From NCBI GenBank assembly GCA_963813025.1, contig CAWEXO010000013.1, forward strand, positions 608,001 through 672,000: a DNA stretch of 64,000 nt, written 5' to 3'. Under the pieces are notes generated by a model, which was given only the letters and a program-made list of their open reading frames with translations, was not told the origin of the DNA and searched no databases. Positions 1 to 64,000 of the stretch are shown here, one piece after another. This DNA comes from an uncultured Verrucomicrobiae bacterium (lineage in GTDB: Bacteria > Verrucomicrobiota > Verrucomicrobiia > Chthoniobacterales > JAFAMB01). The translations under genes and the position numbers were made by a program. The first letter of the stretch is position 1, and the number at the start of each line of letters is the position of its first letter.

Positions 1-508
1 GTCATAGCGATATCCTGCTTGGATATGTGGCAAGCCGCGATCCGGAGTTGATTTCAAGGATGCGAACCTGGCGCTCGCAAAATGGCGCCATTTTAGGGCC
101 AATGGAGGCATGGCTGGCACATCGTTCTCTCGCTACTCTCTATTTGCGGGTACAACAACAGTGCAGGGGCGCGTTGCAAATAGCCGAGTTTCTAAGTGAA
201 CAACCGAAGGTACGTTTTGTTCGCTATCCCGGTCTGAAGTCCGATCCGGCGTTTCCGGTCGCTTCCCGGCAAATGCGTTATTTCGGTCCGATCGTCAGCT
301 TCGTTCTCCCGAGCAGAGAAAAGGCGGACGCTTTTTTGAAGGCGTGCAAGCTCTGGAGGCGACAAGCTTCGGTGGAATTCATTCCAGCGCGGAGCGCCGG
401 GCCAGATGGGGCGGCGATCAGGTCGAGGACGGGTTTATCCGCCTAAGTGTCGGTTGCGAAGATCCCGCTGATTTGTTGGAGGACCTGGAGCAAGCATTGG
501 CTAAATAA
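1..508 (+). pseudogene. 3' part of a PLP-dependent trans-sulfuration enzyme (cystathionine gamma-synthase/lyase family), with an apparent frameshift near 355
   Basis: Frame 3 reads HSDILLGYVA...VRYPGL...FGPIVSF. A second frame continues EATSFGGIHSSAERRARWGGDQVEDGFIRLSVGCEDPADLLEDLEQALAK, stop at 506-508. The break may be a sequencing indel. Confidence 0.8.
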
Positions 509-726
509 GAACAAAGACCTCGATTCTCATAAAGTCACCAGAAAGAATAACTGCATGAACCAAGACCGCACCCTCTCCCTATCCATCGTCAATCTCGGAT
601 TCGATCGCAGCAGCGGGGCCGAAGCAACCTCATATCTTAACGATGCAAGAGAGCCTTAATTTTGCCGGATAACCTGGCCTGAATTTCCCGAAGTTTGCAG
701 GAGCACTCCCTAACCGAACGGTCCGC

Positions 727-1242
727 TCATCGCTTCATTGGTTGGTCGCTTCGCCGAGTTATCGTTTGTTTCTCAGGTCGATTCAGAAAAGAACCCAGGA
801 TCAATAACCCGGCGGCTATGCAGATGCAGCTGTCGGCCACATTAAAGGAGGGCCAGACGTATTCCCGGATGTAGAAGTTGAGGAAGTCCACGACGCTCCC
901 CCGGAACAACCGGTCAATCAGGTTGCCGAGCACCCCGGCGGCCAACAAGCTCAGGGCAATTTTCGTGAGGAGCTTCAGCCGCTTTTTGGGGTCAGTGGTC
1001 TGCGAGTCCCGGATCAAAAGAAAGAACAGTGTGATCAGCGCCGCGACTGCCAAAACAATGAAGAACAAGTTGTTGTTCTGAAACAGGCCAAAGGCCGCGC
1101 CGGTATTGGTGACGTGCACCAGACTGAAAAACCCCTGGATCACTGGCACCTCCGCGCCGGGTGGGATCTGCTGAAGAACCAGCCATTTTGTGACCTGGTC
1201 AATGACGAGCAGGGGCAAGGTCAGGAAAAGAAGAAATCTCAT
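727..1242 (-). CDS. lspA: Signal peptidase II (lipoprotein signal peptidase)
   Basis: Motifs DQVTK, NTGAAFG, GNLIDR, VVDF and FNVAD; overlaps the ileS stop, as in the conserved ileS-lspA operon. Confidence 0.96.
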   Translation of the reverse strand: MRFLLFLTLPLLVIDQVTKWLVLQQIPPGAEVPVIQGFFSLVHVTNTGAAFGLFQNNNLFFIVLAVAALITLFFLLIRDSQTTDPKKRLKLLTKIALSLLAAGVLGNLIDRLFRGSVVDFLNFYIREYVWPSFNVADSCICIAAGLLILGSFLNRPEKQTITRRSDQPMKR

Positions 1243-3965
1243 TCAGAGATAGCCAATTCGTTCACTACGGCCACGCAACGATCACAGAGCGCCGGATGCT
1301 CGACAAAAGTCCCGACCGCTGGGCGATGACGCCAGCAGCGCCCACAGCGAGCATGGCTCGTTTTCGAAACGATCGCTCTTGGTTCGCCCTCAACAGTCCG
1401 GACGTGGAGATCGCTCAAAATCAAAAACTCTTCCACCTCGTCCAGCGGCAGTTCAAGTACGCGATCTTCCGGCGGAACGCTAAGCTCGACCCGGGCTTCG
1501 AGATTGTTTCCGATAAACTTCTGCTGGCGAGCTGCCTCCATTACCTGGGCAACCACACTGCGCGCTCCGAGCAAGGCCTGGACGTCCCGCTCCGCTGCCT
1601 CATCAAAGTATTCAGACTCGAGAGTCGGGAATAGCTCCAGATGCACCGATCTGGAGCTGCCGGAGGTCCGCCAAACTTCTTCCGCGGTAAAAGAGAGAAT
1701 CGGCGCGGTAAGGCGAACGATCGCCTCGAAAGCCTGGCGCATCACCTCCTGGGTTGCTCGGCGACGCGGCGAGTTGGGATGATCGCAATACAGGCGATCT
1801 TTCGTGATATCGACGTAGAGACTGCTCAGGTCCACGGCACAAAACTGGTTAATCGCGTGGTAGACTTTGTGGAACTCATAAGTCTGGTAAGCCGCCCGGC
1901 ACTGTTGGATCAGTTGTTGCAACCGGCTCATGAGCCAGCGATCGACCAGCGTGTATTGTGGCTGGGCTTCCGCCGCGAAGTCGTGCAGATTTCCCAGGAG
2001 GACGCGGAGAGTGTTTCTGATCCTACGATAGGTATCGGCCAATTGGTCGAACATACGTCCCCCGAAAGGCACTTCGTCCCCGTAATTGACGCTGGCTACC
2101 CAGAGACGAACAATGTCCGCGCCGTATTTGTTCACAAAATGCTCGGCTTCGGTCGGCTTGTCGTATGTGCCTTGCTGCGATTTGGAGATTTTCTGCCGGC
2201 TATCGACATCCACCACAAATCCATGCGTGATGACTTCTTTGTAGGGAGCTTCCCCGCGGACCGCCACACTGGTGATCAGCGAGGATTGGAACCAGCCGCG
2301 GTGTTGATCGGTTGCTTCGATGTACACGTCAGCCGGCCAGCGGAGCTCGGGTTCGTGGCGGAGAACCGCTTCATGGCTGACACCGGAGTCGATCCAAACA
2401 TCGAGCGTATCGTTTCGGCGAGTCAGCTCCGGCGGCAACCCAAGTTGCTCCGCCAGTTGCGCATCCGTTAGCTCGTACCAGACGTTGCTGCCGCGGCCTG
2501 CCACCAGGTCAGCAAAACGATTAATCCATTCCGGGCGCAGCAGCGGAGTGCCCTCCTGATAAAATACCGGCAGTGGAACGCCCCAGCTCCGTTGGCGCGA
2601 GATGCACCAGTCAGGCCGTGATTCGACCGTGCCATAAATCCGGTTCCGTCCCCAGCTCGGAAGCCACGTGACCCGATCGATCGTCGCCAGCGCTGCGGGT
2701 TTGAGTTTGTCCATTCGAATAAAAAATTGCTCAACCGCCCGAAAGATGATCGGCGTTTTCGATCGCCAACAGTGGGGATAACTATGGTGATAGACTTCTT
2801 CGCCCAGCAGCATTTCGTTGCGCTGCAGCAAGGCAATGATTTCCCGGTTGGCCGCGAAGACGTAGAGTCCAACCAAATGGGGTACGCCAACTTCCGCAGT
2901 ATAACGTCCGTCATCATCGACCGGCGACAGAACAGGCAGGCCGTAACGCTGTCCGAGGATGTAGTCGTCTTCGCCATGCCCAGGCGCTATGTGAACGCAG
3001 CCAGTCCCGCTATCAAGCGTTACGAAGTCGCCCAGAAGAACGACCGACTGCCTCGGTAGAAAAGGATGCTGGCATTCCCATCGCTCCATCTCGCGACCAG
3101 AAAATGAGCCCTGTGTTTGATCGATCGGTTTCCACCCGGTCTCTTCGGCAAAGGATGCTACCAACTCCCTGGCGAGCACGAGAACGATCGGTTCAGGTCG
3201 AGTCGGATGGCTGAAAGTCTGCGCGACGTACTCGTGTTTCGGGTGTACCGCGATCGCCAGGTTCGCCGGCAAGGTCCACGGAGTAGTGGTCCAGATGGCC
3301 AGAGAAGCCCTGCCGGCCAAGGGTCCGGTCGCGATAGGAAATCGTACGTAAATGGCTGGATCGTTACGCTCCTTGTACTCGACTTCCGCTTCTGCCAGCG
3401 CGGTTTGCGCTCCGGTGCTCCAGAACACCGGTTTCTTGCTCCGATAAACCAGACCGCGCCGCACGATCTCGGCAAATACTCGCAGTATTTCCGCTTCATA
3501 CCCTGGATCGAGTGTGAGATACGGTCTTTCCCAGCGCCCGAGGACCCCCAACCGTTTGAACTGCTCACGTTGGATTGCGATGAATTTGCGCGCAAAGGCC
3601 TCTGATTTTTGGCGGATTTCCAGTGCACTCAGCCCTCGTGATTCCTTGACCACTTTGTATTCGATGGGCAAACCATGACAATCCCAACCAGGAATAAATG
3701 GCGCCCGCAATCCAGCCATTGTCCGGCTTTTGATGATAAAGTCTTTCAGAATCTTGTTGAGCGCGGTGCCCATGTGCACGTCGCCATTCGCGAAGGGCGG
3801 TCCGTCGTGGAGGACAAACAGCGGATCGTCGCGATGAGCCGCTTGAATCTGGTCGTAGAGCCGCGACCGTTCCCATTCTGCCAAAATCTCCGGTTCCCGC
3901 CGGGCAAGGTTCGCCTTCATCGGGAAGTCCGTCTTCGGCAGGTTGAGAGTGTCTTTGTAATTCAT
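1239..3965 (-). CDS. ileS: Isoleucine--tRNA ligase (type 1)
   Basis: Starts MNYKDTLNLPKTDFPMKANL (ATG at 3965, not the upstream ORF-track start). HDGPPFANGDVHMGT, GWDCHGLPIE, WTTTPWTLPAN, DWCISRQR, KISKS and a C-terminal CGRCW...CDRC zinc finger. Confidence 0.98.
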   Translation of the reverse strand: MNYKDTLNLPKTDFPMKANLARREPEILAEWERSRLYDQIQAAHRDDPLFVLHDGPPFANGDVHMGTALNKILKDFIIKSRTMAGLRAPFIPGWDCHGLPIEYKVVKESRGLSALEIRQKSEAFARKFIAIQREQFKRLGVLGRWERPYLTLDPGYEAEILRVFAEIVRRGLVYRSKKPVFWSTGAQTALAEAEVEYKERNDPAIYVRFPIATGPLAGRASLAIWTTTPWTLPANLAIAVHPKHEYVAQTFSHPTRPEPIVLVLARELVASFAEETGWKPIDQTQGSFSGREMERWECQHPFLPRQSVVLLGDFVTLDSGTGCVHIAPGHGEDDYILGQRYGLPVLSPVDDDGRYTAEVGVPHLVGLYVFAANREIIALLQRNEMLLGEEVYHHSYPHCWRSKTPIIFRAVEQFFIRMDKLKPAALATIDRVTWLPSWGRNRIYGTVESRPDWCISRQRSWGVPLPVFYQEGTPLLRPEWINRFADLVAGRGSNVWYELTDAQLAEQLGLPPELTRRNDTLDVWIDSGVSHEAVLRHEPELRWPADVYIEATDQHRGWFQSSLITSVAVRGEAPYKEVITHGFVVDVDSRQKISKSQQGTYDKPTEAEHFVNKYGADIVRLWVASVNYGDEVPFGGRMFDQLADTYRRIRNTLRVLLGNLHDFAAEAQPQYTLVDRWLMSRLQQLIQQCRAAYQTYEFHKVYHAINQFCAVDLSSLYVDITKDRLYCDHPNSPRRRATQEVMRQAFEAIVRLTAPILSFTAEEVWRTSGSSRSVHLELFPTLESEYFDEAAERDVQALLGARSVVAQVMEAARQQKFIGNNLEARVELSVPPEDRVLELPLDEVEEFLILSDLHVRTVEGEPRAIVSKTSHARCGRCWRHRPAVGTFVEHPALCDRCVAVVNELAISE

Positions 3966-3974
3966 GCGGGAAGA

Positions 3975-4233
3975 AGAAGTTCGAGGAAGTTCAGGGAAGT
4001 TCAAGGAAGTTCCTCCTGGAGTAAGACGCACGCCCTCGTGCGTCACGTCGCAGATACGGGCGAGGCCGTCCGCCTGCGTGCCCGCTCCGCGGCACCATGG
4101 CGCGACAAGGTTCGCGCTACCCATGCGATCGCTCAGGAGCGAAACACGGCCCGGCGGCGCCTCCCTGAACTTCCCCGAACTTCCCCGAACTTCCTTGAAC
4201 TTCCCTGAACTTCCTCGAACTTCCCTGAACTTC
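3975..4233. repeat. Inverted arrays of a 10-bp tandem repeat flanking a GC-rich hairpin core
   Basis: About 4 units of GGAAGTTCNN at 3975-4014 and 7 units of the complement GAACTTCCNN at 4167-4233. Confidence 0.9.
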
Positions 4234-4242
4234 TCCTTCTCC

Positions 4243-5343
4243 ATGCGATGGTCGTTCAAAATCGCGCGGATTGCCGGAATCGATATCCGGATCCACGCCA
4301 CCTTCTTCCTTCTGGTGGCCTATGTCATCTACGCGGGGAGCGATGCTGGCGCGGAGGGCGGAGCGATCAGCGCTCTTTTCATCTGTCTTCTCTTTGTTTG
4401 TGTGCTCCTTCATGAATTCGGCCATGCGCTGGCAGCGCGCCGCTACGGGGTGAGAACGGCCGACATTACGCTTCTGCCAATCGGAGGTATCGCACGCATG
4501 GAGCGATTGCCCGAAAAACCGCTGCAGGAGCTGGTGGTGGCCTTGGCCGGCCCTTTTGTCAATGTGCTGATAGCTCTTGTTCTTGCGGCGATTCTCATAG
4601 CTCGGGGAACTCTGGACCTATATTTCTGGCGTCATCTTGACTCGCTGGGACTTCTGTCGTTGCTGCTCTACACGAACATTGTGATGGGCCTGTTCAACCT
4701 GATTCCCGCGTTTCCGCTGGACGGTGGCCGGGTGCTTCGAGCGCTGCTCGCGACCCGCATGGATTACGTAAAGGCCACGCACATCGCGGCGACAATCGGA
4801 CAGGGCCTCGCCTTAGCTCTCGGCGTCTTCGCGGCCTACAAATTCAATATGCTCCTGATCCTTATTGCGATGTTCATCTACATCGGGGCAGAGAGCGAGT
4901 CGGCGATCGTACAACTGCGAACGGCCACATCCGGGATGCCTGTCTCGAGCGCAATGATTACGCGGTTCGATACATTAAACTCCTCCTCGACGTTGGATCA
5001 AGCGGTCGATGCCCTGCTCGGCACCACTCAACACGATTTTCCGGTACTCGACGATAACGGTGGATTCGCCGGGCTTTTGACGAAGCATAATCTACTTCTT
5101 GCCTTGAAGAGATCGGGTTCGGAAACCCTGGTGACCGATGTCATGATCAAGGGGCTTCCCTCAATCTTACCGCACACCAGTTTTCAAAGTGCGCTAACGA
5201 TTCTGCAGTCGGCCAAGGCACCGGCCTTGCCGGTCCTGGACCACGCTGGACGTCTGGTCGGACTGTTTACCACCGAAAATATTGGTGAATTCATGCTGGT
5301 TCGCAGCGCTACCGGGGGGCGGCAAGGGCGGAGACGTTGGTAG
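4243..5343 (+). CDS. Site-2 (M50) zinc metalloprotease with C-terminal CBS domains
   Basis: HEFGH, AGPFVN and NLIPAFPLDGG motifs, followed by a CBS pair (HDFPVLD, LPVLD...VGL). Start ATG at 4243 (MRWSFKI). Confidence 0.93.
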   Translation: MRWSFKIARIAGIDIRIHATFFLLVAYVIYAGSDAGAEGGAISALFICLLFVCVLLHEFGHALAARRYGVRTADITLLPIGGIARMERLPEKPLQELVVALAGPFVNVLIALVLAAILIARGTLDLYFWRHLDSLGLLSLLLYTNIVMGLFNLIPAFPLDGGRVLRALLATRMDYVKATHIAATIGQGLALALGVFAAYKFNMLLILIAMFIYIGAESESAIVQLRTATSGMPVSSAMITRFDTLNSSSTLDQAVDALLGTTQHDFPVLDDNGGFAGLLTKHNLLLALKRSGSETLVTDVMIKGLPSILPHTSFQSALTILQSAKAPALPVLDHAGRLVGLFTTENIGEFMLVRSATGGRQGRRRW

Positions 5344-5569
5344 GAGAGTGGGCGAAAGGGCGAATGGGCGCTCCGGGGCCGACGTCGGCCTGGTCGGTAG
5401 TATCAGCTTTTGTGTGTGACGCTTTGCTTCTTTATCTTGGTCCGCTTTTTCCTGCTTGGTCACTTCCATCTTTTATCTCAGGTTGTGACCTCACACACAA
5501 AGTTTGCCGACACCCTCGCCCGATCAGGATAGGACCTATGAGGCCTGTAGGTCCTATGAGTCCGCTCCT

Positions 5570-5705
5570 ACTCGCCCTTACGCCCACTCGCCCTTACGCC
5601 CACTCGCCCTTACGCCCACTCGCCCTTACGCCCACTCGCCCTTACGCCCACTCGCCCTTACGCCCACTCGCCCTTACGCCCACTCGCCCTTACGCCCACT
5701 CGCCC
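5570..5705 (+). repeat. 16-bp tandem repeat (ACTCGCCCTTACGCCC) x8.5
   Basis: Exact units read directly. A short degenerate inverted copy lies at 5346-5370. Confidence 0.95.
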
Positions 5706-6488
5706 ACTAGTTCCGTGCAGCCACGGCGTCGCCCAAGCCAGCCCATCGCCCGTTGTCGTCCGTGGTTTGTACTCACATCCTACCCAGCCGCGATAGGCCA
5801 ACCTGTCGAGCTGGCGCAGCAGATATGCATAGTTTATCTCACCGCGATCAGGCTCATTGCGATCGGGGACGCTCGCCAGTTGGATGTGCCCGACTAGATT
5901 CAAGTAGTGCTCGGTACGTCGCGCTAAATCACCGCCCATAATCTGCGCGTGGTACCAATCGAGCTGGAGCTTTAGTCGCGGATGGCTGAGCTGATTGATC
6001 AACGTTGCAGCCTCTTCGAGGGTCGTCAGGAAATAGCCGGGGATGTCGCGCGAGTTGATCGGTTCCAGCAGGAGCTCCAGTTCGCGGTTGTCGAGCTGCT
6101 GCAGCGCGAATTCGAGATTGTGCCGAAGAACACCCGAAGCAGCTTCCCTTTCCGACCGATCCACGATTCCCGACATGATATGCAAGCGAGGCACCTGCAA
6201 TGTGTCAGAGTACTCCAGCGCTTTTTTAAGCGACTCGCGAAAATCTTTCTCGCGCCCGGGCAAAGCGGCCAGGCCGCGCTCGCCCCGCGCGAAGTCGCCC
6301 GGTGGACCGTTGAAAAGGACCGGGCTGAGCCGGTTTTCATCCAACGCGTGTTTGATCTTCGCCGCCTCGTGCTCGTAAGGAAAAAGGAATTCGACCCCCG
6401 CAAAACCAGCTTCTGCCGCCGCCCGAAAACGTTGCAGGAATGGTTGCTCGGAATATAACCAGGACAGATTCGCGGCAAGCCTCGGCAT
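5658..6488 (-). CDS. otnI: 2-oxo-tetronate isomerase / hydroxypyruvate isomerase family
   Basis: MPRLAANLS, VEFLFPY, LEPIN, DWYHAQ, RNEPD and WVGCEY; in an operon with otnK and otnC. Confidence 0.88.
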   Translation of the reverse strand: MPRLAANLSWLYSEQPFLQRFRAAAEAGFAGVEFLFPYEHEAAKIKHALDENRLSPVLFNGPPGDFARGERGLAALPGREKDFRESLKKALEYSDTLQVPRLHIMSGIVDRSEREAASGVLRHNLEFALQQLDNRELELLLEPINSRDIPGYFLTTLEEAATLINQLSHPRLKLQLDWYHAQIMGGDLARRTEHYLNLVGHIQLASVPDRNEPDRGEINYAYLLRQLDRLAYRGWVGCEYKPRTTTGDGLAWATPWLHGTSGRVGVRASGRKGEWA

Positions 6489-6495
6489 GGGATGA

Positions 6496-7137
6496 TCACC
6501 AGCTTGCGCCGAAGGTTTCGGTTAAGTCCCGGATATCGTCGGGCGAGAGTATCCGAATCTTTTGATTCTGCAACAGCAAAGTCAACTTGGCGGTTTCCTC
6601 GAGTTCTTCAATCGCATGCTGCGCCGAATCCAGGTCTTTTCCGGAAACGACCGGTCCGTGATTGGCCAACAGAACGGAAGAATGTTTACTCGCGTGTTTT
6701 CCGATCTCGCCGGCCAGTGCGCGGTCACCCGGTCGAAAGTAGGGGATAAGGGGTAATTTCCCGACCCGCATGACAAAATAAGGGGTGATCGGCTGGAGAC
6801 AGCTCTCGGGGTCCAGTCCATCCAGGCATGAAACTGCCGCGGCGTAGGTGCTGTGGAGGTGAACGATCGCTCCGCTCTGCGGCCGGTTCTGGTATAGCGC
6901 TATGTGCAGAAAAGATTCCTTGCTCGCCTTTGCTCCGGAGAGTTGGCGTCCGTCCCAGTCAAGTTTCGCGAGATGATCCGGGTCGAGTTGGCCGAGAGAG
7001 GAGTTGGTCGGAGTTACGAGCCAGCCGTCTTCTAAACGAACACTAATATTTCCGCTGGTGCCTGGACTTAGCCCGCGTTGATAAAGGGTTTGTCCAACCC
7101 TGGCGATCTTTTCTCGTAAAGCTGATTCGGTATTCAT
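6496..7137 (-). CDS. otnC: 3-oxo-tetronate 4-phosphate decarboxylase (class II aldolase family)
   Basis: GTSGNIS, SKESFLH, VHLHS, LANHG and EELEETAKL; ATGA overlap with otnK. Confidence 0.88.
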   Translation of the reverse strand: MNTESALREKIARVGQTLYQRGLSPGTSGNISVRLEDGWLVTPTNSSLGQLDPDHLAKLDWDGRQLSGAKASKESFLHIALYQNRPQSGAIVHLHSTYAAAVSCLDGLDPESCLQPITPYFVMRVGKLPLIPYFRPGDRALAGEIGKHASKHSSVLLANHGPVVSGKDLDSAQHAIEELEETAKLTLLLQNQKIRILSPDDIRDLTETFGASW

Positions 7138-8393
7138 GGGAGCGCCTGCCATGCATCGATAAAAAAATTGTCCCCTCCGAAGTTCCCGGATTTCAGAGCC
7201 AGCGCGAGACGCTTTTTTCCGAAAGAAGCGAGCGTCCAAGGGACGCCGGGAGCGATTTCGGTACCAATCGTGAGGCTCTGAATTTCCAAGGCTTTCAGGA
7301 CCGAGCCGGAGGTTTCTCCGCCCGCGACAATCATTTGCGTCACATCGCGCCGCACCAGTTCAACGGCCAGAGACGCGAGGGCCGCCTCAGCCGCGCGGCC
7401 CGTCTGAGCAATGCCGTACGCCGCTTGCGCCGTCCGAATTTGTTCGGGCAGGGCACTCGTATAGATCACCACGGGAACGGCCTCGCTCAACTGTTCCACT
7501 GCCCAGGTCGCCACGCGATCGACAGTGCCGGTGAAATCGTTCAGCACTTCTTCCACGCGAATCTGTCGAGAGGGATAGAGCGAGGAAACACGGGAAAGCT
7601 GGCGCATAGTTGCCGGCGAACAACTGCCAGCCAGGATTGCCCGAGTTCCGGGCGAAGCTTTCCCTTGGATTGCATCGGCTTTTTTCAGTCCGAAGTTCTC
7701 GGCCAGGAACAAGGCAAGACCCGATCCGCCGGTCAACAGGCGAAGGTTCTTCGCTACTTCTCCGATGATCTGGAGGTCGCTGTTTTCGAGAACGTCGACC
7801 ACCGCCATGCGGCATCCGCCGGCCTGGAGGCGTTCCATTTCTTCGCGCAGAGCTGCGGCACCTTGGCGCACCTGATTGAAACGCAGCAGCCCGATGGCGG
7901 AAGCGGTCTGGCTCGCGAGCACGCGAAGGAGATTCGGATCCCGCATCGGGGTGAGCGGATGATTCTCCATCCCGCTCTCGTTCAGCAGCGCGTCATGAAC
8001 GAAAAGATGTCCCCGGTAGACCGTACGGCCGGTGTCGGGAAATGCTGGACAGACGATAGTAAAATCTATCCCAAGTTTTGCTGATAAGGCGTCGATCACC
8101 GGCCCGATATTGCCGTGTGCTGTCGAATCAAAGGTTGAGCAATATTTAAAATAGAATTGTCGGCAGCTGGTCTGGATAAGCGAGTCGAGAGCCGCGACGG
8201 ATTGTTCGACTGCGGCATTCACCGGCAGGGTTCGGCTTTTAAGAGCGATCACCACGGCATCGACGGAAGTCAACGCGAGATCGGGCGTGGGCAGTCCAAG
8301 TGTCTGGATCGTGCGAAAGCCGGTCTTCGCCAGATTGTTCGCCAAGTCGGTGCCGCCGGTGAAATCGTCTGCGATGCAGCCGAGCGAAGGCAT
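7134..8393 (-). CDS. otnK: 3-oxo-tetronate kinase (DUF1537 four-carbon acid sugar kinase)
   Basis: LGCIADDFTGGTD, KYCSTFDST..GNIGPV, GGETSG and LKSGNFG. Confidence 0.92.
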   Translation of the reverse strand: MPSLGCIADDFTGGTDLANNLAKTGFRTIQTLGLPTPDLALTSVDAVVIALKSRTLPVNAAVEQSVAALDSLIQTSCRQFYFKYCSTFDSTAHGNIGPVIDALSAKLGIDFTIVCPAFPDTGRTVYRGHLFVHDALLNESGMENHPLTPMRDPNLLRVLASQTASAIGLLRFNQVRQGAAALREEMERLQAGGCRMAVVDVLENSDLQIIGEVAKNLRLLTGGSGLALFLAENFGLKKADAIQGKASPGTRAILAGSCSPATMRQLSRVSSLYPSRQIRVEEVLNDFTGTVDRVATWAVEQLSEAVPVVIYTSALPEQIRTAQAAYGIAQTGRAAEAALASLAVELVRRDVTQMIVAGGETSGSVLKALEIQSLTIGTEIAPGVPWTLASFGKKRLALALKSGNFGGDNFFIDAWQALP

Positions 8394-8448
8394 ACGGAAA
8401 ATCATGCGGCTTAGCTGATCGAAACGCAAGGGGCGTGGTGAGTGGCGC

Positions 8449-8961
8449 CGAGTCCCGAGTCACTGGTCACGAGTCCCGGGTCGCGAGTCACGAGTCCCGA
8501 GTCGCTGGTCCCGAGTTGCGACTCCTGAGTCCCGAGTCGCCGGTGCGCTGCGAGAACGCCTGGTACATGTTCATTATGGTCGTAGCAGCGGGCCGGTCCG
8601 GAAAAATGTGATTGTGGGTAAGTCGCCAATTGAACCCGACCGGCAAAGCGCCCAACGTTTGTCTTTGCTGGAAAATGCCCCCTGGTTTTGAGCACTTTGC
8701 GGCTTTCGCTCTTTCCAGTTGCAGAAAGAGAGCGAATTACGAAGCAGATGCACGATGCAGGTCTCGGGACTAGTGACTCGAGACGCGGGACTCGCAACTC
8801 TTTTTACAGATCTTGTTGAGAACAGCTCAGACCTCTTGATGGTGTCCTGGTTTCGGTGTCCACTATTACCATTCTGCGATGCCAACCACTCGGGCCTCGT
8901 AACTCGGGACTAGTGACCCGGGACTCGGGACTCGTTAACTCGGGACCGGGGACTCGTAACT
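8449..8961. repeat. Inverted arrays of a 7-bp tandem repeat (CGAGTCN / NGACTCG) bracketing an intergenic core
   Basis: 13 degenerate units at 8449-8539; complementary units at about 8761-8800 and 8888-8961. Confidence 0.9.
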
Positions 8962-8976
8962 AAGAACTCTCTTTTA

Positions 8977-9567
8977 ATGCGACACCAGGAATCGATGACC
9001 ACAGGTCGCCTCTGCTTGCGCCCGTTTCGGATTCGCGATGCAGCGCGGGTTTACGAACTTCTCCAGGATCGACGGATCAGCCAGAACACTTTCAATATCC
9101 CTTATCCGTATGAGGAAGAGATGGCGGAGCGCTGGATTGCCACGCATCAAACGATTTTCTTCGAGGATCGTGGCGCGGTTTTTGCCGTCTGCCTAAGACA
9201 ACAGGCGGTGCTCATCGGCGCTATCAGCCTCACGGTCAATCGGGCCGAAAACTCGGCCGAACTTGGTTATTGGATTGGCGTGCCGTTCTGGAACCAAGGT
9301 TATTGTACGGAGGCGGCGGAAGCTTTGGTTTTTTACGGTTTCGATGTCCTGCGATGTCGTCGCATCCACGCTCGCCGGCTGGAAAGCAATCTCCAATCGG
9401 GGCGGGTTCTTGAAAAAATCGGAATGCGGCAGGAGGGTCAGCGAGTTGAACCCATTCTGCAGGGGGGTGGTTGCCGGACGTCCATTCTCTACCGATTGCG
9501 CGACGAGCGTCCGAGAACCGGAAAAACTCGGCAGGATGACTGTGACCCATCGCGGCAGGAAGATTAG
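8977..9567 (+). CDS. GNAT family N-acetyltransferase (RimJ/RimL-like)
   Basis: RLCLRPF, AELGYWIG..FWNQGY.TEA and N..SGRVLEKIGM. Confidence 0.9.
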   Translation: MRHQESMTTGRLCLRPFRIRDAARVYELLQDRRISQNTFNIPYPYEEEMAERWIATHQTIFFEDRGAVFAVCLRQQAVLIGAISLTVNRAENSAELGYWIGVPFWNQGYCTEAAEALVFYGFDVLRCRRIHARRLESNLQSGRVLEKIGMRQEGQRVEPILQGGGCRTSILYRLRDERPRTGKTRQDDCDPSRQED

Positions 9568-9571
9568 TAAT

Positions 9572-10390
9572 ATGCGACGGAACGCATTGCGAACACTGTG
9601 GGAACGGGGGACTTACGGGGTCAATGGATGGTTAGCCTTGCCGTGCAGCTTCTCCGCCGAGCTCATGGCGCACCAGGGGTGGAACTCGCTGACCATCGAT
9701 TTGCAACATGGACTGGTCGATTACCAGATGGCTGTGCAGATGCTCCAGGCCATTTCGACTACGGACACGGTGCCGCTGGTCCGGGTTCCCGGCCTCGATC
9801 CCGCAATGATCATGAAGCTGCTCGACGCTGGTGCCTACGGGATCATCTGTCCTTTGATCAATAGTGCAGCCGATGTGATCAGGCTTGTGGCAGCGTGTCG
9901 GTATCCTCCGCAGGGAAGCAGAAGTTCCGGACCCATCCGGGCCAGCATCTACGCCGGTCCGGACTATGTTGCGCAGGCAAACGGCGAGATCCTGGCGATT
10001 GCGATGATTGAGACTCGACCTGCCCTGGAGCAGCTGGACGAGATTCTGTCGGTCGGAGGTTTGGATGCGATTTATGTCGGACCCTCCGACCTGGCGCTGG
10101 CGCTCGGGTACAGACCGAGACTTGATCCCACCGAAAAGGCAGTGGTAGACGCCATAGAGTACGTCTTGGCGCGGGCACTGGAGGCAAAAATTCCGGCCGG
10201 TATTCATACCGAATCGCCAGTGTACGCGGAGCAGATGTTAGCGAAGGGGTTCCGCTTTGTCACAGTTGGTACCGACGTGCGTCTGCTCCAAGCCAAGGCT
10301 ACCGAGGTTCTTCAAGCGATGCGCCGGAGTCCTGGTCCGCCCAAACACAACGTCGTACGCGAATCTGACAAGAAAAACCATGGATACTGA
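9572..10390 (+). CDS. HpcH/HpaI aldolase family protein
   Basis: IDLQHG, LDAGAYGIICP, YPPQGSRS, MIET and YVGPSDL. Confidence 0.9.
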   Translation: MRRNALRTLWERGTYGVNGWLALPCSFSAELMAHQGWNSLTIDLQHGLVDYQMAVQMLQAISTTDTVPLVRVPGLDPAMIMKLLDAGAYGIICPLINSAADVIRLVAACRYPPQGSRSSGPIRASIYAGPDYVAQANGEILAIAMIETRPALEQLDEILSVGGLDAIYVGPSDLALALGYRPRLDPTEKAVVDAIEYVLARALEAKIPAGIHTESPVYAEQMLAKGFRFVTVGTDVRLLQAKATEVLQAMRRSPGPPKHNVVRESDKKNHGY

Positions 10391-10826
10391 GAGTACTTTG
10401 GAGACGGAACGAATGATCGCTCGGGAACGCAGTTCAGAAGAGGCGCGACAGACCGTTTTGACCAGCCGAATGCTCATTCAGAGCATGATTCTGATCAATG
10501 GTGCCGGCGTAGTCACAGTCTTGGGTTTCTTCAGGGCGCACACGGACGTGGTGCTTCACCCGGCAACCGTTCCGATTATTGTTCTGCTGTTTTGTCTCGG
10601 GATCTTTACTGCGGTGTTTGCTGGCCTGTATCTGCGACGAACCAATCAGGCGTGGGCAGAATTTTGGGAATTGAAGAGTTACCCTGAAAGTAGCGAGCGC
10701 CAGCAGGCAGCCGGCCAACTCCGCCAGCAGGTGAATCGGAGCAAGCAGTGGTCTACCGGGCTCATCGTGTGCAGTGAGATGTTCTTTCTCGTGGCCAGCG
10801 TCAGTCTGGCAATCTCTCTCGTCTAG
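10380..10826 (+). CDS. Hypothetical membrane protein
   Basis: ORF with about 3 hydrophobic segments, overlapping the aldolase stop. Confidence 0.65.
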   Translation: MDTESTLETERMIARERSSEEARQTVLTSRMLIQSMILINGAGVVTVLGFFRAHTDVVLHPATVPIIVLLFCLGIFTAVFAGLYLRRTNQAWAEFWELKSYPESSERQQAAGQLRQQVNRSKQWSTGLIVCSEMFFLVASVSLAISLV

Positions 10827-10867
10827 TGCCTCAAAACGATGACATGGTCCGGCCTGCCAAAAATCGC

Positions 10868-10896
10868 TTGCACCGCGGCGCGCAGACTCCTATATA
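10868..10896 (+). promoter_or_regulatory. Putative sigma70 promoter for tRNA-Tyr
   Basis: TTGCAC-17 bp-TATATA about 60 bp upstream of the tRNA. Confidence 0.45.
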
Positions 10897-10954
10897 AGCT
10901 CCTCCCGCTGAGCCGGGTCGAAAATCGCATCTCGCAACGCGGCGCTAAGCTGAC

Positions 10955-11037
10955 GGGTAGGTACCGAAGCGGCCAAACGGGGCAGACTGTAAATCTGCTG
11001 GCTTACGCCTTCGCTGGTTCGAATCCAGCCCTGCCCA
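10955..11037 (+). tRNA. tRNA-Tyr (GTA), CCA not encoded
   Basis: Acceptor stem GGGTAGG/CCTGCCC, anticodon arm GCAGA-CTGTAAA-TCTGC, long variable arm and T-arm GCTGG-TTCGAAT-CCAGC. Confidence 0.97.
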
Positions 11038-11331
11038 TTTCCGCTGCCAAAGCCTAAGAGCAGCCACCAGAGCGGTTTCAATGGTGGGAGCTGACGCCTG
11101 AACCGGCTGTTTCGTTCGATTTATTCAAAGTGATTCCTTCGATGAAATAGCTGGATTTTGGGCAGTTTGGGTACATTTTTGGTCAGTCGTGGTCAGTCGA
11201 TCTGGACTGACCTCCAATACTCTAAAACCATGAAAACCACTGTCACCCTCACCCATATCGAGGCGTTTAATTGCCCGCACCGTGTGGCATTCACTCGTCG
11301 GACTTAGCCTTGCATTTTTTAAGACCCGGCA

Positions 11332-11886
11332 ATGTCAAAGAAAAAAGGGCGTCCAAGTAAGGCAAAAAATCCAAAAAATGCAGCATGGATGGTAGTGCAT
11401 AAGAAAGCACTCTCCGCACTCTCGGGAGCGATGACTTTGATCGGTTTCATTGTCGCCGTGATTACCTTCTATCCGAGACCCACTGTAACACAGAGCGATC
11501 CGGTGGATCCCAGCAATCCATTCTCAGCATCTTTTACTATCACAAATAACACCTTCATCCCACTTGAACATGTCACTGCATTTCTAGGCATTGGTCAGAT
11601 TGAAAGTGAACCCGCGGCAGCGATCCCGAATTTTCACCCGAATTTTAGCACCCATCTGGTTAAGACGAACGATTGGGAGAACCATTATCTCGGTAGAGAC
11701 GAACGATTTGCTATTACGCCTTCGGATATCTTTTCGAAGGGAAGCGGCAAAATAAGCTTCGCAGACGTTGCGATCGGCATCACGTATAAACCGTGGTTTC
11801 TGCCGTGGAAAATGGAAAAGATGTTCCGCTTTGTAACGCACAAACAACCCAACGGTCTGTACTGGTACTCTTTTCCTTTGAATTAA
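11332..11886 (+). CDS. Hypothetical protein with an N-terminal membrane anchor (element cargo)
   Basis: 184-aa ORF in lower-GC DNA; basic N-terminus followed by one hydrophobic helix. Confidence 0.65.
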   Translation: MSKKKGRPSKAKNPKNAAWMVVHKKALSALSGAMTLIGFIVAVITFYPRPTVTQSDPVDPSNPFSASFTITNNTFIPLEHVTAFLGIGQIESEPAAAIPNFHPNFSTHLVKTNDWENHYLGRDERFAITPSDIFSKGSGKISFADVAIGITYKPWFLPWKMEKMFRFVTHKQPNGLYWYSFPLN

Positions 11887-12188
11887 AGCATCTACCGAAT
11901 GATCAAAACACCAAAGATCAAAACACCAAAAATCGGCCAACAGTGGGGCACCCGTCGCGCGCGCATTAATTCTGCTGCCGCCGGGCGACACTCTCGGCAA
12001 GCTCGGTCTCCATTTCTTTCGCCGGTCGAACAAGTCCCTTCCAAGCTTCTTCTTCTTCGGAATGAGCTAGCGGAGCTCTACGACTTTACCAACTCTTGAA
12101 AACTTTCGTCCTCGCTTATAGGAGAAACTCGAGCACAGGCATCAGAGCCGCCCTCCTCCGAGTCGAGCTTGTGCCTCAGGTCGGCGAA

Positions 12189-12422
12189 CTAGATGCCGCC
12201 GCTCGGAGGATTTAGCGAATCAATCGGTTCGGTTTCGGAGCAGGAGAAATACCGGGCTCTCAGCACACAGCTGACGAAATGCCCTGGCGTAGTTCCCAAT
12301 CGCTGACACTCGGCTCGGATCATGGAAGTTGTCGCTCGAGGCAACTGCCAACCGACGCATTCAGTATTAGCCGGCGGCCGGCCGTTTGGGCGGGAGGCTT
12401 TGACGTGGGTCGCATGACGCAC
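12189..12422 (-). CDS. Small ribbon-helix-helix-like protein, type A copy 1
   Basis: GRPP-x-VGWQLP-helix-G-helix pattern; the reading frame is preserved in the duplicate. Confidence 0.5.
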   Translation of the reverse strand: MRHATHVKASRPNGRPPANTECVGWQLPRATTSMIRAECQRLGTTPGHFVSCVLRARYFSCSETEPIDSLNPPSGGI

Positions 12423-12489
12423 GCCTTCACCGTAGCAGATTTGTCCGGGTTTTTGCTAGGAGCAACTCGAGAGATTTTGTTCCTGGAAC

Positions 12490-12687
12490 ATGCCGACCGC
12501 CACAAAATCTCGCGCCGGACGGCCCCGGCTGGGTGATGAACGGATCGATGTGACTCTGCCGCGATCGGTTGCTAATCAGTTGCGCAGCTTCGAGAATCTG
12601 ACGGGCAAGTACCGCACCCGGATCGTGGCCAATATCATCACAAACGTTCTGGCCGATCCGGAAGCCACGCAACGCTTCCTCCACTAG
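12490..12687 (+). CDS. Small ribbon-helix-helix-like protein, type B copy 1
   Basis: GRPRLGDERIDVTLPRSVANQLRSFENLTGKYRTRIVANII. Confidence 0.6.
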   Translation: MPTATKSRAGRPRLGDERIDVTLPRSVANQLRSFENLTGKYRTRIVANIITNVLADPEATQRFLH

Positions 12688-12876
12688 AACTTGAACGCCT
12701 CCCGATTTGAGCGTTGCTTCGTTATGCCCATAATTTCACCTATCATCTTAGATCGTCCTACTCGGCCAAGCTCTCCAAAGGTGCACCGGATGACTCCTCG
12801 AGTCCCTCGTCCCTCCAGGAGAAGTTCAAGCAGGGGCACTAGCCACCGAGTCGAGTTCGTGCATCAAGTCGGCGAA

Positions 12877-13113
12877 CTAGATGCGGCCGCGCGGAGGCTT
12901 TAGCCCGAGTAGAGTCTGTTCGGTTTCGGAGCAGGAGAAATACCGGGTCATCAGCACACAGCTGACGAAATGCCCCGGCGTAGTTCCCAACCGCTGACAC
13001 TCGGCACGGATCATGGAGGTGGTCGCTCGGGGCAACTGCCAACCAACGCATTCAGTATTAGCCGGCGGCCGGCCGTTTGGGCGGGAAGCTTTGCCGTGAG
13101 TCGCATGACGCAC
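12877..13113 (-). CDS. Small ribbon-helix-helix-like protein, type A copy 2
   Basis: Nearly identical to 12189-12422 over its first ~63 aa. Confidence 0.5.
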   Translation of the reverse strand: MRHATHGKASRPNGRPPANTECVGWQLPRATTSMIRAECQRLGTTPGHFVSCVLMTRYFSCSETEQTLLGLKPPRGRI

Positions 13114-13181
13114 GCATTCACCGTAGCAGATTTGTCCGGGTTTTTGCTAGGGCCGACTTTGCCCGCGAAAAGTCTGTTTCA

Positions 13182-13499
13182 ATGGCGAGAAAGATCGGCC
13201 GCCCACGAGTCGGTGATGAGCGAATGCAGTTGACCATTCCTCGCAACGTTTTCGACCGATTGCGTGAACTGGAGACCCAGACCGGCGAATACCGAACGGC
13301 GATCGCTCGCAAAATCATTGCTCAAGAGCTGATGGGCGCAGACTCCGGAATTTGCCAGCTGGCCGACTCCCAGAGGACCGCACCTCCACCAAAGTCCAAT
13401 CTCCAGCACACCAGCAAGCTTTTGCCGCCTCCGGCTGAAGTCGAGCTGGATCGGCTCTTGAACCTGGCTGGCGATCTCGGGGGGAGTCTGCCTCGCTAG
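13182..13499 (+). CDS. Small ribbon-helix-helix-like protein, type B copy 2
   Basis: MARKIGRPRVGDERMQLTIPRNVFDRLRELETQTGEYRTAIARKII is a diverged paralog of 12490-12687. Confidence 0.6.
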   Translation: MARKIGRPRVGDERMQLTIPRNVFDRLRELETQTGEYRTAIARKIIAQELMGADSGICQLADSQRTAPPPKSNLQHTSKLLPPPAEVELDRLLNLAGDLGGSLPR

Positions 13500-13508
13500 G
13501 AGGAAACC

Positions 13509-13661
13509 ATGGCGCAGGGTGGAAAACGACCAGGAGCAGAGCGACGCCCGATCGAGGACAGCATCACCGTAAAATGGCGGGTGCCTCGGGATGTGCATTC
13601 GGCGATAGTGGCTGAAGCTCCCCCGGCAGCAATTGCGGTGATCACCGGCTGCCACTCATAA
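13509..13661 (+). CDS. 50-aa RHH-like ORF, possibly degenerate (absent from the ORF track)
   Basis: Strong SD AGGAGG, then MAQGGKRPGAERRPIEDSITVKWRVPRDVHSAIVAEA. Confidence 0.4.
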   Translation: MAQGGKRPGAERRPIEDSITVKWRVPRDVHSAIVAEAPPAAIAVITGCHS

Positions 13662-13823
13662 AAACGTGGAGTCGAATTCGCACGTCATTCGCAGCGCTTT
13701 GTGCCGCTTCGGATTGGTTTCGGCGAGTTGCCCTTTTTTCCTTCGCTCGGCGCTACCACTCTCAAATTACCGCCGCTTCGTCGTGGACTTCGCCAACCGC
13801 GTCGGCAGTACATGTCGTTACGG

Positions 13824-14630
13824 TTATGGTGCTGAAGGGCTAGCAGTGCCGGAACCGGTGACTGCTGAGACAGCACTCCCTTGAGGAGGATGGTCGAGTA
13901 GATTCATCACTTGAATTTCGGAAGACTGCAGAGCGATCAACTTTTTGTCTGAATTCTGGACAACCACATAACGGTTCAATTCGAGGACGACCCGCCCTTC
14001 GAACTTTGAATGATCTTTCATCATGATCGTCCGAAAAGAGAGTATCGGACCGGCGATCGTTAGGAAATAGAGTCCTGTCCAAAAGGAAAATGCTAATATC
14101 CAAATAGTAATCTGAATGAAGGAAGAGAAGAGCGGAGGCAACCGAAACAAGTGGACCCAACCCGGGATTAAGGTTAAGGACACCAACAGGACTACAGTCG
14201 GACAGTACCACCATGCGAACAACGTCAAAAGGATGTCCTTAGGAAAAGCTTGTATGACGACGAAGACGATTCCAAGGACTGCATAAAAGAGAGGCTTGTT
14301 AAGGTTGGCCAACCAACGCGGCAAGCTGATAATTGACTCACGGAATCGCTTCCTGTCCTCGACGTTAGCCGCCAAGACGCTGGGAGGCCGCTCAATACCC
14401 AAGCGAAACAACATGCCAATAACAACCCCAACCCCCATCGATGTCGGAATTGCCCAGCTGGGTGCAACCCGGAGATAGTCGGAGAGATCACAGAGTCCTA
14501 AGAGGTTGTGATTCAACCCCAACGAGAGGCCAGAGACGAAAAGAAGCGAGGCAAGGAATACGACAGCGCTGAGGAAAGTAAATCCGACTGTGAGATTCGG
14601 CCACTTCGATGAAATGTCATTATCCGCCAT
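13824..14630 (-). CDS. Hypothetical multi-pass membrane protein (element cargo)
   Basis: About 5 hydrophobic segments and a small soluble C-terminal domain. Confidence 0.65.
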   Translation of the reverse strand: MADNDISSKWPNLTVGFTFLSAVVFLASLLFVSGLSLGLNHNLLGLCDLSDYLRVAPSWAIPTSMGVGVVIGMLFRLGIERPPSVLAANVEDRKRFRESIISLPRWLANLNKPLFYAVLGIVFVVIQAFPKDILLTLFAWWYCPTVVLLVSLTLIPGWVHLFRLPPLFSSFIQITIWILAFSFWTGLYFLTIAGPILSFRTIMMKDHSKFEGRVVLELNRYVVVQNSDKKLIALQSSEIQVMNLLDHPPQGSAVSAVTGSGTASPSAP

Positions 14631-14803
14631 CTTGAGAGGAGTGAACCCAGGCCGATTTGTCGAGGCCTGGTCGACAAGTATTTCAACGCAAACTGGTCCA
14701 AATCGAGCTGAAAAAACGGCCTCGACTGAAAGATGGGGAGGAGACATCCCTTGCCCCCCTTAAGTGGTCTCTACTTCCATGAAACCCGTCCCGCCGAATC
14801 CAA

Positions 14804-15439
14804 ATGATGATTGAAACCGCGGGAGACTTCTACAAGGCGATTGCTGAACGCCGGCGCGAGGAGCGAGCGGCAATCAAAGCTTTTATTGAAGGTGCAGTAT
14901 CCGGAGATACCGAATTGTTTAGTTCCGGGATCCGCTTGGTAGACAAGCATTGTGTTTGGAATCGCGCCTTCCGGGCCATAGCCCGACACTCAGCCGCAAA
15001 AGAGGTACGCGACTACTTTCAATGGTCATGGCTATCCTCGGGCGACCACATTCGCGGCGAGGTGAACAGCGATCTTATCCTAATTGCCGGATTACGGGCT
15101 CTCTTGCCTCCTTATCGGGGCTCGGCAATCCGGCTCTACCGCGGGGACAGCGCACATAACCGCCGCCACCGCACCTACGGACTATCTTGGACTGCAAATA
15201 TCGACATTGCGCGGGCCCACGCCGGAGGCATCTGGCGCACCTTCAAGGGCGGAAGCGTAGTGCTTACCACCGTAGCTTCCCCCGAATCAACCATTTGGGC
15301 TTGCAAGGCTGAAGGTGATCACTACCAAGAGGACGAATATGTTGTCGATCGTCGCTGGTTAAAAGTCGATGTGATTGAGCGGCTTTCTCAGATTTCGATT
15401 AGAGAACATGCAAAGAAGAAAAAGGATGCCGAACAGTAA
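14804..15439 (+). CDS. Hypothetical protein, possible R-S-E clade ADP-ribosyltransferase-like fold
   Basis: LYRG ... GLSWT ... EDEYVV motif order. Confidence 0.5.
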   Translation: MMIETAGDFYKAIAERRREERAAIKAFIEGAVSGDTELFSSGIRLVDKHCVWNRAFRAIARHSAAKEVRDYFQWSWLSSGDHIRGEVNSDLILIAGLRALLPPYRGSAIRLYRGDSAHNRRHRTYGLSWTANIDIARAHAGGIWRTFKGGSVVLTTVASPESTIWACKAEGDHYQEDEYVVDRRWLKVDVIERLSQISIREHAKKKKDAEQ

Positions 15440-15469
15440 CCAGCCGCCTAGTGCTCTGGAATTCGCCAA

Positions 15470-17491
15470 TCACCACACAACCGGCCGGTTCTGGACTCCG
15501 TACCGGCGCTGGGGCGTGGGCGTGCTCTCTCCTTCCACGCTGATCGAACGTTCAGCCGGCTGATAGACGATATCCCGTCGCACCGGCTGTGCTCCCCATT
15601 GAGCTGTGGTCACGCCCGGCTGGGATTGGGAATGATCGCCTGCAGGAGCTTCAGTCTGGACCGGTATCTCCTCCAGGTTGAGCCGCAAGGATTCAGTCGC
15701 GACCATGATCATGGCGAGGCAATCCAGGGCTTCGTTCCGTCGGCTCCCGATCCGTTTCCAGCTTGAGACCCGCACGCCGTTCCGGTAGCGGACCTCCTTT
15801 GTCTCCGCACGAAGTTGGGCAAAGAAGTTGTCGTCAAAGCCGCGGACCGCTTCTCCGGAAGGACCGCAACAGAGATGGATGTAGCCTGGTCCCGGCTCAG
15901 TCAAAGCCAGGGCTTCGGCTACCCGGTCCTTTGCCAGGTCAGGCGAAACGTTGACCACCTGACAACGCTCCGTCGTATTCTGGCCGATCCGGTAAAGCTG
16001 GCTCCCGGAAAGCGACAGCCCGCGGGAAGCGATCAAGTGCGGATGCCGTTTCTTGCATTCGCGATAGACCGCGCTGCCATGATGGCCGCCAGCATCCATG
16101 AGTGAACGCCGGATTCGCATAAAGCTGCCATCGCCGCGTTTCCACATCTTTTGCACAACCAGCGCGTCCAGCTGCTTGGCGACCTCGGCGGTCTGGGTCG
16201 TGATCGAGCCTTGAATCTCACCGAACTCCAGGAGCCAGAGCTCGCGGCCTTTGCCGACTCCGGCAACCAGATACTGCAGATAATGATCTTGGGTATCAAC
16301 TGCACCTACCAACACCTTGACTGGATCAGGCGCCTCGGCCGGGTAGACCTCACGCCGGTCGTTCAGGTTCTCGCTTGCCACCTCAATCCGAGGCGGAACG
16401 TAGGGCTCAGCCAACCTGGTATTGAGAAACGCTCGGAACGCGCTGGAATCGCCCGCCTGGCGCAGATGCTCGGCCGCTCTGAACTCAGAGTGAACGATGC
16501 GCCAGTCAATGAAGGGACTCACCCAGCAGCCTAGGTGGAACCCGCGACGGAACGGGTGCTGGGCGTGCGCTCGCCACTCTCCGTCTCGTTCCAGCCAAGT
16601 CGCCTGATCATAGCTCCGGCCGCACTCCAGGCAGGTGCACTCGCCACTCTCAAAGATCATCTCCGGCAACCCGAGAATCTGGAAATGACCGTGAGGACAC
16701 TGACTGTAGTAGTGCTCTTCGGTTGAATCCCGGAATAGCGCGGTGATCCGGCAGCTTTGTTCCTCTACGGGCGAGCTGGAATAGATGATCTTGGCTTGGG
16801 AGCCGAACGTGCTCGTTCTGACCTTCGCCAGCTGGATGACATCGCCTTCCGCGGTTCGACCGACCGCCATCAAAGGAAGCCGGCTGACTTCCTCGAAAAA
16901 CAGGTACTTGATCGGGCGCATCGAAAGACCCGTCGCGCTCAGGCCGGCGACGATAGCAAGCTGGCAACCGTTCTCAAAACTCTTGCGGAACATCGAGTTA
17001 TCTGATCCGGGTCCGCCGATCTGTTCGGACACGAAGGGCCGAGCAATCGGCGAATCTCGGAGCATCGGATCAATCCGGTCCAGGCTCATCGAGCGGCAAG
17101 CTTGCAAGGTTGGGCAAATCAGGAGCATCGGCGCCGGATCGGTGGCCGAGAAAAACAAGATTGGATTTAGCGTGGCAAACTCGGACTTGCCGACTTGAGA
17201 CGCGGCCATGATACACACTTCGCGGACGTTAGTGTCGGCGATTGCGCGGGTGATCTCCTCGCCATAAGGAACCCGGCTGAAATGCCAGGGACCAGGCTCG
17301 GCGCTGGCTTCTACTGACAGTCTCCGGTAGCGCTCCAGCCAGGCGATCACATCCATCGGTTCAGGTGGTCGAGCGATCAGAGCAAGCTGTCCGAAGAGCT
17401 CTCGCAAAGCCCGAGGGTCATCATAGCCCAGGCCCTGAGAAACGCGTTCCTGTGGCTTCCTAGCGCGTTTGTTTTTGGCTGAACTCGCCAT
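15470..17491 (-). CDS. Phage terminase large subunit, lambda GpA family
   Basis: SAEPGPW..SRVPY, Walker A ASQVGKSE, zinc-finger cysteines, nuclease motifs VDTQD, MDAGGH and RNEALDC. Confidence 0.92.
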   Translation of the reverse strand: MASSAKNKRARKPQERVSQGLGYDDPRALRELFGQLALIARPPEPMDVIAWLERYRRLSVEASAEPGPWHFSRVPYGEEITRAIADTNVREVCIMAASQVGKSEFATLNPILFFSATDPAPMLLICPTLQACRSMSLDRIDPMLRDSPIARPFVSEQIGGPGSDNSMFRKSFENGCQLAIVAGLSATGLSMRPIKYLFFEEVSRLPLMAVGRTAEGDVIQLAKVRTSTFGSQAKIIYSSSPVEEQSCRITALFRDSTEEHYYSQCPHGHFQILGLPEMIFESGECTCLECGRSYDQATWLERDGEWRAHAQHPFRRGFHLGCWVSPFIDWRIVHSEFRAAEHLRQAGDSSAFRAFLNTRLAEPYVPPRIEVASENLNDRREVYPAEAPDPVKVLVGAVDTQDHYLQYLVAGVGKGRELWLLEFGEIQGSITTQTAEVAKQLDALVVQKMWKRGDGSFMRIRRSLMDAGGHHGSAVYRECKKRHPHLIASRGLSLSGSQLYRIGQNTTERCQVVNVSPDLAKDRVAEALALTEPGPGYIHLCCGPSGEAVRGFDDNFFAQLRAETKEVRYRNGVRVSSWKRIGSRRNEALDCLAMIMVATESLRLNLEEIPVQTEAPAGDHSQSQPGVTTAQWGAQPVRRDIVYQPAERSISVEGESTPTPQRRYGVQNRPVVW

Positions 17492-18014
17492 TTTTGTCCG
17501 AATCCGGATTCTGGAGCAATACGGACAAAGTTGCGAGAGCATCCAATATTTCCCCTTCCAAGACTGCCGATACCTCCAGGTGATCTTTGGCTTGGAACAG
17601 CCGTCGGCTTACCCGTGCAGGGAGGGATAAGAGTTGCCGGCGGAAGACCGTGATCGCTTGCCCGAAGCTCGCCAATACCTGCGCCTGAGGAACCAGCGCG
17701 CCGCGGCGCACCGCCACCTCCAGTTCTGTCCGAGCACGGGACGCGGCAGCGCCGTCAGCCCGTTCCCTGAGCCATTTGCGCCGAGCTTGCGCGTCATCCC
17801 GGCGTTGATAATCCACATAAGCGCTGAGCGTTGCGATCAGTGGGTACAGGTTCTGGTTAGTGTTCTGTGGGTTGATCTTGACCGGGAGCACTCCGCTCCG
17901 CCCCAGCTTGGACACCTCCGTGTCGGTGATCCGGAGAATTTGAGCAATCTCCGAAGTGGTCACCTCCAGCTCGCATAATTCTTCCAGGATCGGCGGTCGA
18001 AGTTTGCGCCCCAT
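17460..18014 (-). CDS. Phage terminase small subunit (Nu1-like)
   Basis: N-terminal wHTH (EIAQILRIT...SGVLP) and coiled-coil region ending RGALVP...LLSLPAR; directly upstream of GpA. Confidence 0.8.
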   Translation of the reverse strand: MGRKLRPPILEELCELEVTTSEIAQILRITDTEVSKLGRSGVLPVKINPQNTNQNLYPLIATLSAYVDYQRRDDAQARRKWLRERADGAAASRARTELEVAVRRGALVPQAQVLASFGQAITVFRRQLLSLPARVSRRLFQAKDHLEVSAVLEGEILDALATLSVLLQNPDSDKNGEFSQKQTR

Positions 18015-18073
18015 CGGCTACAACCCGTACAGCTTTTTGTTAGGATTGTGAAAAAGTTTCCCTGAGATTTTGT

Positions 18074-18116
18074 GATCTGCTGCACCCGCTGGCTCGGAAA
18101 GTTCACGAAAGGATCC
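18074..18116 (-). other. Putative cos site (cosQ/cosN-like)
   Basis: Minus strand reads GGATCCTttc...(22 nt after the heptamer)...GGGTGCAGCAGATC, just upstream of terS. This resembles the lambda cosQ (GGGTCCT) to cosN arrangement. Confidence 0.5.
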
Positions 18117-18151
18117 GCACCCAGGGGTTCAAAACATTCGGGGCAAATGTT

Positions 18152-18451
18152 TCATTGGCTCGCCCGCAGCAAAACATCGGGATGACATGGTTGGTCAAGC
18201 CGGCACCAGCAAGCCAAGTCGTGACCGCGCAACAGGTGAAGGTTGTCCCGCATCCATTGTGCTCGGTGATCATCTGAATGAAGCAGCCAGTCTTCGAAGA
18301 GACGGACTGCAGTTGCGGCATCTGGCACGGACACATCCCCGACTCGGAACGGATTTCCAAAGTGTCCTCCCCATGTCACTACGACAGCACCGGGGGGGTT
18401 CCGATAGCCACGGACACGACGCAGCTGAACGCCATGCGGCTCAAGACTCAT
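18152..18451 (-). CDS. DUF4326-like phage protein
   Basis: FGNPF ... LRGHDLACWC...PCH.DVL. Confidence 0.8.
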   Translation of the reverse strand: MSLEPHGVQLRRVRGYRNPPGAVVVTWGGHFGNPFRVGDVSVPDAATAVRLFEDWLLHSDDHRAQWMRDNLHLLRGHDLACWCRLDQPCHPDVLLRASQ

Positions 18452-18549
18452 GGGAAGAATAGATTCGCGGCTACAGGGGTGGGCCGTGGGGTAGCCGGTG
18501 CACGTGCTCTGCTTTAGGTTGGGGACTGGAGGATGGGAGGGGGATGGGT

Positions 18550-19254
18550 TTAGGGGCTAGTCTTTTTAGCTTCTGCCTCGAACGCTTCCCGCTTCTGTAA
18601 AAGCGCGGCAATCTCCTTCTCCATGGCCGCGGGGCGCAGCTCGGAGGTAGGAGATACCCCGAGATGCCTGACCAGTTCTGGCGGACAAAACTTATTCAAA
18701 GCTTGAACACCGAACGCATACTTTGCCACATCCGCCAGGCCGGCTGCGGGATCGATCCGCTCTTTGAGCCATTCGACTACGGCAATGACGCGCTGAGCCC
18801 GGAGTGTTTCGGCCTGTTGTTGCAACAAGGTCTTTGCGCAATCAAGCCGGGTCCTAAGTTCTTCAGCGGCGGCCTGTCGTTTCTGGCTGGTCTTCTGCAA
18901 CCGCGATTGCAAAACACGGGTTCTGGCCTGAGCAACCGAAAGTTCAGCGACCAAGCTCTCCTCGTCCTCCCGCTCGTCATTGGTGAGACGCTCCTCGGCG
19001 GCCTTGGCTGAGGTAAGCTTGGCGTTCAATTCGGTTTCCTGGAGGGCGAGCTTCCGAAAAATGTCATGGGCCTTCTCCAACGTCAGCCAGACGTCGCCTG
19101 GATCGGCCGATTTTCGGAAGGGAATTGCCGGCACCTGAGGTGCATTAGCCAACAGTTCTGGAGGATAGGATGGAGGCGGAGCCTCGCGGACTGGGAGTGC
19201 CGGAGTTGATGGAACAATGGGTGGACGGACGGGGGATTCAGTCGTCGGGTTCAT
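18550..19254 (-). CDS. Hypothetical coiled-coil protein
   Basis: Pro-rich N-terminus and long helical heptad region; translationally coupled to the upstream gene. Confidence 0.65.
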   Translation of the reverse strand: MNPTTESPVRPPIVPSTPALPVREAPPPSYPPELLANAPQVPAIPFRKSADPGDVWLTLEKAHDIFRKLALQETELNAKLTSAKAAEERLTNDEREDEESLVAELSVAQARTRVLQSRLQKTSQKRQAAAEELRTRLDCAKTLLQQQAETLRAQRVIAVVEWLKERIDPAAGLADVAKYAFGVQALNKFCPPELVRHLGVSPTSELRPAAMEKEIAALLQKREAFEAEAKKTSP

Positions 19255-19499
19255 TTGTTTCGAGCTGCTGCCTTTTTGAGAGAAGTAATAATCGGGGAAG
19301 GCTGCTTCGAGTTTTCGGCCCGGGTTGATCTCAGGTACTCGGCTTCGCTTTTGGGAAGCGTAGCTTTGCTTTTTACTGGAGGGCGGAGGCTAGCGGCGAT
19401 AAGCCGCCCGGCGTGATCGGCTGGGGAACGACCGAGCAACTGGGCGCCTTCGCGAAGCCGCTGGTAGTCGCTGCTCGATAGCTGGATGGTAAGTGTCAT
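19251..19499 (-). CDS. Small hypothetical protein, RHH/CopG-like N-terminus
   Basis: MTLTIQLSSSDYQRLREGAQLLGRSPADHAGRLI; 4-bp overlaps with both neighbours. Confidence 0.55.
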   Translation of the reverse strand: MTLTIQLSSSDYQRLREGAQLLGRSPADHAGRLIAASLRPPVKSKATLPKSEAEYLRSTRAENSKQPSPIITSLKKAAARNK

Positions 19500-19729
19500 G
19501 AGTGGGATCTTTCTATTTTTGGGTTACAGGAAAACTTAATGGAGAGCCCCTCGAATTGGCCGGCCACTGAGGAAGGCAGCAGCCAGGCCTGGAGACTGAC
19601 GGTACCGCTTTCCCGATAAAGCACGCCAACGAAATCAGGCTGCCAAAGTTCGGTTTTGGAAGACTTCCGATTGAGCCTTATTGTGCAGGCATCCAGGCTT
19701 TCGAAGAGCCGTGGGAAACTTGTTTTCAC
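19496..19729 (-). CDS. Small hypothetical protein
   Basis: Coupled ORF within the operon; contains QPDFVG. Confidence 0.5.
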   Translation of the reverse strand: MKTSFPRLFESLDACTIRLNRKSSKTELWQPDFVGVLYRESGTVSLQAWLLPSSVAGQFEGLSIKFSCNPKIERSHS

Positions 19730-20211
19730 AAAGAGTTTCGTTTCAGCTCCTCGCTGAAAGCGGTCCTGAAGGTTTTCAGGTACGCCTCATCAAAAGTGGC
19801 GTAACGCTGAGTATCTAGTTCGGCCCGATCATTGTCAGAAATTACGGCGGCAAAGTAAACCGACCCTTCTTCTGGTGGGACGACCTCGTAGATTTGCACT
19901 TCGTGACTTGGCGAATTCCACCGGGAACGCCAGAGGGCGTTGTCACGCGTGAAGGTGAGCTGACGCCTCCGCTGTGCGAGTACAGCTCGGATCAGGGTGC
20001 GATTAATCTGGCCGGAGTAGACCGGGCCGTGCGCCGAGGAAAGCACGCCGGTTAGCTCAAAACTGGTGCAACCTTCGTAGAGGTTACCGCACTCAGGGCC
20101 GAGACACCTCCCAGTCATTCGGTCACTGGCCTCGTCATAGGAAAACTCAAAAACAGATCCGCATCTCGTGCAGGTGCGGAGGGTTCTGTAACTCCAGGCT
20201 TGGGTGGACAT
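19726..20211 (-). CDS. Hypothetical protein with N-terminal CxxC...CxxxxC zinc-finger-like motif
   Basis: CTRCG...CLGPECG. Confidence 0.55.
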   Translation of the reverse strand: MSTQAWSYRTLRTCTRCGSVFEFSYDEASDRMTGRCLGPECGNLYEGCTSFELTGVLSSAHGPVYSGQINRTLIRAVLAQRRRQLTFTRDNALWRSRWNSPSHEVQIYEVVPPEEGSVYFAAVISDNDRAELDTQRYATFDEAYLKTFRTAFSEELKRNSL

Positions 20212-21080
20212 AGGGATTTTTTGTGGGTTTGTGGGGTTTAGGATGGTCTATGGAAATTGGTACGAGTTCGGTTTTGGGCAGTCATGACTTTATGATCAGT
20301 GCTCGTCCGCCTCCATAATGCGTTACGCACGGCCTCTGACACATGCTTTGTACGCAAAGCTCTTCTTCGCGCTCGATGTTTGGCGGGACATAGCCACTAG
20401 CCGCTATGGTCACCGGCTTAGTAAGACCTCTTAAGATAAGGTCCTCAGCTGGCAGTGATGCTGGCACTGAACCGCGAAATCTTTCGGCGAGGCCAAGGCA
20501 ACAGCAAAAAGGCCAGGAGCTGGCCAAGGAAGAGACGACGTTTTACTTGCTTTGTTCTCATAGGGTAGAAACGAGTGAACTGACTGAATAGGGTCTTTCA
20601 TGCTGATGGCGGTGGAAGGCGACCATTCAAAAACTGAACCAGCCCGGATTAGGGCATCGCGCGTTTGGTCGAAACATCAGCCTCGGGGGTTTAGCGTTTC
20701 TCAATCCAGAGCGCCAGACTTTGGAAAACAAGGTGGCGCAACAGGAGCAGCTCCTTAAGTTCAGCGCGGTCCAACGAGCGTTGGAATTTCAGAGTGGTCA
20801 GTTCTTTGAACCGATCGTAGCGCTCCACGAAGGAGCGGGAATCCGCATCACTCCGGGTTCGTAACTCGCTCACGACGGTGGGTTCGGGCATGTTCCACAA
20901 GAATGTTCCATAAAGAACGCGGTTAGACAAAGAAGAGAAGGAAAGAAGAGATCCTTCCCACTTAAGCTTCTCCACTTTAGTAAATAGTAATAGAAGAGAA
21001 GAATAAGAAAGAAACAAGGAACGGGGTACGTCTTCCCGAAGCTGCCGGGAAGGTACCTGCACGAAGCTGGCGGGAAGGTA

Positions 21081-21413
21081 TCACTCCCAGGGCAGTTTCC
21101 AATTCAGGGTTATTTTTGGATTTTTGCCATTTGTCCGTTCCCACGTAATGGCTCTGTATTTTTTCAACACCTGCAACGCTTTTTGTTTTTGATTCTTTGA
21201 GATTCTGTAGGGACGCAGGCTTTCTGAGGTGAGAGCGATGGGATTTTTATGTTTCCAGTCCAAGTAACACGTTTCGTAGAGCACCAAGAGGACAGTCAAG
21301 GCGGGCATGTAGCCACTCGCAATGATTGTAAGCAGGACCGATTTCGGAAGCGTCAAGCGCTCCAACTTTCGATATTTCGAGGAACTCACAATCTCCGCAT
21401 GATTTCGTCCCAC
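21081..21413 (-). CDS. Small winged-helix-like protein overlapping the polymerase 3' end
   Basis: ISKNQKQKALQVLKKYRAITWERTNGKNPKITL fits a recognition helix plus wing. Confidence 0.55.
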   Translation of the reverse strand: MGRNHAEIVSSSKYRKLERLTLPKSVLLTIIASGYMPALTVLLVLYETCYLDWKHKNPIALTSESLRPYRISKNQKQKALQVLKKYRAITWERTNGKNPKITLNWKLPWE

Positions 21414-23098
21414 ATGGGTTTGCCCTTCTTTTTCATGTAGCGGTCTGGATACCGAACGAGGGTCGACTCCACTCGCAGTTGGTAGCCGTCCAGAACCATG
21501 GCGGAGGCTTTCCCCATGCAGGCCTGCAGTGCATCTACGACAGTTTCAATCTCGGCGGCCGGCGCTACCACAGCCATGGCATCATGCATCAAACCGCAGA
21601 CGGGGAGTTCAGCTTCCGTCGCAAAGATGGCCGCCAGCCGCAGCATGTCGCCAGCGTTGCCCTGGCTGTGATAATTGCCGGCAGCCCGGGCATTGCAGCT
21701 GGCGTCGGTGATGCGTTTACGCCAGCCGAAGGTGGTAAATTGAAAGGTATGGATAAAGGCGTGATTCTTGACGTCCTCCAGCCACTCCCAGTAGCGCGGG
21801 AAAATCTCCCGATGCAGGCGCAGCAACCGCCTGGCTACCGTTTGTGGTTGTCCCAGCTGGCCGGCGAGGGTTTGGTCGTGAATCTCGTACTGAGTGCCAA
21901 GGATGCAGGGTTTGTAACGCTCACGCAGCTCCTCGTGAGTCTCCTTGGTCACGCCGGGCGGAGCATCTCCGACCTCCATGGCAAACCACAGGTAGATATC
22001 GGGACTTTCGTAAGCCCGGATCATGTTGGGATCGCCGGAGAGCACTGCGGCAATGCCAAACTCCTGAGCCACCCAGTCCAGGACAGCGAAGGTTTCGCCC
22101 GGCGCCGGTTTAACTAAGCCGCGCAGCCACGAGGGAGCGCCGAGAATGGATTTGGCAGGCGAGGGCATGTTACGGCCCGTGATTGTCCAGAATGGGTTCA
22201 TGTACGCGCGATTGCAGCCATCCGAACCGACAGGAAAATCTAAAAGTCGCGTTTTGGAGAGAATGCCTCGCAGGTAGCGCAACTTCAGAAGCTGGGGATA
22301 AACTCGAGCCCGTTCTTCAAAAGCCTCGTCATCCAGGCGAAGTGTGCCGCTTTTAAGAACCGGCCATTCAATGCCTTCTCGCGTCAGGTACTCAACAAAT
22401 TTGTTCGTGTTAAACGAAGCGCCTTCATAAACTCCGTAGTCTCGATCGACTTCGGCAATCAACTCTTGTTTAATCCGTGACATCTCTTCCCGGAGACGAT
22501 CGCGCAGCGGTTCATCAAAAGGTACGCCGACTCGCTCAATCCAAGCCAGGCTGTACATGTAGCGTCCGCGCAGAGTGGCTCGGGGGAGGTCCAACAGAGG
22601 CAACATCTTTCTAAAAAGCTCCGCAGTTTCATCCACGTCACTTTCGCAATAATCCAGAATTTCCTGGCGTTCTTCCGAGCTCCAAGGTCCGCCACGCAAG
22701 ACCAGATCTCGCTTCGCGGCCTTTTCTTCTTTGGTGATCGCGACAATGCCGAAGTCCACTAGAGCCCGTAACAGGGAAGTTGGCGTGGGCTTCTTCGTCT
22801 GGCCGTTTATGAGCCAGCGATATTCGCTATAGAGATCCAGAATGCACTGCGGTTTGGCCCAGCCAAGCGCCAGGTGACAGGAAGCTTCGGCGCTTGTCTG
22901 GTATGATACAAAGAGGGAACCTGGCCCTATATCGTAGGGTGGACGGTCCTCAAATTCCGTGTACCAAAGTTTGATTTTCCGGTTCGAGCGCAGTTCGCGC
23001 GCGACCAAACAGATCGGCTGCACATTACCGTTGCCTTGCGGAATAAACTCAAAGTCAGCAATGGTAATGTGCCGGAACCGATCGAGCAGGAAGGACAC
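21386..23098 (-). CDS. Family A DNA polymerase with 3'-5' exonuclease and no 5' nuclease domain
   Basis: ExoI DFE, ExoIII YCESD, TITGRN, motif A DWVAQE, motif B RERYK..ILGTQY, SQGNAGD and motif C MHDA. Confidence 0.92.
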   Translation of the reverse strand: MSFLLDRFRHITIADFEFIPQGNGNVQPICLVARELRSNRKIKLWYTEFEDRPPYDIGPGSLFVSYQTSAEASCHLALGWAKPQCILDLYSEYRWLINGQTKKPTPTSLLRALVDFGIVAITKEEKAAKRDLVLRGGPWSSEERQEILDYCESDVDETAELFRKMLPLLDLPRATLRGRYMYSLAWIERVGVPFDEPLRDRLREEMSRIKQELIAEVDRDYGVYEGASFNTNKFVEYLTREGIEWPVLKSGTLRLDDEAFEERARVYPQLLKLRYLRGILSKTRLLDFPVGSDGCNRAYMNPFWTITGRNMPSPAKSILGAPSWLRGLVKPAPGETFAVLDWVAQEFGIAAVLSGDPNMIRAYESPDIYLWFAMEVGDAPPGVTKETHEELRERYKPCILGTQYEIHDQTLAGQLGQPQTVARRLLRLHREIFPRYWEWLEDVKNHAFIHTFQFTTFGWRKRITDASCNARAAGNYHSQGNAGDMLRLAAIFATEAELPVCGLMHDAMAVVAPAAEIETVVDALQACMGKASAMVLDGYQLRVESTLVRYPDRYMKKKGKPMWDEIMRRL

Positions 23099-23105
23099 GC
23101 TTGCC

Positions 23106-23834
23106 CTACTCCACGCCAGCCAGGTTCTGCATGATCGGATGTTCCATGGAATCGATCACCCGATTCTTGAAGGCTAGCCGCAGAATTTCGCCAAAAGATA
23201 CCTCCGGCCAAATCGGTTCGGGCATCTTTCCGTTAGGCCGGACATAGGCATAACAGCCGCCTTCGGCATAGACACGCAACCATTCGGTTTTGCACATATC
23301 GGCAATCTCTCTGGCGGTTCTCCAATAATCATTGTCCCTGGCCCCATCCAGGGGGAGGCGTATTTTCCAGACGAAAGGCTTTTCCGCGTGGCGCTCCAAA
23401 GCCAGACAAAGAATGACACTTTTCATGAGCACCTTGTATTCCTCTGCCAGCTCCTGCAAAAAGGGAGGAGAAATCAGGTAGGTATCCCTTTCCATCCCTG
23501 CCTCATCGGTGTCTTCAAAGATGTAAGTCAGGTGCTGATAGTCTTCCCCGGGATGCACCCGACAAAAGGAGCCAGGCCGCGGAACTTTTCTAATGCTGTA
23601 GCTGGTGACTAACTTCTTAGCCGGGGCTTTTAGCGTTGCCTGGCTCAAACGCATGTTGACCGGGTCGAATGGGTCAAATGCGGGTTTTGGTTCGCTGCGT
23701 GAAGCTTCAACCGGTTCTGGCTGAGCCGACGGACTTACTTCGGATATGTGGTTTTGGGCGCCATCCGAGCTGAATGTATCAAAACTAACTGTCTCGCGTT
23801 TTTTCATAAAAGTTAGATTGCCGGGGGTTTTCAC
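23106..23834 (-). CDS. Conserved-looking hypothetical protein upstream of PolA (possible ssDNA-binding partner)
   Basis: Aromatic-rich beta pattern (IRKVPRPGSFCRVHP, FVWKIRLP, EWLRV, PIWPE); ends 7 bp before the polymerase start. Confidence 0.65.
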   Translation of the reverse strand: MKTPGNLTFMKKRETVSFDTFSSDGAQNHISEVSPSAQPEPVEASRSEPKPAFDPFDPVNMRLSQATLKAPAKKLVTSYSIRKVPRPGSFCRVHPGEDYQHLTYIFEDTDEAGMERDTYLISPPFLQELAEEYKVLMKSVILCLALERHAEKPFVWKIRLPLDGARDNDYWRTAREIADMCKTEWLRVYAEGGCYAYVRPNGKMPEPIWPEVSFGEILRLAFKNRVIDSMEHPIMQNLAGVE

Positions 23835-23837
23835 TGA

Positions 23838-24191
23838 TTAGGTTTGAAACTCTAGCTGCCGCCCATCCCGTTTAGCCTTGCGCGGCCTGCGGGGCAGCTC
23901 GTAAAGCGTAAACACTTCGGGTAGGAGACAGGAGCAGCTCACCGCGGTAGGTATCCACCACCGGTGGTTCTCGTTCGTAATTCGGGAGTCTGCTCGCGCC
24001 GCAAATAATACGACGAGCGGCTGCTGGCACTTATCGCAGCTAAGTTCCCGGTGCTTGTTCTCTCTCCAGCAGGGAAGAGAATTAAGCAGCGCAAACTGGG
24101 TGCCGCGGACTTCTAAGAATTCTGGTCTTTTAACGGTAACACGTTTCATAATTATTGGTTTTCTTCCCCCTCTGGGAACCCTCCCTCTCAA
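23838..24191 (-). CDS. Hypothetical protein
   Basis: Coupled ORF in the operon; contains CDKC and CSC. Confidence 0.4.
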   Translation of the reverse strand: MRGRVPRGGRKPIIMKRVTVKRPEFLEVRGTQFALLNSLPCWRENKHRELSCDKCQQPLVVLFAARADSRITNENHRWWIPTAVSCSCLLPEVFTLYELPRRPRKAKRDGRQLEFQT

Positions 24192-24556
24192 GGGCGCTCA
24201 CTATCATCTTTTCTGAGACTGTTTAAGATAGGTCCTGTCGTGCGATTAAACCGGGTACCATATGCTCGCTTGCCTGCCCATCGCCTTCTGGTGAGTTCCT
24301 CGACCTTTGATTTTAGTTCCGCCAAGTCGTCGCTGAACATGCTCCAGAGAGGAGCGGCCAATTCCGGGAGCCTTTTCGGAACGCCGATAAAGATGCACTG
24401 GAAGCGTTCTCCCGGTTCACCTGAACTTTCTTTTGTGTAGAACTCGAACAATCCATTTCGCGTTTCGACGGCGGGTTCTGGCAGTAGCGGGCGATAGCCG
24501 TCCAAAATAGTGGCGTTAGTAAATCTCATAGGCTCTCTCCGTTCTTTGCTTGTCAT
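24188..24556 (-). CDS. Hypothetical protein
   Basis: Operon-like ORF with a 4-bp overlap. Confidence 0.45.
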   Translation of the reverse strand: MTSKERREPMRFTNATILDGYRPLLPEPAVETRNGLFEFYTKESSGEPGERFQCIFIGVPKRLPELAAPLWSMFSDDLAELKSKVEELTRRRWAGKRAYGTRFNRTTGPILNSLRKDDSERP

Positions 24557-24644
24557 GGATAATTTCTGATTTCGGCTCCTAAGTTTCGGCCGCTATCTTC
24601 GATGATGAAAACGGCTGAGCCGCTCCAGAGTAGTTCCAGGGAGC

Positions 24645-25469
24645 TCATGCCGCCTCTCCTTCTAACAATCTTCGGATAACGACTTGCTGGTGACTTTCGC
24701 GTTCCTGTACGTGTTCCAGCGGTTCAGGCAAAAGTTTTTCCAGTCGATTGCGTAAAATCTCGACGATGATTCGTTGACTCAAGGCTTCGGTTTCTACCGC
24801 TTCGTGTTGCCCGCCGTCCTTGTAACGACGATCCTGCTTGATAATGACAGGGAGCTGGTATCGCTCGACCTGTTCCAGCATGAGCGCTAGTCGTTCCCAG
24901 CACAGTTCGCCTACTTCACGTTCCAGTACGCGCCAAGTATTCTGCTCAATCAAATTTCCGCATAGGTCGTAGTCGCCCAGATAAATTACCTGATGAGAAG
25001 GACGCAGAATCGGGGCGATATCCGTGTGAAGAAATCCTCCACATTGACCATTGGTTGGAGCAATCCGGACGCCGTAATGGCGGGCGACTGCGCGTAAGAC
25101 ACCAGCGAGCGAGCGGCTTTCAGTAAGGATTAAGGGGGCGTTACCGTTCCACGGATCAAGCCGCGCTGCTGACAACACCCCTAGTACCCATTCTCTGACC
25201 GTAGTTGAACCGGTGAAGTCTTCCAGAGATCGGGTTTCATCCACGATCCAGTCCCAAGGAATGGCGCCGGACTCACGCAAGTCCGTCAGCGCATCGCTCA
25301 TATCTTGGTCCGGCCGTCGGCCCGCACCCGCCTTCTTCTCTTTAGAAACGACTCCGCGCGTGATCAGCTCATAGTACAAGAACCGCGGCGAGGTCGGGAG
25401 CGCCTGGTCGTGCTCGTGCTCCTTTACTAGCTCAAACAACGCGTCGCGTAGCCTGCCAATTTTGCTCAC
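24645..25469 (-). CDS. Spo11/topoisomerase VI-A-like wHTH-TOPRIM protein
   Basis: PRFLYY (candidate catalytic Tyr), IPWDWIVDETR, conserved E (TES), YLGDYD (DxD), ERLAL...YQLP and ETEAL. Confidence 0.7.
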   Translation of the reverse strand: MSKIGRLRDALFELVKEHEHDQALPTSPRFLYYELITRGVVSKEKKAGAGRRPDQDMSDALTDLRESGAIPWDWIVDETRSLEDFTGSTTVREWVLGVLSAARLDPWNGNAPLILTESRSLAGVLRAVARHYGVRIAPTNGQCGGFLHTDIAPILRPSHQVIYLGDYDLCGNLIEQNTWRVLEREVGELCWERLALMLEQVERYQLPVIIKQDRRYKDGGQHEAVETEALSQRIIVEILRNRLEKLLPEPLEHVQERESHQQVVIRRLLEGEAA

Positions 25470-25502
25470 TCACTTCCTCCTTGGCCTGAGACCGTCCACC
25501 AG

Positions 25503-26123
25503 TTAAGGGGTCAAAACTCGTTCGGCAGGGTCATAGTAGCGGGTGCTCGAATCAGTGGCTCGCGAAGCGGCTCCCAGACTTGATCCGTTTTGCTTAACTG
25601 GTGGACACTGACCCCCTTTATTTCGCCATCTGCGTTTCTTTGCTGTATCGGTCACCTTCCGACGCCTGATCCGACACTTGGCGCAGTACCGTTTTCGGGG
25701 TTCGATTCGGTGTTTTCCGCAGTCTGGGCACCGCCGGGTTATCGGCTGAACAACTACGGTCTCCGGGAAAGCCTCGCGATAGAGCTGTGCCGCTTCCCGA
25801 AATGTTTTGCCTTGGGTGAATGTTGGCCAATCCCGCTCGCCCCGCTTTTCCATCGGCAGGACGCTTTCTTCGAAGTACGGACAACGTTGGCCCAGGGCGA
25901 GCAGACATCGGCTGCCGGCCTTCTGCCACCGGAAGTGGCAGGCAGTTAGGAGATCTACGCCTGTCCCGAGACAGGTGCCGTCGGAACAAAAATTCACGCA
26001 ATGCGTTTTAGCCTGGTAAAAAACGGACCGCAGCTTCTGGGCGTGGCCATTAGCGGACGGGGCTGGGCCCACCGCGTTTGCTTGGCCAAGACAGCTCATA
26101 AACGCACCTCTTGGTCCCGACAT
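25503..26123 (-). CDS. Hypothetical Cys-rich zinc-finger protein
   Basis: HCVNF..C..C..CPYFE and CPDC..RYCAKC. Confidence 0.55.
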   Translation of the reverse strand: MSGPRGAFMSCLGQANAVGPAPSANGHAQKLRSVFYQAKTHCVNFCSDGTCLGTGVDLLTACHFRWQKAGSRCLLALGQRCPYFEESVLPMEKRGERDWPTFTQGKTFREAAQLYREAFPETVVVQPITRRCPDCGKHRIEPRKRYCAKCRIRRRKVTDTAKKRRWRNKGGQCPPVKQNGSSLGAASRATDSSTRYYDPAERVLTP

Positions 26124-26395
26124 GCGGGATTGCGTTTCGGAGAACGAGACCTGGGCGGGAAGACTTCCCGCTTGGTTGGTTTAAGTTGCACTGAGGCAAC
26201 GATGGGGGTATTTGACATCGCGTTTCTTTCTTCGGGTCGTGATTCTTTGCTGGGTCACGACCCCTTTTTTCTTTGTGAGGCGGAATTTGGTTCCGGCTCC
26301 GCCTCGTTTGGACCGGTGCCAGCAGGGTGCTGGCGAAATGGTCAAGTCCGCGGCTCATTTTGTTTTAAGGCAAGGGAACCTTCGAGATCTGAGGA

Positions 26396-26605
26396 TTATT
26401 CTGCGATCGATGCGCAAACGATTTCGCTTTCCAGATAGCGCCGCACCTGCTCGGCATCGTAAAAAAAGGACCGGTAGCCATCCTTTCTGTAGTCTATTAA
26501 TCGGAGTTTGCGCAGCGTATCAAGTTTCCACGGCGAACACCCTGTGTCCGCACAGAGGCGAAGCGTTTCGGCCTTCGAGCTCCACTTACGTTTTGAAGGA
26601 GTCAT
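26396..26605 (-). CDS. Excisionase/AlpA-like HTH protein
   Basis: TGCSPWKLDTLRKLRLI...FFYDAEQVRRYL; divergent from the repressor. Confidence 0.6.
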   Translation of the reverse strand: MTPSKRKWSSKAETLRLCADTGCSPWKLDTLRKLRLIDYRKDGYRSFFYDAEQVRRYLESEIVCASIAE

Positions 26606-26755
26606 GGTTGGTAAATTCAATTTTCAGTCGAGAGATAGAACAACAGATTAGCAACGACTGCACAAGAAATATTTTGAAAGATCCTAATATTGCTATCTGA
26701 TTCCTTTTAATCCTTGTATTCGTAGGACAATGGAGTGACTCTTGCGCTGAAAGTC

Positions 26756-27595
26756 ATGCCACGTAGACCTGCTCAATCACACGTCTTGCGCACGGTCCGG
26801 GAACGGGCGGGTTTAACTCAGCGCGTTCTTGCGGACCGGATTGGATGCACTCCGGGAATGCTGCAGCAGTTCGAGAATGGAAGGGCGCGACTCTCGGAGA
26901 AACTGGCGAAACGAATCTCCTTTGAACTCGGCTGTGATTGGAGCCAGCTCCTGGACAACATGGAGCCGGAAAGGCCGATAGTGCCTTCCGGCGAAGAATT
27001 TACGACCGAATTCTATCGCACGTACGTCAGAAGCGGCTTCGCGGAACAATCGCAGGCGGACGGGGATGGCCAAGCGATTGGGTTTATGGTCCAAGCAATT
27101 TTAGATGCTGCTAATCAGGAGGGGCGTTATCGAAGCGTTACGGCATCGCTTTTCAGCGTGCTCAGGGACTTCATAAAGGAGCTAAGACTAGGACAAAGCA
27201 TATACGAGCTGCTGAAAAACTACGGCATGGGCGTACAAGGCCAGAACCCTAAAACCGATTTTCTAACTCGGTCCTGGTCTGCTGAAGACCACGTTCGCCA
27301 GGCTCTTGAGACGCTGACCTGGATCGGGCGTGACCCACAAATACGAGCTAATCGAGACCAGGTCAGGCCGCACCTGTACAAAATTCTTGAGTTTCGAGCC
27401 GCTACGCAGCCTTCGGCGGAAAAATCGACCAATACGCCTTCGCGGCCTTGGGAGTCACCCGATGACGATAAAAACGCTGAAACAAGCGCAATCCGCCCGA
27501 GTGCCCCATCGACTGAGCCGTTGCCGCGTCGTTCTGGCCGTAAACGGAGTGATAAGAGCCGTACGAGTGCCGGAGCGCATCCTGCGGCCACCTGA
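26756..27595 (+). CDS. XRE-family HTH transcriptional repressor
   Basis: LRTVRERAGLTQRVLADRIGCTPGMLQQFENGR. Confidence 0.85.
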   Translation: MPRRPAQSHVLRTVRERAGLTQRVLADRIGCTPGMLQQFENGRARLSEKLAKRISFELGCDWSQLLDNMEPERPIVPSGEEFTTEFYRTYVRSGFAEQSQADGDGQAIGFMVQAILDAANQEGRYRSVTASLFSVLRDFIKELRLGQSIYELLKNYGMGVQGQNPKTDFLTRSWSAEDHVRQALETLTWIGRDPQIRANRDQVRPHLYKILEFRAATQPSAEKSTNTPSRPWESPDDDKNAETSAIRPSAPSTEPLPRRSGRKRSDKSRTSAGAHPAAT

Positions 27596-28643
27596 GGAGA
27601 TTGGAGGCGTCAATTCCGCGCGCACCGAGTTGTTCAGCCGCGCGCTCCCGAGCAATCGCTAAATGCGCAAGGTAAGCGTCGTCCTTTAAACCGACGAACT
27701 CCTGACCTTGATGTTCAGGCGCATAACGTTTGAGCCAAGCCAACAGGTTGTCTTCGATATGGATAAAGCGGTGAGAGCCGACATTTTTGCTTTTGTCGAT
27801 TGTAATCTGACGTGTTTTGAGATCGATCGCAGACCATCGCATAGGAATTATCTCACTTTCTGGTCGACATCCGGCAAAAGCTCCCAAACAGATGGCCGGG
27901 ACAATCTGCGGACTGGCTGCAGACAGAAGCGCTTTTAATTCCGCTGGGGTGAGGATGCCGGGGCGTTTGGGCGGTATGGTGGCTGTTTCAACATCCGGTA
28001 TCGGATTTTTGACGATATATCCACGTTTTCGGGCGTGACTGAAAAAGACGCCCAGACACTGACGGTACCCCTTGCGGGTGGTTGGAGCCAACTCGAGTGA
28101 GCGCAACCAATCGTCAATCTCTGCAGATGAAATTTCATGCATCGGGCGTGGACTAAAAGCATTGACAAAACGAGTCACCTTGAGTCGGAAATCCTTCAGA
28201 TAACGAGTGGCGGCACCATCCTGCTTCTTGTATTCCAGTGCCTCGGCCAAGATCGCCTCGAGCGGCTTTGAATTGGTACGCAGCGGTAATCCGTTGCGGA
28301 GATAGAAATCAATACACTGGCTCAAAGTCACATCGTGAGATTGCAACCGTGCGAAGGCGCGGCGAGCCTCTTCTTCCTGGCTGGGTGTCAGCTCAATCAG
28401 CGACTGCTGCCCATGATTCATCTGACGTTTGCGCACCTGTTCGGCTTCATGCCGGGCTCGGGCTTCGCTGGGATAAGAGTTGCGCACTCGCCTTAGCTTG
28501 CCGGTCAGAGGATCCGGTATCCGGCCGAGATCGACGCACCATGAAGCGGTGCCGCTTTTGTTCTTAATCGGATAAACGACTGGCCACTCCCGATTGATCG
28601 GGGAGCGCCCTTTCTGTGGCGATTTGTTCTTCTGACGGCCCAT
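27402..28643 (-). CDS. int: Tyrosine recombinase / integrase
   Basis: Catalytic set R (AGCRPES), K (KSKN), LRHSY, MGH and Y (RFY); adjacent to the att repeat. Confidence 0.93.
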   Translation of the reverse strand: MGRQKNKSPQKGRSPINREWPVVYPIKNKSGTASWCVDLGRIPDPLTGKLRRVRNSYPSEARARHEAEQVRKRQMNHGQQSLIELTPSQEEEARRAFARLQSHDVTLSQCIDFYLRNGLPLRTNSKPLEAILAEALEYKKQDGAATRYLKDFRLKVTRFVNAFSPRPMHEISSAEIDDWLRSLELAPTTRKGYRQCLGVFFSHARKRGYIVKNPIPDVETATIPPKRPGILTPAELKALLSAASPQIVPAICLGAFAGCRPESEIIPMRWSAIDLKTRQITIDKSKNVGSHRFIHIEDNLLAWLKRYAPEHQGQEFVGLKDDAYLAHLAIARERAAEQLGARGIDASNLLRWPQDALRHSYGSYHSVYGQNDAATAQSMGHSGGLRLFQRFYRHRVTPKAAKAYWSIFPPKAA

Positions 28644-28695
28644 AAGGCCGCAATTTTGGGCAGGTATTGGGCAGTCGCAAGTGGTTTCTCGAGGG

Positions 28696-28758
28696 AAACG
28701 GGACAGACTGTAAATCTGCTGGCTTACGCCTTCGCTGGTTCGAATCCAGCCCTGCCCA
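28696..28758 (+). repeat. att direct repeat: duplicate of the tRNA-Tyr 3' portion
   Basis: 63 bp matching 10975-11037 with a single mismatch. Confidence 0.96.
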
Positions 28759-29169
28759 CGGCTCTCCAGTAAAGGATCTACGTCAATGGGCATTTCTAAA
28801 ATACGCTCGTCTTAAAGATTTAGTTGCGAAATAGTTGCGCTAAAATATTGAAACTTCGAGGCGCGGGCGAGCTTCGGGATTCGAGCTGTCTTCCTACTCC
28901 GCGTCCCTCTGCTCTACCTCTTCCCCCTGTGGCTTAACACCCTTCAACGCGATTAGTTTTGCCCACTCGCGGCTGTCCATCGCGTCAATGATCCCCTGCT
29001 GCTCCTGCTCTTCCTCCGTAGGTTTCTGATGTAGCTTGGAACCGAGGCAGCTCAGTTGCGCTTTCTCTTCGTCGGTAGACAGGTCAGATGTCTTTTTCAT
29101 TGGAGCGTGGCGGGCGTCGCTCCGATTAAACTTTTCATGCGCCGGCGCACTGAATCCGCCCTCACCAGA

Positions 29170-30114
29170 TCAGAATGGTATGTCGTCCGGCTCATCGGCC
29201 AGACTTGTCGGGTCTTTAGGCTTTTGATCCGCTTCATCCGAGGGTTTTTTCCGTAAGTAAAGATCGACTACGAACTGGTTAAGCGCCCCAGCAAGATGCA
29301 CCGCAAGAAGTGCGTACGGCCTCGGAACCTGGATTACGCGATCACCTTGGCCGTGGCCTCCTAGTTTATTACGAAGCGTCGGCAGAGAGCCGAGCACCTG
29401 TTTGCAGATGGCTTTAGCGTCGTCTTCGGGGATGTCGTCCATAAAGCCCGCCTTCCGAAACGCATCTTGAAGGGCAGTAAAGTCTCCGTTTTGCCCGGTT
29501 GCAGTCTTCAGCGTGCTCTCGAAGCTCTTTGACGCTTTCACAATGGCGTCTTTTGGCTCGTCTCCTGAGAGATCTTCCAGCGCCGATCTGAACTCGTCAT
29601 GCGCGCCCTGAAATTCGTGCTGGCGAAGTAGACCCTCTGCCCTCTGGTTGAGCTCATGATCCAGAAAGTCGGAGTCGACTTGGAAGAATTGGCCATCTGA
29701 AAACCTCCATGGGCAATGAAACGCCAACATGGCTTCGTTGATTTCCTTTTGCAGCTCAGAACCCCTGATCGTACTCTGGTTAACGACCTCTTCAAAGAAC
29801 TGCTCAATCACATCCAATGCGCAGGAAGGATAACCAAACTTGAAATAGGACTCTAAGTCGGCGTCCTCGAATCCGGTAGAAGTCTTAATTTGGAGCTTGT
29901 CTGTTGCGCCCAGCAACTTCCGAAGCTTCCGCTCCGTTTGGTCTAAATGGCTCGTCCGCACGTTCCAGTTGTCATTGCAATCTGGTTGGTACTCGTAGGC
30001 TTCGTTATATTCGGCCAGAGTCGACCAAAGACGGTTTCGAAGGGGCACCTTCATCGAAACCTGAACGCGCTTTTCTTGTAGCGCTTGCCGGTGCCTTAAC
30101 GAGAACGGGTTCAT
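29170..30114 (-). CDS. Abortive-infection-like protein (AbiJ-type N-terminus, Abi_C/HEPN-like C-terminus)
   Basis: FSLRH...LRNRLW N-terminus; C-terminal ASKSFESTLK and LRNKLGGHGQG (RxxxxxH). Confidence 0.7.
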   Translation of the reverse strand: MNPFSLRHRQALQEKRVQVSMKVPLRNRLWSTLAEYNEAYEYQPDCNDNWNVRTSHLDQTERKLRKLLGATDKLQIKTSTGFEDADLESYFKFGYPSCALDVIEQFFEEVVNQSTIRGSELQKEINEAMLAFHCPWRFSDGQFFQVDSDFLDHELNQRAEGLLRQHEFQGAHDEFRSALEDLSGDEPKDAIVKASKSFESTLKTATGQNGDFTALQDAFRKAGFMDDIPEDDAKAICKQVLGSLPTLRNKLGGHGQGDRVIQVPRPYALLAVHLAGALNQFVVDLYLRKKPSDEADQKPKDPTSLADEPDDIPF

Positions 30115-30621
30115 TCTGAAAGAATAATGCTTCAATAGGTCGTTGCCTAGACCCCACGACTGACATCCCTTCGGAATGTAGCCAGCATTCCCGCGCAGAA
30201 AGTCAGATACAAAACCGTGTCGTAAGAACCTGGAACATGCGCGAACGGTTTCTCGATCAAACGCGTCCTATGCCAAGGAGACGCCGTCGGGCGTTGTTGT
30301 ACTGGCCAAGCGGATCCCCATCCTGCCCTTCATAATGTATTCGTGTTTTCTCACGCATATTACTCGCCTAGCTACTTCGCCGCAGGTTCGGCAACCTCCC
30401 CTCCGCAGCTAGTCGCGCTTCGTGAGCCTTCCGTTCAGCTATGCCTTCACCATAGGCATTTTCACTGAATCGCGTCTCTGCCGTTTCTTTCCCAAAACCA
30501 GTCAATACGCTTATTTCCTGAGAACCAATTGCTACAATTTCATTGCTTATGCTTTCGGCAAGGCGATTTATGCTGAAAAGTGCGCTGTTTTTGCCGAATT
30601 CATTTTGAGAGATGTACCTGA

Positions 30622-31568
30622 ATGACTTGTGGGGGGCCGATTACCAGCCCGAATCGATCACGCAAGGTTACGCAGGCACAGACTCCAACTGGTCTTGTGC
30701 GCTTCGCTCCTTTTTTGTGCGGGATACCAGTCTTCTCTCAACCACCGTCCGAGAGCGCGGCGGATCTCGCAAAATATGCGATGAAACTGCGCGAAAGCTC
30801 TTTGGTCAGGATCGAGCCGAAGATTGCGAGAACGCTGGTCAACAACAGGCTCCAGATTTCGGATCTGAGTAACGAACCCGTCTCAGCTATTAGCGTAAGA
30901 AATAGTCGCGGAATCGGATCGAGCGATTACACCTGGAAACTCAGAATTGCGACCACTGTATTTTGGATAGGCGAACAAGCGTCCACCAGCAACCCCGTGT
31001 CGAATGAGAAGAGCGCGTGGGATAGCAGTTGGATTTCTAGTTACGGCGGCACGGATACTCCGGTTTCGGAAGAACGATTGAAATTTGCGCCGGCAAGTTT
31101 TATCCCGCGGCAAAATCCGTTCTACGTCGCGCTTCCATACAACGACGTCGATGATCACCATACCAAACCCGAAGCCGTGCAGGTAATACCATGGTACCAA
31201 AATTCCTTTGTGCGAGATGGGCAATCCGTTTGCAAGGGCCGCTGGGTAGCGATCAGGCTGGTAACAAAGTATGTTACGCGCAGTGGGAGGATGTCGGCCC
31301 GTTTCAGACGGATCACTGGCAATATGTGTTCGGGGATGAACGTCCCAGACCAAACGGAAACCGAGACGCCGGGCTGGACGTGTCTCCGGCGGTCCGCGAC
31401 TATCTGGGCCTCGACAACATCGATTTCTGTGACTGGAAATTCGTCGACTTCAATCATGTGCTATCCGGTCCCTGGGCGATTTACGGGGATAACAACATTT
31501 TCAGCCGGCTTCACCGCAGCAAATCGACGGCGAGTACCGTGAACCATCTGGTCGGTCCACCGTTCTGA
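30622..31568 (+). pseudogene. Conserved-looking exported-type protein (possible double-psi beta-barrel), frameshift near 31255
   Basis: TVFWIGE, NPFYVALPYND and KGRWVAIR, then in another frame VCYAQWEDVGPF...GLDVSPAVRDYLGL. Confidence 0.55.
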
Positions 31569-33833
31569 GGAGGGGCAAAGAACCGCTCGGGCCGAATCGC
31601 CCTTTACCGGATCAGTTATTGGGACTCCGAATGGCTTAAGCATGCTGTTTAGTTAGTGGGGCGGCAAAGCAACGCAGATTGGTCTGGTCAAAGGCGCATA
31701 AGTGAGCGGCAGTCGATCGCGACTTCGACTGCAATCAAAATGAATGGTGATCCGACCACACAAGGTTAGGCTCAGCCCGAGAAAAGCGCCTATGAGTCAA
31801 CGTAAGAGCGGCACGCCCAAAACGCTTCGAGTACTTCATAGACAAAGTAGATTGGTCCCACGGCCACGGCTACCGGATCCCAATACCCACGTCGACGCTA
31901 CCGGAGCCAAGCACATCTACCATCAGACTTTTTCGACCCGGAAACTTGGGCTGGACATGATGCAGCTAAGCGTCTAGCCATGGCCGAACGCGACCGGCTC
32001 ATACAAGTTCTAGGCGCCGCGCCTCCGAAAAAGAAGAAGGCTCGGCGGCGCTCCGAGCCCAAGAGGCGCGTGGGAGTTTACACGGCTGAATTACTGGCCT
32101 ACCGGAAAACCTAACTGTATTGGGTAGCTTACTGGCGAGCGAATGGCCAAACCGAGCGCAAGTATTTTTTCAATTACGTCTTTTAGACTCAGGTCTAACC
32201 AAGCAGAAAGCGATCGAAGCACGACGAGAAGCGGAGCGGCGCTTTCCCTCTCCGGCACCGAGCTGGTCAGATTCGTGATTCGGGCTAATCAGATTGTGCC
32301 AGTCGCGTCTTGACCCGATTCGAACGTGAAGACAAAGCGAGTAAGCTGCTATTATTCCACTTGATCCGGCTCGTCAGCACAATCGCTCAGACTCCAAGGC
32401 TGATTTCAGGTGACATGACCCCGGAACGGGACAGGTCTTAAATGTAGTTCTGCTGGTTGTTATGGGACTAGTGGACTGGTAGCTAATTGTTATTACAAGG
32501 TGGCGTCCAGACTTATCCATAATCGCCCCGGTCCGGCGTGCTGCGAGAATGCCTGGGACAGGTACGCGACGTCGCAGCAGCGCGCCGGACCGGAAAAAGG
32601 CGATTGTGGGTAGGTCGCGCATTGAAGCCGCCCGGCTCCGAAGCCGAAGGTTTGTCTTTGTGGGCCTTCTCTGGCTGCTGGGCAGCGCATCGATCCGGCG
32701 TCAGATAGCTCAAGGCGCTATGGGGTCGTCGTTGATTGTACTCCACCCGCCAAGCCTCGATGATGACCCGGGCTTCGGCCAGTGAAACGAACATTTCGCG
32801 ATTCAGACACTCGTCACGAAACTTATCATGGAAGCTTTCGATGTAGGGTTGTTTCCCACGGGGCGCCAGGCTGGATATAGAGGGTTCTAATCTCTTTGGT
32901 ACTCATCCAGTCCCGAATAGCCCCGGCGATGAACTCCGAACCGTTGTCACTGCGGATGTGCTGAGGTAACCCGTATTGCTCGATAGCTTCTTCGATTACG
33001 GCGATCGCGTCGATGGCCCGAATGGAGCGCCGGGGCTCAATCGCAAGGCTTTGTTTGGTGAACTCATCGATCAAGGTCAGAATGCGTAAGGCTCTGCCGT
33101 TTTCCAGCTGCTCATGGATGATATCCCAGCTCCAGACATGATTAGCCTGCTTGGCTCTCTGACGCTGGGCCATCGCGGTTCCCAGCCGCCTGGTCCGGCG
33201 CTGCTTTTTCGCACCTGGAGACCGGCCTCTCGTCGCACCCGCTGAACTCGCTTGGCATTGACCTGATGCCCAGCAGCTCGCAGTAAGGCGGTGATAAATC
33301 TGTAGCCGTAACGCGGATGCTGCTCGCTAAGAGCAATCACTTGGCTCTCAGCTTGGACGGTGCTCTGGCTGACCTGCTCTTCCCGATAATAGCTGGAACG
33401 CGCTAATCCGATGGCTCGGCAAGCTTGGTCGGCGCGACCCAAGCCTTTTCCACAATGTGCTTCACCGCCCGTCGCCGGCTGGACGGACTCACCATTTTTT
33501 TGCGTTGACCTCTTTGAGGATCTGGATCTGCAGCGCTTGGTCAGCCATTACCCGTTTCAATCGGCCGTTCTCATCCTCGAGGGTCCGCAGCCGGCGCGCT
33601 TCATCGACTTCCATCCCTCCGTATTTTCGTTTCCAGCCATAATAGGTTTGCTCGCTGACATTGTGCTTGGCACACGTCGCTCTCACCGTTCCGGCCTGGC
33701 CTTCTTTTGTAAGCGTTTGACCAACAGCATCCTTTGACCAAGAGGTTCGGCTGGAAATTGTGATATGCTCCGGCATTCCTAATGCGCGCTCAATCCCGAG
33801 CGCCAAACTACACCCCCGAACCAAAGGAACACC

Positions 33834-34337
33834 ATGAATCGCATCATTTCGGCTGTTGTCACGGCGTCAGCCCTGATTTTCGGAGTTTTTCTGCCCAGAG
33901 AGGAGGCGGTCGCGCAAACGGCCAAGGATCTTGTGGGAACGTGGACGCTCGTTTCCATCACGCGAGAGCAGGGCGGCAAGAAGACCGATTATTTTGGTCC
34001 CAATCCACAAGGCCAAGCAATTTTCGAACCAAATGGCCGCTTTTCCATAATGTTTATTCGTTCGGATGTTCCTAAATTCGCGTCCAACAATCGCGAGGCA
34101 GGAACTCCAGAAGAAAACAAGGCAGCCACGCAGGGGAGCCTTGCCTACTTCGGCACGTACTCGGTAAGCGAGGCAGATCATACGCTCAACTCTCACATTG
34201 AGGGCAGCACGTTCCCAAACTGGAGGGGAGCCGATCAGAAACGAGTTCTCAAGCTTTCCGGGGACGAACTCACCTTGACTAATCCTAAATCATCCACGGC
34301 TGGAAGCGCTACCTCGGTCTGGAAGCGCGCCAAATAG
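33834..34337 (+). CDS. Secreted lipocalin-like domain protein
   Basis: Signal peptide, LVGTWTLVS, AYFGTY and STFPNW.G..QKR. Confidence 0.85.
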   Translation: MNRIISAVVTASALIFGVFLPREEAVAQTAKDLVGTWTLVSITREQGGKKTDYFGPNPQGQAIFEPNGRFSIMFIRSDVPKFASNNREAGTPEENKAATQGSLAYFGTYSVSEADHTLNSHIEGSTFPNWRGADQKRVLKLSGDELTLTNPKSSTAGSATSVWKRAK

Positions 34338-34944
34338 ACGAAGTATCTGGGAGGTTCAGCCCGAACTAGACTTTTGGTTCTCAAAACGCTTCAGCTTTTG
34401 GTTGCGGCGTAGGATGGCTGCTTCGCGAACATCGTCGATTTTATGCTGTAGCGGACTGAAACCGTAATCGGCTAAAACCGATAACATCGCCCTTCCGGAC
34501 CAAATTAGATGAGGACAACTATAGTGGCGAAATCACCACGATCGCTCAGGACCGCGCTTTAAGAGCTCAGCAGGGTACTTGCGGCAGGGGAGAGGGTCTA
34601 AAACGGGTTGATCACCTCATCTCCTTCGAACTTGGCGGTTCCAATTCTATCAAGAATCTCTCGCCGGAGTCATACCGGACTTTACCCTGAAATGCCCGAG
34701 TTAAAGATCGGCTGGAAGATAAGCTTCATGAGCTGGTTTGCAGCGGGCTAGCTTGACCTCAAGACAGCGCAACAAGCAATAGCGTCGAACTGGATCGAAG
34801 CTTATCAGAAGTATGTCAGTCCAAATCCGCCTGGAGCGGAGCCGGCCCTCCATCGGGCTTCCGGGCTTGGGCCACATCAGGCAAGGTCTGGGTGAATACA
34901 AGGAACGGGAAGTACTGGAAGCCGGGATCGTGCTATTTTTTTTG

Positions 34945-35304
34945 CTAGAGCTCTAGTTCTTTTCGATACCAGTCTTTGCGTCGCGTGCGCGTCAGATCAA
35001 TACCGCCTAAGAGCAGCGAGAGTTCCTCATGACTCAACGTCACTCGATTCGATGGCTCTGCATCAATGGGCCAGCTGAAGCGTCCCTTTTCCAGCCGTTT
35101 TGCACAAATCCATAGTCCGCTCCCATCCCAGAACAAAATTTTAAGTCGATTGCGCGATCCATTGCAGAACGAAAACAGATGTCCGCTTGTCGGCTCGAGT
35201 GCGAGCCGATCACGCACCAGTCCGTGCAATCCATTGAAGCCTTTTCGCATGTCGGTGGCCCCCACCGCCAGATAGATCTGGGTCGCCGGTCCGATTCCAA
35301 ACAC
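34945..35304 (-). CDS. tnpB: IS66 accessory protein TnpB
   Basis: ATDMRKGFNGL, LKILFWDGSGLW and KRLEKGRF.WP. Confidence 0.92.
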   Translation of the reverse strand: MFGIGPATQIYLAVGATDMRKGFNGLHGLVRDRLALEPTSGHLFSFCNGSRNRLKILFWDGSGLWICAKRLEKGRFSWPIDAEPSNRVTLSHEELSLLLGGIDLTRTRRKDWYRKELEL

Positions 35305-35310
35305 CGCTTT

Positions 35311-35664
35311 TCACGCCCTTTCCAGTACCGCGATAAGTCCTTCCAAGGTCGGGGCGTCAAATCCGGGCCATACCTCGATTCTACGTCCTCGGAAGAGCAC
35401 TACTTCCAATGCGGAGTGCGACCGACTATTCCCATTGGGCTCCCGCCCGGCCAGCTTCACGGCGACAAACCCGCCGCCCTCCTTGGCTTCACTCTTGTTC
35501 AAGCGCCGCTTTTTAAGTTGGCGCTGTAAGGTGCTCAGCGCCAAACCGTGATTGCGGCAAAACTCGCTCTGTCGCAAACCACTCGCTTCAAATTCAAGCA
35601 CCAACCGCTTGATCTCCTCACCACTTCGTCGCTTCCGCCCAGGGCCTTCTTGGTTTTCAGTCAT
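35311..35664 (-). CDS. tnpA: IS66 accessory protein TnpA
   Basis: FEASGL..SEFCR.HGLALSTL HTH, upstream of tnpB. Confidence 0.85.
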   Translation of the reverse strand: MTENQEGPGRKRRSGEEIKRLVLEFEASGLRQSEFCRNHGLALSTLQRQLKKRRLNKSEAKEGGGFVAVKLAGREPNGNSRSHSALEVVLFRGRRIEVWPGFDAPTLEGLIAVLERA

Positions 35665-35842
35665 TGAAACAGTCCAGCAAAAAAGCCGCGCGACGACTAG
35701 GTGGGGATCGTATGACGCTTACCTTCTTTCAGTATCCCGATGATTTGCTCTTCGCTAAATCGACTTCGCTTCATTCGTTCTGCTTCCTTTTGATGGAGCA
35801 GAACTACAGTTTTCAATCGTCCACTTTTTGGGGTTCAGGCCA

Positions 35843-36280
35843 CTACCTCTCTTCCGGTGGCTTCCCCACGGGAATGGCACCAAGCTGCGTCATCATGCTC
35901 AGGCCATCCATTAGGATTCGACTCTCCGCCATCTTGCCGGCCACCAGCCGATCGACAACCATACCTTTCACGGTTATCTGCTTGCCTGTGGCAGGAACGC
36001 CGAAGAATTCGCCGCGATGAGTGCCATGCCAGGTAAAGCGGCTAAATACCTTTTCCCCTTCTGCTACCATCTCCTCGATCACCCAATGGATGTCGGGAAA
36101 GGCGGTGCGAAACGCACCAATCACCTGTTTAAGACCTTCGCGCCCCTGCTGCTGGCCAGGAAGAGGCTCGAGTTCCACAAAATCAACGGCCACGAGATCG
36201 TCCGCCCGCTCAAGCTGACCTTGATTGATGACTTCCTCAACAAAACTGATGATCACTGCTTTGTTCTCCGTTGCTGCCAT
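35843..36280 (-). CDS. SnoaL-like ester cyclase family protein
   Basis: AFPD, AEGEKV and GTHRGEFFGVPATGK. Confidence 0.88.
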   Translation of the reverse strand: MAATENKAVIISFVEEVINQGQLERADDLVAVDFVELEPLPGQQQGREGLKQVIGAFRTAFPDIHWVIEEMVAEGEKVFSRFTWHGTHRGEFFGVPATGKQITVKGMVVDRLVAGKMAESRILMDGLSMMTQLGAIPVGKPPEER

Positions 36281-36541
36281 GGGATTTCCTTTTTCAGCGA
36301 ACTTCTGCAACTCTGTCAATCGTGTAGTTGGCTAGACGGATTCGATCAGTTAGAGTCGGATTCGCTGTAACGCTGGTATGTGACAACGCGTCTCAGGCGA
36401 TCGAAGCGAATCTGGCCGATCTCTTGATGCTTGGCAGACGCTTTCTGCCATTGCCCACGCGGGAGGTACCGCCCAACTGGGCCAAGCAAGTTTGAATATC
36501 GTCGCAAGAGCTGGGCTCTTCGAAGCGCGAGAATGCTTTGT

Positions 36542-37471
36542 TTAGGGGAAGGGCGGCTGAGGAGCGATCGAGTGATCCCCGTTGTCGGTGACCTTCGAAC
36601 CGCCGATTACCACCGTGAAAAAACCACTAGCGCTGCTGAACTCGCCGCCGCTAACGCTGGCCCCGAAGCCACTGGCGGTATTGAGCCCGCCCCCGCTGAC
36701 GCTGGTGTCAGTATTGCTGGCAGTGTTCTCCGCGCCGCCGCTGATGCTGGCCGAGTTGCCGCTGGCGGTGTTCAGACTGCCGCCGCTGACGCTGGCTGAG
36801 GTGCCGCTAGCGGTGTTCTGCGAGCCGCCGCTGACGCTGGCCTGGCGGCCGCTGGCGGTGTTCTGCGAGCCGCCACTGACGCTGCCGTAGACTTGGCTGG
36901 CGGTGTTCTCCGAGCCGCCGCTGATGCTGGTCGCCTCATTGCTGATGGTATTACGATCCCCTGCAACAAGGCCTCCGAAAGCAGTCTTGGTAAACCGATT
37001 ATAGCGCCCAATGACCAGGTTGTGCGACCCGCCGCGTTCGCCGGGATTCAGGGGGACCGTCGGAATTATTTCGTCATAGCCAATGATCAAGTTGCCCAGC
37101 CCGAGGGGATTGCCATTGTCATCGGTCGTGCCCGAGCCGCTGACGATGTGAATGTTCGCGCCGCTAATAGTGATATTCGGCCCTGCCACGCCGCTCTCCG
37201 GGTTGGGATCGACGCTAACAAAAGAGCCAAGCAGTAGCGCGTGATTGGATTTGACCGCGGCTAACTGGTTCTGCAGCGAAGAGACTTGTGTTTTCAGGGC
37301 CGCCACCTCCGCTTTCAAAGCCGGAAGTTCTCTTAACAACCCTTTAAGGCTTGTTAGCTCTTGAGGAGTTGTCGACTCTGAAGGGATGCCTTGGGCATGC
37401 GCTACGGAGCCAACCGTCTGGGCAGCCAAAGAAAGCACTGTTGAAACAAGGCAGCAGTGGATTCGATGCAT
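36542..37471 (-). CDS. Secreted protein with coiled coil and 13-aa NTASGxxASVSGG repeats
   Basis: Signal-peptide-like N-terminus, heptad segment and about 7 tandem 39-bp repeats. Confidence 0.75.
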   Translation of the reverse strand: MHRIHCCLVSTVLSLAAQTVGSVAHAQGIPSESTTPQELTSLKGLLRELPALKAEVAALKTQVSSLQNQLAAVKSNHALLLGSFVSVDPNPESGVAGPNITISGANIHIVSGSGTTDDNGNPLGLGNLIIGYDEIIPTVPLNPGERGGSHNLVIGRYNRFTKTAFGGLVAGDRNTISNEATSISGGSENTASQVYGSVSGGSQNTASGRQASVSGGSQNTASGTSASVSGGSLNTASGNSASISGGAENTASNTDTSVSGGGLNTASGFGASVSGGEFSSASGFFTVVIGGSKVTDNGDHSIAPQPPFP

Positions 37472-37769
37472 CTTCGGTTTCCTTTGTAGGGGATTCCCCT
37501 TGGGAAAAGGGACGTTTCGCAAGAGGGGCTCGGTGGGGGGCGGGAAGTACAGGACGCAAGGCTTCATCGTGAGGACGGCATTGAAGTTTAGGGCCGACCT
37601 CCCAAACGACGCCCAGGCTCTTCTCCGCGTCTATACTCCTTTGGGGTGGGGCGCCGGTCGATCCCAGGCTTTATCGGGTGGCCCCGCCTTCGGGTTCGGG
37701 ACTCTTCGCGGAAACATCTTGAGCAATGGAAGCTCGGGAATCACATCTTTGGCCGAGGGTGCTTTTTTA

Positions 37770-38240
37770 TCCGCAAAGGACGACCATATCGCCTTTAAGG
37801 CCATCAACGCCCGGCTTGAAACCGTCGATACCGCGCCGAGCTACCGAGAAGCATTCAGGAGGCGACGATGTCTCATTCCGGCTGACGGATTCTATGAGTG
37901 CAAGAAGGTTCCCGGCGGAAAGATCCCCCGCGCAATCGGGATGCGAGACGACGCACCTTTTGGTTTCGCCGGGCTATGGGAGGCATGGAAAGATCCGTCG
38001 ACCGACGAATGGCTGCGCACCTGCACGATCATTACCGGCAAACCCTACGAACTGGTTCCCCAGGTGCACACCCGGATGCTAGTAATCTTGCCAGAAGAAC
38101 ACCACGCGAAATAGTTAGGCGAAGCGGAGGACGGCGACCTCAAAGAACTGCTGAAGCCTTTTCGGCAGAGCGCATGAAGATGTGCCCCATCCGCGCGCGA
38201 GTGAGCAGTCCGAAGAATGACGATGAGGCCATACCGAACC
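37770..38240 (+). pseudogene. SOS-response-associated peptidase (SRAP) remnant
   Basis: INARLET..AF.RRRCLIPADGFYE, FAGLWE, CTIIT and VHTRM; N-terminus missing and an internal stop. Confidence 0.85.
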
Positions 38241-38244
38241 TCAT

Positions 38245-38440
38245 CTAGCTACTTCGCCTCAGATTCGGCAACCGCTCCTCGGCAGCTCGTCGCGCTTCCC
38301 TGGCCTTGCGTTCAGCTATGCCATCACCATAGGCATTTTCGCTGAATCTCCTTGATACATCTCTGCCGTTCTCTTTCCAGTATGCTTCCCAAAACCAGTC
38401 AATACGCTTCCCGAGCTTCCGGGAGCCGCGTCTGATGCGG
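38245..38440 (-). pseudogene. AP2-like DNA-binding domain remnant
   Basis: WEAYWKENGRDVSRRFSENAYGDGIAERKAREAR; a decayed DNA-level paralog lies at about 30369-30515. Confidence 0.55.
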
Positions 38441-39133
38441 CTTTCCCCCGCTTGGCGAAGTCCAGGTGGTGAGTCCTCGCACCCTGATTGAGAGCGTTCA
38501 AACGATTCTAGAGCTGGATCAAAGAAAGTCGATCCTGAGCCACAAGACAACTGCTCGTCGATCAAGAACGTTATCGTGACGGCGAAGGCGTCGGGAGAGC
38601 TACATTGCGTAAGATGCTCGCAAGAGGGGCACTCTCTTCTTGAAGCAAGCCGGAGTTTTCAGAAACCGGCGGTCGGTCGGTAAGAGTCGGGCGGCGCGAT
38701 CCCGGATTTAGGGCGACTATCAAGCCGCAAGCAGGTACCGTGAAAATCAGCGGACCTCTCGGTGCTTCGCTTTCTTGATTTTTTTCGCTCATTCTTTTCT
38801 CCGTCGAGCGCTGGTGTTTATCAAAGACAGCACAGCGAATGTCATGGCTGGCTGGGGCCTAGCTGATGCCACCGACCATCGCAATGGAACTGCCGCCGGA
38901 GAGACCCTTCAGGTCTGCCTGATACCGGTTCACTATGATCAGTATCCCAAGGGCCGAGAACCCGATGGCTTCGCTGACTAGGCTCATTCGAGTGGCGATC
39001 CTCTGCAGCACTTGTGCTTATATTCCCGCCTTGCTTTGTTACAATGAATTTGGGGGCACGCGTGTCAGAGCTTTGCGAAAAGAGTGAAAAATTTGTGCTT
39101 ATCCGTTAATGTCGGATTGAAAGCGGGTTGCTG

Positions 39134-39904
39134 ATGAGGGGAAGCGATAGCTCGGTGGGAGCTGGCGCGGGCCAATTTCACACCACGCGCTGGACGCTGG
39201 TGATGGCTTCCTCGCATGAGCAAAGCCGGACTGGTCAAGCCGCTTTATCCGCCCTTTGTCAGACTTATTGGTACCCATTGTACACCTTTGCTCGCCGGCG
39301 CGGACATTCACCGCATGACGCACAGGATTTGACCCAGGGGTTTTTCCTGCACCTTTTGGAACATCGGGCGCTCAGCCAGGCTGATCCGCTCAAAGGCAAG
39401 TTCCGATCCTTTCTGCTCGCCTGCTTTCGGAACTACCTTTCGGTCGAGGCGCAGCGAGCCCACGCACTCAAGCGAGGCGGCCAGTGTCAGGTCGTTTCCC
39501 TCGATCTGGAAACGGCCGAAAACCGTTACGGGCTCGAACCGGCGGATCATTTGACAGCGGAGAAGATCTTCGAAGCCCGCTGGGCGCTGACGCTGCTGGA
39601 GCACGCGATGACGATCTTGCGGCAGGAATACCTTGGCAGAGGCAAAGGATTAGTCTTTGACACGTTGAAGGGGTACGTAGGGATTGGCGAAAGCAAGCCT
39701 GCGGCCGCCTACGAAGAAGCTGCAAAAGTGCTGGGCATCGGCGTCGGCACCGTGAAGACACTTATTCACCGCCTACGTAAGCGCTATCTAGCCGTCGTGC
39801 GCGAAGAAGTCGCCAGCACGGTCTCAGATCCAGGAGAGATTGAAGGAGAGATTCGCGCCCTCTGCGATGCGTTAATCGCCGCCGAAGGACGGCTGAGGCC
39901 GTGA
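39134..39904 (+). CDS. ECF sigma-70 factor
   Basis: FHTTRWTLV, YWYPLY.FARR, DAQDLTQGFF, GKFRSFL and a C-terminal HTH. Confidence 0.9.
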   Translation: MRGSDSSVGAGAGQFHTTRWTLVMASSHEQSRTGQAALSALCQTYWYPLYTFARRRGHSPHDAQDLTQGFFLHLLEHRALSQADPLKGKFRSFLLACFRNYLSVEAQRAHALKRGGQCQVVSLDLETAENRYGLEPADHLTAEKIFEARWALTLLEHAMTILRQEYLGRGKGLVFDTLKGYVGIGESKPAAAYEEAAKVLGIGVGTVKTLIHRLRKRYLAVVREEVASTVSDPGEIEGEIRALCDALIAAEGRLRP

Positions 39905-42900
39905 AACCAGACTCTGGAGAACCTGTGGAGGAACCCGGCAAGGAGGTGGGATCAGGAGAGCAGGAAGCGCGTACTTGCCCGGTCTGCGGCACGAAGTTCT
40001 TCGCCACCGCCGACAGTGGATTCTGTCCAGTTTGTATCCTGCGCGGAGCTACTAGCGGGGAATCTGCCACGACCGGGGAACAGGGTTCAATATCTGGGTC
40101 GGCGGACAGCGCTGAGGAGACGGAAGGTGCGTCGCGGACTCGCCGGTTTGAGAACTATGAAGTGATGCTGGACGAGCGCGGCACGCCGATCGAGTTGGGT
40201 CGTGGGGCAATGGGCGTCACCTACAAGGCACTCGACGTCGATCTCCAGTGCTCCGTGACTTTGAAAGTCATTAGCGAGCGGTATCTGGGTGAGGAGTCAG
40301 CGCGGCTTCGTTTCTTGCGCGAGGCACGCGCCGCAGCAAAAGTGCGACATACAAATGTCGCCTCGGTCTTCCATCTGGGCAGAACCGGCGAAAATTACTT
40401 CTACGCAATGGAGTTTGTCGAGGGGGAGACCCTTGAGCATCTCATCAAGCGCTCAGGCCGGGTCAATATGAAATTGGCGCTGGAAATCGCGACGCAGGTG
40501 GCTGCCGGTTTGGCTGCGGTGCACAAGCAGCAGCTCGTTCACCGAGACATTAAACCAAGTAACATCATGGTGAGCTTGGAGGACACGGGTGCTGTGACCG
40601 CGAAAATCATCGACCTGGGCCTAGCCAAGGCGGTCAACGAGCCGGGCGCTCAAACCGCGATTTCAACACCTGGGGCTTTCGCCGGAACACCGGAGTTCGC
40701 CAGTCCTGAGCAATTCGCTGGAATCGGTGCGGACATCCGGTCAGATCTGTATTCACTCGGCGTGACACTCTGGAAGATGTTGACGGGCAAAACGCGATTC
40801 CGGGGCACACCTGGTGAGGTGATGTACCAGCATCAGCACACGCCGTTACCGCTCGAAGAACTCGAAGGTGTCCCACGACCACTCGTCGTTTTACTTGAAG
40901 TGCTTCTTGAGAAAGACCCAGGGCGGCGTTTTCAGAACCCGGTCGAACTCCTGAAGGTGATACCGACGATAACCGGCGCTATCGATGCGGGGCGTCGAAT
41001 CACTCGTCAGAGCTTGCAGACGATGTTCCCGGCCGCCTCGCCGGTCGTAGCTCGTAAGCCGCCGGCAAGATTGGGTCAGTTCGTATCCTTCATCCTTGGC
41101 CGAGCGAACGTTTCACCCTCAAATACCCAAGGCGGGAGTCCGGTGCGTGAATCGCGCTCGCCGGGATCCGTGCCAAAGAGAATTTCCGTCGCCAGATTGC
41201 CCGTTACCGGAAGCGATGTTTTTGGTCGAGAGGAGGATATCGCTTTCCTGGATGATGCATGGGCAAACCAGGATGTAAATGTCGTTTCGATCATTGCCTG
41301 GGCCGGTGTCGGGAAGTCCACTCTCGTCAACCATTGGCTTCGGCGGATGGCGGCAGATCGTTACCGGTCCGCGGAATGCGTGTTTGGCTGGTCTTTCTAC
41401 AGGCAAGGCACAAGCGGGCAATCTTCTTCCGCAGACGAATTTCTTGATGCGGCGCTCGCATGGTTTGGCGATTCAGATCCGCGGCTCGGAACGGCGTGGG
41501 AGAACGGCGAAAGATTGGCGAAGCTCATCGCACATCGGCGAACTTTACTGATTCTCGACGGCCTGGAGCCGCTCCAAAATCCGCCTGGTCCACAAGAAGG
41601 ACGACTGCGTGAACCTTCCCTTCAGGCGCTTTTGCGCGAACTCGCTGCCTTCAATAACGGGCTTTGCGTGATCACCACACGCCTGCCAGTCGCTGATCTG
41701 GCCGATCACGCAGGCACCTCGGCCCTGCGTCGTGACCTGGAGCAATTATCCAGAGATGCTGGGGCGCAGCTGCTCAGAGCGCTGAGCGTTAAGGGAGATG
41801 AGACGGAATTGCAAAGTGCCAGCGAGGAGTTCAGCGGCCATTGCCTAGCGCTAACGCTGCTTGGCAGTTATCTGGCCGATGCCTTTAATGGAGATATCTG
41901 TTTTCGCCAAGAAGTATCAGCGCGTCTTGGTCACGACGTAAGGCAGGGAGTCCATGCCCGAAAAGTCATGGAATCTTACCAGACCTGGTTTGGCGAGGGT
42001 CCGGAGCTGTCCGTTCTTCGCATCCTGGGTCTGTTTGATAGGCCCGCAGACGAACTGGCGCTTGGAGCCCTACTAAAACCACCTGCTATCCGGGGCCTTA
42101 CAGAGTCGTTAACTGATTTGAGCCCAACCGAGTGGCGAACGATTCTTGGCAAGTTAAGAAGGGCTAGACTCCTGGCCGGGGAAGATCCGCACAATCCTAG
42201 CTATCTGGATGCCCATCCTCTCGTTCGTGAATTCTTTGGAGAACAGCTTCGGAATCAACGAAGCGAAGCCTGGAAGGAATGCAACAAGCGGCTCTATGAA
42301 TATTATCGAGCAATTGCGCCCCAGCTCCCAAGTCATTTCAGGGAAATGGAGCCACTTCTCTTAGCCGTTATCTGCGGCTGCAATGCAGGTTTGTTTCGCA
42401 AAGCGCTGCATGAAGTTTACATTCCCCGAATTCAGCGAGGAGATTCCTCCTTTGCAGCTAAGGTCCTGGGAGCCAGGGGAGCGCTGCTCTTGGTTTTAGC
42501 TCACTTTTTCGAACACGGACGCTGGGGTTCACCCGTTGAAACGGGCGTCGAGGAGCACAGTCTCACTGCAGAAGATCAGCTCTTCATTCTCACGCAGGCG
42601 GGATCATATCTAATGGCCACGCGAGGATATACAGCACCGGAGGCCCGACTTTGTTACGAGCGCGCGGAGTCTTTGTGTAATTCGCTCAATCGTCCCCTGC
42701 TCTTGTATGCGGCACTGATGGGTCAGTGGCGTCATTCCAACACCATCGGCAAGCTGTCCGAAGCGTTACAAATTGCCAAACGCCTTTACTCGCTTGCGCA
42801 GGAGCATAATGAATCTGCGCTCGTGATAGGAGCCTGTCATGCTCTGGCATGCACGCTCTACTTTTTGGGCGAATTCGAGAGCGCGCGAGAATACGCGATG

Positions 42901-43656
42901 CGCGCTATTCAGATCTGGCGCTCGGAGGGCGTACAGTCTTCGGTCGAAGAGGTAGACGTACCTGTCACCAGTACTCTGTGTTATGCGGCAATGTCCGAAT
43001 GGCATTTAGGAGAGATCGCCTCTAGCAAGGCAAACATAGCGGAAGCGATCTCACTAGCGAAGGGACTCAATGATATGCACGGACTGGCCGTGGACCTGAT
43101 GTGGGCAACGGTTCTCAGCTATTGCGAGCGTAATCCTGCTGAGGTGGAACGCTGCGGGTCGGATTTGATTGACCTGTCAACGCGTCACCATTTTGCGCAT
43201 TATATAGCCGCCGGAACCGTTTATCGCGGTTGGGCGCGTAGCGCTCTGGGTGACCCAGCTGGAGGCATTTCATGGATCGAGCACGGGATAAAAGACTTTC
43301 GGGCAATTGGCGCGATTACGGGATTGGCATCTCATCTAAGGCTAAAGGCTGAAGCTTTGTACCTAGCGGATCGTACCTCTGAAGCTCTGGAGGCAATAAG
43401 CCAAGCGGAAGCAATAATCGAAAGAACTGGAGAATGCTATTGGCGCGCCGAACACCACCGGCTCCGCGGTGTGCTTCTCGCAGCAATTGGTGCTGAGGAG
43501 ACCCAAATTGAGGCTTCGTTTTGCGAAGCCATCAGAATCGCACAGGAGCAGAAGTCAATTTCACTGGCGACACGCGCAGAAGCAACCTACGCAGAATATC
43601 GCAGGCAAAAAGCGAGCGCGTCAGGAGGACGTGGATTCCGACTACCTCTTTGCTAA
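39901..43656 (+). CDS. Ser/Thr protein kinase fused to a P-loop (STAND-like) ATPase and helical/TPR region
   Basis: GRGAMG, HRDIKPSN, DLG and GTPEFASPE; FGREE, AWAGVGKS and LILDGLE. Overlaps the sigma factor stop. Confidence 0.9.
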   Translation: MKPDSGEPVEEPGKEVGSGEQEARTCPVCGTKFFATADSGFCPVCILRGATSGESATTGEQGSISGSADSAEETEGASRTRRFENYEVMLDERGTPIELGRGAMGVTYKALDVDLQCSVTLKVISERYLGEESARLRFLREARAAAKVRHTNVASVFHLGRTGENYFYAMEFVEGETLEHLIKRSGRVNMKLALEIATQVAAGLAAVHKQQLVHRDIKPSNIMVSLEDTGAVTAKIIDLGLAKAVNEPGAQTAISTPGAFAGTPEFASPEQFAGIGADIRSDLYSLGVTLWKMLTGKTRFRGTPGEVMYQHQHTPLPLEELEGVPRPLVVLLEVLLEKDPGRRFQNPVELLKVIPTITGAIDAGRRITRQSLQTMFPAASPVVARKPPARLGQFVSFILGRANVSPSNTQGGSPVRESRSPGSVPKRISVARLPVTGSDVFGREEDIAFLDDAWANQDVNVVSIIAWAGVGKSTLVNHWLRRMAADRYRSAECVFGWSFYRQGTSGQSSSADEFLDAALAWFGDSDPRLGTAWENGERLAKLIAHRRTLLILDGLEPLQNPPGPQEGRLREPSLQALLRELAAFNNGLCVITTRLPVADLADHAGTSALRRDLEQLSRDAGAQLLRALSVKGDETELQSASEEFSGHCLALTLLGSYLADAFNGDICFRQEVSARLGHDVRQGVHARKVMESYQTWFGEGPELSVLRILGLFDRPADELALGALLKPPAIRGLTESLTDLSPTEWRTILGKLRRARLLAGEDPHNPSYLDAHPLVREFFGEQLRNQRSEAWKECNKRLYEYYRAIAPQLPSHFREMEPLLLAVICGCNAGLFRKALHEVYIPRIQRGDSSFAAKVLGARGALLLVLAHFFEHGRWGSPVETGVEEHSLTAEDQLFILTQAGSYLMATRGYTAPEARLCYERAESLCNSLNRPLLLYAALMGQWRHSNTIGKLSEALQIAKRLYSLAQEHNESALVIGACHALACTLYFLGEFESAREYAMRAIQIWRSEGVQSSVEEVDVPVTSTLCYAAMSEWHLGEIASSKANIAEAISLAKGLNDMHGLAVDLMWATVLSYCERNPAEVERCGSDLIDLSTRHHFAHYIAAGTVYRGWARSALGDPAGGISWIEHGIKDFRAIGAITGLASHLRLKAEALYLADRTSEALEAISQAEAIIERTGECYWRAEHHRLRGVLLAAIGAEETQIEASFCEAIRIAQEQKSISLATRAEATYAEYRRQKASASGGRGFRLPLC

Positions 43657-43767
43657 CTTCTTAACATTCTGCCCTTTCGTTCAACGGACAAAGCGAACGT
43701 AAACCGGCGGGCCGGACCTATTCGCGAGAGGCTGTTTCGCTAGCCATTTTGGAGATACACTACTGCA

Positions 43768-44419
43768 GTGGGCACTCGCTTACACAACTATAACGAGGTC
43801 CGGACCTACCTGGAAAGAGAGCATCCAGATTGGCTCCGCGCCTTGATGCCCCGGCACATCAACGCGCCTGCGGACTACTGGCCGCAGAAAGTGCTGGCAG
43901 TCTCATCGGCGAACGCCGCGATGCAGAACTACGTCAGCATCCACGAACACCAGACCAGGCCTAATCCGGCGCTCGCAGCGGTCCATGGCCAGGCGGCGCT
44001 GCTCCTGCGCTACGAGGTGCCGCACCTACTACGTTTCCCGGGAACTCTTGGCTACCGCGCTTCGGCCAGAGCTTCCCGATGACATTTTCTTTGAGGCGAT
44101 TCCGTTTCCGTTCGATGCCTTGGTCTTCATGCTGCCGAAAGGAACAGTGCGTCACCCAATCGAAGGCGATTGGCCGTTCTTTGTCCTCTCGCGAACCAGC
44201 AAAGGGCGGACTTTTTTCCTTCCAATTCCCGAACTGCATTTCAGCGTCACGGCTGAACAGGACGCCGTTCTCGTGACGACGCATATGCCGGAGGCTCCGC
44301 TGAACGTTACCTATTTTAAGAGTGTTCCGCTCATTCGCGGAGCGAGCATTAAGCAGGCGTTCCAGTGTTTGAGGCAAGGCAGGCTGCGCTCGAAAGTGCG
44401 CCCTCCATACCGCAGATGA
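43768..44419 (+). pseudogene. Frameshifted hypothetical gene with a second remnant near 50740-50880
   Basis: TYYVSRELLATALRPELPDDIFFEAIPFPFDA versus TYYVSHEILDAALRTEIPDDMVFDAIPSPFDA. Confidence 0.55.
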
Positions 44420-44435
44420 GGTTCACTTTCGGCTC

Positions 44436-45044
44436 TCACCTGAACCGTGCAGAGACTTGCGGAATGGGTGGCTTCAAAGCTCTTAATACGTTGGGGTCAA
44501 CCAGTCCGGTCGCAGGTAACCCTTGGGCCTCCTGGAACCCGCGAATCGCTTGGCGACTATCGGAGCCGATCGCTCCGTCAATCGGACCCCGGTAGTAACC
44601 GCGCCGGGCAAGCTCGGACTGTACTTTCATGGCCAAATCTTGCCAAAATCGGTAATCATAACTCGCATAAGCGTAGGGGTACCCCCAATCGTAGGGGTAC
44701 CACCAATAAGGGAGAGCAAAGCCAGCAAAATCGAAACCGGTGGAGAATCGGGGCTGATGGCGAAAGAAATGGTTTTCATGAGCGAAGCGCCTGTCGCCGG
44801 TCTCTTGCGAAAATCGGTGTCCCAAAAAAGCTTGATGTCCACCTTTCGCCTGTCCGGTGGCGGCTCCATGCCCGGCGCCCGTTCCATGTCCGCCTGCTGT
44901 TCCAGACCCGCTTCCGGCTCCATGCCCACCTCCGGTTCCGGACCCGCCTCCTGCTCCGTGACCAGCTACGGATTGCGTGGTGAACGTTATTGCGGCTGCG
45001 AGGGCCGCCGCAAAAAGCCAACGAAACACATGGAACTTCTTCAT
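44436..45044 (-). CDS. Secreted Gly-rich protein with a peptidoglycan-binding domain
   Basis: Signal peptide; VQSELARRGYYRGPIDG.IG..SRQAIRGFQ...GL..TG. Confidence 0.85.
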   Translation of the reverse strand: MKKFHVFRWLFAAALAAAITFTTQSVAGHGAGGGSGTGGGHGAGSGSGTAGGHGTGAGHGAATGQAKGGHQAFLGHRFSQETGDRRFAHENHFFRHQPRFSTGFDFAGFALPYWWYPYDWGYPYAYASYDYRFWQDLAMKVQSELARRGYYRGPIDGAIGSDSRQAIRGFQEAQGLPATGLVDPNVLRALKPPIPQVSARFR

Positions 45045-45145
45045 ATGCTATGGCTTAGTTAAAAAGCAAAGGCTGCTTTCCTGATTTTTCAACCATAGAG
45101 TTTATCGGCGATTGGACCGGCCGAAGACCGTGGTCAGATTGAGCC

Positions 45146-45521
45146 TGGCTTGCGGTTACACGCTCCCCGAAGGCAGCAGCAAATATTTCGGGTCGCTGCT
45201 GGTCGGCTACTACGACTCAAGCGGATTGGTTTTCGCCGGTAGAGTCGGCACCGGCTTCTCCGAAAGCGCTTTGGCAGCGCTGTACGGCGGCCTGCAAAAA
45301 ATCAGACGCGAGACTTGTCCTTTTGTAGACCTGCCGGAGAAAACGCGAGGTCTATGACGTCAGACTATCATCCCTGCAGACATGAGCGCTGTAGTTCGGT
45401 CGAGCCGGTGCTGGTCGCCCAGGTTAAGTTTACCGAGTGGACGCTCGACGATCAGCTCCGTCAGCCCATCTTCCTCGGGCTGCGAACCGACAAAGAGGCA
45501 AAGTATGCTGTTCGTGAATAG
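45146..45521 (+). pseudogene. LigD-type ATP-dependent DNA ligase C-terminal remnant
   Basis: GYTLPEGS..YFGSLLVG, GRVGTGF and VEPVLVAQVKFTEWT...LRQPIFLGLR.DK. Confidence 0.85.
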
Positions 45522-45839
45522 ATAGACATTGCAGAAGCTGCAATTATTTGCCCTGAGCCAGGAAGCGGGAGCAGGCGGTTAGCTAGCGATCACAGATACC
45601 TGCGGATTTGTGACTTGTGCATGGAACTGGCGTTTGGTGCTCAATGCGCAAGCAAGTAAAGTCGCAATTCATACAACTTGGTGGAATTCAATGTGTTGTA
45701 CCGCCAGTTCCTGGGGAGCGACAAGGGCAGCCTTCTGGTAAGCTCCAGAAGGTTTCAGACGAGTTTGAGATTGAAATCGCTGAGACGTATCGCGCGATCC
45801 CGACCTTCCAGAGCTACGATGAAGGAAAGGCGCAATGGC

Positions 45840-46829
45840 TCAACGCTCGGCTTTCGAAGGGACAGCTGCCGAACCGACTGGCTGTGGCTTTAGCAGCATG
45901 ACCAACAGTACGCCAGCCAAGATGAAGCCAGCGCCAATCACATGATAAAGGTGCAGGCGCTCGCCGAGGAAAATATACGCCAGGACAGCAATAAATACCG
46001 TCTGCGAATAAAGTAACATTCCTGCTCTTGACGCGCCGAGCTTTTCCACGCTCCAGTTAAACAGGTAGTACATCAGAGCTCCTCCGGGAACAGCCAGGTA
46101 GGCCAGTCCCAATAGCCCGGCAGGCCTGAGCGCGGATCGTTCGTCGTGCAGTATCTCCCAAGTGTAGAATGGTAAAGTGGTAATCGCCGCGGCAGCGAGC
46201 AATACAACCAGCAGCGGCAAGCGTTCAAGAGCAAAGTTTGCCCGCCGGAGCAACACCGTGTAGAGCGCGAGACACGATGCTCCAGCAACGATAAAGAGGT
46301 CGCCGGCATTAAAGTCAAAACGGAGAAGGGCGGAAAGGTCACCCCGTACGATGATAATCCCCATTCCGACACAGGCGACGACCGAGCCAATGGCCTGCCA
46401 GGGGCCCACTACCTCCCTGAGGAAGAATCGGGCCAGGACCATTGTAAAGACTGGCATGAGCGCGAGGATAAGACCAGCGTTGATCGCGGTAGTGTAATTA
46501 AGCCCGATGAACATCAAGCCTGGGGTGATGGCGAGTCCGAGGCCGCCAATCACCAGGAGCTCCGGCCAGCGTTTCTTTAAGGTCGCTGCGACGGCCTTCA
46601 CCTGGGAATGCGTAGCCGGAAGCAAAATCAGTGCGGCGATGGTCACGCGCCAGAAGCAAAGCGCCCAGGGTGGCATCTCGGCTGCCGTGGATTTTACTGC
46701 GATGTAGACGCCGGCCGATAGCAACCAACAGAGGATTCCAGCCCCGTAAGCTCCCGCAGATGGCGATGCTTGCCGCGCTTGACCGACTTCCCTCCTCCCT
46801 GCGGCGATAGACCAGAATTGAAGCGCCAT
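45840..46829 (-). CDS. EamA/DMT family transporter
   Basis: About 10 TM helices; YTTAINAGLI and LGERL. Confidence 0.88.
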   Translation of the reverse strand: MALQFWSIAAGRREVGQARQASPSAGAYGAGILCWLLSAGVYIAVKSTAAEMPPWALCFWRVTIAALILLPATHSQVKAVAATLKKRWPELLVIGGLGLAITPGLMFIGLNYTTAINAGLILALMPVFTMVLARFFLREVVGPWQAIGSVVACVGMGIIIVRGDLSALLRFDFNAGDLFIVAGASCLALYTVLLRRANFALERLPLLVVLLAAAAITTLPFYTWEILHDERSALRPAGLLGLAYLAVPGGALMYYLFNWSVEKLGASRAGMLLYSQTVFIAVLAYIFLGERLHLYHVIGAGFILAGVLLVMLLKPQPVGSAAVPSKAER

Positions 46830-46959
46830 ATAGTTTTTTTTCAGTGCACCTTAGATATTCCAACAAAGGTAGGTAAAACGCCACGGTATTTGGCCTCACG
46901 CCTGCTGGAATTAGAGCCTGGGGGTCAGCAGCATCGAAGTAGAGGCCGAGAGTCAACGA

Positions 46960-47407
46960 GACCAGTTGCAACTGCCGGTTAAAGCGGCGCTCAAGCATCC
47001 GGGCCGGCAGGAACTACCAGCGGATCTGCCGAGGAAAGAGCAGATTATTGCTTGCACACCCCAACAATGCGTCTGCGGCAAGTGTGGCAAACAGACTGAT
47101 TGCATCGGCTACGAGAGTTCTGAACAACTCGATGTCGAACCGGCTCGATACTTCACGCGGGTGTTCAAACGCGCAAGCGAGCCTGTACGGACTGTGAGGA
47201 GCAAGGAGTGCGGTGCGCGCCGCTGCCGCCCCGGGTTATCGAGAAAGCGAGAAAGGGCTGGCCAGTGATCGGGTGGTAGTCGATACGGTAGTCAGCAAAT
47301 ATGTTGACCACCAACCGCTCTATCGCCAAAGTGCCATGCTGGAGCGCGAAACCGGTATCCAGCTCTGCCGAGCGACTCTGGATGGCTGGGTGATGGGGGG
47401 TAGGTGA
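46960..47407 (+). pseudogene. IS66 transposase TnpC fragment
   Basis: GRQELPADLPR, CGKCG..IGYESSEQLD and KYVDHQPLYRQ. Confidence 0.85.
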
Positions 47408-47786
47408 ATTGCAACGCCGAGATCGCCGTAGCAACAGTCAAAGCAGAGCTTCGTCCACGAAAGGGAGCTTTTCGACGGGCAGCGCCTGCATCGGGTCGAT
47501 AAAGGAACTCGGCTTCATGTTTTGCCCAGAGCGCCGATTCCGAATCCGACGCGCAGGTCGCCGCCGGTCACGACGGCTCTTTTCTGTGCGAAGGAGGAGG
47601 GTTCATTGAGTGCGCCAGGAGAATGGTGGACTTTCCCCGGCGCGGCAACCCCGATGTCTATTGCGGCAATCGCAGGAACCGCCGCAATCCAATTTGCTTG
47701 ACCTCCTCCGGGCCGTCGGCTTCCATCGCGTGTGCCGCGGCGTGAAGCCCGCGGGAACCGTTCAACGCTCGAATTTCAACGCACGC

Positions 47787-48371
47787 ATGTTCTCATTTGA
47801 TTCGTTGGGACACATCAATGTCGTCGTGCCTGATCTCAAAGAGGCGACACGCTTTTATCAAACGCTCTTCAATGCGAGTGTCGAGCAAACCTTTCCGCAC
47901 TTCAAGAATGTGGGATTCGCGCGGTCGGCCGGTTTTTTGGAGGACCCCGAATCCGTCGATGTGAGTATTCGTTTCCTGAAGATTCCGTTTGGCCGATCGG
48001 AAGATTTGTTTATGGAACTGTTCACGTTTCACAGTCCGGCCGGCGGGCAGGAGATTAAGCCCAGCAAGACGAACGACGTCGGCGGGCCGAGGCACGTTTG
48101 CCTCCGGGTCAGAAACATCGACGAGTGTTCGCGCATGTGAAGTCCCTCGATGGCGGTGCACTTGATCAACAATTCGCCCAAGTACGAACCGTATTTCATC
48201 AGCCCGATCAAGCCGGGCGCCATCGAACTTCCTGGCGCGGACCGCAACTCGGCGGGCGCCAGGGAAGCGATTTGCGAAATCGTCAAAGGGATCCGTTTTT
48301 TTTATGCCATTGACCGCTACGGCATCCAGTGGGAGTTCGAGGAAGGACGCTCAGACATTGGCACCACATGA
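47787..48371 (+). pseudogene. VOC/glyoxalase family protein, frameshift near 48130
   Basis: GHINVVVPDL..A..FY, ELF, HVCLRV.NID and DRYGIQWEF. Confidence 0.75.
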
Positions 48372-48408
48372 AGGCCGTCCGCGAACTCCGCCGCGTCCAG
48401 CGCGTTCA

Positions 48409-49202
48409 ATGAAAGCACCCATTCGTCGACATTTCCCGAGACCTGTTCTGCCTGACCGGATATTGCAGCATTGTGACCGGCGCGAGTGTGGGAATCGGCC
48501 TCAACATCGCCGAAGCACTTGCCTACAGGGGGTCGGATCTCGTTCTGGTGAGCCGGAATGCGGAACGCCTCGAGGAGGCGGCCGGAAAGGTGCGGGCGAT
48601 CGGCCGCCGGGCCGTCGCGGTAGCGGCCGATGTGGCGGACGACGACGCCCCAGAGCGGATCGTCGAGGCGGCGCTGGGATTGGGTGGCCGCATCGACGTC
48701 CTGGTGAACAATACGGGGTTTATGACGTTTGCCGATCCCTTCAACATCAACGACGAGACGTGGGATGAGATTTTCAACGTGAATGTCGCGCACCGATGCG
48801 GATCACGCGGGCCGTGCTTGCCGAGATGGTCAAGCCGTGCCGGGGCAGCATCATCAACATCGGAAGCTCCTGGTCGACACGGGCGTCCGTTTTCAACCAG
48901 GACGGAGGCGGAGTGGACTATTGCTCGTCGAAGGCCGCCCTGCATGCGCTGACGCGAGCGACGCTCAGGACGTGGCTCCGAAAAAAATTCGCGTGAACAC
49001 CATCGCTCCGGGCGCCGTGGATACCCCAATGCATGCCGACCACCGTGCGCTCCTTTTCGAGTTCGAGAAATACATCCCGCTCGGCAGGATCCAGGTAGCG
49101 GAGGACCTCGCTGGGGCCGTGATCTTTCTCGCCTCGGATGCCAGTGCCTACATCACCGGCCAGACCCTCCATGTCAATGGGGGTCTGCTTATGGTGGATT
49201 AG
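48409..49202 (+). pseudogene. SDR family oxidoreductase, frameshifted
   Basis: VTGASVGIG, IDVLVNN, YCSSKAA, IRVNTIAPG and YITGQTLHVNGG, spread over several frames. Confidence 0.85.
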
Positions 49203-49534
49203 GAAAGAATTTGCCAGGAAGAATCGGACACAGGCACAATGCCTGTGCTGCCTGTCTGTTCCGGGCGCTCGTGCTCCTTTGGCGAAACTCCAAAGTTTTT
49301 CAGTGTTTGCTTTCAGTGTTCAGTGGCGCGCGCCGATGACGGGAGCGGAGATTGCGGGATATTCTGCTCCCTATGGCATATTAACAGTTTCAGGAAGGAG
49401 TGCTGCTCTAGTGAAACCATGCGTCCTCAACTGATCTTCCGTAAGGCCAGCGTCACTGACGGCGCAGGCTCTCGGGCCTTTGGTACGACAGGTTCTCAGC
49501 GCGGCCATGTTTCTGCGCAGTTCCGATGAGATAA

Positions 49535-50272
49535 ATGAAGACCCAATTCTGCATCATCGGAGCTACGCGCGGTACAGGCTTACTGATCACTCAGCAATTA
49601 TTGGAAGGCGGATCAAGTGTCCGGGTCGTCGCGCGCGATCCCGATAAGGCCAGCCGGCTCCTAGGTAATCGAGCGGATGTACGCCAGGGTGACGTGACTA
49701 ATGCTCGGTCGATTCGAGACGCTCTAGCCGAAGACTACCGGGCGATATTTTTCACTGTTGCTGCTACAGGTGGAATCGACGGGCGCGGCGCGTTCGGATC
49801 AAGGACCATGATCCGCAAGGTAACATACCAAGGGCTGCTGAACGTGGTTGATGCAGCGCGTTCAAGCGGTTTCGAAGGACGCATTATGCTCTCGTCGGTT
49901 GTGGGCGCAGACCGATCCTCGGTCGTGATTAGCATGCTTGATAAGATCAAATCGGGTCTGCAGCGGAACATAGTTGAAAGAGAACTCTATCTGCGAGCAA
50001 GTGGACTAGACTATACTATCGTGCGCGCGCCGATCCTCACAAACGCGCCGGCTGGCGGAGCTGATATCCGCATTGCTAGAGCAATTAACAAGTTAACAGC
50101 TGGACCAAAGATCTCGCGTGGCGATCTTGCTCGCGTATTGATCCTGGCGTCTCAACAGACCGTAGCCTCGCGTAAGACTTTTGACTTGTTTGCCGTCAAA
50201 GGCGTCGCCCCTTCCGATGAGCAGCTGCTTAAGCAGCTCGAAGAGGTACCGGCAGATACTGAACCGCGATAA
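49535..50272 (+). CDS. NAD(P)-binding atypical SDR (NmrA-like)
   Basis: IIGATRGTG, SGLDYTIVR and ISRGDLA. Confidence 0.85.
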   Translation: MKTQFCIIGATRGTGLLITQQLLEGGSSVRVVARDPDKASRLLGNRADVRQGDVTNARSIRDALAEDYRAIFFTVAATGGIDGRGAFGSRTMIRKVTYQGLLNVVDAARSSGFEGRIMLSSVVGADRSSVVISMLDKIKSGLQRNIVERELYLRASGLDYTIVRAPILTNAPAGGADIRIARAINKLTAGPKISRGDLARVLILASQQTVASRKTFDLFAVKGVAPSDEQLLKQLEEVPADTEPR

Positions 50273-50329
50273 AGCAGCGAAATATCTCGGTAATCAGGTT
50301 GCACAAGACCCCGCCAAAAGTACTACGCT

Positions 50330-50651
50330 GCTGCAGGGTTTTGAGCAGCGGCCTGGCTACAAATGCTGTCCAAATCTGGATCCAACTTCTCCGAAAAAGC
50401 TTTAGCGACGCTGTACGGTGGCATGCAGAAGATCAAACGCGCGACTTGTCCTTTTGTAAACCTGCCAGAGAAAGACTAGGCGGTAGGGCCAAGGCATTAC
50501 CTCTGCAATCGTGAGGCGATGCCAGTGGGTCGGGCCGGTGCTGATCGCCCAGGTCAAGTTCACCCGTCAGACCAGTGACGGCCAGCTACGTCAACCCGTG
50601 TTCCTCGGCCTGCGGACCGACAAAAAGGCGAAGGATGTCGTTCGCGAATAG
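50330..50651 (+). pseudogene. Second LigD C-terminal remnant
   Basis: DNA-level similarity to 45240-45521 (e.g. gacttgtccttttgta, ggcctgcg.accgacaaa). Confidence 0.75.
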
Positions 50652-51073
50652 ATCACGCCGAAATGAGCGTTGAAGAGCGGAAGGCGTCATAGAAGCCAAG
50701 TTGCGTGTGGCGAAACAAATGGCCGGGCCGCTCTGCCCTGCGCTACGACGGTGCCGACCTACTATGTTTCGCACGAAATCCTGGATGCCGCGCTTCGGAC
50801 GGAGATTCCCGATGACATGGTCTTCGACGCGATTCCGTCTCCGTTTGATGCTTCGTCTTCATGCTGCGAAAGGAACGGCGCAGCGGGCTTTGCAGCGCCG
50901 GCCCAAGCCATCTAGAGAACAGCGGAAGCGAAAATATTCTGTCGGGGCTTGCGCTGGCCGCAGCCGGTACAGGTTTTCGTTCTTGGAATCGTCACGTTCG
51001 AGTCGAGGCCAGCGCTGCAAAAAAACGTCGCGCTTGCTTAGAAATCGAGGCATAGGCAGGGAAGGAGACCAAG

Positions 51074-53011
51074 ATGAGTGGCAGAGACAGCGCGGCAATT
51101 GAGCCAACAATTAAGGCGATCGAAACTATGAGCGCACTTCGGGACTGGGCGTCGCTGAAGGACGACGCTAATGTGGGGCGGGTGCCGCTAGCACAGAGAA
51201 TCCCAGTCGATGGCAAAAGTTCATGGGCGGGGTTTGACATGGGACCCTGGCAGTATGATACCTGGTTTGACGAGAAGAGTCAGGGTGCGCATGGGCAGTC
51301 AGATGACGGCAATCGAACAGCAGCGAATGTGTACAACTTCAGTTTCTGGCAGCACCTGGATATCTTCTACTATTTTGGGCACCAGTTAGTAACGATCCCT
51401 CCCACTGTTTGGACCAACTCCGCACACAAGAATGGCGTGAGGTGCCTGGGTACGCTGAATTTGAACTGGAATGAGAGTGGCGGGAAGTTCACAGAAGCCG
51501 ACGTCGTGAATTTCCTCAGCAAAGAGCCAACGTCCCCTCAGCCGAAGCCAATTTATCTTGAAGAAGCTATAACAATACTAAAAGACATTGCCGATTACTA
51601 TAGATTTGATGGCTATCTGTTCAACTATGAAGAGTCGAATTTCACAATTGGAAACGGCATGCGGGAGATTATGTTGAACCTGAGAGACGCCGGGCTCACC
51701 GTAGTATGGTACGATTCACCCATCAGTAGCGAAATGGGAGATTACGACAACCGATTGACAGAACACGCATATCCGTTTTTCGAGGCCGCGGGTTATTTTC
51801 AAGCTAATTACGCGTGGGGGCCGGCGTATCCAGGCAGAAACAACTACCCTGAGCTTTCCTGGGAAGTGCTGAAACAGCATTTCTCAGAAAATGATGCTCT
51901 TGAGGCGCGCAATCGGGTCTGTATGATGATGGACTGTTATCGGGACACGCAGCCTTATCAAGGCTCCTTTTTCACTGCCCTTGCGCTCGCCGATGTCCCT
52001 GCAGGCCAACCACCGGGATACTACACAGCCTTGGGATCCTATGCACCCGATTGGGTCATGTACCACGGAATTGACTTAAACACCCAGAAACTGCCCTCCC
52101 GCGAGACCTTTCATTATAATGACCGGGCGTTCTGGGCGGGGACGACGAAGTTCTTCGTGGATTGGCCTAAGCCGGGAAAGAATCCAATCAAGCCCGAGGA
52201 ATGTATTGGTCATTACGTGAAAGAAAGGTCCGTCATCAGTTCCACTCCTTTCGTGACCTGGTTCAACGGTGGCGAAGGCGACTTTTACAATATCCGCGGC
52301 GAAAGGAAATCAATGGGACCATGGAATAACTTAAGTGACCAGAGCCTGTTGCCGACCTGGCGTTTCAACTTTTCCGGCGGCACGAGCGATACCAGGATAG
52401 ACGACACTGCCGTTGATTACGACGATGCGTTTACAGGCGGTTCGAGCCTGCGTATTTCATTCAAAGGCGTTAACCTCACTGATCCGATCACCATCTGGTT
52501 GTACAAGACTGAGATCATCCTTACGGCGACAAACATCCTGTCCCTCACCGTCAAGGGACAAGGCGTCGATGTGGCGCCGATCCTCGGGGATCATGAGCTA
52601 ACCAACCCGCAAGTAGTGCCGGTCACCAACGGCTGGAAACAGATGACCTATACCGTACCAGCGAGTCTGGAAGGCCAAACCCTGAGCGGCATCCACATTA
52701 GAGTGAAGCAGGCTTCTCCTGAGGGCGAGATCCGTTTGGGCGAATTAACCTTTCTGGACAGGGCTCAGGCTGTAAAGAAACCATGGACGAGGCCATTCCC
52801 GTCCGCCGACGTCTTGGATTGGAGCGATTCATTCGAGCCTTCTTCGCATTATCGAGTTTACGGAGTTCTGAACGAAGAAAAGTACCTCATCGGGATCGTT
52901 TATAACTCCGTCTACGTCACAGTTAGCAACGTGTTTAATTCGGACAAGAAAGGGTTTACCAGGTATATAGTTCAGGAGGTGAACGCCGCCGGAGACTTCG
53001 CGCCGATTTGA
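51074..53011 (+). CDS. Endo-beta-N-acetylglucosaminidase, GH85 family
   Basis: FSFWQ.LD.F.YF, IPP..W.N.AHKNGV..LGT, FDGYLFNYE, WYDS and PFVT.FN.G.G. Confidence 0.85.
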   Translation: MSGRDSAAIEPTIKAIETMSALRDWASLKDDANVGRVPLAQRIPVDGKSSWAGFDMGPWQYDTWFDEKSQGAHGQSDDGNRTAANVYNFSFWQHLDIFYYFGHQLVTIPPTVWTNSAHKNGVRCLGTLNLNWNESGGKFTEADVVNFLSKEPTSPQPKPIYLEEAITILKDIADYYRFDGYLFNYEESNFTIGNGMREIMLNLRDAGLTVVWYDSPISSEMGDYDNRLTEHAYPFFEAAGYFQANYAWGPAYPGRNNYPELSWEVLKQHFSENDALEARNRVCMMMDCYRDTQPYQGSFFTALALADVPAGQPPGYYTALGSYAPDWVMYHGIDLNTQKLPSRETFHYNDRAFWAGTTKFFVDWPKPGKNPIKPEECIGHYVKERSVISSTPFVTWFNGGEGDFYNIRGERKSMGPWNNLSDQSLLPTWRFNFSGGTSDTRIDDTAVDYDDAFTGGSSLRISFKGVNLTDPITIWLYKTEIILTATNILSLTVKGQGVDVAPILGDHELTNPQVVPVTNGWKQMTYTVPASLEGQTLSGIHIRVKQASPEGEIRLGELTFLDRAQAVKKPWTRPFPSADVLDWSDSFEPSSHYRVYGVLNEEKYLIGIVYNSVYVTVSNVFNSDKKGFTRYIVQEVNAAGDFAPI

Positions 53012-53049
53012 GTCTGTGCAACAGGTTCGACCTGGCCAGCCGGCGAACC

Positions 53050-53730
53050 GCATGGAAATCGATGAAACAGAACCCCCAGCGGCAACCAACTTCATTGAAC
53101 CCATGAAGGCGCTCCGAGTCCGGGAGTTGCCGGTCGGCAATCGGCTCTACGAACCGAAGTTCGATGGTTACCGGACGCTCGCCTTCAAATCTGGTAAAGA
53201 GGTGCGGCTCCTCTCTCGCAACCGAACGAACTTCAACGACAATTACCCCCAACTTATCGATGCCCTGAAAGTGATAACTGTAAAAAGCATGGTTATCGAC
53301 CGGCGAAACCGCTGCACTGGATCCGAACGGGAAGACGTCGTTCCAACTCTTGCAATCGTACGGCGGCGGGAAGCGAACCCCGTTGGTATACTACGTCTTC
53401 GACCTGCTCAATATAGAGGGAACTGATTTACGCTCTCGACCGCTCATCGAGCGAGGCAAGCTGTTAGCAAAGGTCTTAAAGAAAGCTTCGGACAATATGC
53501 GCTTCTCCGAGGAGCTGCAGGGAACGAAAGAAGAACTTCTCCAGCTCGCGCAACGATTCGGACTCGAAGGCCTGATCGCAAAAAAGCCGGACTCTCTCTA
53601 CGAGCCAGGCCGACGCAGCGGGGCCTGGGTCAAAGTCAAACTCACCCAGCAGCAGGAGTTCGTCATTGACGGCTACACGCCGCCCGAAGGCAGTCGCTTA
53701 TACTTCGGTTCGTTGCTCGTCGGCTACATA
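53050..53730 (+). pseudogene. LigD ligase domain remnant, frameshifted and truncated
   Basis: EPKFDGYR, LLSRN, YVFDLL, EGLIAKK..S.Y..G.RS..WVKVK and QEFVI. Confidence 0.85.
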
Positions 53731-53802
53731 TATGCGGGTGAGCGATGCCGTTGGGGTAGACTTCAACTCGACCTATCTGGATACAGCCCGGAGTATTTCA
53801 AC

Positions 53803-54858
53803 TCAATTGGCTGTCGTCGTTCTCGATCCGATCTGGTCGAATCCTTTGATGCGATAGATTATCACAGAGATCACCCAACTCAGCGCGAAGATCCCCACAG
53901 TCACGAAGCCCAAAGTGCAAAAATTTTCATTTAGGCTCCCGATCATATCCCAGAATCCTCCGGTCAGTTTTAGCTGATCCTTCAGGACTCCAAAGACTTC
54001 TATCCCGGCTACCAGCAGCGCCACAATTACTGAGACGAAGGTGATCGTGAGGTTGTAATACATTTTGCGAATTGGTTTCACGAATGCCCATCCGTACGCT
54101 CCAACCATTAGTATGCCATCTGTCGTATCGACCAGGGTCATTCCGGCCGTAAAAAGGATCGGAAAGACCGCCATCGCAATCACGGATAATCCTTTGGCTG
54201 CCGCCGCCGCAGAGATCCCAAGAAGGGCAACTTCCGTTGCCGTATCGAAACCGAGGCCGAACAAAAATCCAATCGGATACATGTGCCAAGGGCGAGAAAT
54301 AATCCGGAAGAGCGGACGGAAGATCCGGGCCGTCATGCCACCGCCTCCCATTAACATGTCGGCACTTTGATTGGTGTAACTTCCTCCCCTCCTTACGTCT
54401 CGGAAGTTTTGCCACAAGCCTCGAAGGACCACCATATTGACTAGAGCGATTGCAATCAGGAAAAAGGCTGAGACCGAGGTTCCGACGATTCCGCCAACGC
54501 TTTTAACGGCCTCGAACTGCGTCGCAACGACGGCCATGGTTAAGTAAACGACCAGGGATGCGATCACAACGATCGTTGAATGGCCAAGGGAAAAGAATAA
54601 GCCCACGGAGAGTGGGCGTTTACCATCCTGCATGAGCTTTCGCGTTACATTGTCGATCGCTGCGATGTGATCAGCGTCCACTGCATGCCGAAGACCAAAC
54701 GTGTAAGCCAGAAACGCGGTCCCGAGGAGAACTGGTTTATCATGGAACGCGAAAAAGGCCCAGACCCATGCACCTGCGTTGAAGCAAGCCAATAAACCAT
54801 AAAAGCCTAGCACCGAATTGTGAAGGGCACCGGAAACAAAGATCTGAAGTGTCTTCAT
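53803..54858 (-). CDS. HoxN/HupN/NixA family nickel/cobalt permease
   Basis: Signature RHAVDADHIAAID, FSLGHSTIV and LFGLGFDTATE. Confidence 0.95.
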   Translation of the reverse strand: MKTLQIFVSGALHNSVLGFYGLLACFNAGAWVWAFFAFHDKPVLLGTAFLAYTFGLRHAVDADHIAAIDNVTRKLMQDGKRPLSVGLFFSLGHSTIVVIASLVVYLTMAVVATQFEAVKSVGGIVGTSVSAFFLIAIALVNMVVLRGLWQNFRDVRRGGSYTNQSADMLMGGGGMTARIFRPLFRIISRPWHMYPIGFLFGLGFDTATEVALLGISAAAAAKGLSVIAMAVFPILFTAGMTLVDTTDGILMVGAYGWAFVKPIRKMYYNLTITFVSVIVALLVAGIEVFGVLKDQLKLTGGFWDMIGSLNENFCTLGFVTVGIFALSWVISVIIYRIKGFDQIGSRTTTAN

Positions 54859-54880
54859 TGATCGTGCCGCATTTCTCTCT

Positions 54881-55198
54881 CTAGCCCGAGCGCCAGTCCA
54901 CCGTCGTAACCTCACCCCCAATTATACTGGCGGTACCGCTCGGGTTGGGAGAGTGCAGCCAGATATCGTAGCCGCCTGCACGGAGCTTTGGGAAGACTGC
55001 AGCGAAGACTTGCCGGCCGTTAACCCGCCGTTCCAAGACCTCCACGTGGACTCGTATGGCGGCGCTGCCTAGCGGACTGACCTCGATTTCCTTACCTCGC
55101 AGCTCCGAGTCGGCATAGATGATCAGTGCTCCGATGTCCTGGCCGATGTCCAGCACCACGCTTTCGGGGTGGACCCGGTCATTTTTTTGCTCAGCCAT
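54881..55198 (-). CDS. Small conserved-looking beta-rich protein
   Basis: VVLDIG.DIGALIIY...EIEVSP...HVEVLER...AAVFP.L.AG.Y. Confidence 0.65.
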   Translation of the reverse strand: MAEQKNDRVHPESVVLDIGQDIGALIIYADSELRGKEIEVSPLGSAAIRVHVEVLERRVNGRQVFAAVFPKLRAGGYDIWLHSPNPSGTASIIGGEVTTVDWRSG

Positions 55199-55266
55199 TT
55201 GCCTTGGTATCCTTTCTGTCGCTCCTATCACGCAAGTTTTGAGCCGCCGTCCCATCCAAATTGGCA

Positions 55267-55317
55267 CTTGCTCGAACCGAAGCTGAGCGCGGGGCGCTTA
55301 GCTCCCGTTCGAGCAAG
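55267..55317. other. Strong intergenic hairpin (terminator or processing/stabilising stem)
   Basis: CTTGCTCGAAC...GTTCGAGCAAG enclosing a nested AGCTGAGCGC/GCGCTTAGCT stem, directly downstream of DUF4331. Confidence 0.6.
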
Positions 55318-55338
55318 CACAAGCCGGAAGGCGCCCCG

Positions 55339-56709
55339 TTAGGAGCTCGGGTTGTCGAACCCGTCGTATGGCACGCCCAGATAGGGAAAACTCGCTAAGA
55401 AGGGTGAATTGATCTTGCTCGGGCCCAGGCCATCCGTGACCAAGGACGCACTCGCGTCGGGGCTGAAGGAAGGGTCGACCAAAGGGATCGTGACGCCAGC
55501 TAGCGCGCGCAGCTCGATTGTGAACACGTCATCGAAGACCCGGCGCCCATTCGGAAACCCGGCGAGGTCGCGTCCCAAGATCCCTAGGACATTTGGGGCT
55601 GTCGCCGGTGGAATCGCCGTGTTCAGCCGTAGCAGATCCGCGAGCGTCTTGCCCGTGAAATTCTGGAAACCTGGAATGATCCCAGCCGGGATGCCGGTCA
55701 GAAAGATGGCAACCATGTCCGCTCGGGGTTTGGTATATGCGGCTAGGTTTGGAAATACCCCAGGATAAAAGATCGTCAGCCGAAGTGGGACTTCCTGGTG
55801 CTGCACAAAGCCGAGGAATTGCGAGTCGTCCTTGGGAGCCTGCGTGTTCCAAAAGTCCTTCTTCCCCAGCGGAATCATGACTTCGTTGAACAGGGGACTG
55901 CCGAGGCGCGAAACCTGTATCCATGGCCCGGCCTCCTGGATTTCCGCGTCATCGTTAAGGATCGTCGCCTTCCGGCGACTCGCTGAGGCGTACACGCCGA
56001 TGACTGAGCGCCGGTCGCTCGGATCACTGGGATAAGAGCCATCGCTCGTCAGCCGGTTTTTGGGCAACTGGAGGGCAATAGTGTGGATGTTCAGCCTGTT
56101 AGTCCCATTGACACCTGCGGCGGCGGGAAGCGGATTCACACGCAAATTCTGAAACGGTCGGAGGTCGAGGAGGTCGAAGACCGAACCCAGGTCTACATAG
56201 AAACCCTCGGCACGCTGTCCAGCAAACACTGTCTCGCCGGTGGGCAGACGGTGAACCGCCGCCTCAGCCAGCACGGCATAGTTGGGGGTAGAAAATGGGC
56301 CGATGTTGCAGGGCGGGGAGGCCAACCTCTCGGCCAAAACGGTCTTCTTACCGTGCTCCTCCATCCTGGTCACGGAATAGAACTGGCGTTTATTCCAATT
56401 CGGATCATGCAGGGAGCTGATCGGGCCAGTGTTGTAAAGAAAGGTGTCAGGATTGCGCAACTCGGTCCGGAATTGGAACTGGTAGGTGATATCGGCGTCG
56501 GCATCCCCGTCGTTGTCGACGTGGATCTCGTACAAAACATCGTCGCCGAACTCAAAGAAGTTCGGTCCGCCTGCTGGCCCCTCCAAAGGAATATAATTCA
56601 TGATGAGGGTAACCATGTTTGGATTGTCAGGACTGACAAACGCATAGACATCGGTGTTATCCGCCACCGGGTCCTTGGAAATCTCAGGGGCTTCACGATG
56701 GGATGACAT
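55339..56709 (-). CDS. DUF4331 family protein
   Basis: MSSHREAP, DNTDVYAFVSP, FAGQR..GFYVDLG, QVSRLG.PL.NE and GFPNGRR..DD. Confidence 0.9.
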   Translation of the reverse strand: MSSHREAPEISKDPVADNTDVYAFVSPDNPNMVTLIMNYIPLEGPAGGPNFFEFGDDVLYEIHVDNDGDADADITYQFQFRTELRNPDTFLYNTGPISSLHDPNWNKRQFYSVTRMEEHGKKTVLAERLASPPCNIGPFSTPNYAVLAEAAVHRLPTGETVFAGQRAEGFYVDLGSVFDLLDLRPFQNLRVNPLPAAAGVNGTNRLNIHTIALQLPKNRLTSDGSYPSDPSDRRSVIGVYASASRRKATILNDDAEIQEAGPWIQVSRLGSPLFNEVMIPLGKKDFWNTQAPKDDSQFLGFVQHQEVPLRLTIFYPGVFPNLAAYTKPRADMVAIFLTGIPAGIIPGFQNFTGKTLADLLRLNTAIPPATAPNVLGILGRDLAGFPNGRRVFDDVFTIELRALAGVTIPLVDPSFSPDASASLVTDGLGPSKINSPFLASFPYLGVPYDGFDNPSS

Positions 56710-56774
56710 ATGTGCAACTCTCCTTCGTACGGTCGTATTCTATCAAGAAGTCGTGCTGTGTTGTATATAGGGAT

Positions 56775-57062
56775 CTACTCAGCGCGCCCGCTCCAGCTTG
56801 CCGCTTTCATCAGTCGTGCGACAAGTTGGGGATCGCGGAAGACAATCTCACGGGATCCCAGAAGAAGAGCGACCTCGCCCGTGGCTACATCGCTCACATG
56901 TGCTATCAAGGGACCGCTAAACGCAGTGGCGGCCACCTCCGGTATTGTGTCTTGCGGCGATCCAGAAACGCCTGCCAAGGCAGGTAAAGAAGATAGCAAG
57001 CCGAGCGTCGCCGCGCCTACCGATGTCTGTTTGAGAAATGAACGTCGATCTAGATTCGTCAT
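56775..57062 (-). CDS. Small twin-arginine (Tat) signal protein
   Basis: LDRRSFLK followed by a hydrophobic segment. Confidence 0.75.
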   Translation of the reverse strand: MTNLDRRSFLKQTSVGAATLGLLSSLPALAGVSGSPQDTIPEVAATAFSGPLIAHVSDVATGEVALLLGSREIVFRDPQLVARLMKAASWSGRAE

Positions 57063-58325
57063 AGTATTTGCCCCTGCTATTTATTCGGCCGGGATGCGAC
57101 TTCGGATGCAACGCCCGTAAAGGGGCTGGCCGTAAGAAGCGGCAAGCCTGGAAACAGAGCTCTGTCTCGATGCATAAATCTGCTTGGAACTTTGCCGATT
57201 CCGCTAGCCGGAGTCCGCAGTCTCCTGACACGATGAACACATCGTGCTTGATCCGGCACTCATCGAATCACGTACCCTTCGCTAGCCGGCCCTGGAAGTG
57301 GCTGTTTTCAGACTGGGGACAGAACACTTGCTTGCGCTCCCGGGACGATTTTGTGATGCAACCGCTATCTCTAACCTCCTGCGCCATCAAATCGTTGGAC
57401 AGGCAGCCTGTCGGCTAACGACCTGCTGCGAGATTCTCAGAGTCGCCAGTAACATCCATGCCGCCGGAGCAGAGGGAACGCCTATGGTCAAAGACCGCTG
57501 GGCGACAATAGGAATGGACGCCTCGCCCTATTCTCTGTCAATAAGAACACTTGCTGTGCCGCACTTGTCGTCGTGGGTTAGCAGCGCCGGGTTCGGGCGC
57601 GGCGAGCGCGTCTCACCGGTTGGCGGGTCAGGCTGGTATCATGGCGTCGACACTTGCGCGCTGGCCTCGGCCCGGAGGTTCAACCAAAAACTTCTTCTTC
57701 AACAACTCCTCTGAGATTCAACGCTTCGACGTCACCGGGAGGTCGGCTGCACAGTCTTCCTGGAGCCCGTCCGGAGTGTCACATAGCCCGCAGGTGATGT
57801 TGAAGTTTTCATCGGCGAGCTTGCGAGCAACTTCGCCAGGCTTATTCGGCAGTTCAATGTGGACTAGTCGGCGACCACTGAAAAGAACATGGGGGTTGCA
57901 GAAGGCTTACCCCTTTCTAGCCACCCTTGCGCGTCGAACAGCCGGCCATTTCGAACCAGAGACGCAAGCTGCTTCAGTTCTTCAATCGAAGCTTCACTCC
58001 TCGATAAACTTCACACAACTACGGCAAACTCGTCTATGGCCAAACCGCACTCGGAAATCGCTCATTCTCGCTCGGTCAGACCCTCACCTTATCTGTGACA
58101 TGGGAGAAATCTCCGAGGCTGCGAAGGTAAAGCCGGGTACGCCTGCTTTGCTATATATGTTGCAGGCTCGGCGAGCTGGTGAGGTGTGCGGGAATGACCG
58201 TCGGGCATGTCCGGGGCGACGGTCTTCCTCCGGAAGTTCTCTACCCGACCAGGTGTTTTCGTGGGGGCGACGTTCGCTCCGGATCCGGGAAAGGCGATCT
58301 TTGATCTCGACCGGATTCGATGAGC

Positions 58326-59243
58326 TCAGCCAATCCGCGCCTGTTCGAACACGTGGACCAGCTCGCTATATCGGCGGGCGATTTCATTAACAGCTGCTTC
58401 ACGCGAAATCTTTTGCTCCCGCCACTCGATTAGCGGTTCCCAGAAAACGGTACGACCCACCGCAAAACCAATGAACCCGGGGACCTTGGCGGCTGTAATC
58501 AGCCATTCGTGCACTTTCTTGTCGTCCTCGCCTCGACCCAAAAGGATGGCTCCGACCTTGTCGCGTCCACCTCGATGAGCCGCCTGGACCACCCTCTCGC
58601 AATCTTCCACGCGATCGAGGCCCTCGATTTTCCACACATCGGCCTCAACTCCGGCATCCTGCAACTCTTCGATCGCATGGACCATCAGCCGAGGCCGGAT
58701 CTCGAGATCGTACCGCTTAACGTCGCCGTTGACTCGGTCGAGTTGAGCTTTCTCGGCGGGCACCAGCAGCTCGAACATAAACAGGCTTCGGCCCTTGCTG
58801 TGAAGGTAATCCCCCAGCTCCTTCAGCCGCGCCGCCTGTCGCTGGTTCAGGTCTGCCTCGCCCTCAGGATTATAGCGTACGAGGACTTTGCAGAAGGTTG
58901 GATCAAAGGCCTCAATATGTTTCCCAAAATCTTTGCCGTACTCAAAATCGAATTCATCTTGTCCACTCTTTTCGGCTGGGCAAGCGGTGGCAAAGCCTTC
59001 CGCCTTGGCATCATGCAGGATGGCTGCGCCGAACTGTTCATCGACCAGAATGCCGGTCTTTTCCTTGGGGATGCCGGCCGCTACGGCCACCTTGAAACCG
59101 TCATAAATCACCCGTTTCGTGGCGGCAATTTGCGCCGTCTGTTCTTCCGTTAACTTCCCTTTCCACCCGAACATTTTCGTTTGAAAAGATCCGCGGTGGT
59201 CGAATGGCTGAATATAAAGTGGCTTATCGTATCCGAGTTTCAT
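58326..59243 (-). CDS. DUF2090 family TIM-barrel aldolase-like protein
   Basis: PFDHR, KVLVRYNP, ADVWKIEG, LLGRG and GFAVGRTVF. Confidence 0.85.
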   Translation of the reverse strand: MKLGYDKPLYIQPFDHRGSFQTKMFGWKGKLTEEQTAQIAATKRVIYDGFKVAVAAGIPKEKTGILVDEQFGAAILHDAKAEGFATACPAEKSGQDEFDFEYGKDFGKHIEAFDPTFCKVLVRYNPEGEADLNQRQAARLKELGDYLHSKGRSLFMFELLVPAEKAQLDRVNGDVKRYDLEIRPRLMVHAIEELQDAGVEADVWKIEGLDRVEDCERVVQAAHRGGRDKVGAILLGRGEDDKKVHEWLITAAKVPGFIGFAVGRTVFWEPLIEWREQKISREAAVNEIARRYSELVHVFEQARIG

Positions 59244-59311
59244 GACTGTCCTCCAAAATGCTTTAACCGTTAGCAGAAGGAAAGCAGGGCAAAGATGTTA
59301 CGTCAAACCGA

Positions 59312-61030
59312 TCACGATAGCGTCTTTGGGTTCCGCGCAACGTTTCTGGCCTGATAGGCTTCGAGACATTCTCGCAAAGTGTCGAAGAGGCGGTTAGTGC
59401 CAATCAGTTCGCTTAGTCTTTGACGATCCAGTTCTCTGCGCAGATCGGCGTTAACGTGGGCTAACACCAGAGAGACACTCCTCGCCGCCAATTCCCGCTG
59501 GAGTTCCTTGAGAGTGCTGCCGGCGGAATAGTCGATTGCCGTAATCGCCCCGGCATCCAGGACAAGCCAATCGACAGCCTGCACCGGTGTTACCAAGGCC
59601 AGCACCTGGTCGGCAAAATAATTTGCGTTCGCGTAATAAAGGTCGGCACCGAACCAATAGACCACCAGCCCCGGCTCAACCAGCTTACCCGGTTCCGCGT
59701 TGACCATACGCCAGTGGTCATCCGGATCCCGCAGCAGCACAGCTGTGTGCGGCCGGTAACCGTGGCGCACGTGATCCAGCAGCGACAGCACGATCGCCAG
59801 GAGAATGCCTTCTTTCACTCCGACGAGCACCACGGTGGCCATCGTAATTATTGCCAGGCGGAATTCCGCAATGCTCTTTTGCCGGATCGCCGCGAGCCCG
59901 CGATAGTCGATCAATTTGATGCCAATCAGAAACACGATAGCAGCAAGCGCCGCATTGGGCAGGTGGCTTAGTGGCCCGGTCAGGAATAGCAACACTGACA
60001 ACACCATTGTCGCGGTGACGAGGTGCGACAACTGGCTGCGACCTCCCGCGTCGTCTACGATGGCGGTTTTGGTTGGGCTGCCATTCACGACAAAAGTGCC
60101 GCTGCAGGCTGCAGCAGCATTGGCGAGCGCCAAGCCCGTCAGGTCCACGTCTTCCGCGAAACGCTCGCGGTAACGCAGCGCATACGCCCGGGAGGTGGCA
60201 GCGCTCTGAGCCAGGATTACGATGAAACAGGACACTGAGACCGAAAGGACCATAGGAATATCGCCCCACGAAACATCCGGCAGACCCAAGCGAGGCAAAC
60301 CACTCGGCACTTCACCGACAAGCTTGATCCCACTTTTTTCCAGGTGGAAAGCGATTGTTGCCGCGATCATTCCCACCACAGCGACCAGCGCGCCGGGAAA
60401 ATGGGCGGCGATCCGATCGCAGCCAGCGACCACCCCCAGGACGGACAAAGAGATGATCACACTGGGCAAATGAGTTGCAGAGAGGTGCTGAAGCAGAAAG
60501 AGCATGTTCCCGAAGAACCCATGTCCTCCCTTTTCCAGACCGAGCATCCCGGGTATCTGGCCGACGGCAACCTGAATACCGACGCCGCTCAAGAAACCTA
60601 CCAGAACGGTGCGTGACAGGAAGTCGGCGAGGAAACCCAGCCGCAACAACCGGGCCATCAGCAGCATTCCGCCCGCGAGAAGGGCCACCAGTCCAGTGAG
60701 GGCGACGTATTTGGTGGTCGAGGGAGCGGCGAGTGAACCCAGAGCCGCAGCCACAATCACGGCTGTAGCCGAGTCCGCAGCGACGACGAGGTGGCGCGAC
60801 GATCCGAAGATGGCAAATGCCAGAATGGGCAACAACATCGTGTAAAGCCCCGTGACCACCGGTGTGTTGATGATCTTGGTGTAGCCCATCACTTCGGGAA
60901 TGCCCACCGCAGCAAGGGTGAGGCCAGCCAAGACGTCTGACAGAATCCGCGATCGATCGAGAGGGAGAATACCTTGAAACACCGACAACGGTCGCTTGGT
61001 TAATTTGGTCTCTTGCTGGCTGGCTGACAT
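59312..61030 (-). CDS. SulP family anion transporter with STAS domain
   Basis: DVLAGLTLAA..IPEVMGY, FGSSRHL and STAS LYYANA...IDYSA. Confidence 0.93.
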   Translation of the reverse strand: MSASQQETKLTKRPLSVFQGILPLDRSRILSDVLAGLTLAAVGIPEVMGYTKIINTPVVTGLYTMLLPILAFAIFGSSRHLVVAADSATAVIVAAALGSLAAPSTTKYVALTGLVALLAGGMLLMARLLRLGFLADFLSRTVLVGFLSGVGIQVAVGQIPGMLGLEKGGHGFFGNMLFLLQHLSATHLPSVIISLSVLGVVAGCDRIAAHFPGALVAVVGMIAATIAFHLEKSGIKLVGEVPSGLPRLGLPDVSWGDIPMVLSVSVSCFIVILAQSAATSRAYALRYRERFAEDVDLTGLALANAAAACSGTFVVNGSPTKTAIVDDAGGRSQLSHLVTATMVLSVLLFLTGPLSHLPNAALAAIVFLIGIKLIDYRGLAAIRQKSIAEFRLAIITMATVVLVGVKEGILLAIVLSLLDHVRHGYRPHTAVLLRDPDDHWRMVNAEPGKLVEPGLVVYWFGADLYYANANYFADQVLALVTPVQAVDWLVLDAGAITAIDYSAGSTLKELQRELAARSVSLVLAHVNADLRRELDRQRLSELIGTNRLFDTLRECLEAYQARNVARNPKTLS

Positions 61031-61146
61031 ACCAACACGGGATCTTTCTTGGTTTGTCTCCTTTCTGGCGTATGACGCAGGACCGGCTTTAGCGTCAATA
61101 ACCGAGTGAAAGAGCCGCGCAGCAGACCTTCGATCTCCCGCCAGTT

Positions 61147-61623
61147 ATGAATGACCGCCTCAAGCTCATTTCCGGAAAACAGTCCTTGGTGCTTGATCCG
61201 ACCGATGGTCAGGAAACGATTGCCCGAGCTACAGACGTCTTCAGATACATTGATGCGAATTTCGAGCATTGGAATTGCGATCTGGCAGCGCCGGCTGCGG
61301 AAGAAACCCTAGTACAAGTCTACGAAATGGTCAGAGATAGCACCTTTCAGGAAATGTTTGGTGGTTTCGCCGTGGCGGTCGATCGTCTCGCCCTCACGCA
61401 AGCGCAGATTAAGCAATTCGTGAAGCGCTATCCCGACTGGCTGAAAAAAGGCGGTAACGGCACCTTTTTCCTGTTCAAGGCCGGTGACGAATTTTTCGTC
61501 GCCGCAGTGTATCTGTTCTTTGATGGACGTCTTGGTGCGCGCGTGCGACGCCTTACTCTCGGGCGCGTTTTCCGGGCTGAGAAGCTTCATCGGCTGGTGC
61601 TAAAATCACGTGGACTGAGGTAG
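61147..61623 (+). CDS. Hypothetical protein
   Basis: 158-aa ORF with protein-like composition. Confidence 0.55.
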   Translation: MNDRLKLISGKQSLVLDPTDGQETIARATDVFRYIDANFEHWNCDLAAPAAEETLVQVYEMVRDSTFQEMFGGFAVAVDRLALTQAQIKQFVKRYPDWLKKGGNGTFFLFKAGDEFFVAAVYLFFDGRLGARVRRLTLGRVFRAEKLHRLVLKSRGLR

Positions 61624-61645
61624 GACTAAGAAGCCGATCGCAATG

Positions 61646-62762
61646 CTAGTGCATTGTAGCATTGACTTCTGATATGATGATCTGCTAGCAAAAAGGAGTG
61701 TTAAAACGATTGGTTCTTTCTCCGCCAGAACGTCGACGACTTAGGCAGCGGGTCCGATCCCGTAGCGGGCGAGCAGAGGAGGCGCAGCGAGCCAAGATTG
61801 TCCTCTTGATTGCTAGCGGCAGATCGCAATGGGCGGTAAGTCGGCAACTGGGATGCAGCATCAACACCGTGCGACTTTGGCTGAAGCGCTTTATGGAGGA
61901 ACGTTTGGCAGGTCTTTTCAGTCGTCATCGTGGCAAGGTAGCCAGCCAACAGAGCGCCAAGCTCGAAGCTCAGATTTTGGCCGCGGCCCGACATAAACCC
62001 ACGGATGGCTCGACGCACTGGAGTACTCGGAAGTTGGCGGCCGAACTTGGCACCAACCATACCCGAGTCGCCCGTGTTCTGGCCAAAGCCGGACTGCAGC
62101 CGCACCGCCTGCGCCGCTACATGGCCAGCGACGACCCGGATTTTGAAACCAAGGCTGCTGATATCATTGGTTTGTATCTGAAGCCTCCGGTCAATGCCGC
62201 AGTTTTCTGCGTCGACGAAAAGAGCGCCATCCAAGCGCTGGACCGGCTCGATCCAGTGTTGCCGCTCTCGCCCGGAAGAGCCGAGCGGCACGGTTTTGAG
62301 TACTACCGTCACGGCACGCTTTCGCTCTACGCAGCGCTCAACACCAAAACCGGCCAGGTGCTGGGCCAAACTGCGCCTCGTCACACCAGTGCCGAGTTTG
62401 TTGCTTTTCTTGAACAGATCGTCGCCAGCTTTCCCGAGGGCCAGCAGATCCACATTATCGCAGATAATCTCTCGGCACATCGCACCTCCAGAGTCTGGCA
62501 GTTTATCGATCGTCATCGCCACGTGCGGATCCATTTTACACCGACCTATTCTTCATGGCTTAACCAAGTCGAGATCTGGTTTTCCAAGATCCAACGCGAC
62601 GTCATCGCCCGCGGAATCTTCCGTTCGGTCAAAGACTTGGCTAAAAAACTCATGACCTATATCCGACGCTATAACATAAAGGCCAAACCCTTTAAGTGGA
62701 CCTACCGATCAGCAGAGCGTCGTATCAATCCCGTATCAGGTTTAAACGCTACGCCGCACTAG
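61646..62762 (+). mobile_element. IS630-family insertion sequence
   Basis: CTAG at both ends; imperfect IRs CTAGTGCATTGTAGC and CTAGTGCGGCGTAGC (reverse complement). Confidence 0.9.
61698..62762 (+). CDS. IS630 transposase, intact ORF
   Basis: THWSTRKLA, CVDEK, YYRHGT, IADNLSAH and SWLNQVEIWF (DDE). Confidence 0.95.
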   Translation: MLKRLVLSPPERRRLRQRVRSRSGRAEEAQRAKIVLLIASGRSQWAVSRQLGCSINTVRLWLKRFMEERLAGLFSRHRGKVASQQSAKLEAQILAAARHKPTDGSTHWSTRKLAAELGTNHTRVARVLAKAGLQPHRLRRYMASDDPDFETKAADIIGLYLKPPVNAAVFCVDEKSAIQALDRLDPVLPLSPGRAERHGFEYYRHGTLSLYAALNTKTGQVLGQTAPRHTSAEFVAFLEQIVASFPEGQQIHIIADNLSAHRTSRVWQFIDRHRHVRIHFTPTYSSWLNQVEIWFSKIQRDVIARGIFRSVKDLAKKLMTYIRRYNIKAKPFKWTYRSAERRINPVSGLNATPH

Positions 62763-62975
62763 GACATGGAAATATGTAAGTCGAGCGCTTCACCCGTGAC
62801 CTGCCAGAAGTCGACGTACTTTCCTGTTAGACTGCGCAACCAAGTGTACTGTAGCTGTTTCGTCTGCCACGTCTGCGCCAGTTGCTCCCATTTAGCGGGT
62901 AACATCTCTTGGGCTCGCTGGGCCGCGCTATTAACGTCACAGAGGGTACCGTAGCATCGAAAACAAACGCCCGAA
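62763..62975 (-). pseudogene. Haloacid dehalogenase type II fragment, ending at the IS630 boundary
   Basis: YGTLCDV...W.TKQLQYTWLRSL.G.Y.DFWQVT..ALD. Confidence 0.75.
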
Positions 62976-63158
62976 CACCGGTAAGATGATGGTTCATCAC
63001 TCAAGTTAGGTTTTAAATGTGGAATCCACGTCCCGGTCACGTTCGAAATTGCCGTCCCTCTGATTCTCGCGCTACTGCGTGAAAATCGGGAATTGAAATA
63101 TGGTCTAATTTCAATCTGATTGCCCTTGCCTTCTGACGACATTCAGTAGACGCAGTGA

Positions 63159-64000
63159 ATGAAGTCATCCCAACAGCTTCTCAAACCAATGAAAGACAAT
63201 CCCGCTGACCCATCGAGCCTCCGCGGACTGCGTACCGGTCTTAGTGTTGAGGATATTAAGCAGTCATTTATTGATCATCTCTTCTACGGTCTTGGCCGCG
63301 TGCCAGCGGTCGCCACGCGCAACGATCTCTACACGGCTCTGGCACTCACGGTGCGCGACCGCGTGTTTCACCGCGGCGTGCGCACGGTGGAAAGTCACGA
63401 GGAAGAGCAAGCCCGAAGAGTCGCTTATCTCTCAGCGGAATACCTGCCCGGGCCCCATCTTGGGCTCAACTTGCTGGACCTCGGGATCACCGAGGAAACG
63501 CGGCAGGCGCTGTCCCAACTCGGCTACGATCTGGACGAGTTACTTGAGCAAGAGGACGAACCGGGTTTAGGCAACGGCGGTCTTGGTCGACTCGCCGCTT
63601 GCTACATGGATTCGTGCGCCTCACTGCAGATACCGGCCATCGGTTACGGTATCCGCTACGAATTCGGAATTTTCGAGCAGACGATCCGCGACGGTTGGCA
63701 AGAGGAACGGACCGACAAATGGCTTCGGTTTGGCAATCCTTGGGAGGTTGTTCGCCCCGAAATTTACTATGCTGTGCAATTCGGGGGCCACACGGAAACT
63801 TGGCAGGACGCTAAGGGTCATCATCGGGTGCGCTGGGTGCCGGACAATGTGGTCAAGGGTGAAGCCTACGATACTCCGATTCTCGGCTATCGTGTGGGTA
63901 CCGCAAATCTTCTGCGTCTCTGGAAGGCGGAAGCGGTTGAGTCGTTTAATTTCGCAGCTTACAACCAGGGCGATTACTATCGGGCGGTAGAGGATAAGAT
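63159..64000 (+). CDS. glgP: Glycogen/starch phosphorylase, 5' part (runs off the window)
   Basis: Translated by hand: ALALTVRDR, YLSAEYL.G, EPGLGNGGLGRLAACYMDS and GYGIRYEFGIF. Confidence 0.95.
   Translation, partial: MKSSQQLLKPMKDNPADPSSLRGLRTGLSVEDIKQSFIDHLFYGLGRVPAVATRNDLYTALALTVRDRVFHRGVRTVESHEEEQARRVAYLSAEYLPGPHLGLNLLDLGITEETRQALSQLGYDLDELLEQEDEPGLGNGGLGRLAACYMDSCASLQIPAIGYGIRYEFGIFEQTIRDGWQEERTDKWLRFGNPWEVVRPEIYYAVQFGGHTETWQDAKGHHRVRWVPDNVVKGEAYDTPILGYRVGTANLLRLWKAEAVESFNFAAYNQGDYYRAVEDK

Follow-up and report, generated by a model that had tools for sequence, protein, structure and literature searches.

A tRNA-integrated island with its own cos site, both terminase subunits and no recognised head genes: a candidate satellite of soil phages

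Introduction

How might a small integrated element that encodes a complete terminase and no virion proteins be moved between cells? To our knowledge, the satellites described to date either borrow the TerL of a helper or build a whole head. The question is raised by E1, a 17.7-kb island in the window analysed here, a stretch of 64,000 nucleotides from an uncultured Verrucomicrobiae bacterium whose genome (G000) is 80% complete. E1 was studied together with four further terL loci of the same genome (E2-E5), two islands (G001a and G001b) of a congeneric genome (G001) and a related portal-less terL locus of a third genome (G041). A first-pass annotation of the window had proposed a new class of satellite that replicates with a family A polymerase (PolA) and packages itself into helper proheads.

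Results

Borders and gene content of the island

E1 is att-bounded and carries an integrase and a divergent regulator (Table 1). The two copies of its 63-nt direct repeat are 98% identical and lie 17,721 bp apart, and the orthologous tRNA-Tyr site in G001 is empty. The att repeats and integrase described by the first-pass annotation are real, although the left repeat begins 8 bp before the element start given there (10983). The order of repressor, Spo11-like protein, PolA, DUF4326 protein, TerS and TerL, all as open ORFs, was likewise confirmed. The ORFs called xis and zinc finger are present; these two names rest on position and on Cys motifs, respectively, with no significant family match. 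The integrase open frame crosses the right att, and translation probably begins at a site further inside the element. The neighbouring island contains IS pieces and a split LigD gene, consistent with its description as decayed. Promoter and terminator scans gave signal at chance level.

Table 1. Features of E1 and its borders (window coordinates)
Feature	Position	Strand	Remarks
tRNA-Tyr(GTA), intact	10955..11037	+	Integration target; last 63 nt (10975-11037) form left att
184-aa cargo ORF	11332..11886	+	N-terminal hydrophobic segment; no family match
691-bp tandem duplication	12155..13499		Each copy: small GRPR + ribbon-helix-helix (RHH)-like ORF, small divergent ORF
GRPR + RHH-like ORFs	12490-12687, 13077-13499	+	Opposite to terL; RHH-like read from sequence by inspection
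307-aa hydrophobic cargo protein	13824..14747	-	Probably multi-pass membrane; no significant family match
211-aa cargo protein	14804..15439	+	R-S-E-type ADP-ribosyltransferase motifs, by inspection; phrog_30882
TerL, lambda gpA type	15470..17542	-	PF05876 + PF20454
TerS	17460..18014	-	phrog_57, E 3e-25
Lambda-type cos	18074..18116	-	cosQ-like heptamer 18110-18116, 21-nt spacer, cosN-like run 18074-18088; ~60-70 nt upstream of terS
DUF4326 protein	18152..18451	-	Also in G001a; absent from E2
234-aa Pro-rich + coiled-coil hairpin protein	18550..19254	-	Conserved just upstream of cos/terS in E1, E2, G001a, G001b
Three small ORFs (82, 77, 161 aa)	19251..20211	-	Conserved late module, common to E2, G001a, G001b; no family match
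Putative replication origin	20900..21080	.	AT-rich (30% GC at 20961-21020), two imperfect direct repeats; adjoins wHTH-like gene
110-aa wHTH-like protein	21081..21413	-	Fold read from alignment; no database match
Family A DNA polymerase, 570 aa	21386..23098	-	PF00476
242-aa SSB-like partner of PolA	23106..23834	-	Predicted beta fold
Two small ORFs (117, 122 aa)	23838..24556	-	Shared with E2 at 93-95%
TopoVI-A/Spo11-like toprim protein	24645..25469	-	phrog_6247, E 9e-23
206-aa Cys-rich ORF	25503..26123	-	Weak zinc-ribbon matches only
74-aa xis-like ORF	26396..26620	-	Divergent from repressor; position only, no family match
HTH_3 repressor	26735..27595	+	Family match
Tyrosine integrase	27402..28793	-	phrog_1, E 3e-35
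Right att repeat, 63 nt	28696..28758	+	One mismatch

PADLOC returned no match for the 11 E1 proteins scanned. For the 211-aa cargo protein the nearest named Atlas cluster was DRAT at 0.85, which serves as a lead only. The plus-strand RHH-like family recurs downstream of terL in the phages treated below as candidate helpers, and one such phage, G807, has a relative of the toprim protein, which in G001b is fused to ParB.

The cos site and the terminase

The cos-like site proposed by the first-pass annotation was borne out, with a cosQ-cosN spacing the same as in lambda. The pattern occurs 5 times in G000, more often than expected (0.44), and 4 of the 5 matches immediately precede a terS. Among viral loci the exact pattern marks GpA terL in 34 of 118 (80 of these 118 with flanks). 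E1 thus has the cosQ-cosN, TerS and GpA TerL of a lambda-like cos prophage.

The TerL of E1 retains a P-loop (AASQVGKS), a Walker B motif read as EE and a nuclease residue, D416, that aligns with lambda D401; its C-terminal tail ends YGVQNRPVVW. In lambda, TerL docks on the portal via its C-terminal domain, according to the accessible part of PMC9026076. With a dN/dS of 0.12 at a dS of 0.69 between two portal-less copies, the gene is, as judged from codon changes, under purifying selection; the dN/dS of terS is 0.19 (E1 versus the G001 copy).

These genes could instead form an interference module, in which cos, TerS and TerL jam or divert a phage through decoy TerL on portals or cutting of phage cos, while the island itself travels by means of the helper's terminase or in ordinary transduction. 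Such a role is compatible with purifying selection, as any function would be; E1, E2 and G001a have Glu where the Walker B Asp would stand, sibling-island cargo has defence-like matches, and the tail held in common with phages (below) would let TerL occupy helper portals. Against this, the ATPase and nuclease motifs of TerL are both retained, every island has retained a cosQ-cosN immediately before its own terS, with a cosN unlike that of the phages, and four islands that differ in gene content have arrived at similar sizes of 16.3-17.7 kb. We therefore regard interference as an unlikely function.

Absence of head genes

No match to portal, capsid or tail families was obtained among the 26 E1 ORFs scanned (Pfam, PHROG and NCBIfam), nor to any member of the cf-PICI set (portal, capsid, protease, head-tail adaptor and connector). 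In E1, terL is followed by cargo and then by att within 4.4 kb, with no portal, head or tail operon, and every ORF without a family assignment is too short for a lambda-type portal (about 500 aa). A capsid or portal hidden among such ORFs, which the first-pass annotation had named as a finding that would overturn its proposal, was rejected: none matches those families, and structure prediction for two of them gave one beta fold resembling an SSB and one coiled coil. The view of E1 as an att-bounded element that has a cos site and both terminase subunits of its own and lacks head genes is supported.

Heads might come from other islands of the same cell, without a helper. E3 encodes a major gpE capsid and a decoration protein, still without a portal, and contig C5 of G000 carries an HK97-type capsid and a tape-measure-like gene; a portal would then have to be encoded in the fifth of the genome that is not assembled, as in a split or GTA-like arrangement. 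The five terL loci and two capsid-bearing islands of this 80% complete genome are in keeping with such a consortium. However, a six-frame search of G000 with two profiles found no portal, the terL genes of the G001 and G041 loci are not followed by one, and in the loci examined the tail genes seen amount to one tape-measure-like ORF. We give this arrangement very little credence.

A clade of portal-less islands

Eight related terL loci were found in the three genomes. A portal lies downstream of terL in none of them, compared with 72 of 74 viral GpA loci with room, a control biased upward, since IMG/VR preferentially includes contigs that bear virion genes and the same loci supplied the portal profile (of the viral seeds sampled, 10 of 10 were confirmed by Pfam). 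Seven of the eight are att-bounded; no att was found for E4, nor for alphaproteobacterial look-alike loci. The first-pass annotation had also named full prophages among the close homologs as a finding that would overturn its proposal; the nearest relatives of TerL for which context is available (89, 55, 42 and 40% identity) are portal-less islands. The seven island TerLs included in the tree form one clade with deep branches (SH-like support 99, and 99 again in a second tree). E1 and E2 share a 4-kb replication block at 96% identity and have different integrases and TerLs (55% identical), which points to active exchange.

The islands might nevertheless descend from a decayed prophage lineage, that is, from tail-sharing phages minus everything from the portal on, with the terminase as a passenger. 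Two of the eight terL genes are broken (E5 and G001b), E3 and E5 retain head genes or pieces, and the TerS-TerL-RHH order of the islands equals that of the phages up to the gene before the portal. Given the depth of the TerL clade and the dN/dS values, a simple recent deletion from a prophage was ruled out. The portal-less state spans that deep clade, five tRNA targets and several integrases; this, the constraint on terL between portal-less copies, the retention of both att sites and the exchange between E1 and E2 make decay of the whole lineage highly improbable.

The late module and the PolA module

The 234-aa protein upstream of cos had 4 matches, itself included, among 1.84 billion representatives. 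A fold search returned generic coiled-coil hairpins, with no Sid or Psu among the 50 fold matches listed; Pfam and PHROG gave no match to Sid or Psu, there was no specific fold match, and no E1 ORF had a family match to a capsid-morphogenesis gene.

The E1 PolA has intact 3'-5' exonuclease and polymerase motifs, Leu at motif B position B3 and no 5'-3' exonuclease. The best fold matches of the SSB-like protein are gp32 of T4 and RB69, at Z scores of 4.6 and 4.2 (weak, under 5); Foldseek gave no match at E 0.001 and the ESM Atlas no usable match. The dN/dS is 0.075 for polA (E1 versus E2) and 0.18 for ssb. Of the loci with room, 64 of 67 have an SSB-like gene before PolA and 74 of 77 a relative of the wHTH-like gene after it. 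The predicted PolA-SSB complex scored 0.58, against 0.00 for the best control; the runs had at least 66% of contacts in common, and the pLDDT of the partner was at least 77. This is a weak class: scores of 0.60 or less were obtained for 18 of 157 solved complexes and for both mismatches that passed. No primase or helicase match was found among the E1 ORFs, the sole Walker A match being TerL. The SSB-like/PolA/wHTH-like module is a candidate helicase-independent replicase.

PolA had been made part of the definition of the proposed class, and this did not hold. The same late module stands behind helicase/primase genes in the two G001 islands, primase/helicase modules also occur in E3 and E5, and the PolA module is found elsewhere mostly without a terminase nearby; PolA is therefore not class-defining. 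Of 20 loci drawn from a Bradyrhizobium-centred search plus one Elusimicrobiota locus set, 3 had TerL and 2 had TerS alone; none of 8 additional loci of the host's order had TerL. The module forms a large family, with at least 3,466 PolA matches among 8,000 candidates scored. No close match to the module was found among 50,697 phage records, and a single-protein PolA scan gave 0 loci in viral contigs and 2 in genome contigs. The replication module is interchangeable, and the terminase clade defines the family.

Candidate helper phages

A clade of cos myovirus-like soil phages, with three complete genomes of 56.7-57.4 kb, carries a portal (27 of 30 with room), protease, gpE capsid and FII tail tube. 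The TerL tail motif (F/W/Y)G(A/V)xN(R/K)P, drawn up once both the island and the phage sets were known, occurs in 30 of 32 distinct tails of this clade, 6 of 6 island TerLs with context and 4 of 7 clade members without context, and in 1 of 121 other GpA tails (1/35, 0/55 and 0/31). On the opposite strand, terL is followed by an RHH-like gene in 28 of 32 phages of the clade and 4 of 6 islands (others 0/38, 0/72 and 0/27). New here, at the level of sequence, is that this tail motif and RHH-like gene are common to the islands and the phage clade, whose members are likely helpers of E1.

A sister-clade relationship between island and phage TerLs was not rejected by an AU test (p 0.485). The tail and the RHH gene may therefore be shared by descent, without implying that islands and phages are compatible today; a sister relationship would also suit a decayed prophage. 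The TerL cores of the two groups are only ~35% identical. A cos site in common with the helper was considered and dropped: the cos patterns matched 5 of 23 clade phages with upstream room, and their cosN differs from that of the islands.

One provirus of the clade, G805, matches a tRNA-Ser of G000 over an att-like stretch of 62 nt (92%), shares IS DNA with G000 at 79-84% and encodes an integrase 34-35% identical to those of G001b and G041; its host is probably related to G000. Since no helper prophage was found in G000 (80% complete) and no phage-clade TerL among 43 genomes of the host's family, the link between helper and host rests on this one provirus record.

Discussion

The data presented here make it probable that E1 is a helper-dependent satellite that would cut its own cos with its own terminase and dock on helper proheads. 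Packaging into such proheads is what we infer, and a specific helper lineage can now be named for it. Induction, probably by the helper, would lift repression, and the integrase would excise a circle. The wHTH-like protein may then open the AT-rich origin, with PolA and its SSB-like partner priming and/or elongating, unwinding by strand displacement or by a host or helper helicase, and concatemers as the result. TerS would bind the cos of E1, which would free packaging from the specificity of the helper terminase. TerL would cut cosN and dock by its C-terminal tail on the portal of cos myovirus-like (~57 kb) proheads, each of which would take up some three 17-kb units (53 kb) or, if the head shrinks, a single unit; helper tails and lysis would finish the particle. 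If so, contact between TerL and portal alone would be enough to hijack proheads, the common tail motif would offer a sequence-level way to predict helper-satellite pairs, and the "terminase-only prophage remnants" of annotations would include live mobile elements outside current satellite models.

More specifically, and with odds only somewhat better than even, the strategy may lie between those of PICIs and cf-PICIs: the island would own cos and the whole terminase and steal only the prohead, its TerL tail having stayed compatible with a particular group of myoviruses or having been regained from it, with replication here by a self-priming, helicase-free PolA-SSB pair.

P4, too, integrates at a tRNA and has its DNA packaged by the cos mechanism, in heads of a temperate helper with a contractile tail; the terminase is the helper's, and P4 itself encodes a primase-helicase, Sid and Psu. 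E1 is alike in tRNA integration and in its proposed cos-type packaging, whereas the alpha primase-helicase is unmatched in E1.

PICIs (SaPI and Gram-negative types; SatelliteFinder model, accessible part of PMC10085698) resemble E1 in their terminal integrase, divergent regulator, replication module, TerS, far-end cargo, lack of tail and lysis genes and similar size. E1 differs in carrying TerL, a cf-PICI marker in that source, and in having no recognised primase-replicase or capsid-morphogenesis gene. The cos PICIs redirect the helper's terminase, as far as PMC9026076 was available, whereas E1 carries both subunits. In the accessible text of PMC10085698, cf-PICIs have their own TerS and TerL, like E1, and need a helper for tails, but E1 has no portal, capsid, protease or head-tail genes and E3 only capsid and decoration.

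Pipolins carry a primer-independent family B polymerase (PMC10061031, in part), whereas that of E1 is of family A. CcPol-MP primases (Rice 2023, PMC10061031) likewise have a family A polymerase beside a predicted OB-type SSB on an integrative element; for E1 both the OB-type fold and the binding are weakly predicted. In the portion of that source to hand, the 17 published pairs all come from Bacillota and have a neighbouring helicase, with the SSB between polymerase and helicase; in E1 the SSB-like gene is upstream, larger and gp32-like, no helicase is found and a wHTH-like gene follows. CHEAP polymerases (Czernecki 2023, PMC10201439), auxiliary bacterial PolAs of cluster 15, are the subfamily closest to CcPol and have intact proofreading motifs and Leu at B3 as in E1, features also present in other clusters and so not diagnostic; the available part of that paper gives no known partners or element context.

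PICI-like tycheposons, VEIMEs and EPIPs (10.1101/2020.12.28.424599, PMC9618062 and PMC12822802, each in part) are small integrative elements like E1. Some tycheposons and VEIMEs carry polymerases and TerS or a capsid gene (10.1101/2020.12.28.424599, PMC9618062); the accessible portions name TerS or capsid, not TerL, and the VEIME paper expects a helper TerL. In the literature searched, supplements and most subscription papers excepted, no satellite with TerS and TerL and without a portal was described. One distant contig with the PolA module, L028, looks cf-PICI-like.

Organization of the E1 element

E1, one of five terL loci (E1-E5) in the source genome, G000, is a 17,721-bp element bounded by 63-nt repeats. 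Read from its right end, a gene for a tyrosine integrase is followed by an oppositely oriented HTH repressor gene and then by a leftward run comprising an xis-like ORF, a Cys-rich ORF, a TopoVI-A/Spo11-like toprim protein, two small ORFs, a 242-aa ORF, PolA, a 110-aa ORF, three small ORFs, a 234-aa coiled coil, DUF4326, TerS, a GpA-type TerL and cargo. The att-bounded set of integrase, regulator, PolA, TerS and TerL described in the first-pass annotation was found, as was the full terminase without virion genes that it had reported: family searches matched no portal, capsid, tail, primase or helicase family among the 26 ORFs of E1, and the single Walker A match lies in TerL.

At the orthologous tRNA-Tyr of a congeneric genome, G001, ~3.5 kb of other DNA precedes sequence matching the window from 58.3 kb onward; thus, both E1 and the neighboring island are missing from G001. 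Features with coordinates are collected in the table.

Coordinates of E1, its surroundings and related features
Feature	Sequence	Position	Observation
Left att repeat	window	10975-11037	End of intact tRNA-Tyr
Right att repeat	window	28696-28758	
ADP-ribosyltransferase-like cargo	window	14804-15439	Convergent with terL; unnamed family (Atlas clusters at 0.96); possible anti-phage effector, judged by sequence
AbiJ_NTD4/DUF7014 abortive-infection-like gene	window	29170-30135	Immediately beyond right att of E1
Neighboring island	window	28800-58300	IS3, IS66 and SRAP pieces; split LigD; ECF sigma factor adjoins 1251-aa kinase-NACHT protein
Short-period tandem and inverted repeat arrays	window	3976-4233, 5535-5726, 8449-8970, 36624-36952	Outside E1
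DUF6602/NucC-like nuclease gene (515 aa)	L001 (E2)	10373-11917	Directly past putative origin; not in E1
E3	G000:C5	89777-99838 (L002:3778-13839)	Att-bounded
Capsid-bearing island (L377)	G000:C5	317000-330800	Integrase, xis, primase, HK97-type capsid, tape-measure-like gene; neither terminase nor portal seen; adjoins E4 terS/terL
Orphan cos match	G000:C6	12144	Near-copy of that of E4; away from any terminase
Solo RHH-like unit	G000:C8	329831-330238	Away from any terminase
16-kb element	G805:C1	47363-63515 (L521-L522)	Tandem with candidate helper prophage, same tRNA-Ser att

Related islands without a portal gene

E2 (tRNA-Arg, 16.3 kb) contains a 4-kb replication block that is 96% identical in DNA to that of E1, together with a different integrase and a TerL just 55% identical. 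E3 (tRNA-Leu, 10.0 kb) carries an AAA_25 helicase-like gene, a gpE capsid gene, a decoration gene, cos, TerS and TerL, with neither portal nor protease, and is a putative step between E1 and the cf-PICIs. E4 has TerS and TerL, and a search for its att sites found none; E5 (18.5 kb) combines a primase module with a broken terL. In the two islands of G001 (17.0 and 17.3 kb, at tRNA-Arg and tRNA-Ser), an E1-type late module is placed behind helicase/primase genes; one encodes a TerL 89% identical to that of E1, and the other, G001b, has a broken terL. A further genome, G041, contains a related island of 13.9 kb. E1 is one of a family and not an isolated case.

A portal profile, whose viral seeds were upheld by Pfam in all 10 cases sampled, detected no portal downstream of terL at any of the eight island loci of G000, G001 and G041, and none in the six-frame translation of G000. 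The same profile detected a portal at 72/74 viral GpA loci offering 1.5 kb or more of room (the other 6 of the 80 control loci offered less), a figure biased by the construction of the viral catalogue and by the profile's own seeds, and at 13/20 loci from the host's order. That E1 belongs to an in-cell consortium, with other elements of the same cell supplying functions, is the least probable of the explanations considered.

cos sites and terminase

A cosQ-like heptamer followed by 21 nt and CGGGTGC lies upstream of terS in E1-E4 and both G001 islands. Five matches to this pattern were found in G000 (0.44 expected), four of which precede a terS. The spacing is identical to that between cosQ and cosN of lambda across its joined ends. 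The exact pattern matched at least 118 viral loci, 80 with flanks; a GpA terL accompanies at least 34 of the matched loci listed, in nearly every case 0.5-0.9 kb downstream.

The island TerLs, of which seven of eight were included in the tree (G001b being omitted as broken), group in a single clade (SH-like support 99) whose internal branches are long. P-loop and nuclease residues align with lambda gpA, and Glu replaces Asp at the Walker B position in E1, E2 and the intact G001 island. Comparison of two portal-less copies gave a terL dN/dS of 0.12 at dS 0.69; terS gave 0.19. A decayed prophage lineage, of which such loci would be the remains, is a very unlikely explanation.

Replication module

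The E1 PolA retains exonuclease and polymerase motifs (dN/dS 0.075). Using profiles seeded from some of the loci counted, the 242-aa gene was found ahead of PolA in 64/67 loci with room; for the 110-aa family, located after PolA, the count was 74/77. The predicted model of the 242-aa protein (pLDDT 84) best matched the folds of T4 and RB69 gp32 and other OB folds (Z ≤4.6), a lead toward a candidate OB/gp32-like SSB. The predicted PolA-242-aa complex scored 0.58, against 0.00 for the best control, and was classed by the tool as weak. By analogy, the two may work like the CcPol-MP PolA-SSB pairs, all of which, in the available portion of PMC10061031, adjoin a helicase, whereas the E1 module has no helicase match. 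No close PolA was found among 50,697 phage records (best rows 22-26%), and the 242-aa partner was absent from these and from 72,556 plasmid records.

Of 20 sampled module loci (19 Bradyrhizobium-family, 1 Elusimicrobiota), 14 had an integrase match, two had TerS alone, and three had TerL, namely an intact GpA type accompanied by TerS and lacking a portal (L413), a fragment and an HK97-type protein. The SSB-PolA module is not tied to a terminase. PolA, which had been proposed as the class marker, does not serve as one, given that sibling islands use helicase/primase genes and that TerL occurs at so few PolA-module loci. Among 16 viral loci with PolA, seven have a GpA terL; two of these had enough room, and a portal was found in one (L028).

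Several arrangements of the module were observed. In L028, the module stands beside a portal gene and protease-capsid genes, a cf-PICI-like set; in L030/L031, it is accompanied solely by two P27-type terS genes, a PICI-like arrangement. In L027, L037, L038, L040, L026, L413 and L419, it is paired with TerS/TerL belonging to different clades, one being HK97-type; no portal was seen, the viral contigs being short of room past terL.

E1 is real, and probably represents a phage satellite type defined by its terminase and not by PolA. By the definitions in the available portion of PMC10085698, it differs from PICIs in having TerL and no primase-replicase, and from cf-PICIs in having no portal or capsid. 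Despite this, E1 probably works like a satellite, as far as its genes tell. No description of an E1-type gene set was found in the main-text literature searched.

Candidate helper phages and proposed packaging

A separate TerL clade of cos myovirus-like soil phages, ~35% identical to the E1 protein, ends in the same tail motif, (F/W/Y)G(A/V)xN(R/K)P. Its contigs carry TerS, TerL, an oppositely oriented small RHH-like gene, a ClpP-type protease, gpE capsid and FII tail tube, with a portal in 27/30 contigs with room; three complete genomes (56.7, 57.1 and 57.4 kb) and two proviruses are represented. The motif, composed after both sets were in view, occurs in 30/32 distinct tails of this clade against 1/121 other GpA tails, in 6/6 island TerLs with context and in 4/7 without. 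The RHH-like gene is present at 28/32 phage-clade loci, in 4/6 islands and at 0/137 other loci. In a tail-trimmed tree, islands and phages are each monophyletic; given that a sister relationship was not rejected (p-AU 0.485), the shared motif may be inherited.

No phage of this clade was found in 43 family genomes. One provirus, G805, sits where an att-like sequence matches a G000 tRNA-Ser. It has IS DNA in common with G000 (79-84%), and its integrase shares 34-35% identity with the enzymes of G001b and the G041 island, both tRNA-Ser users.

In lambda, TerS brings TerL to cos and the C-terminal domain of TerL docks on the portal (available portion of PMC9026076). The most likely reading, and a fairly probable one, is that E1 would excise from the chromosome, replicate autonomously, have its own cos cleaved by its own terminase, and dock on helper proheads through the TerL C-terminal tail. 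Interference with a helper without self-packaging is an unlikely alternative to this reading.

Three units of 16.3-17.7 kb would amount to 49-53 kb, or 86-93% of 57 kb. This falls inside the 78-105% range that lambda packages. A small head could serve instead, the 234-aa coiled coil being an unproven candidate for head-size control.

The 16-kb element in G805, in which no terminase was matched, has its own integrase, a PF05065 capsid and a primase-like gene 46% identical to that of E3. One phage-clade TerL (P0147) and two island-clade TerLs (P0132 and P0133) have in common a variant tail ending in GSGV(S/C)F, a hint of either tail exchange or matching between helper and satellite.
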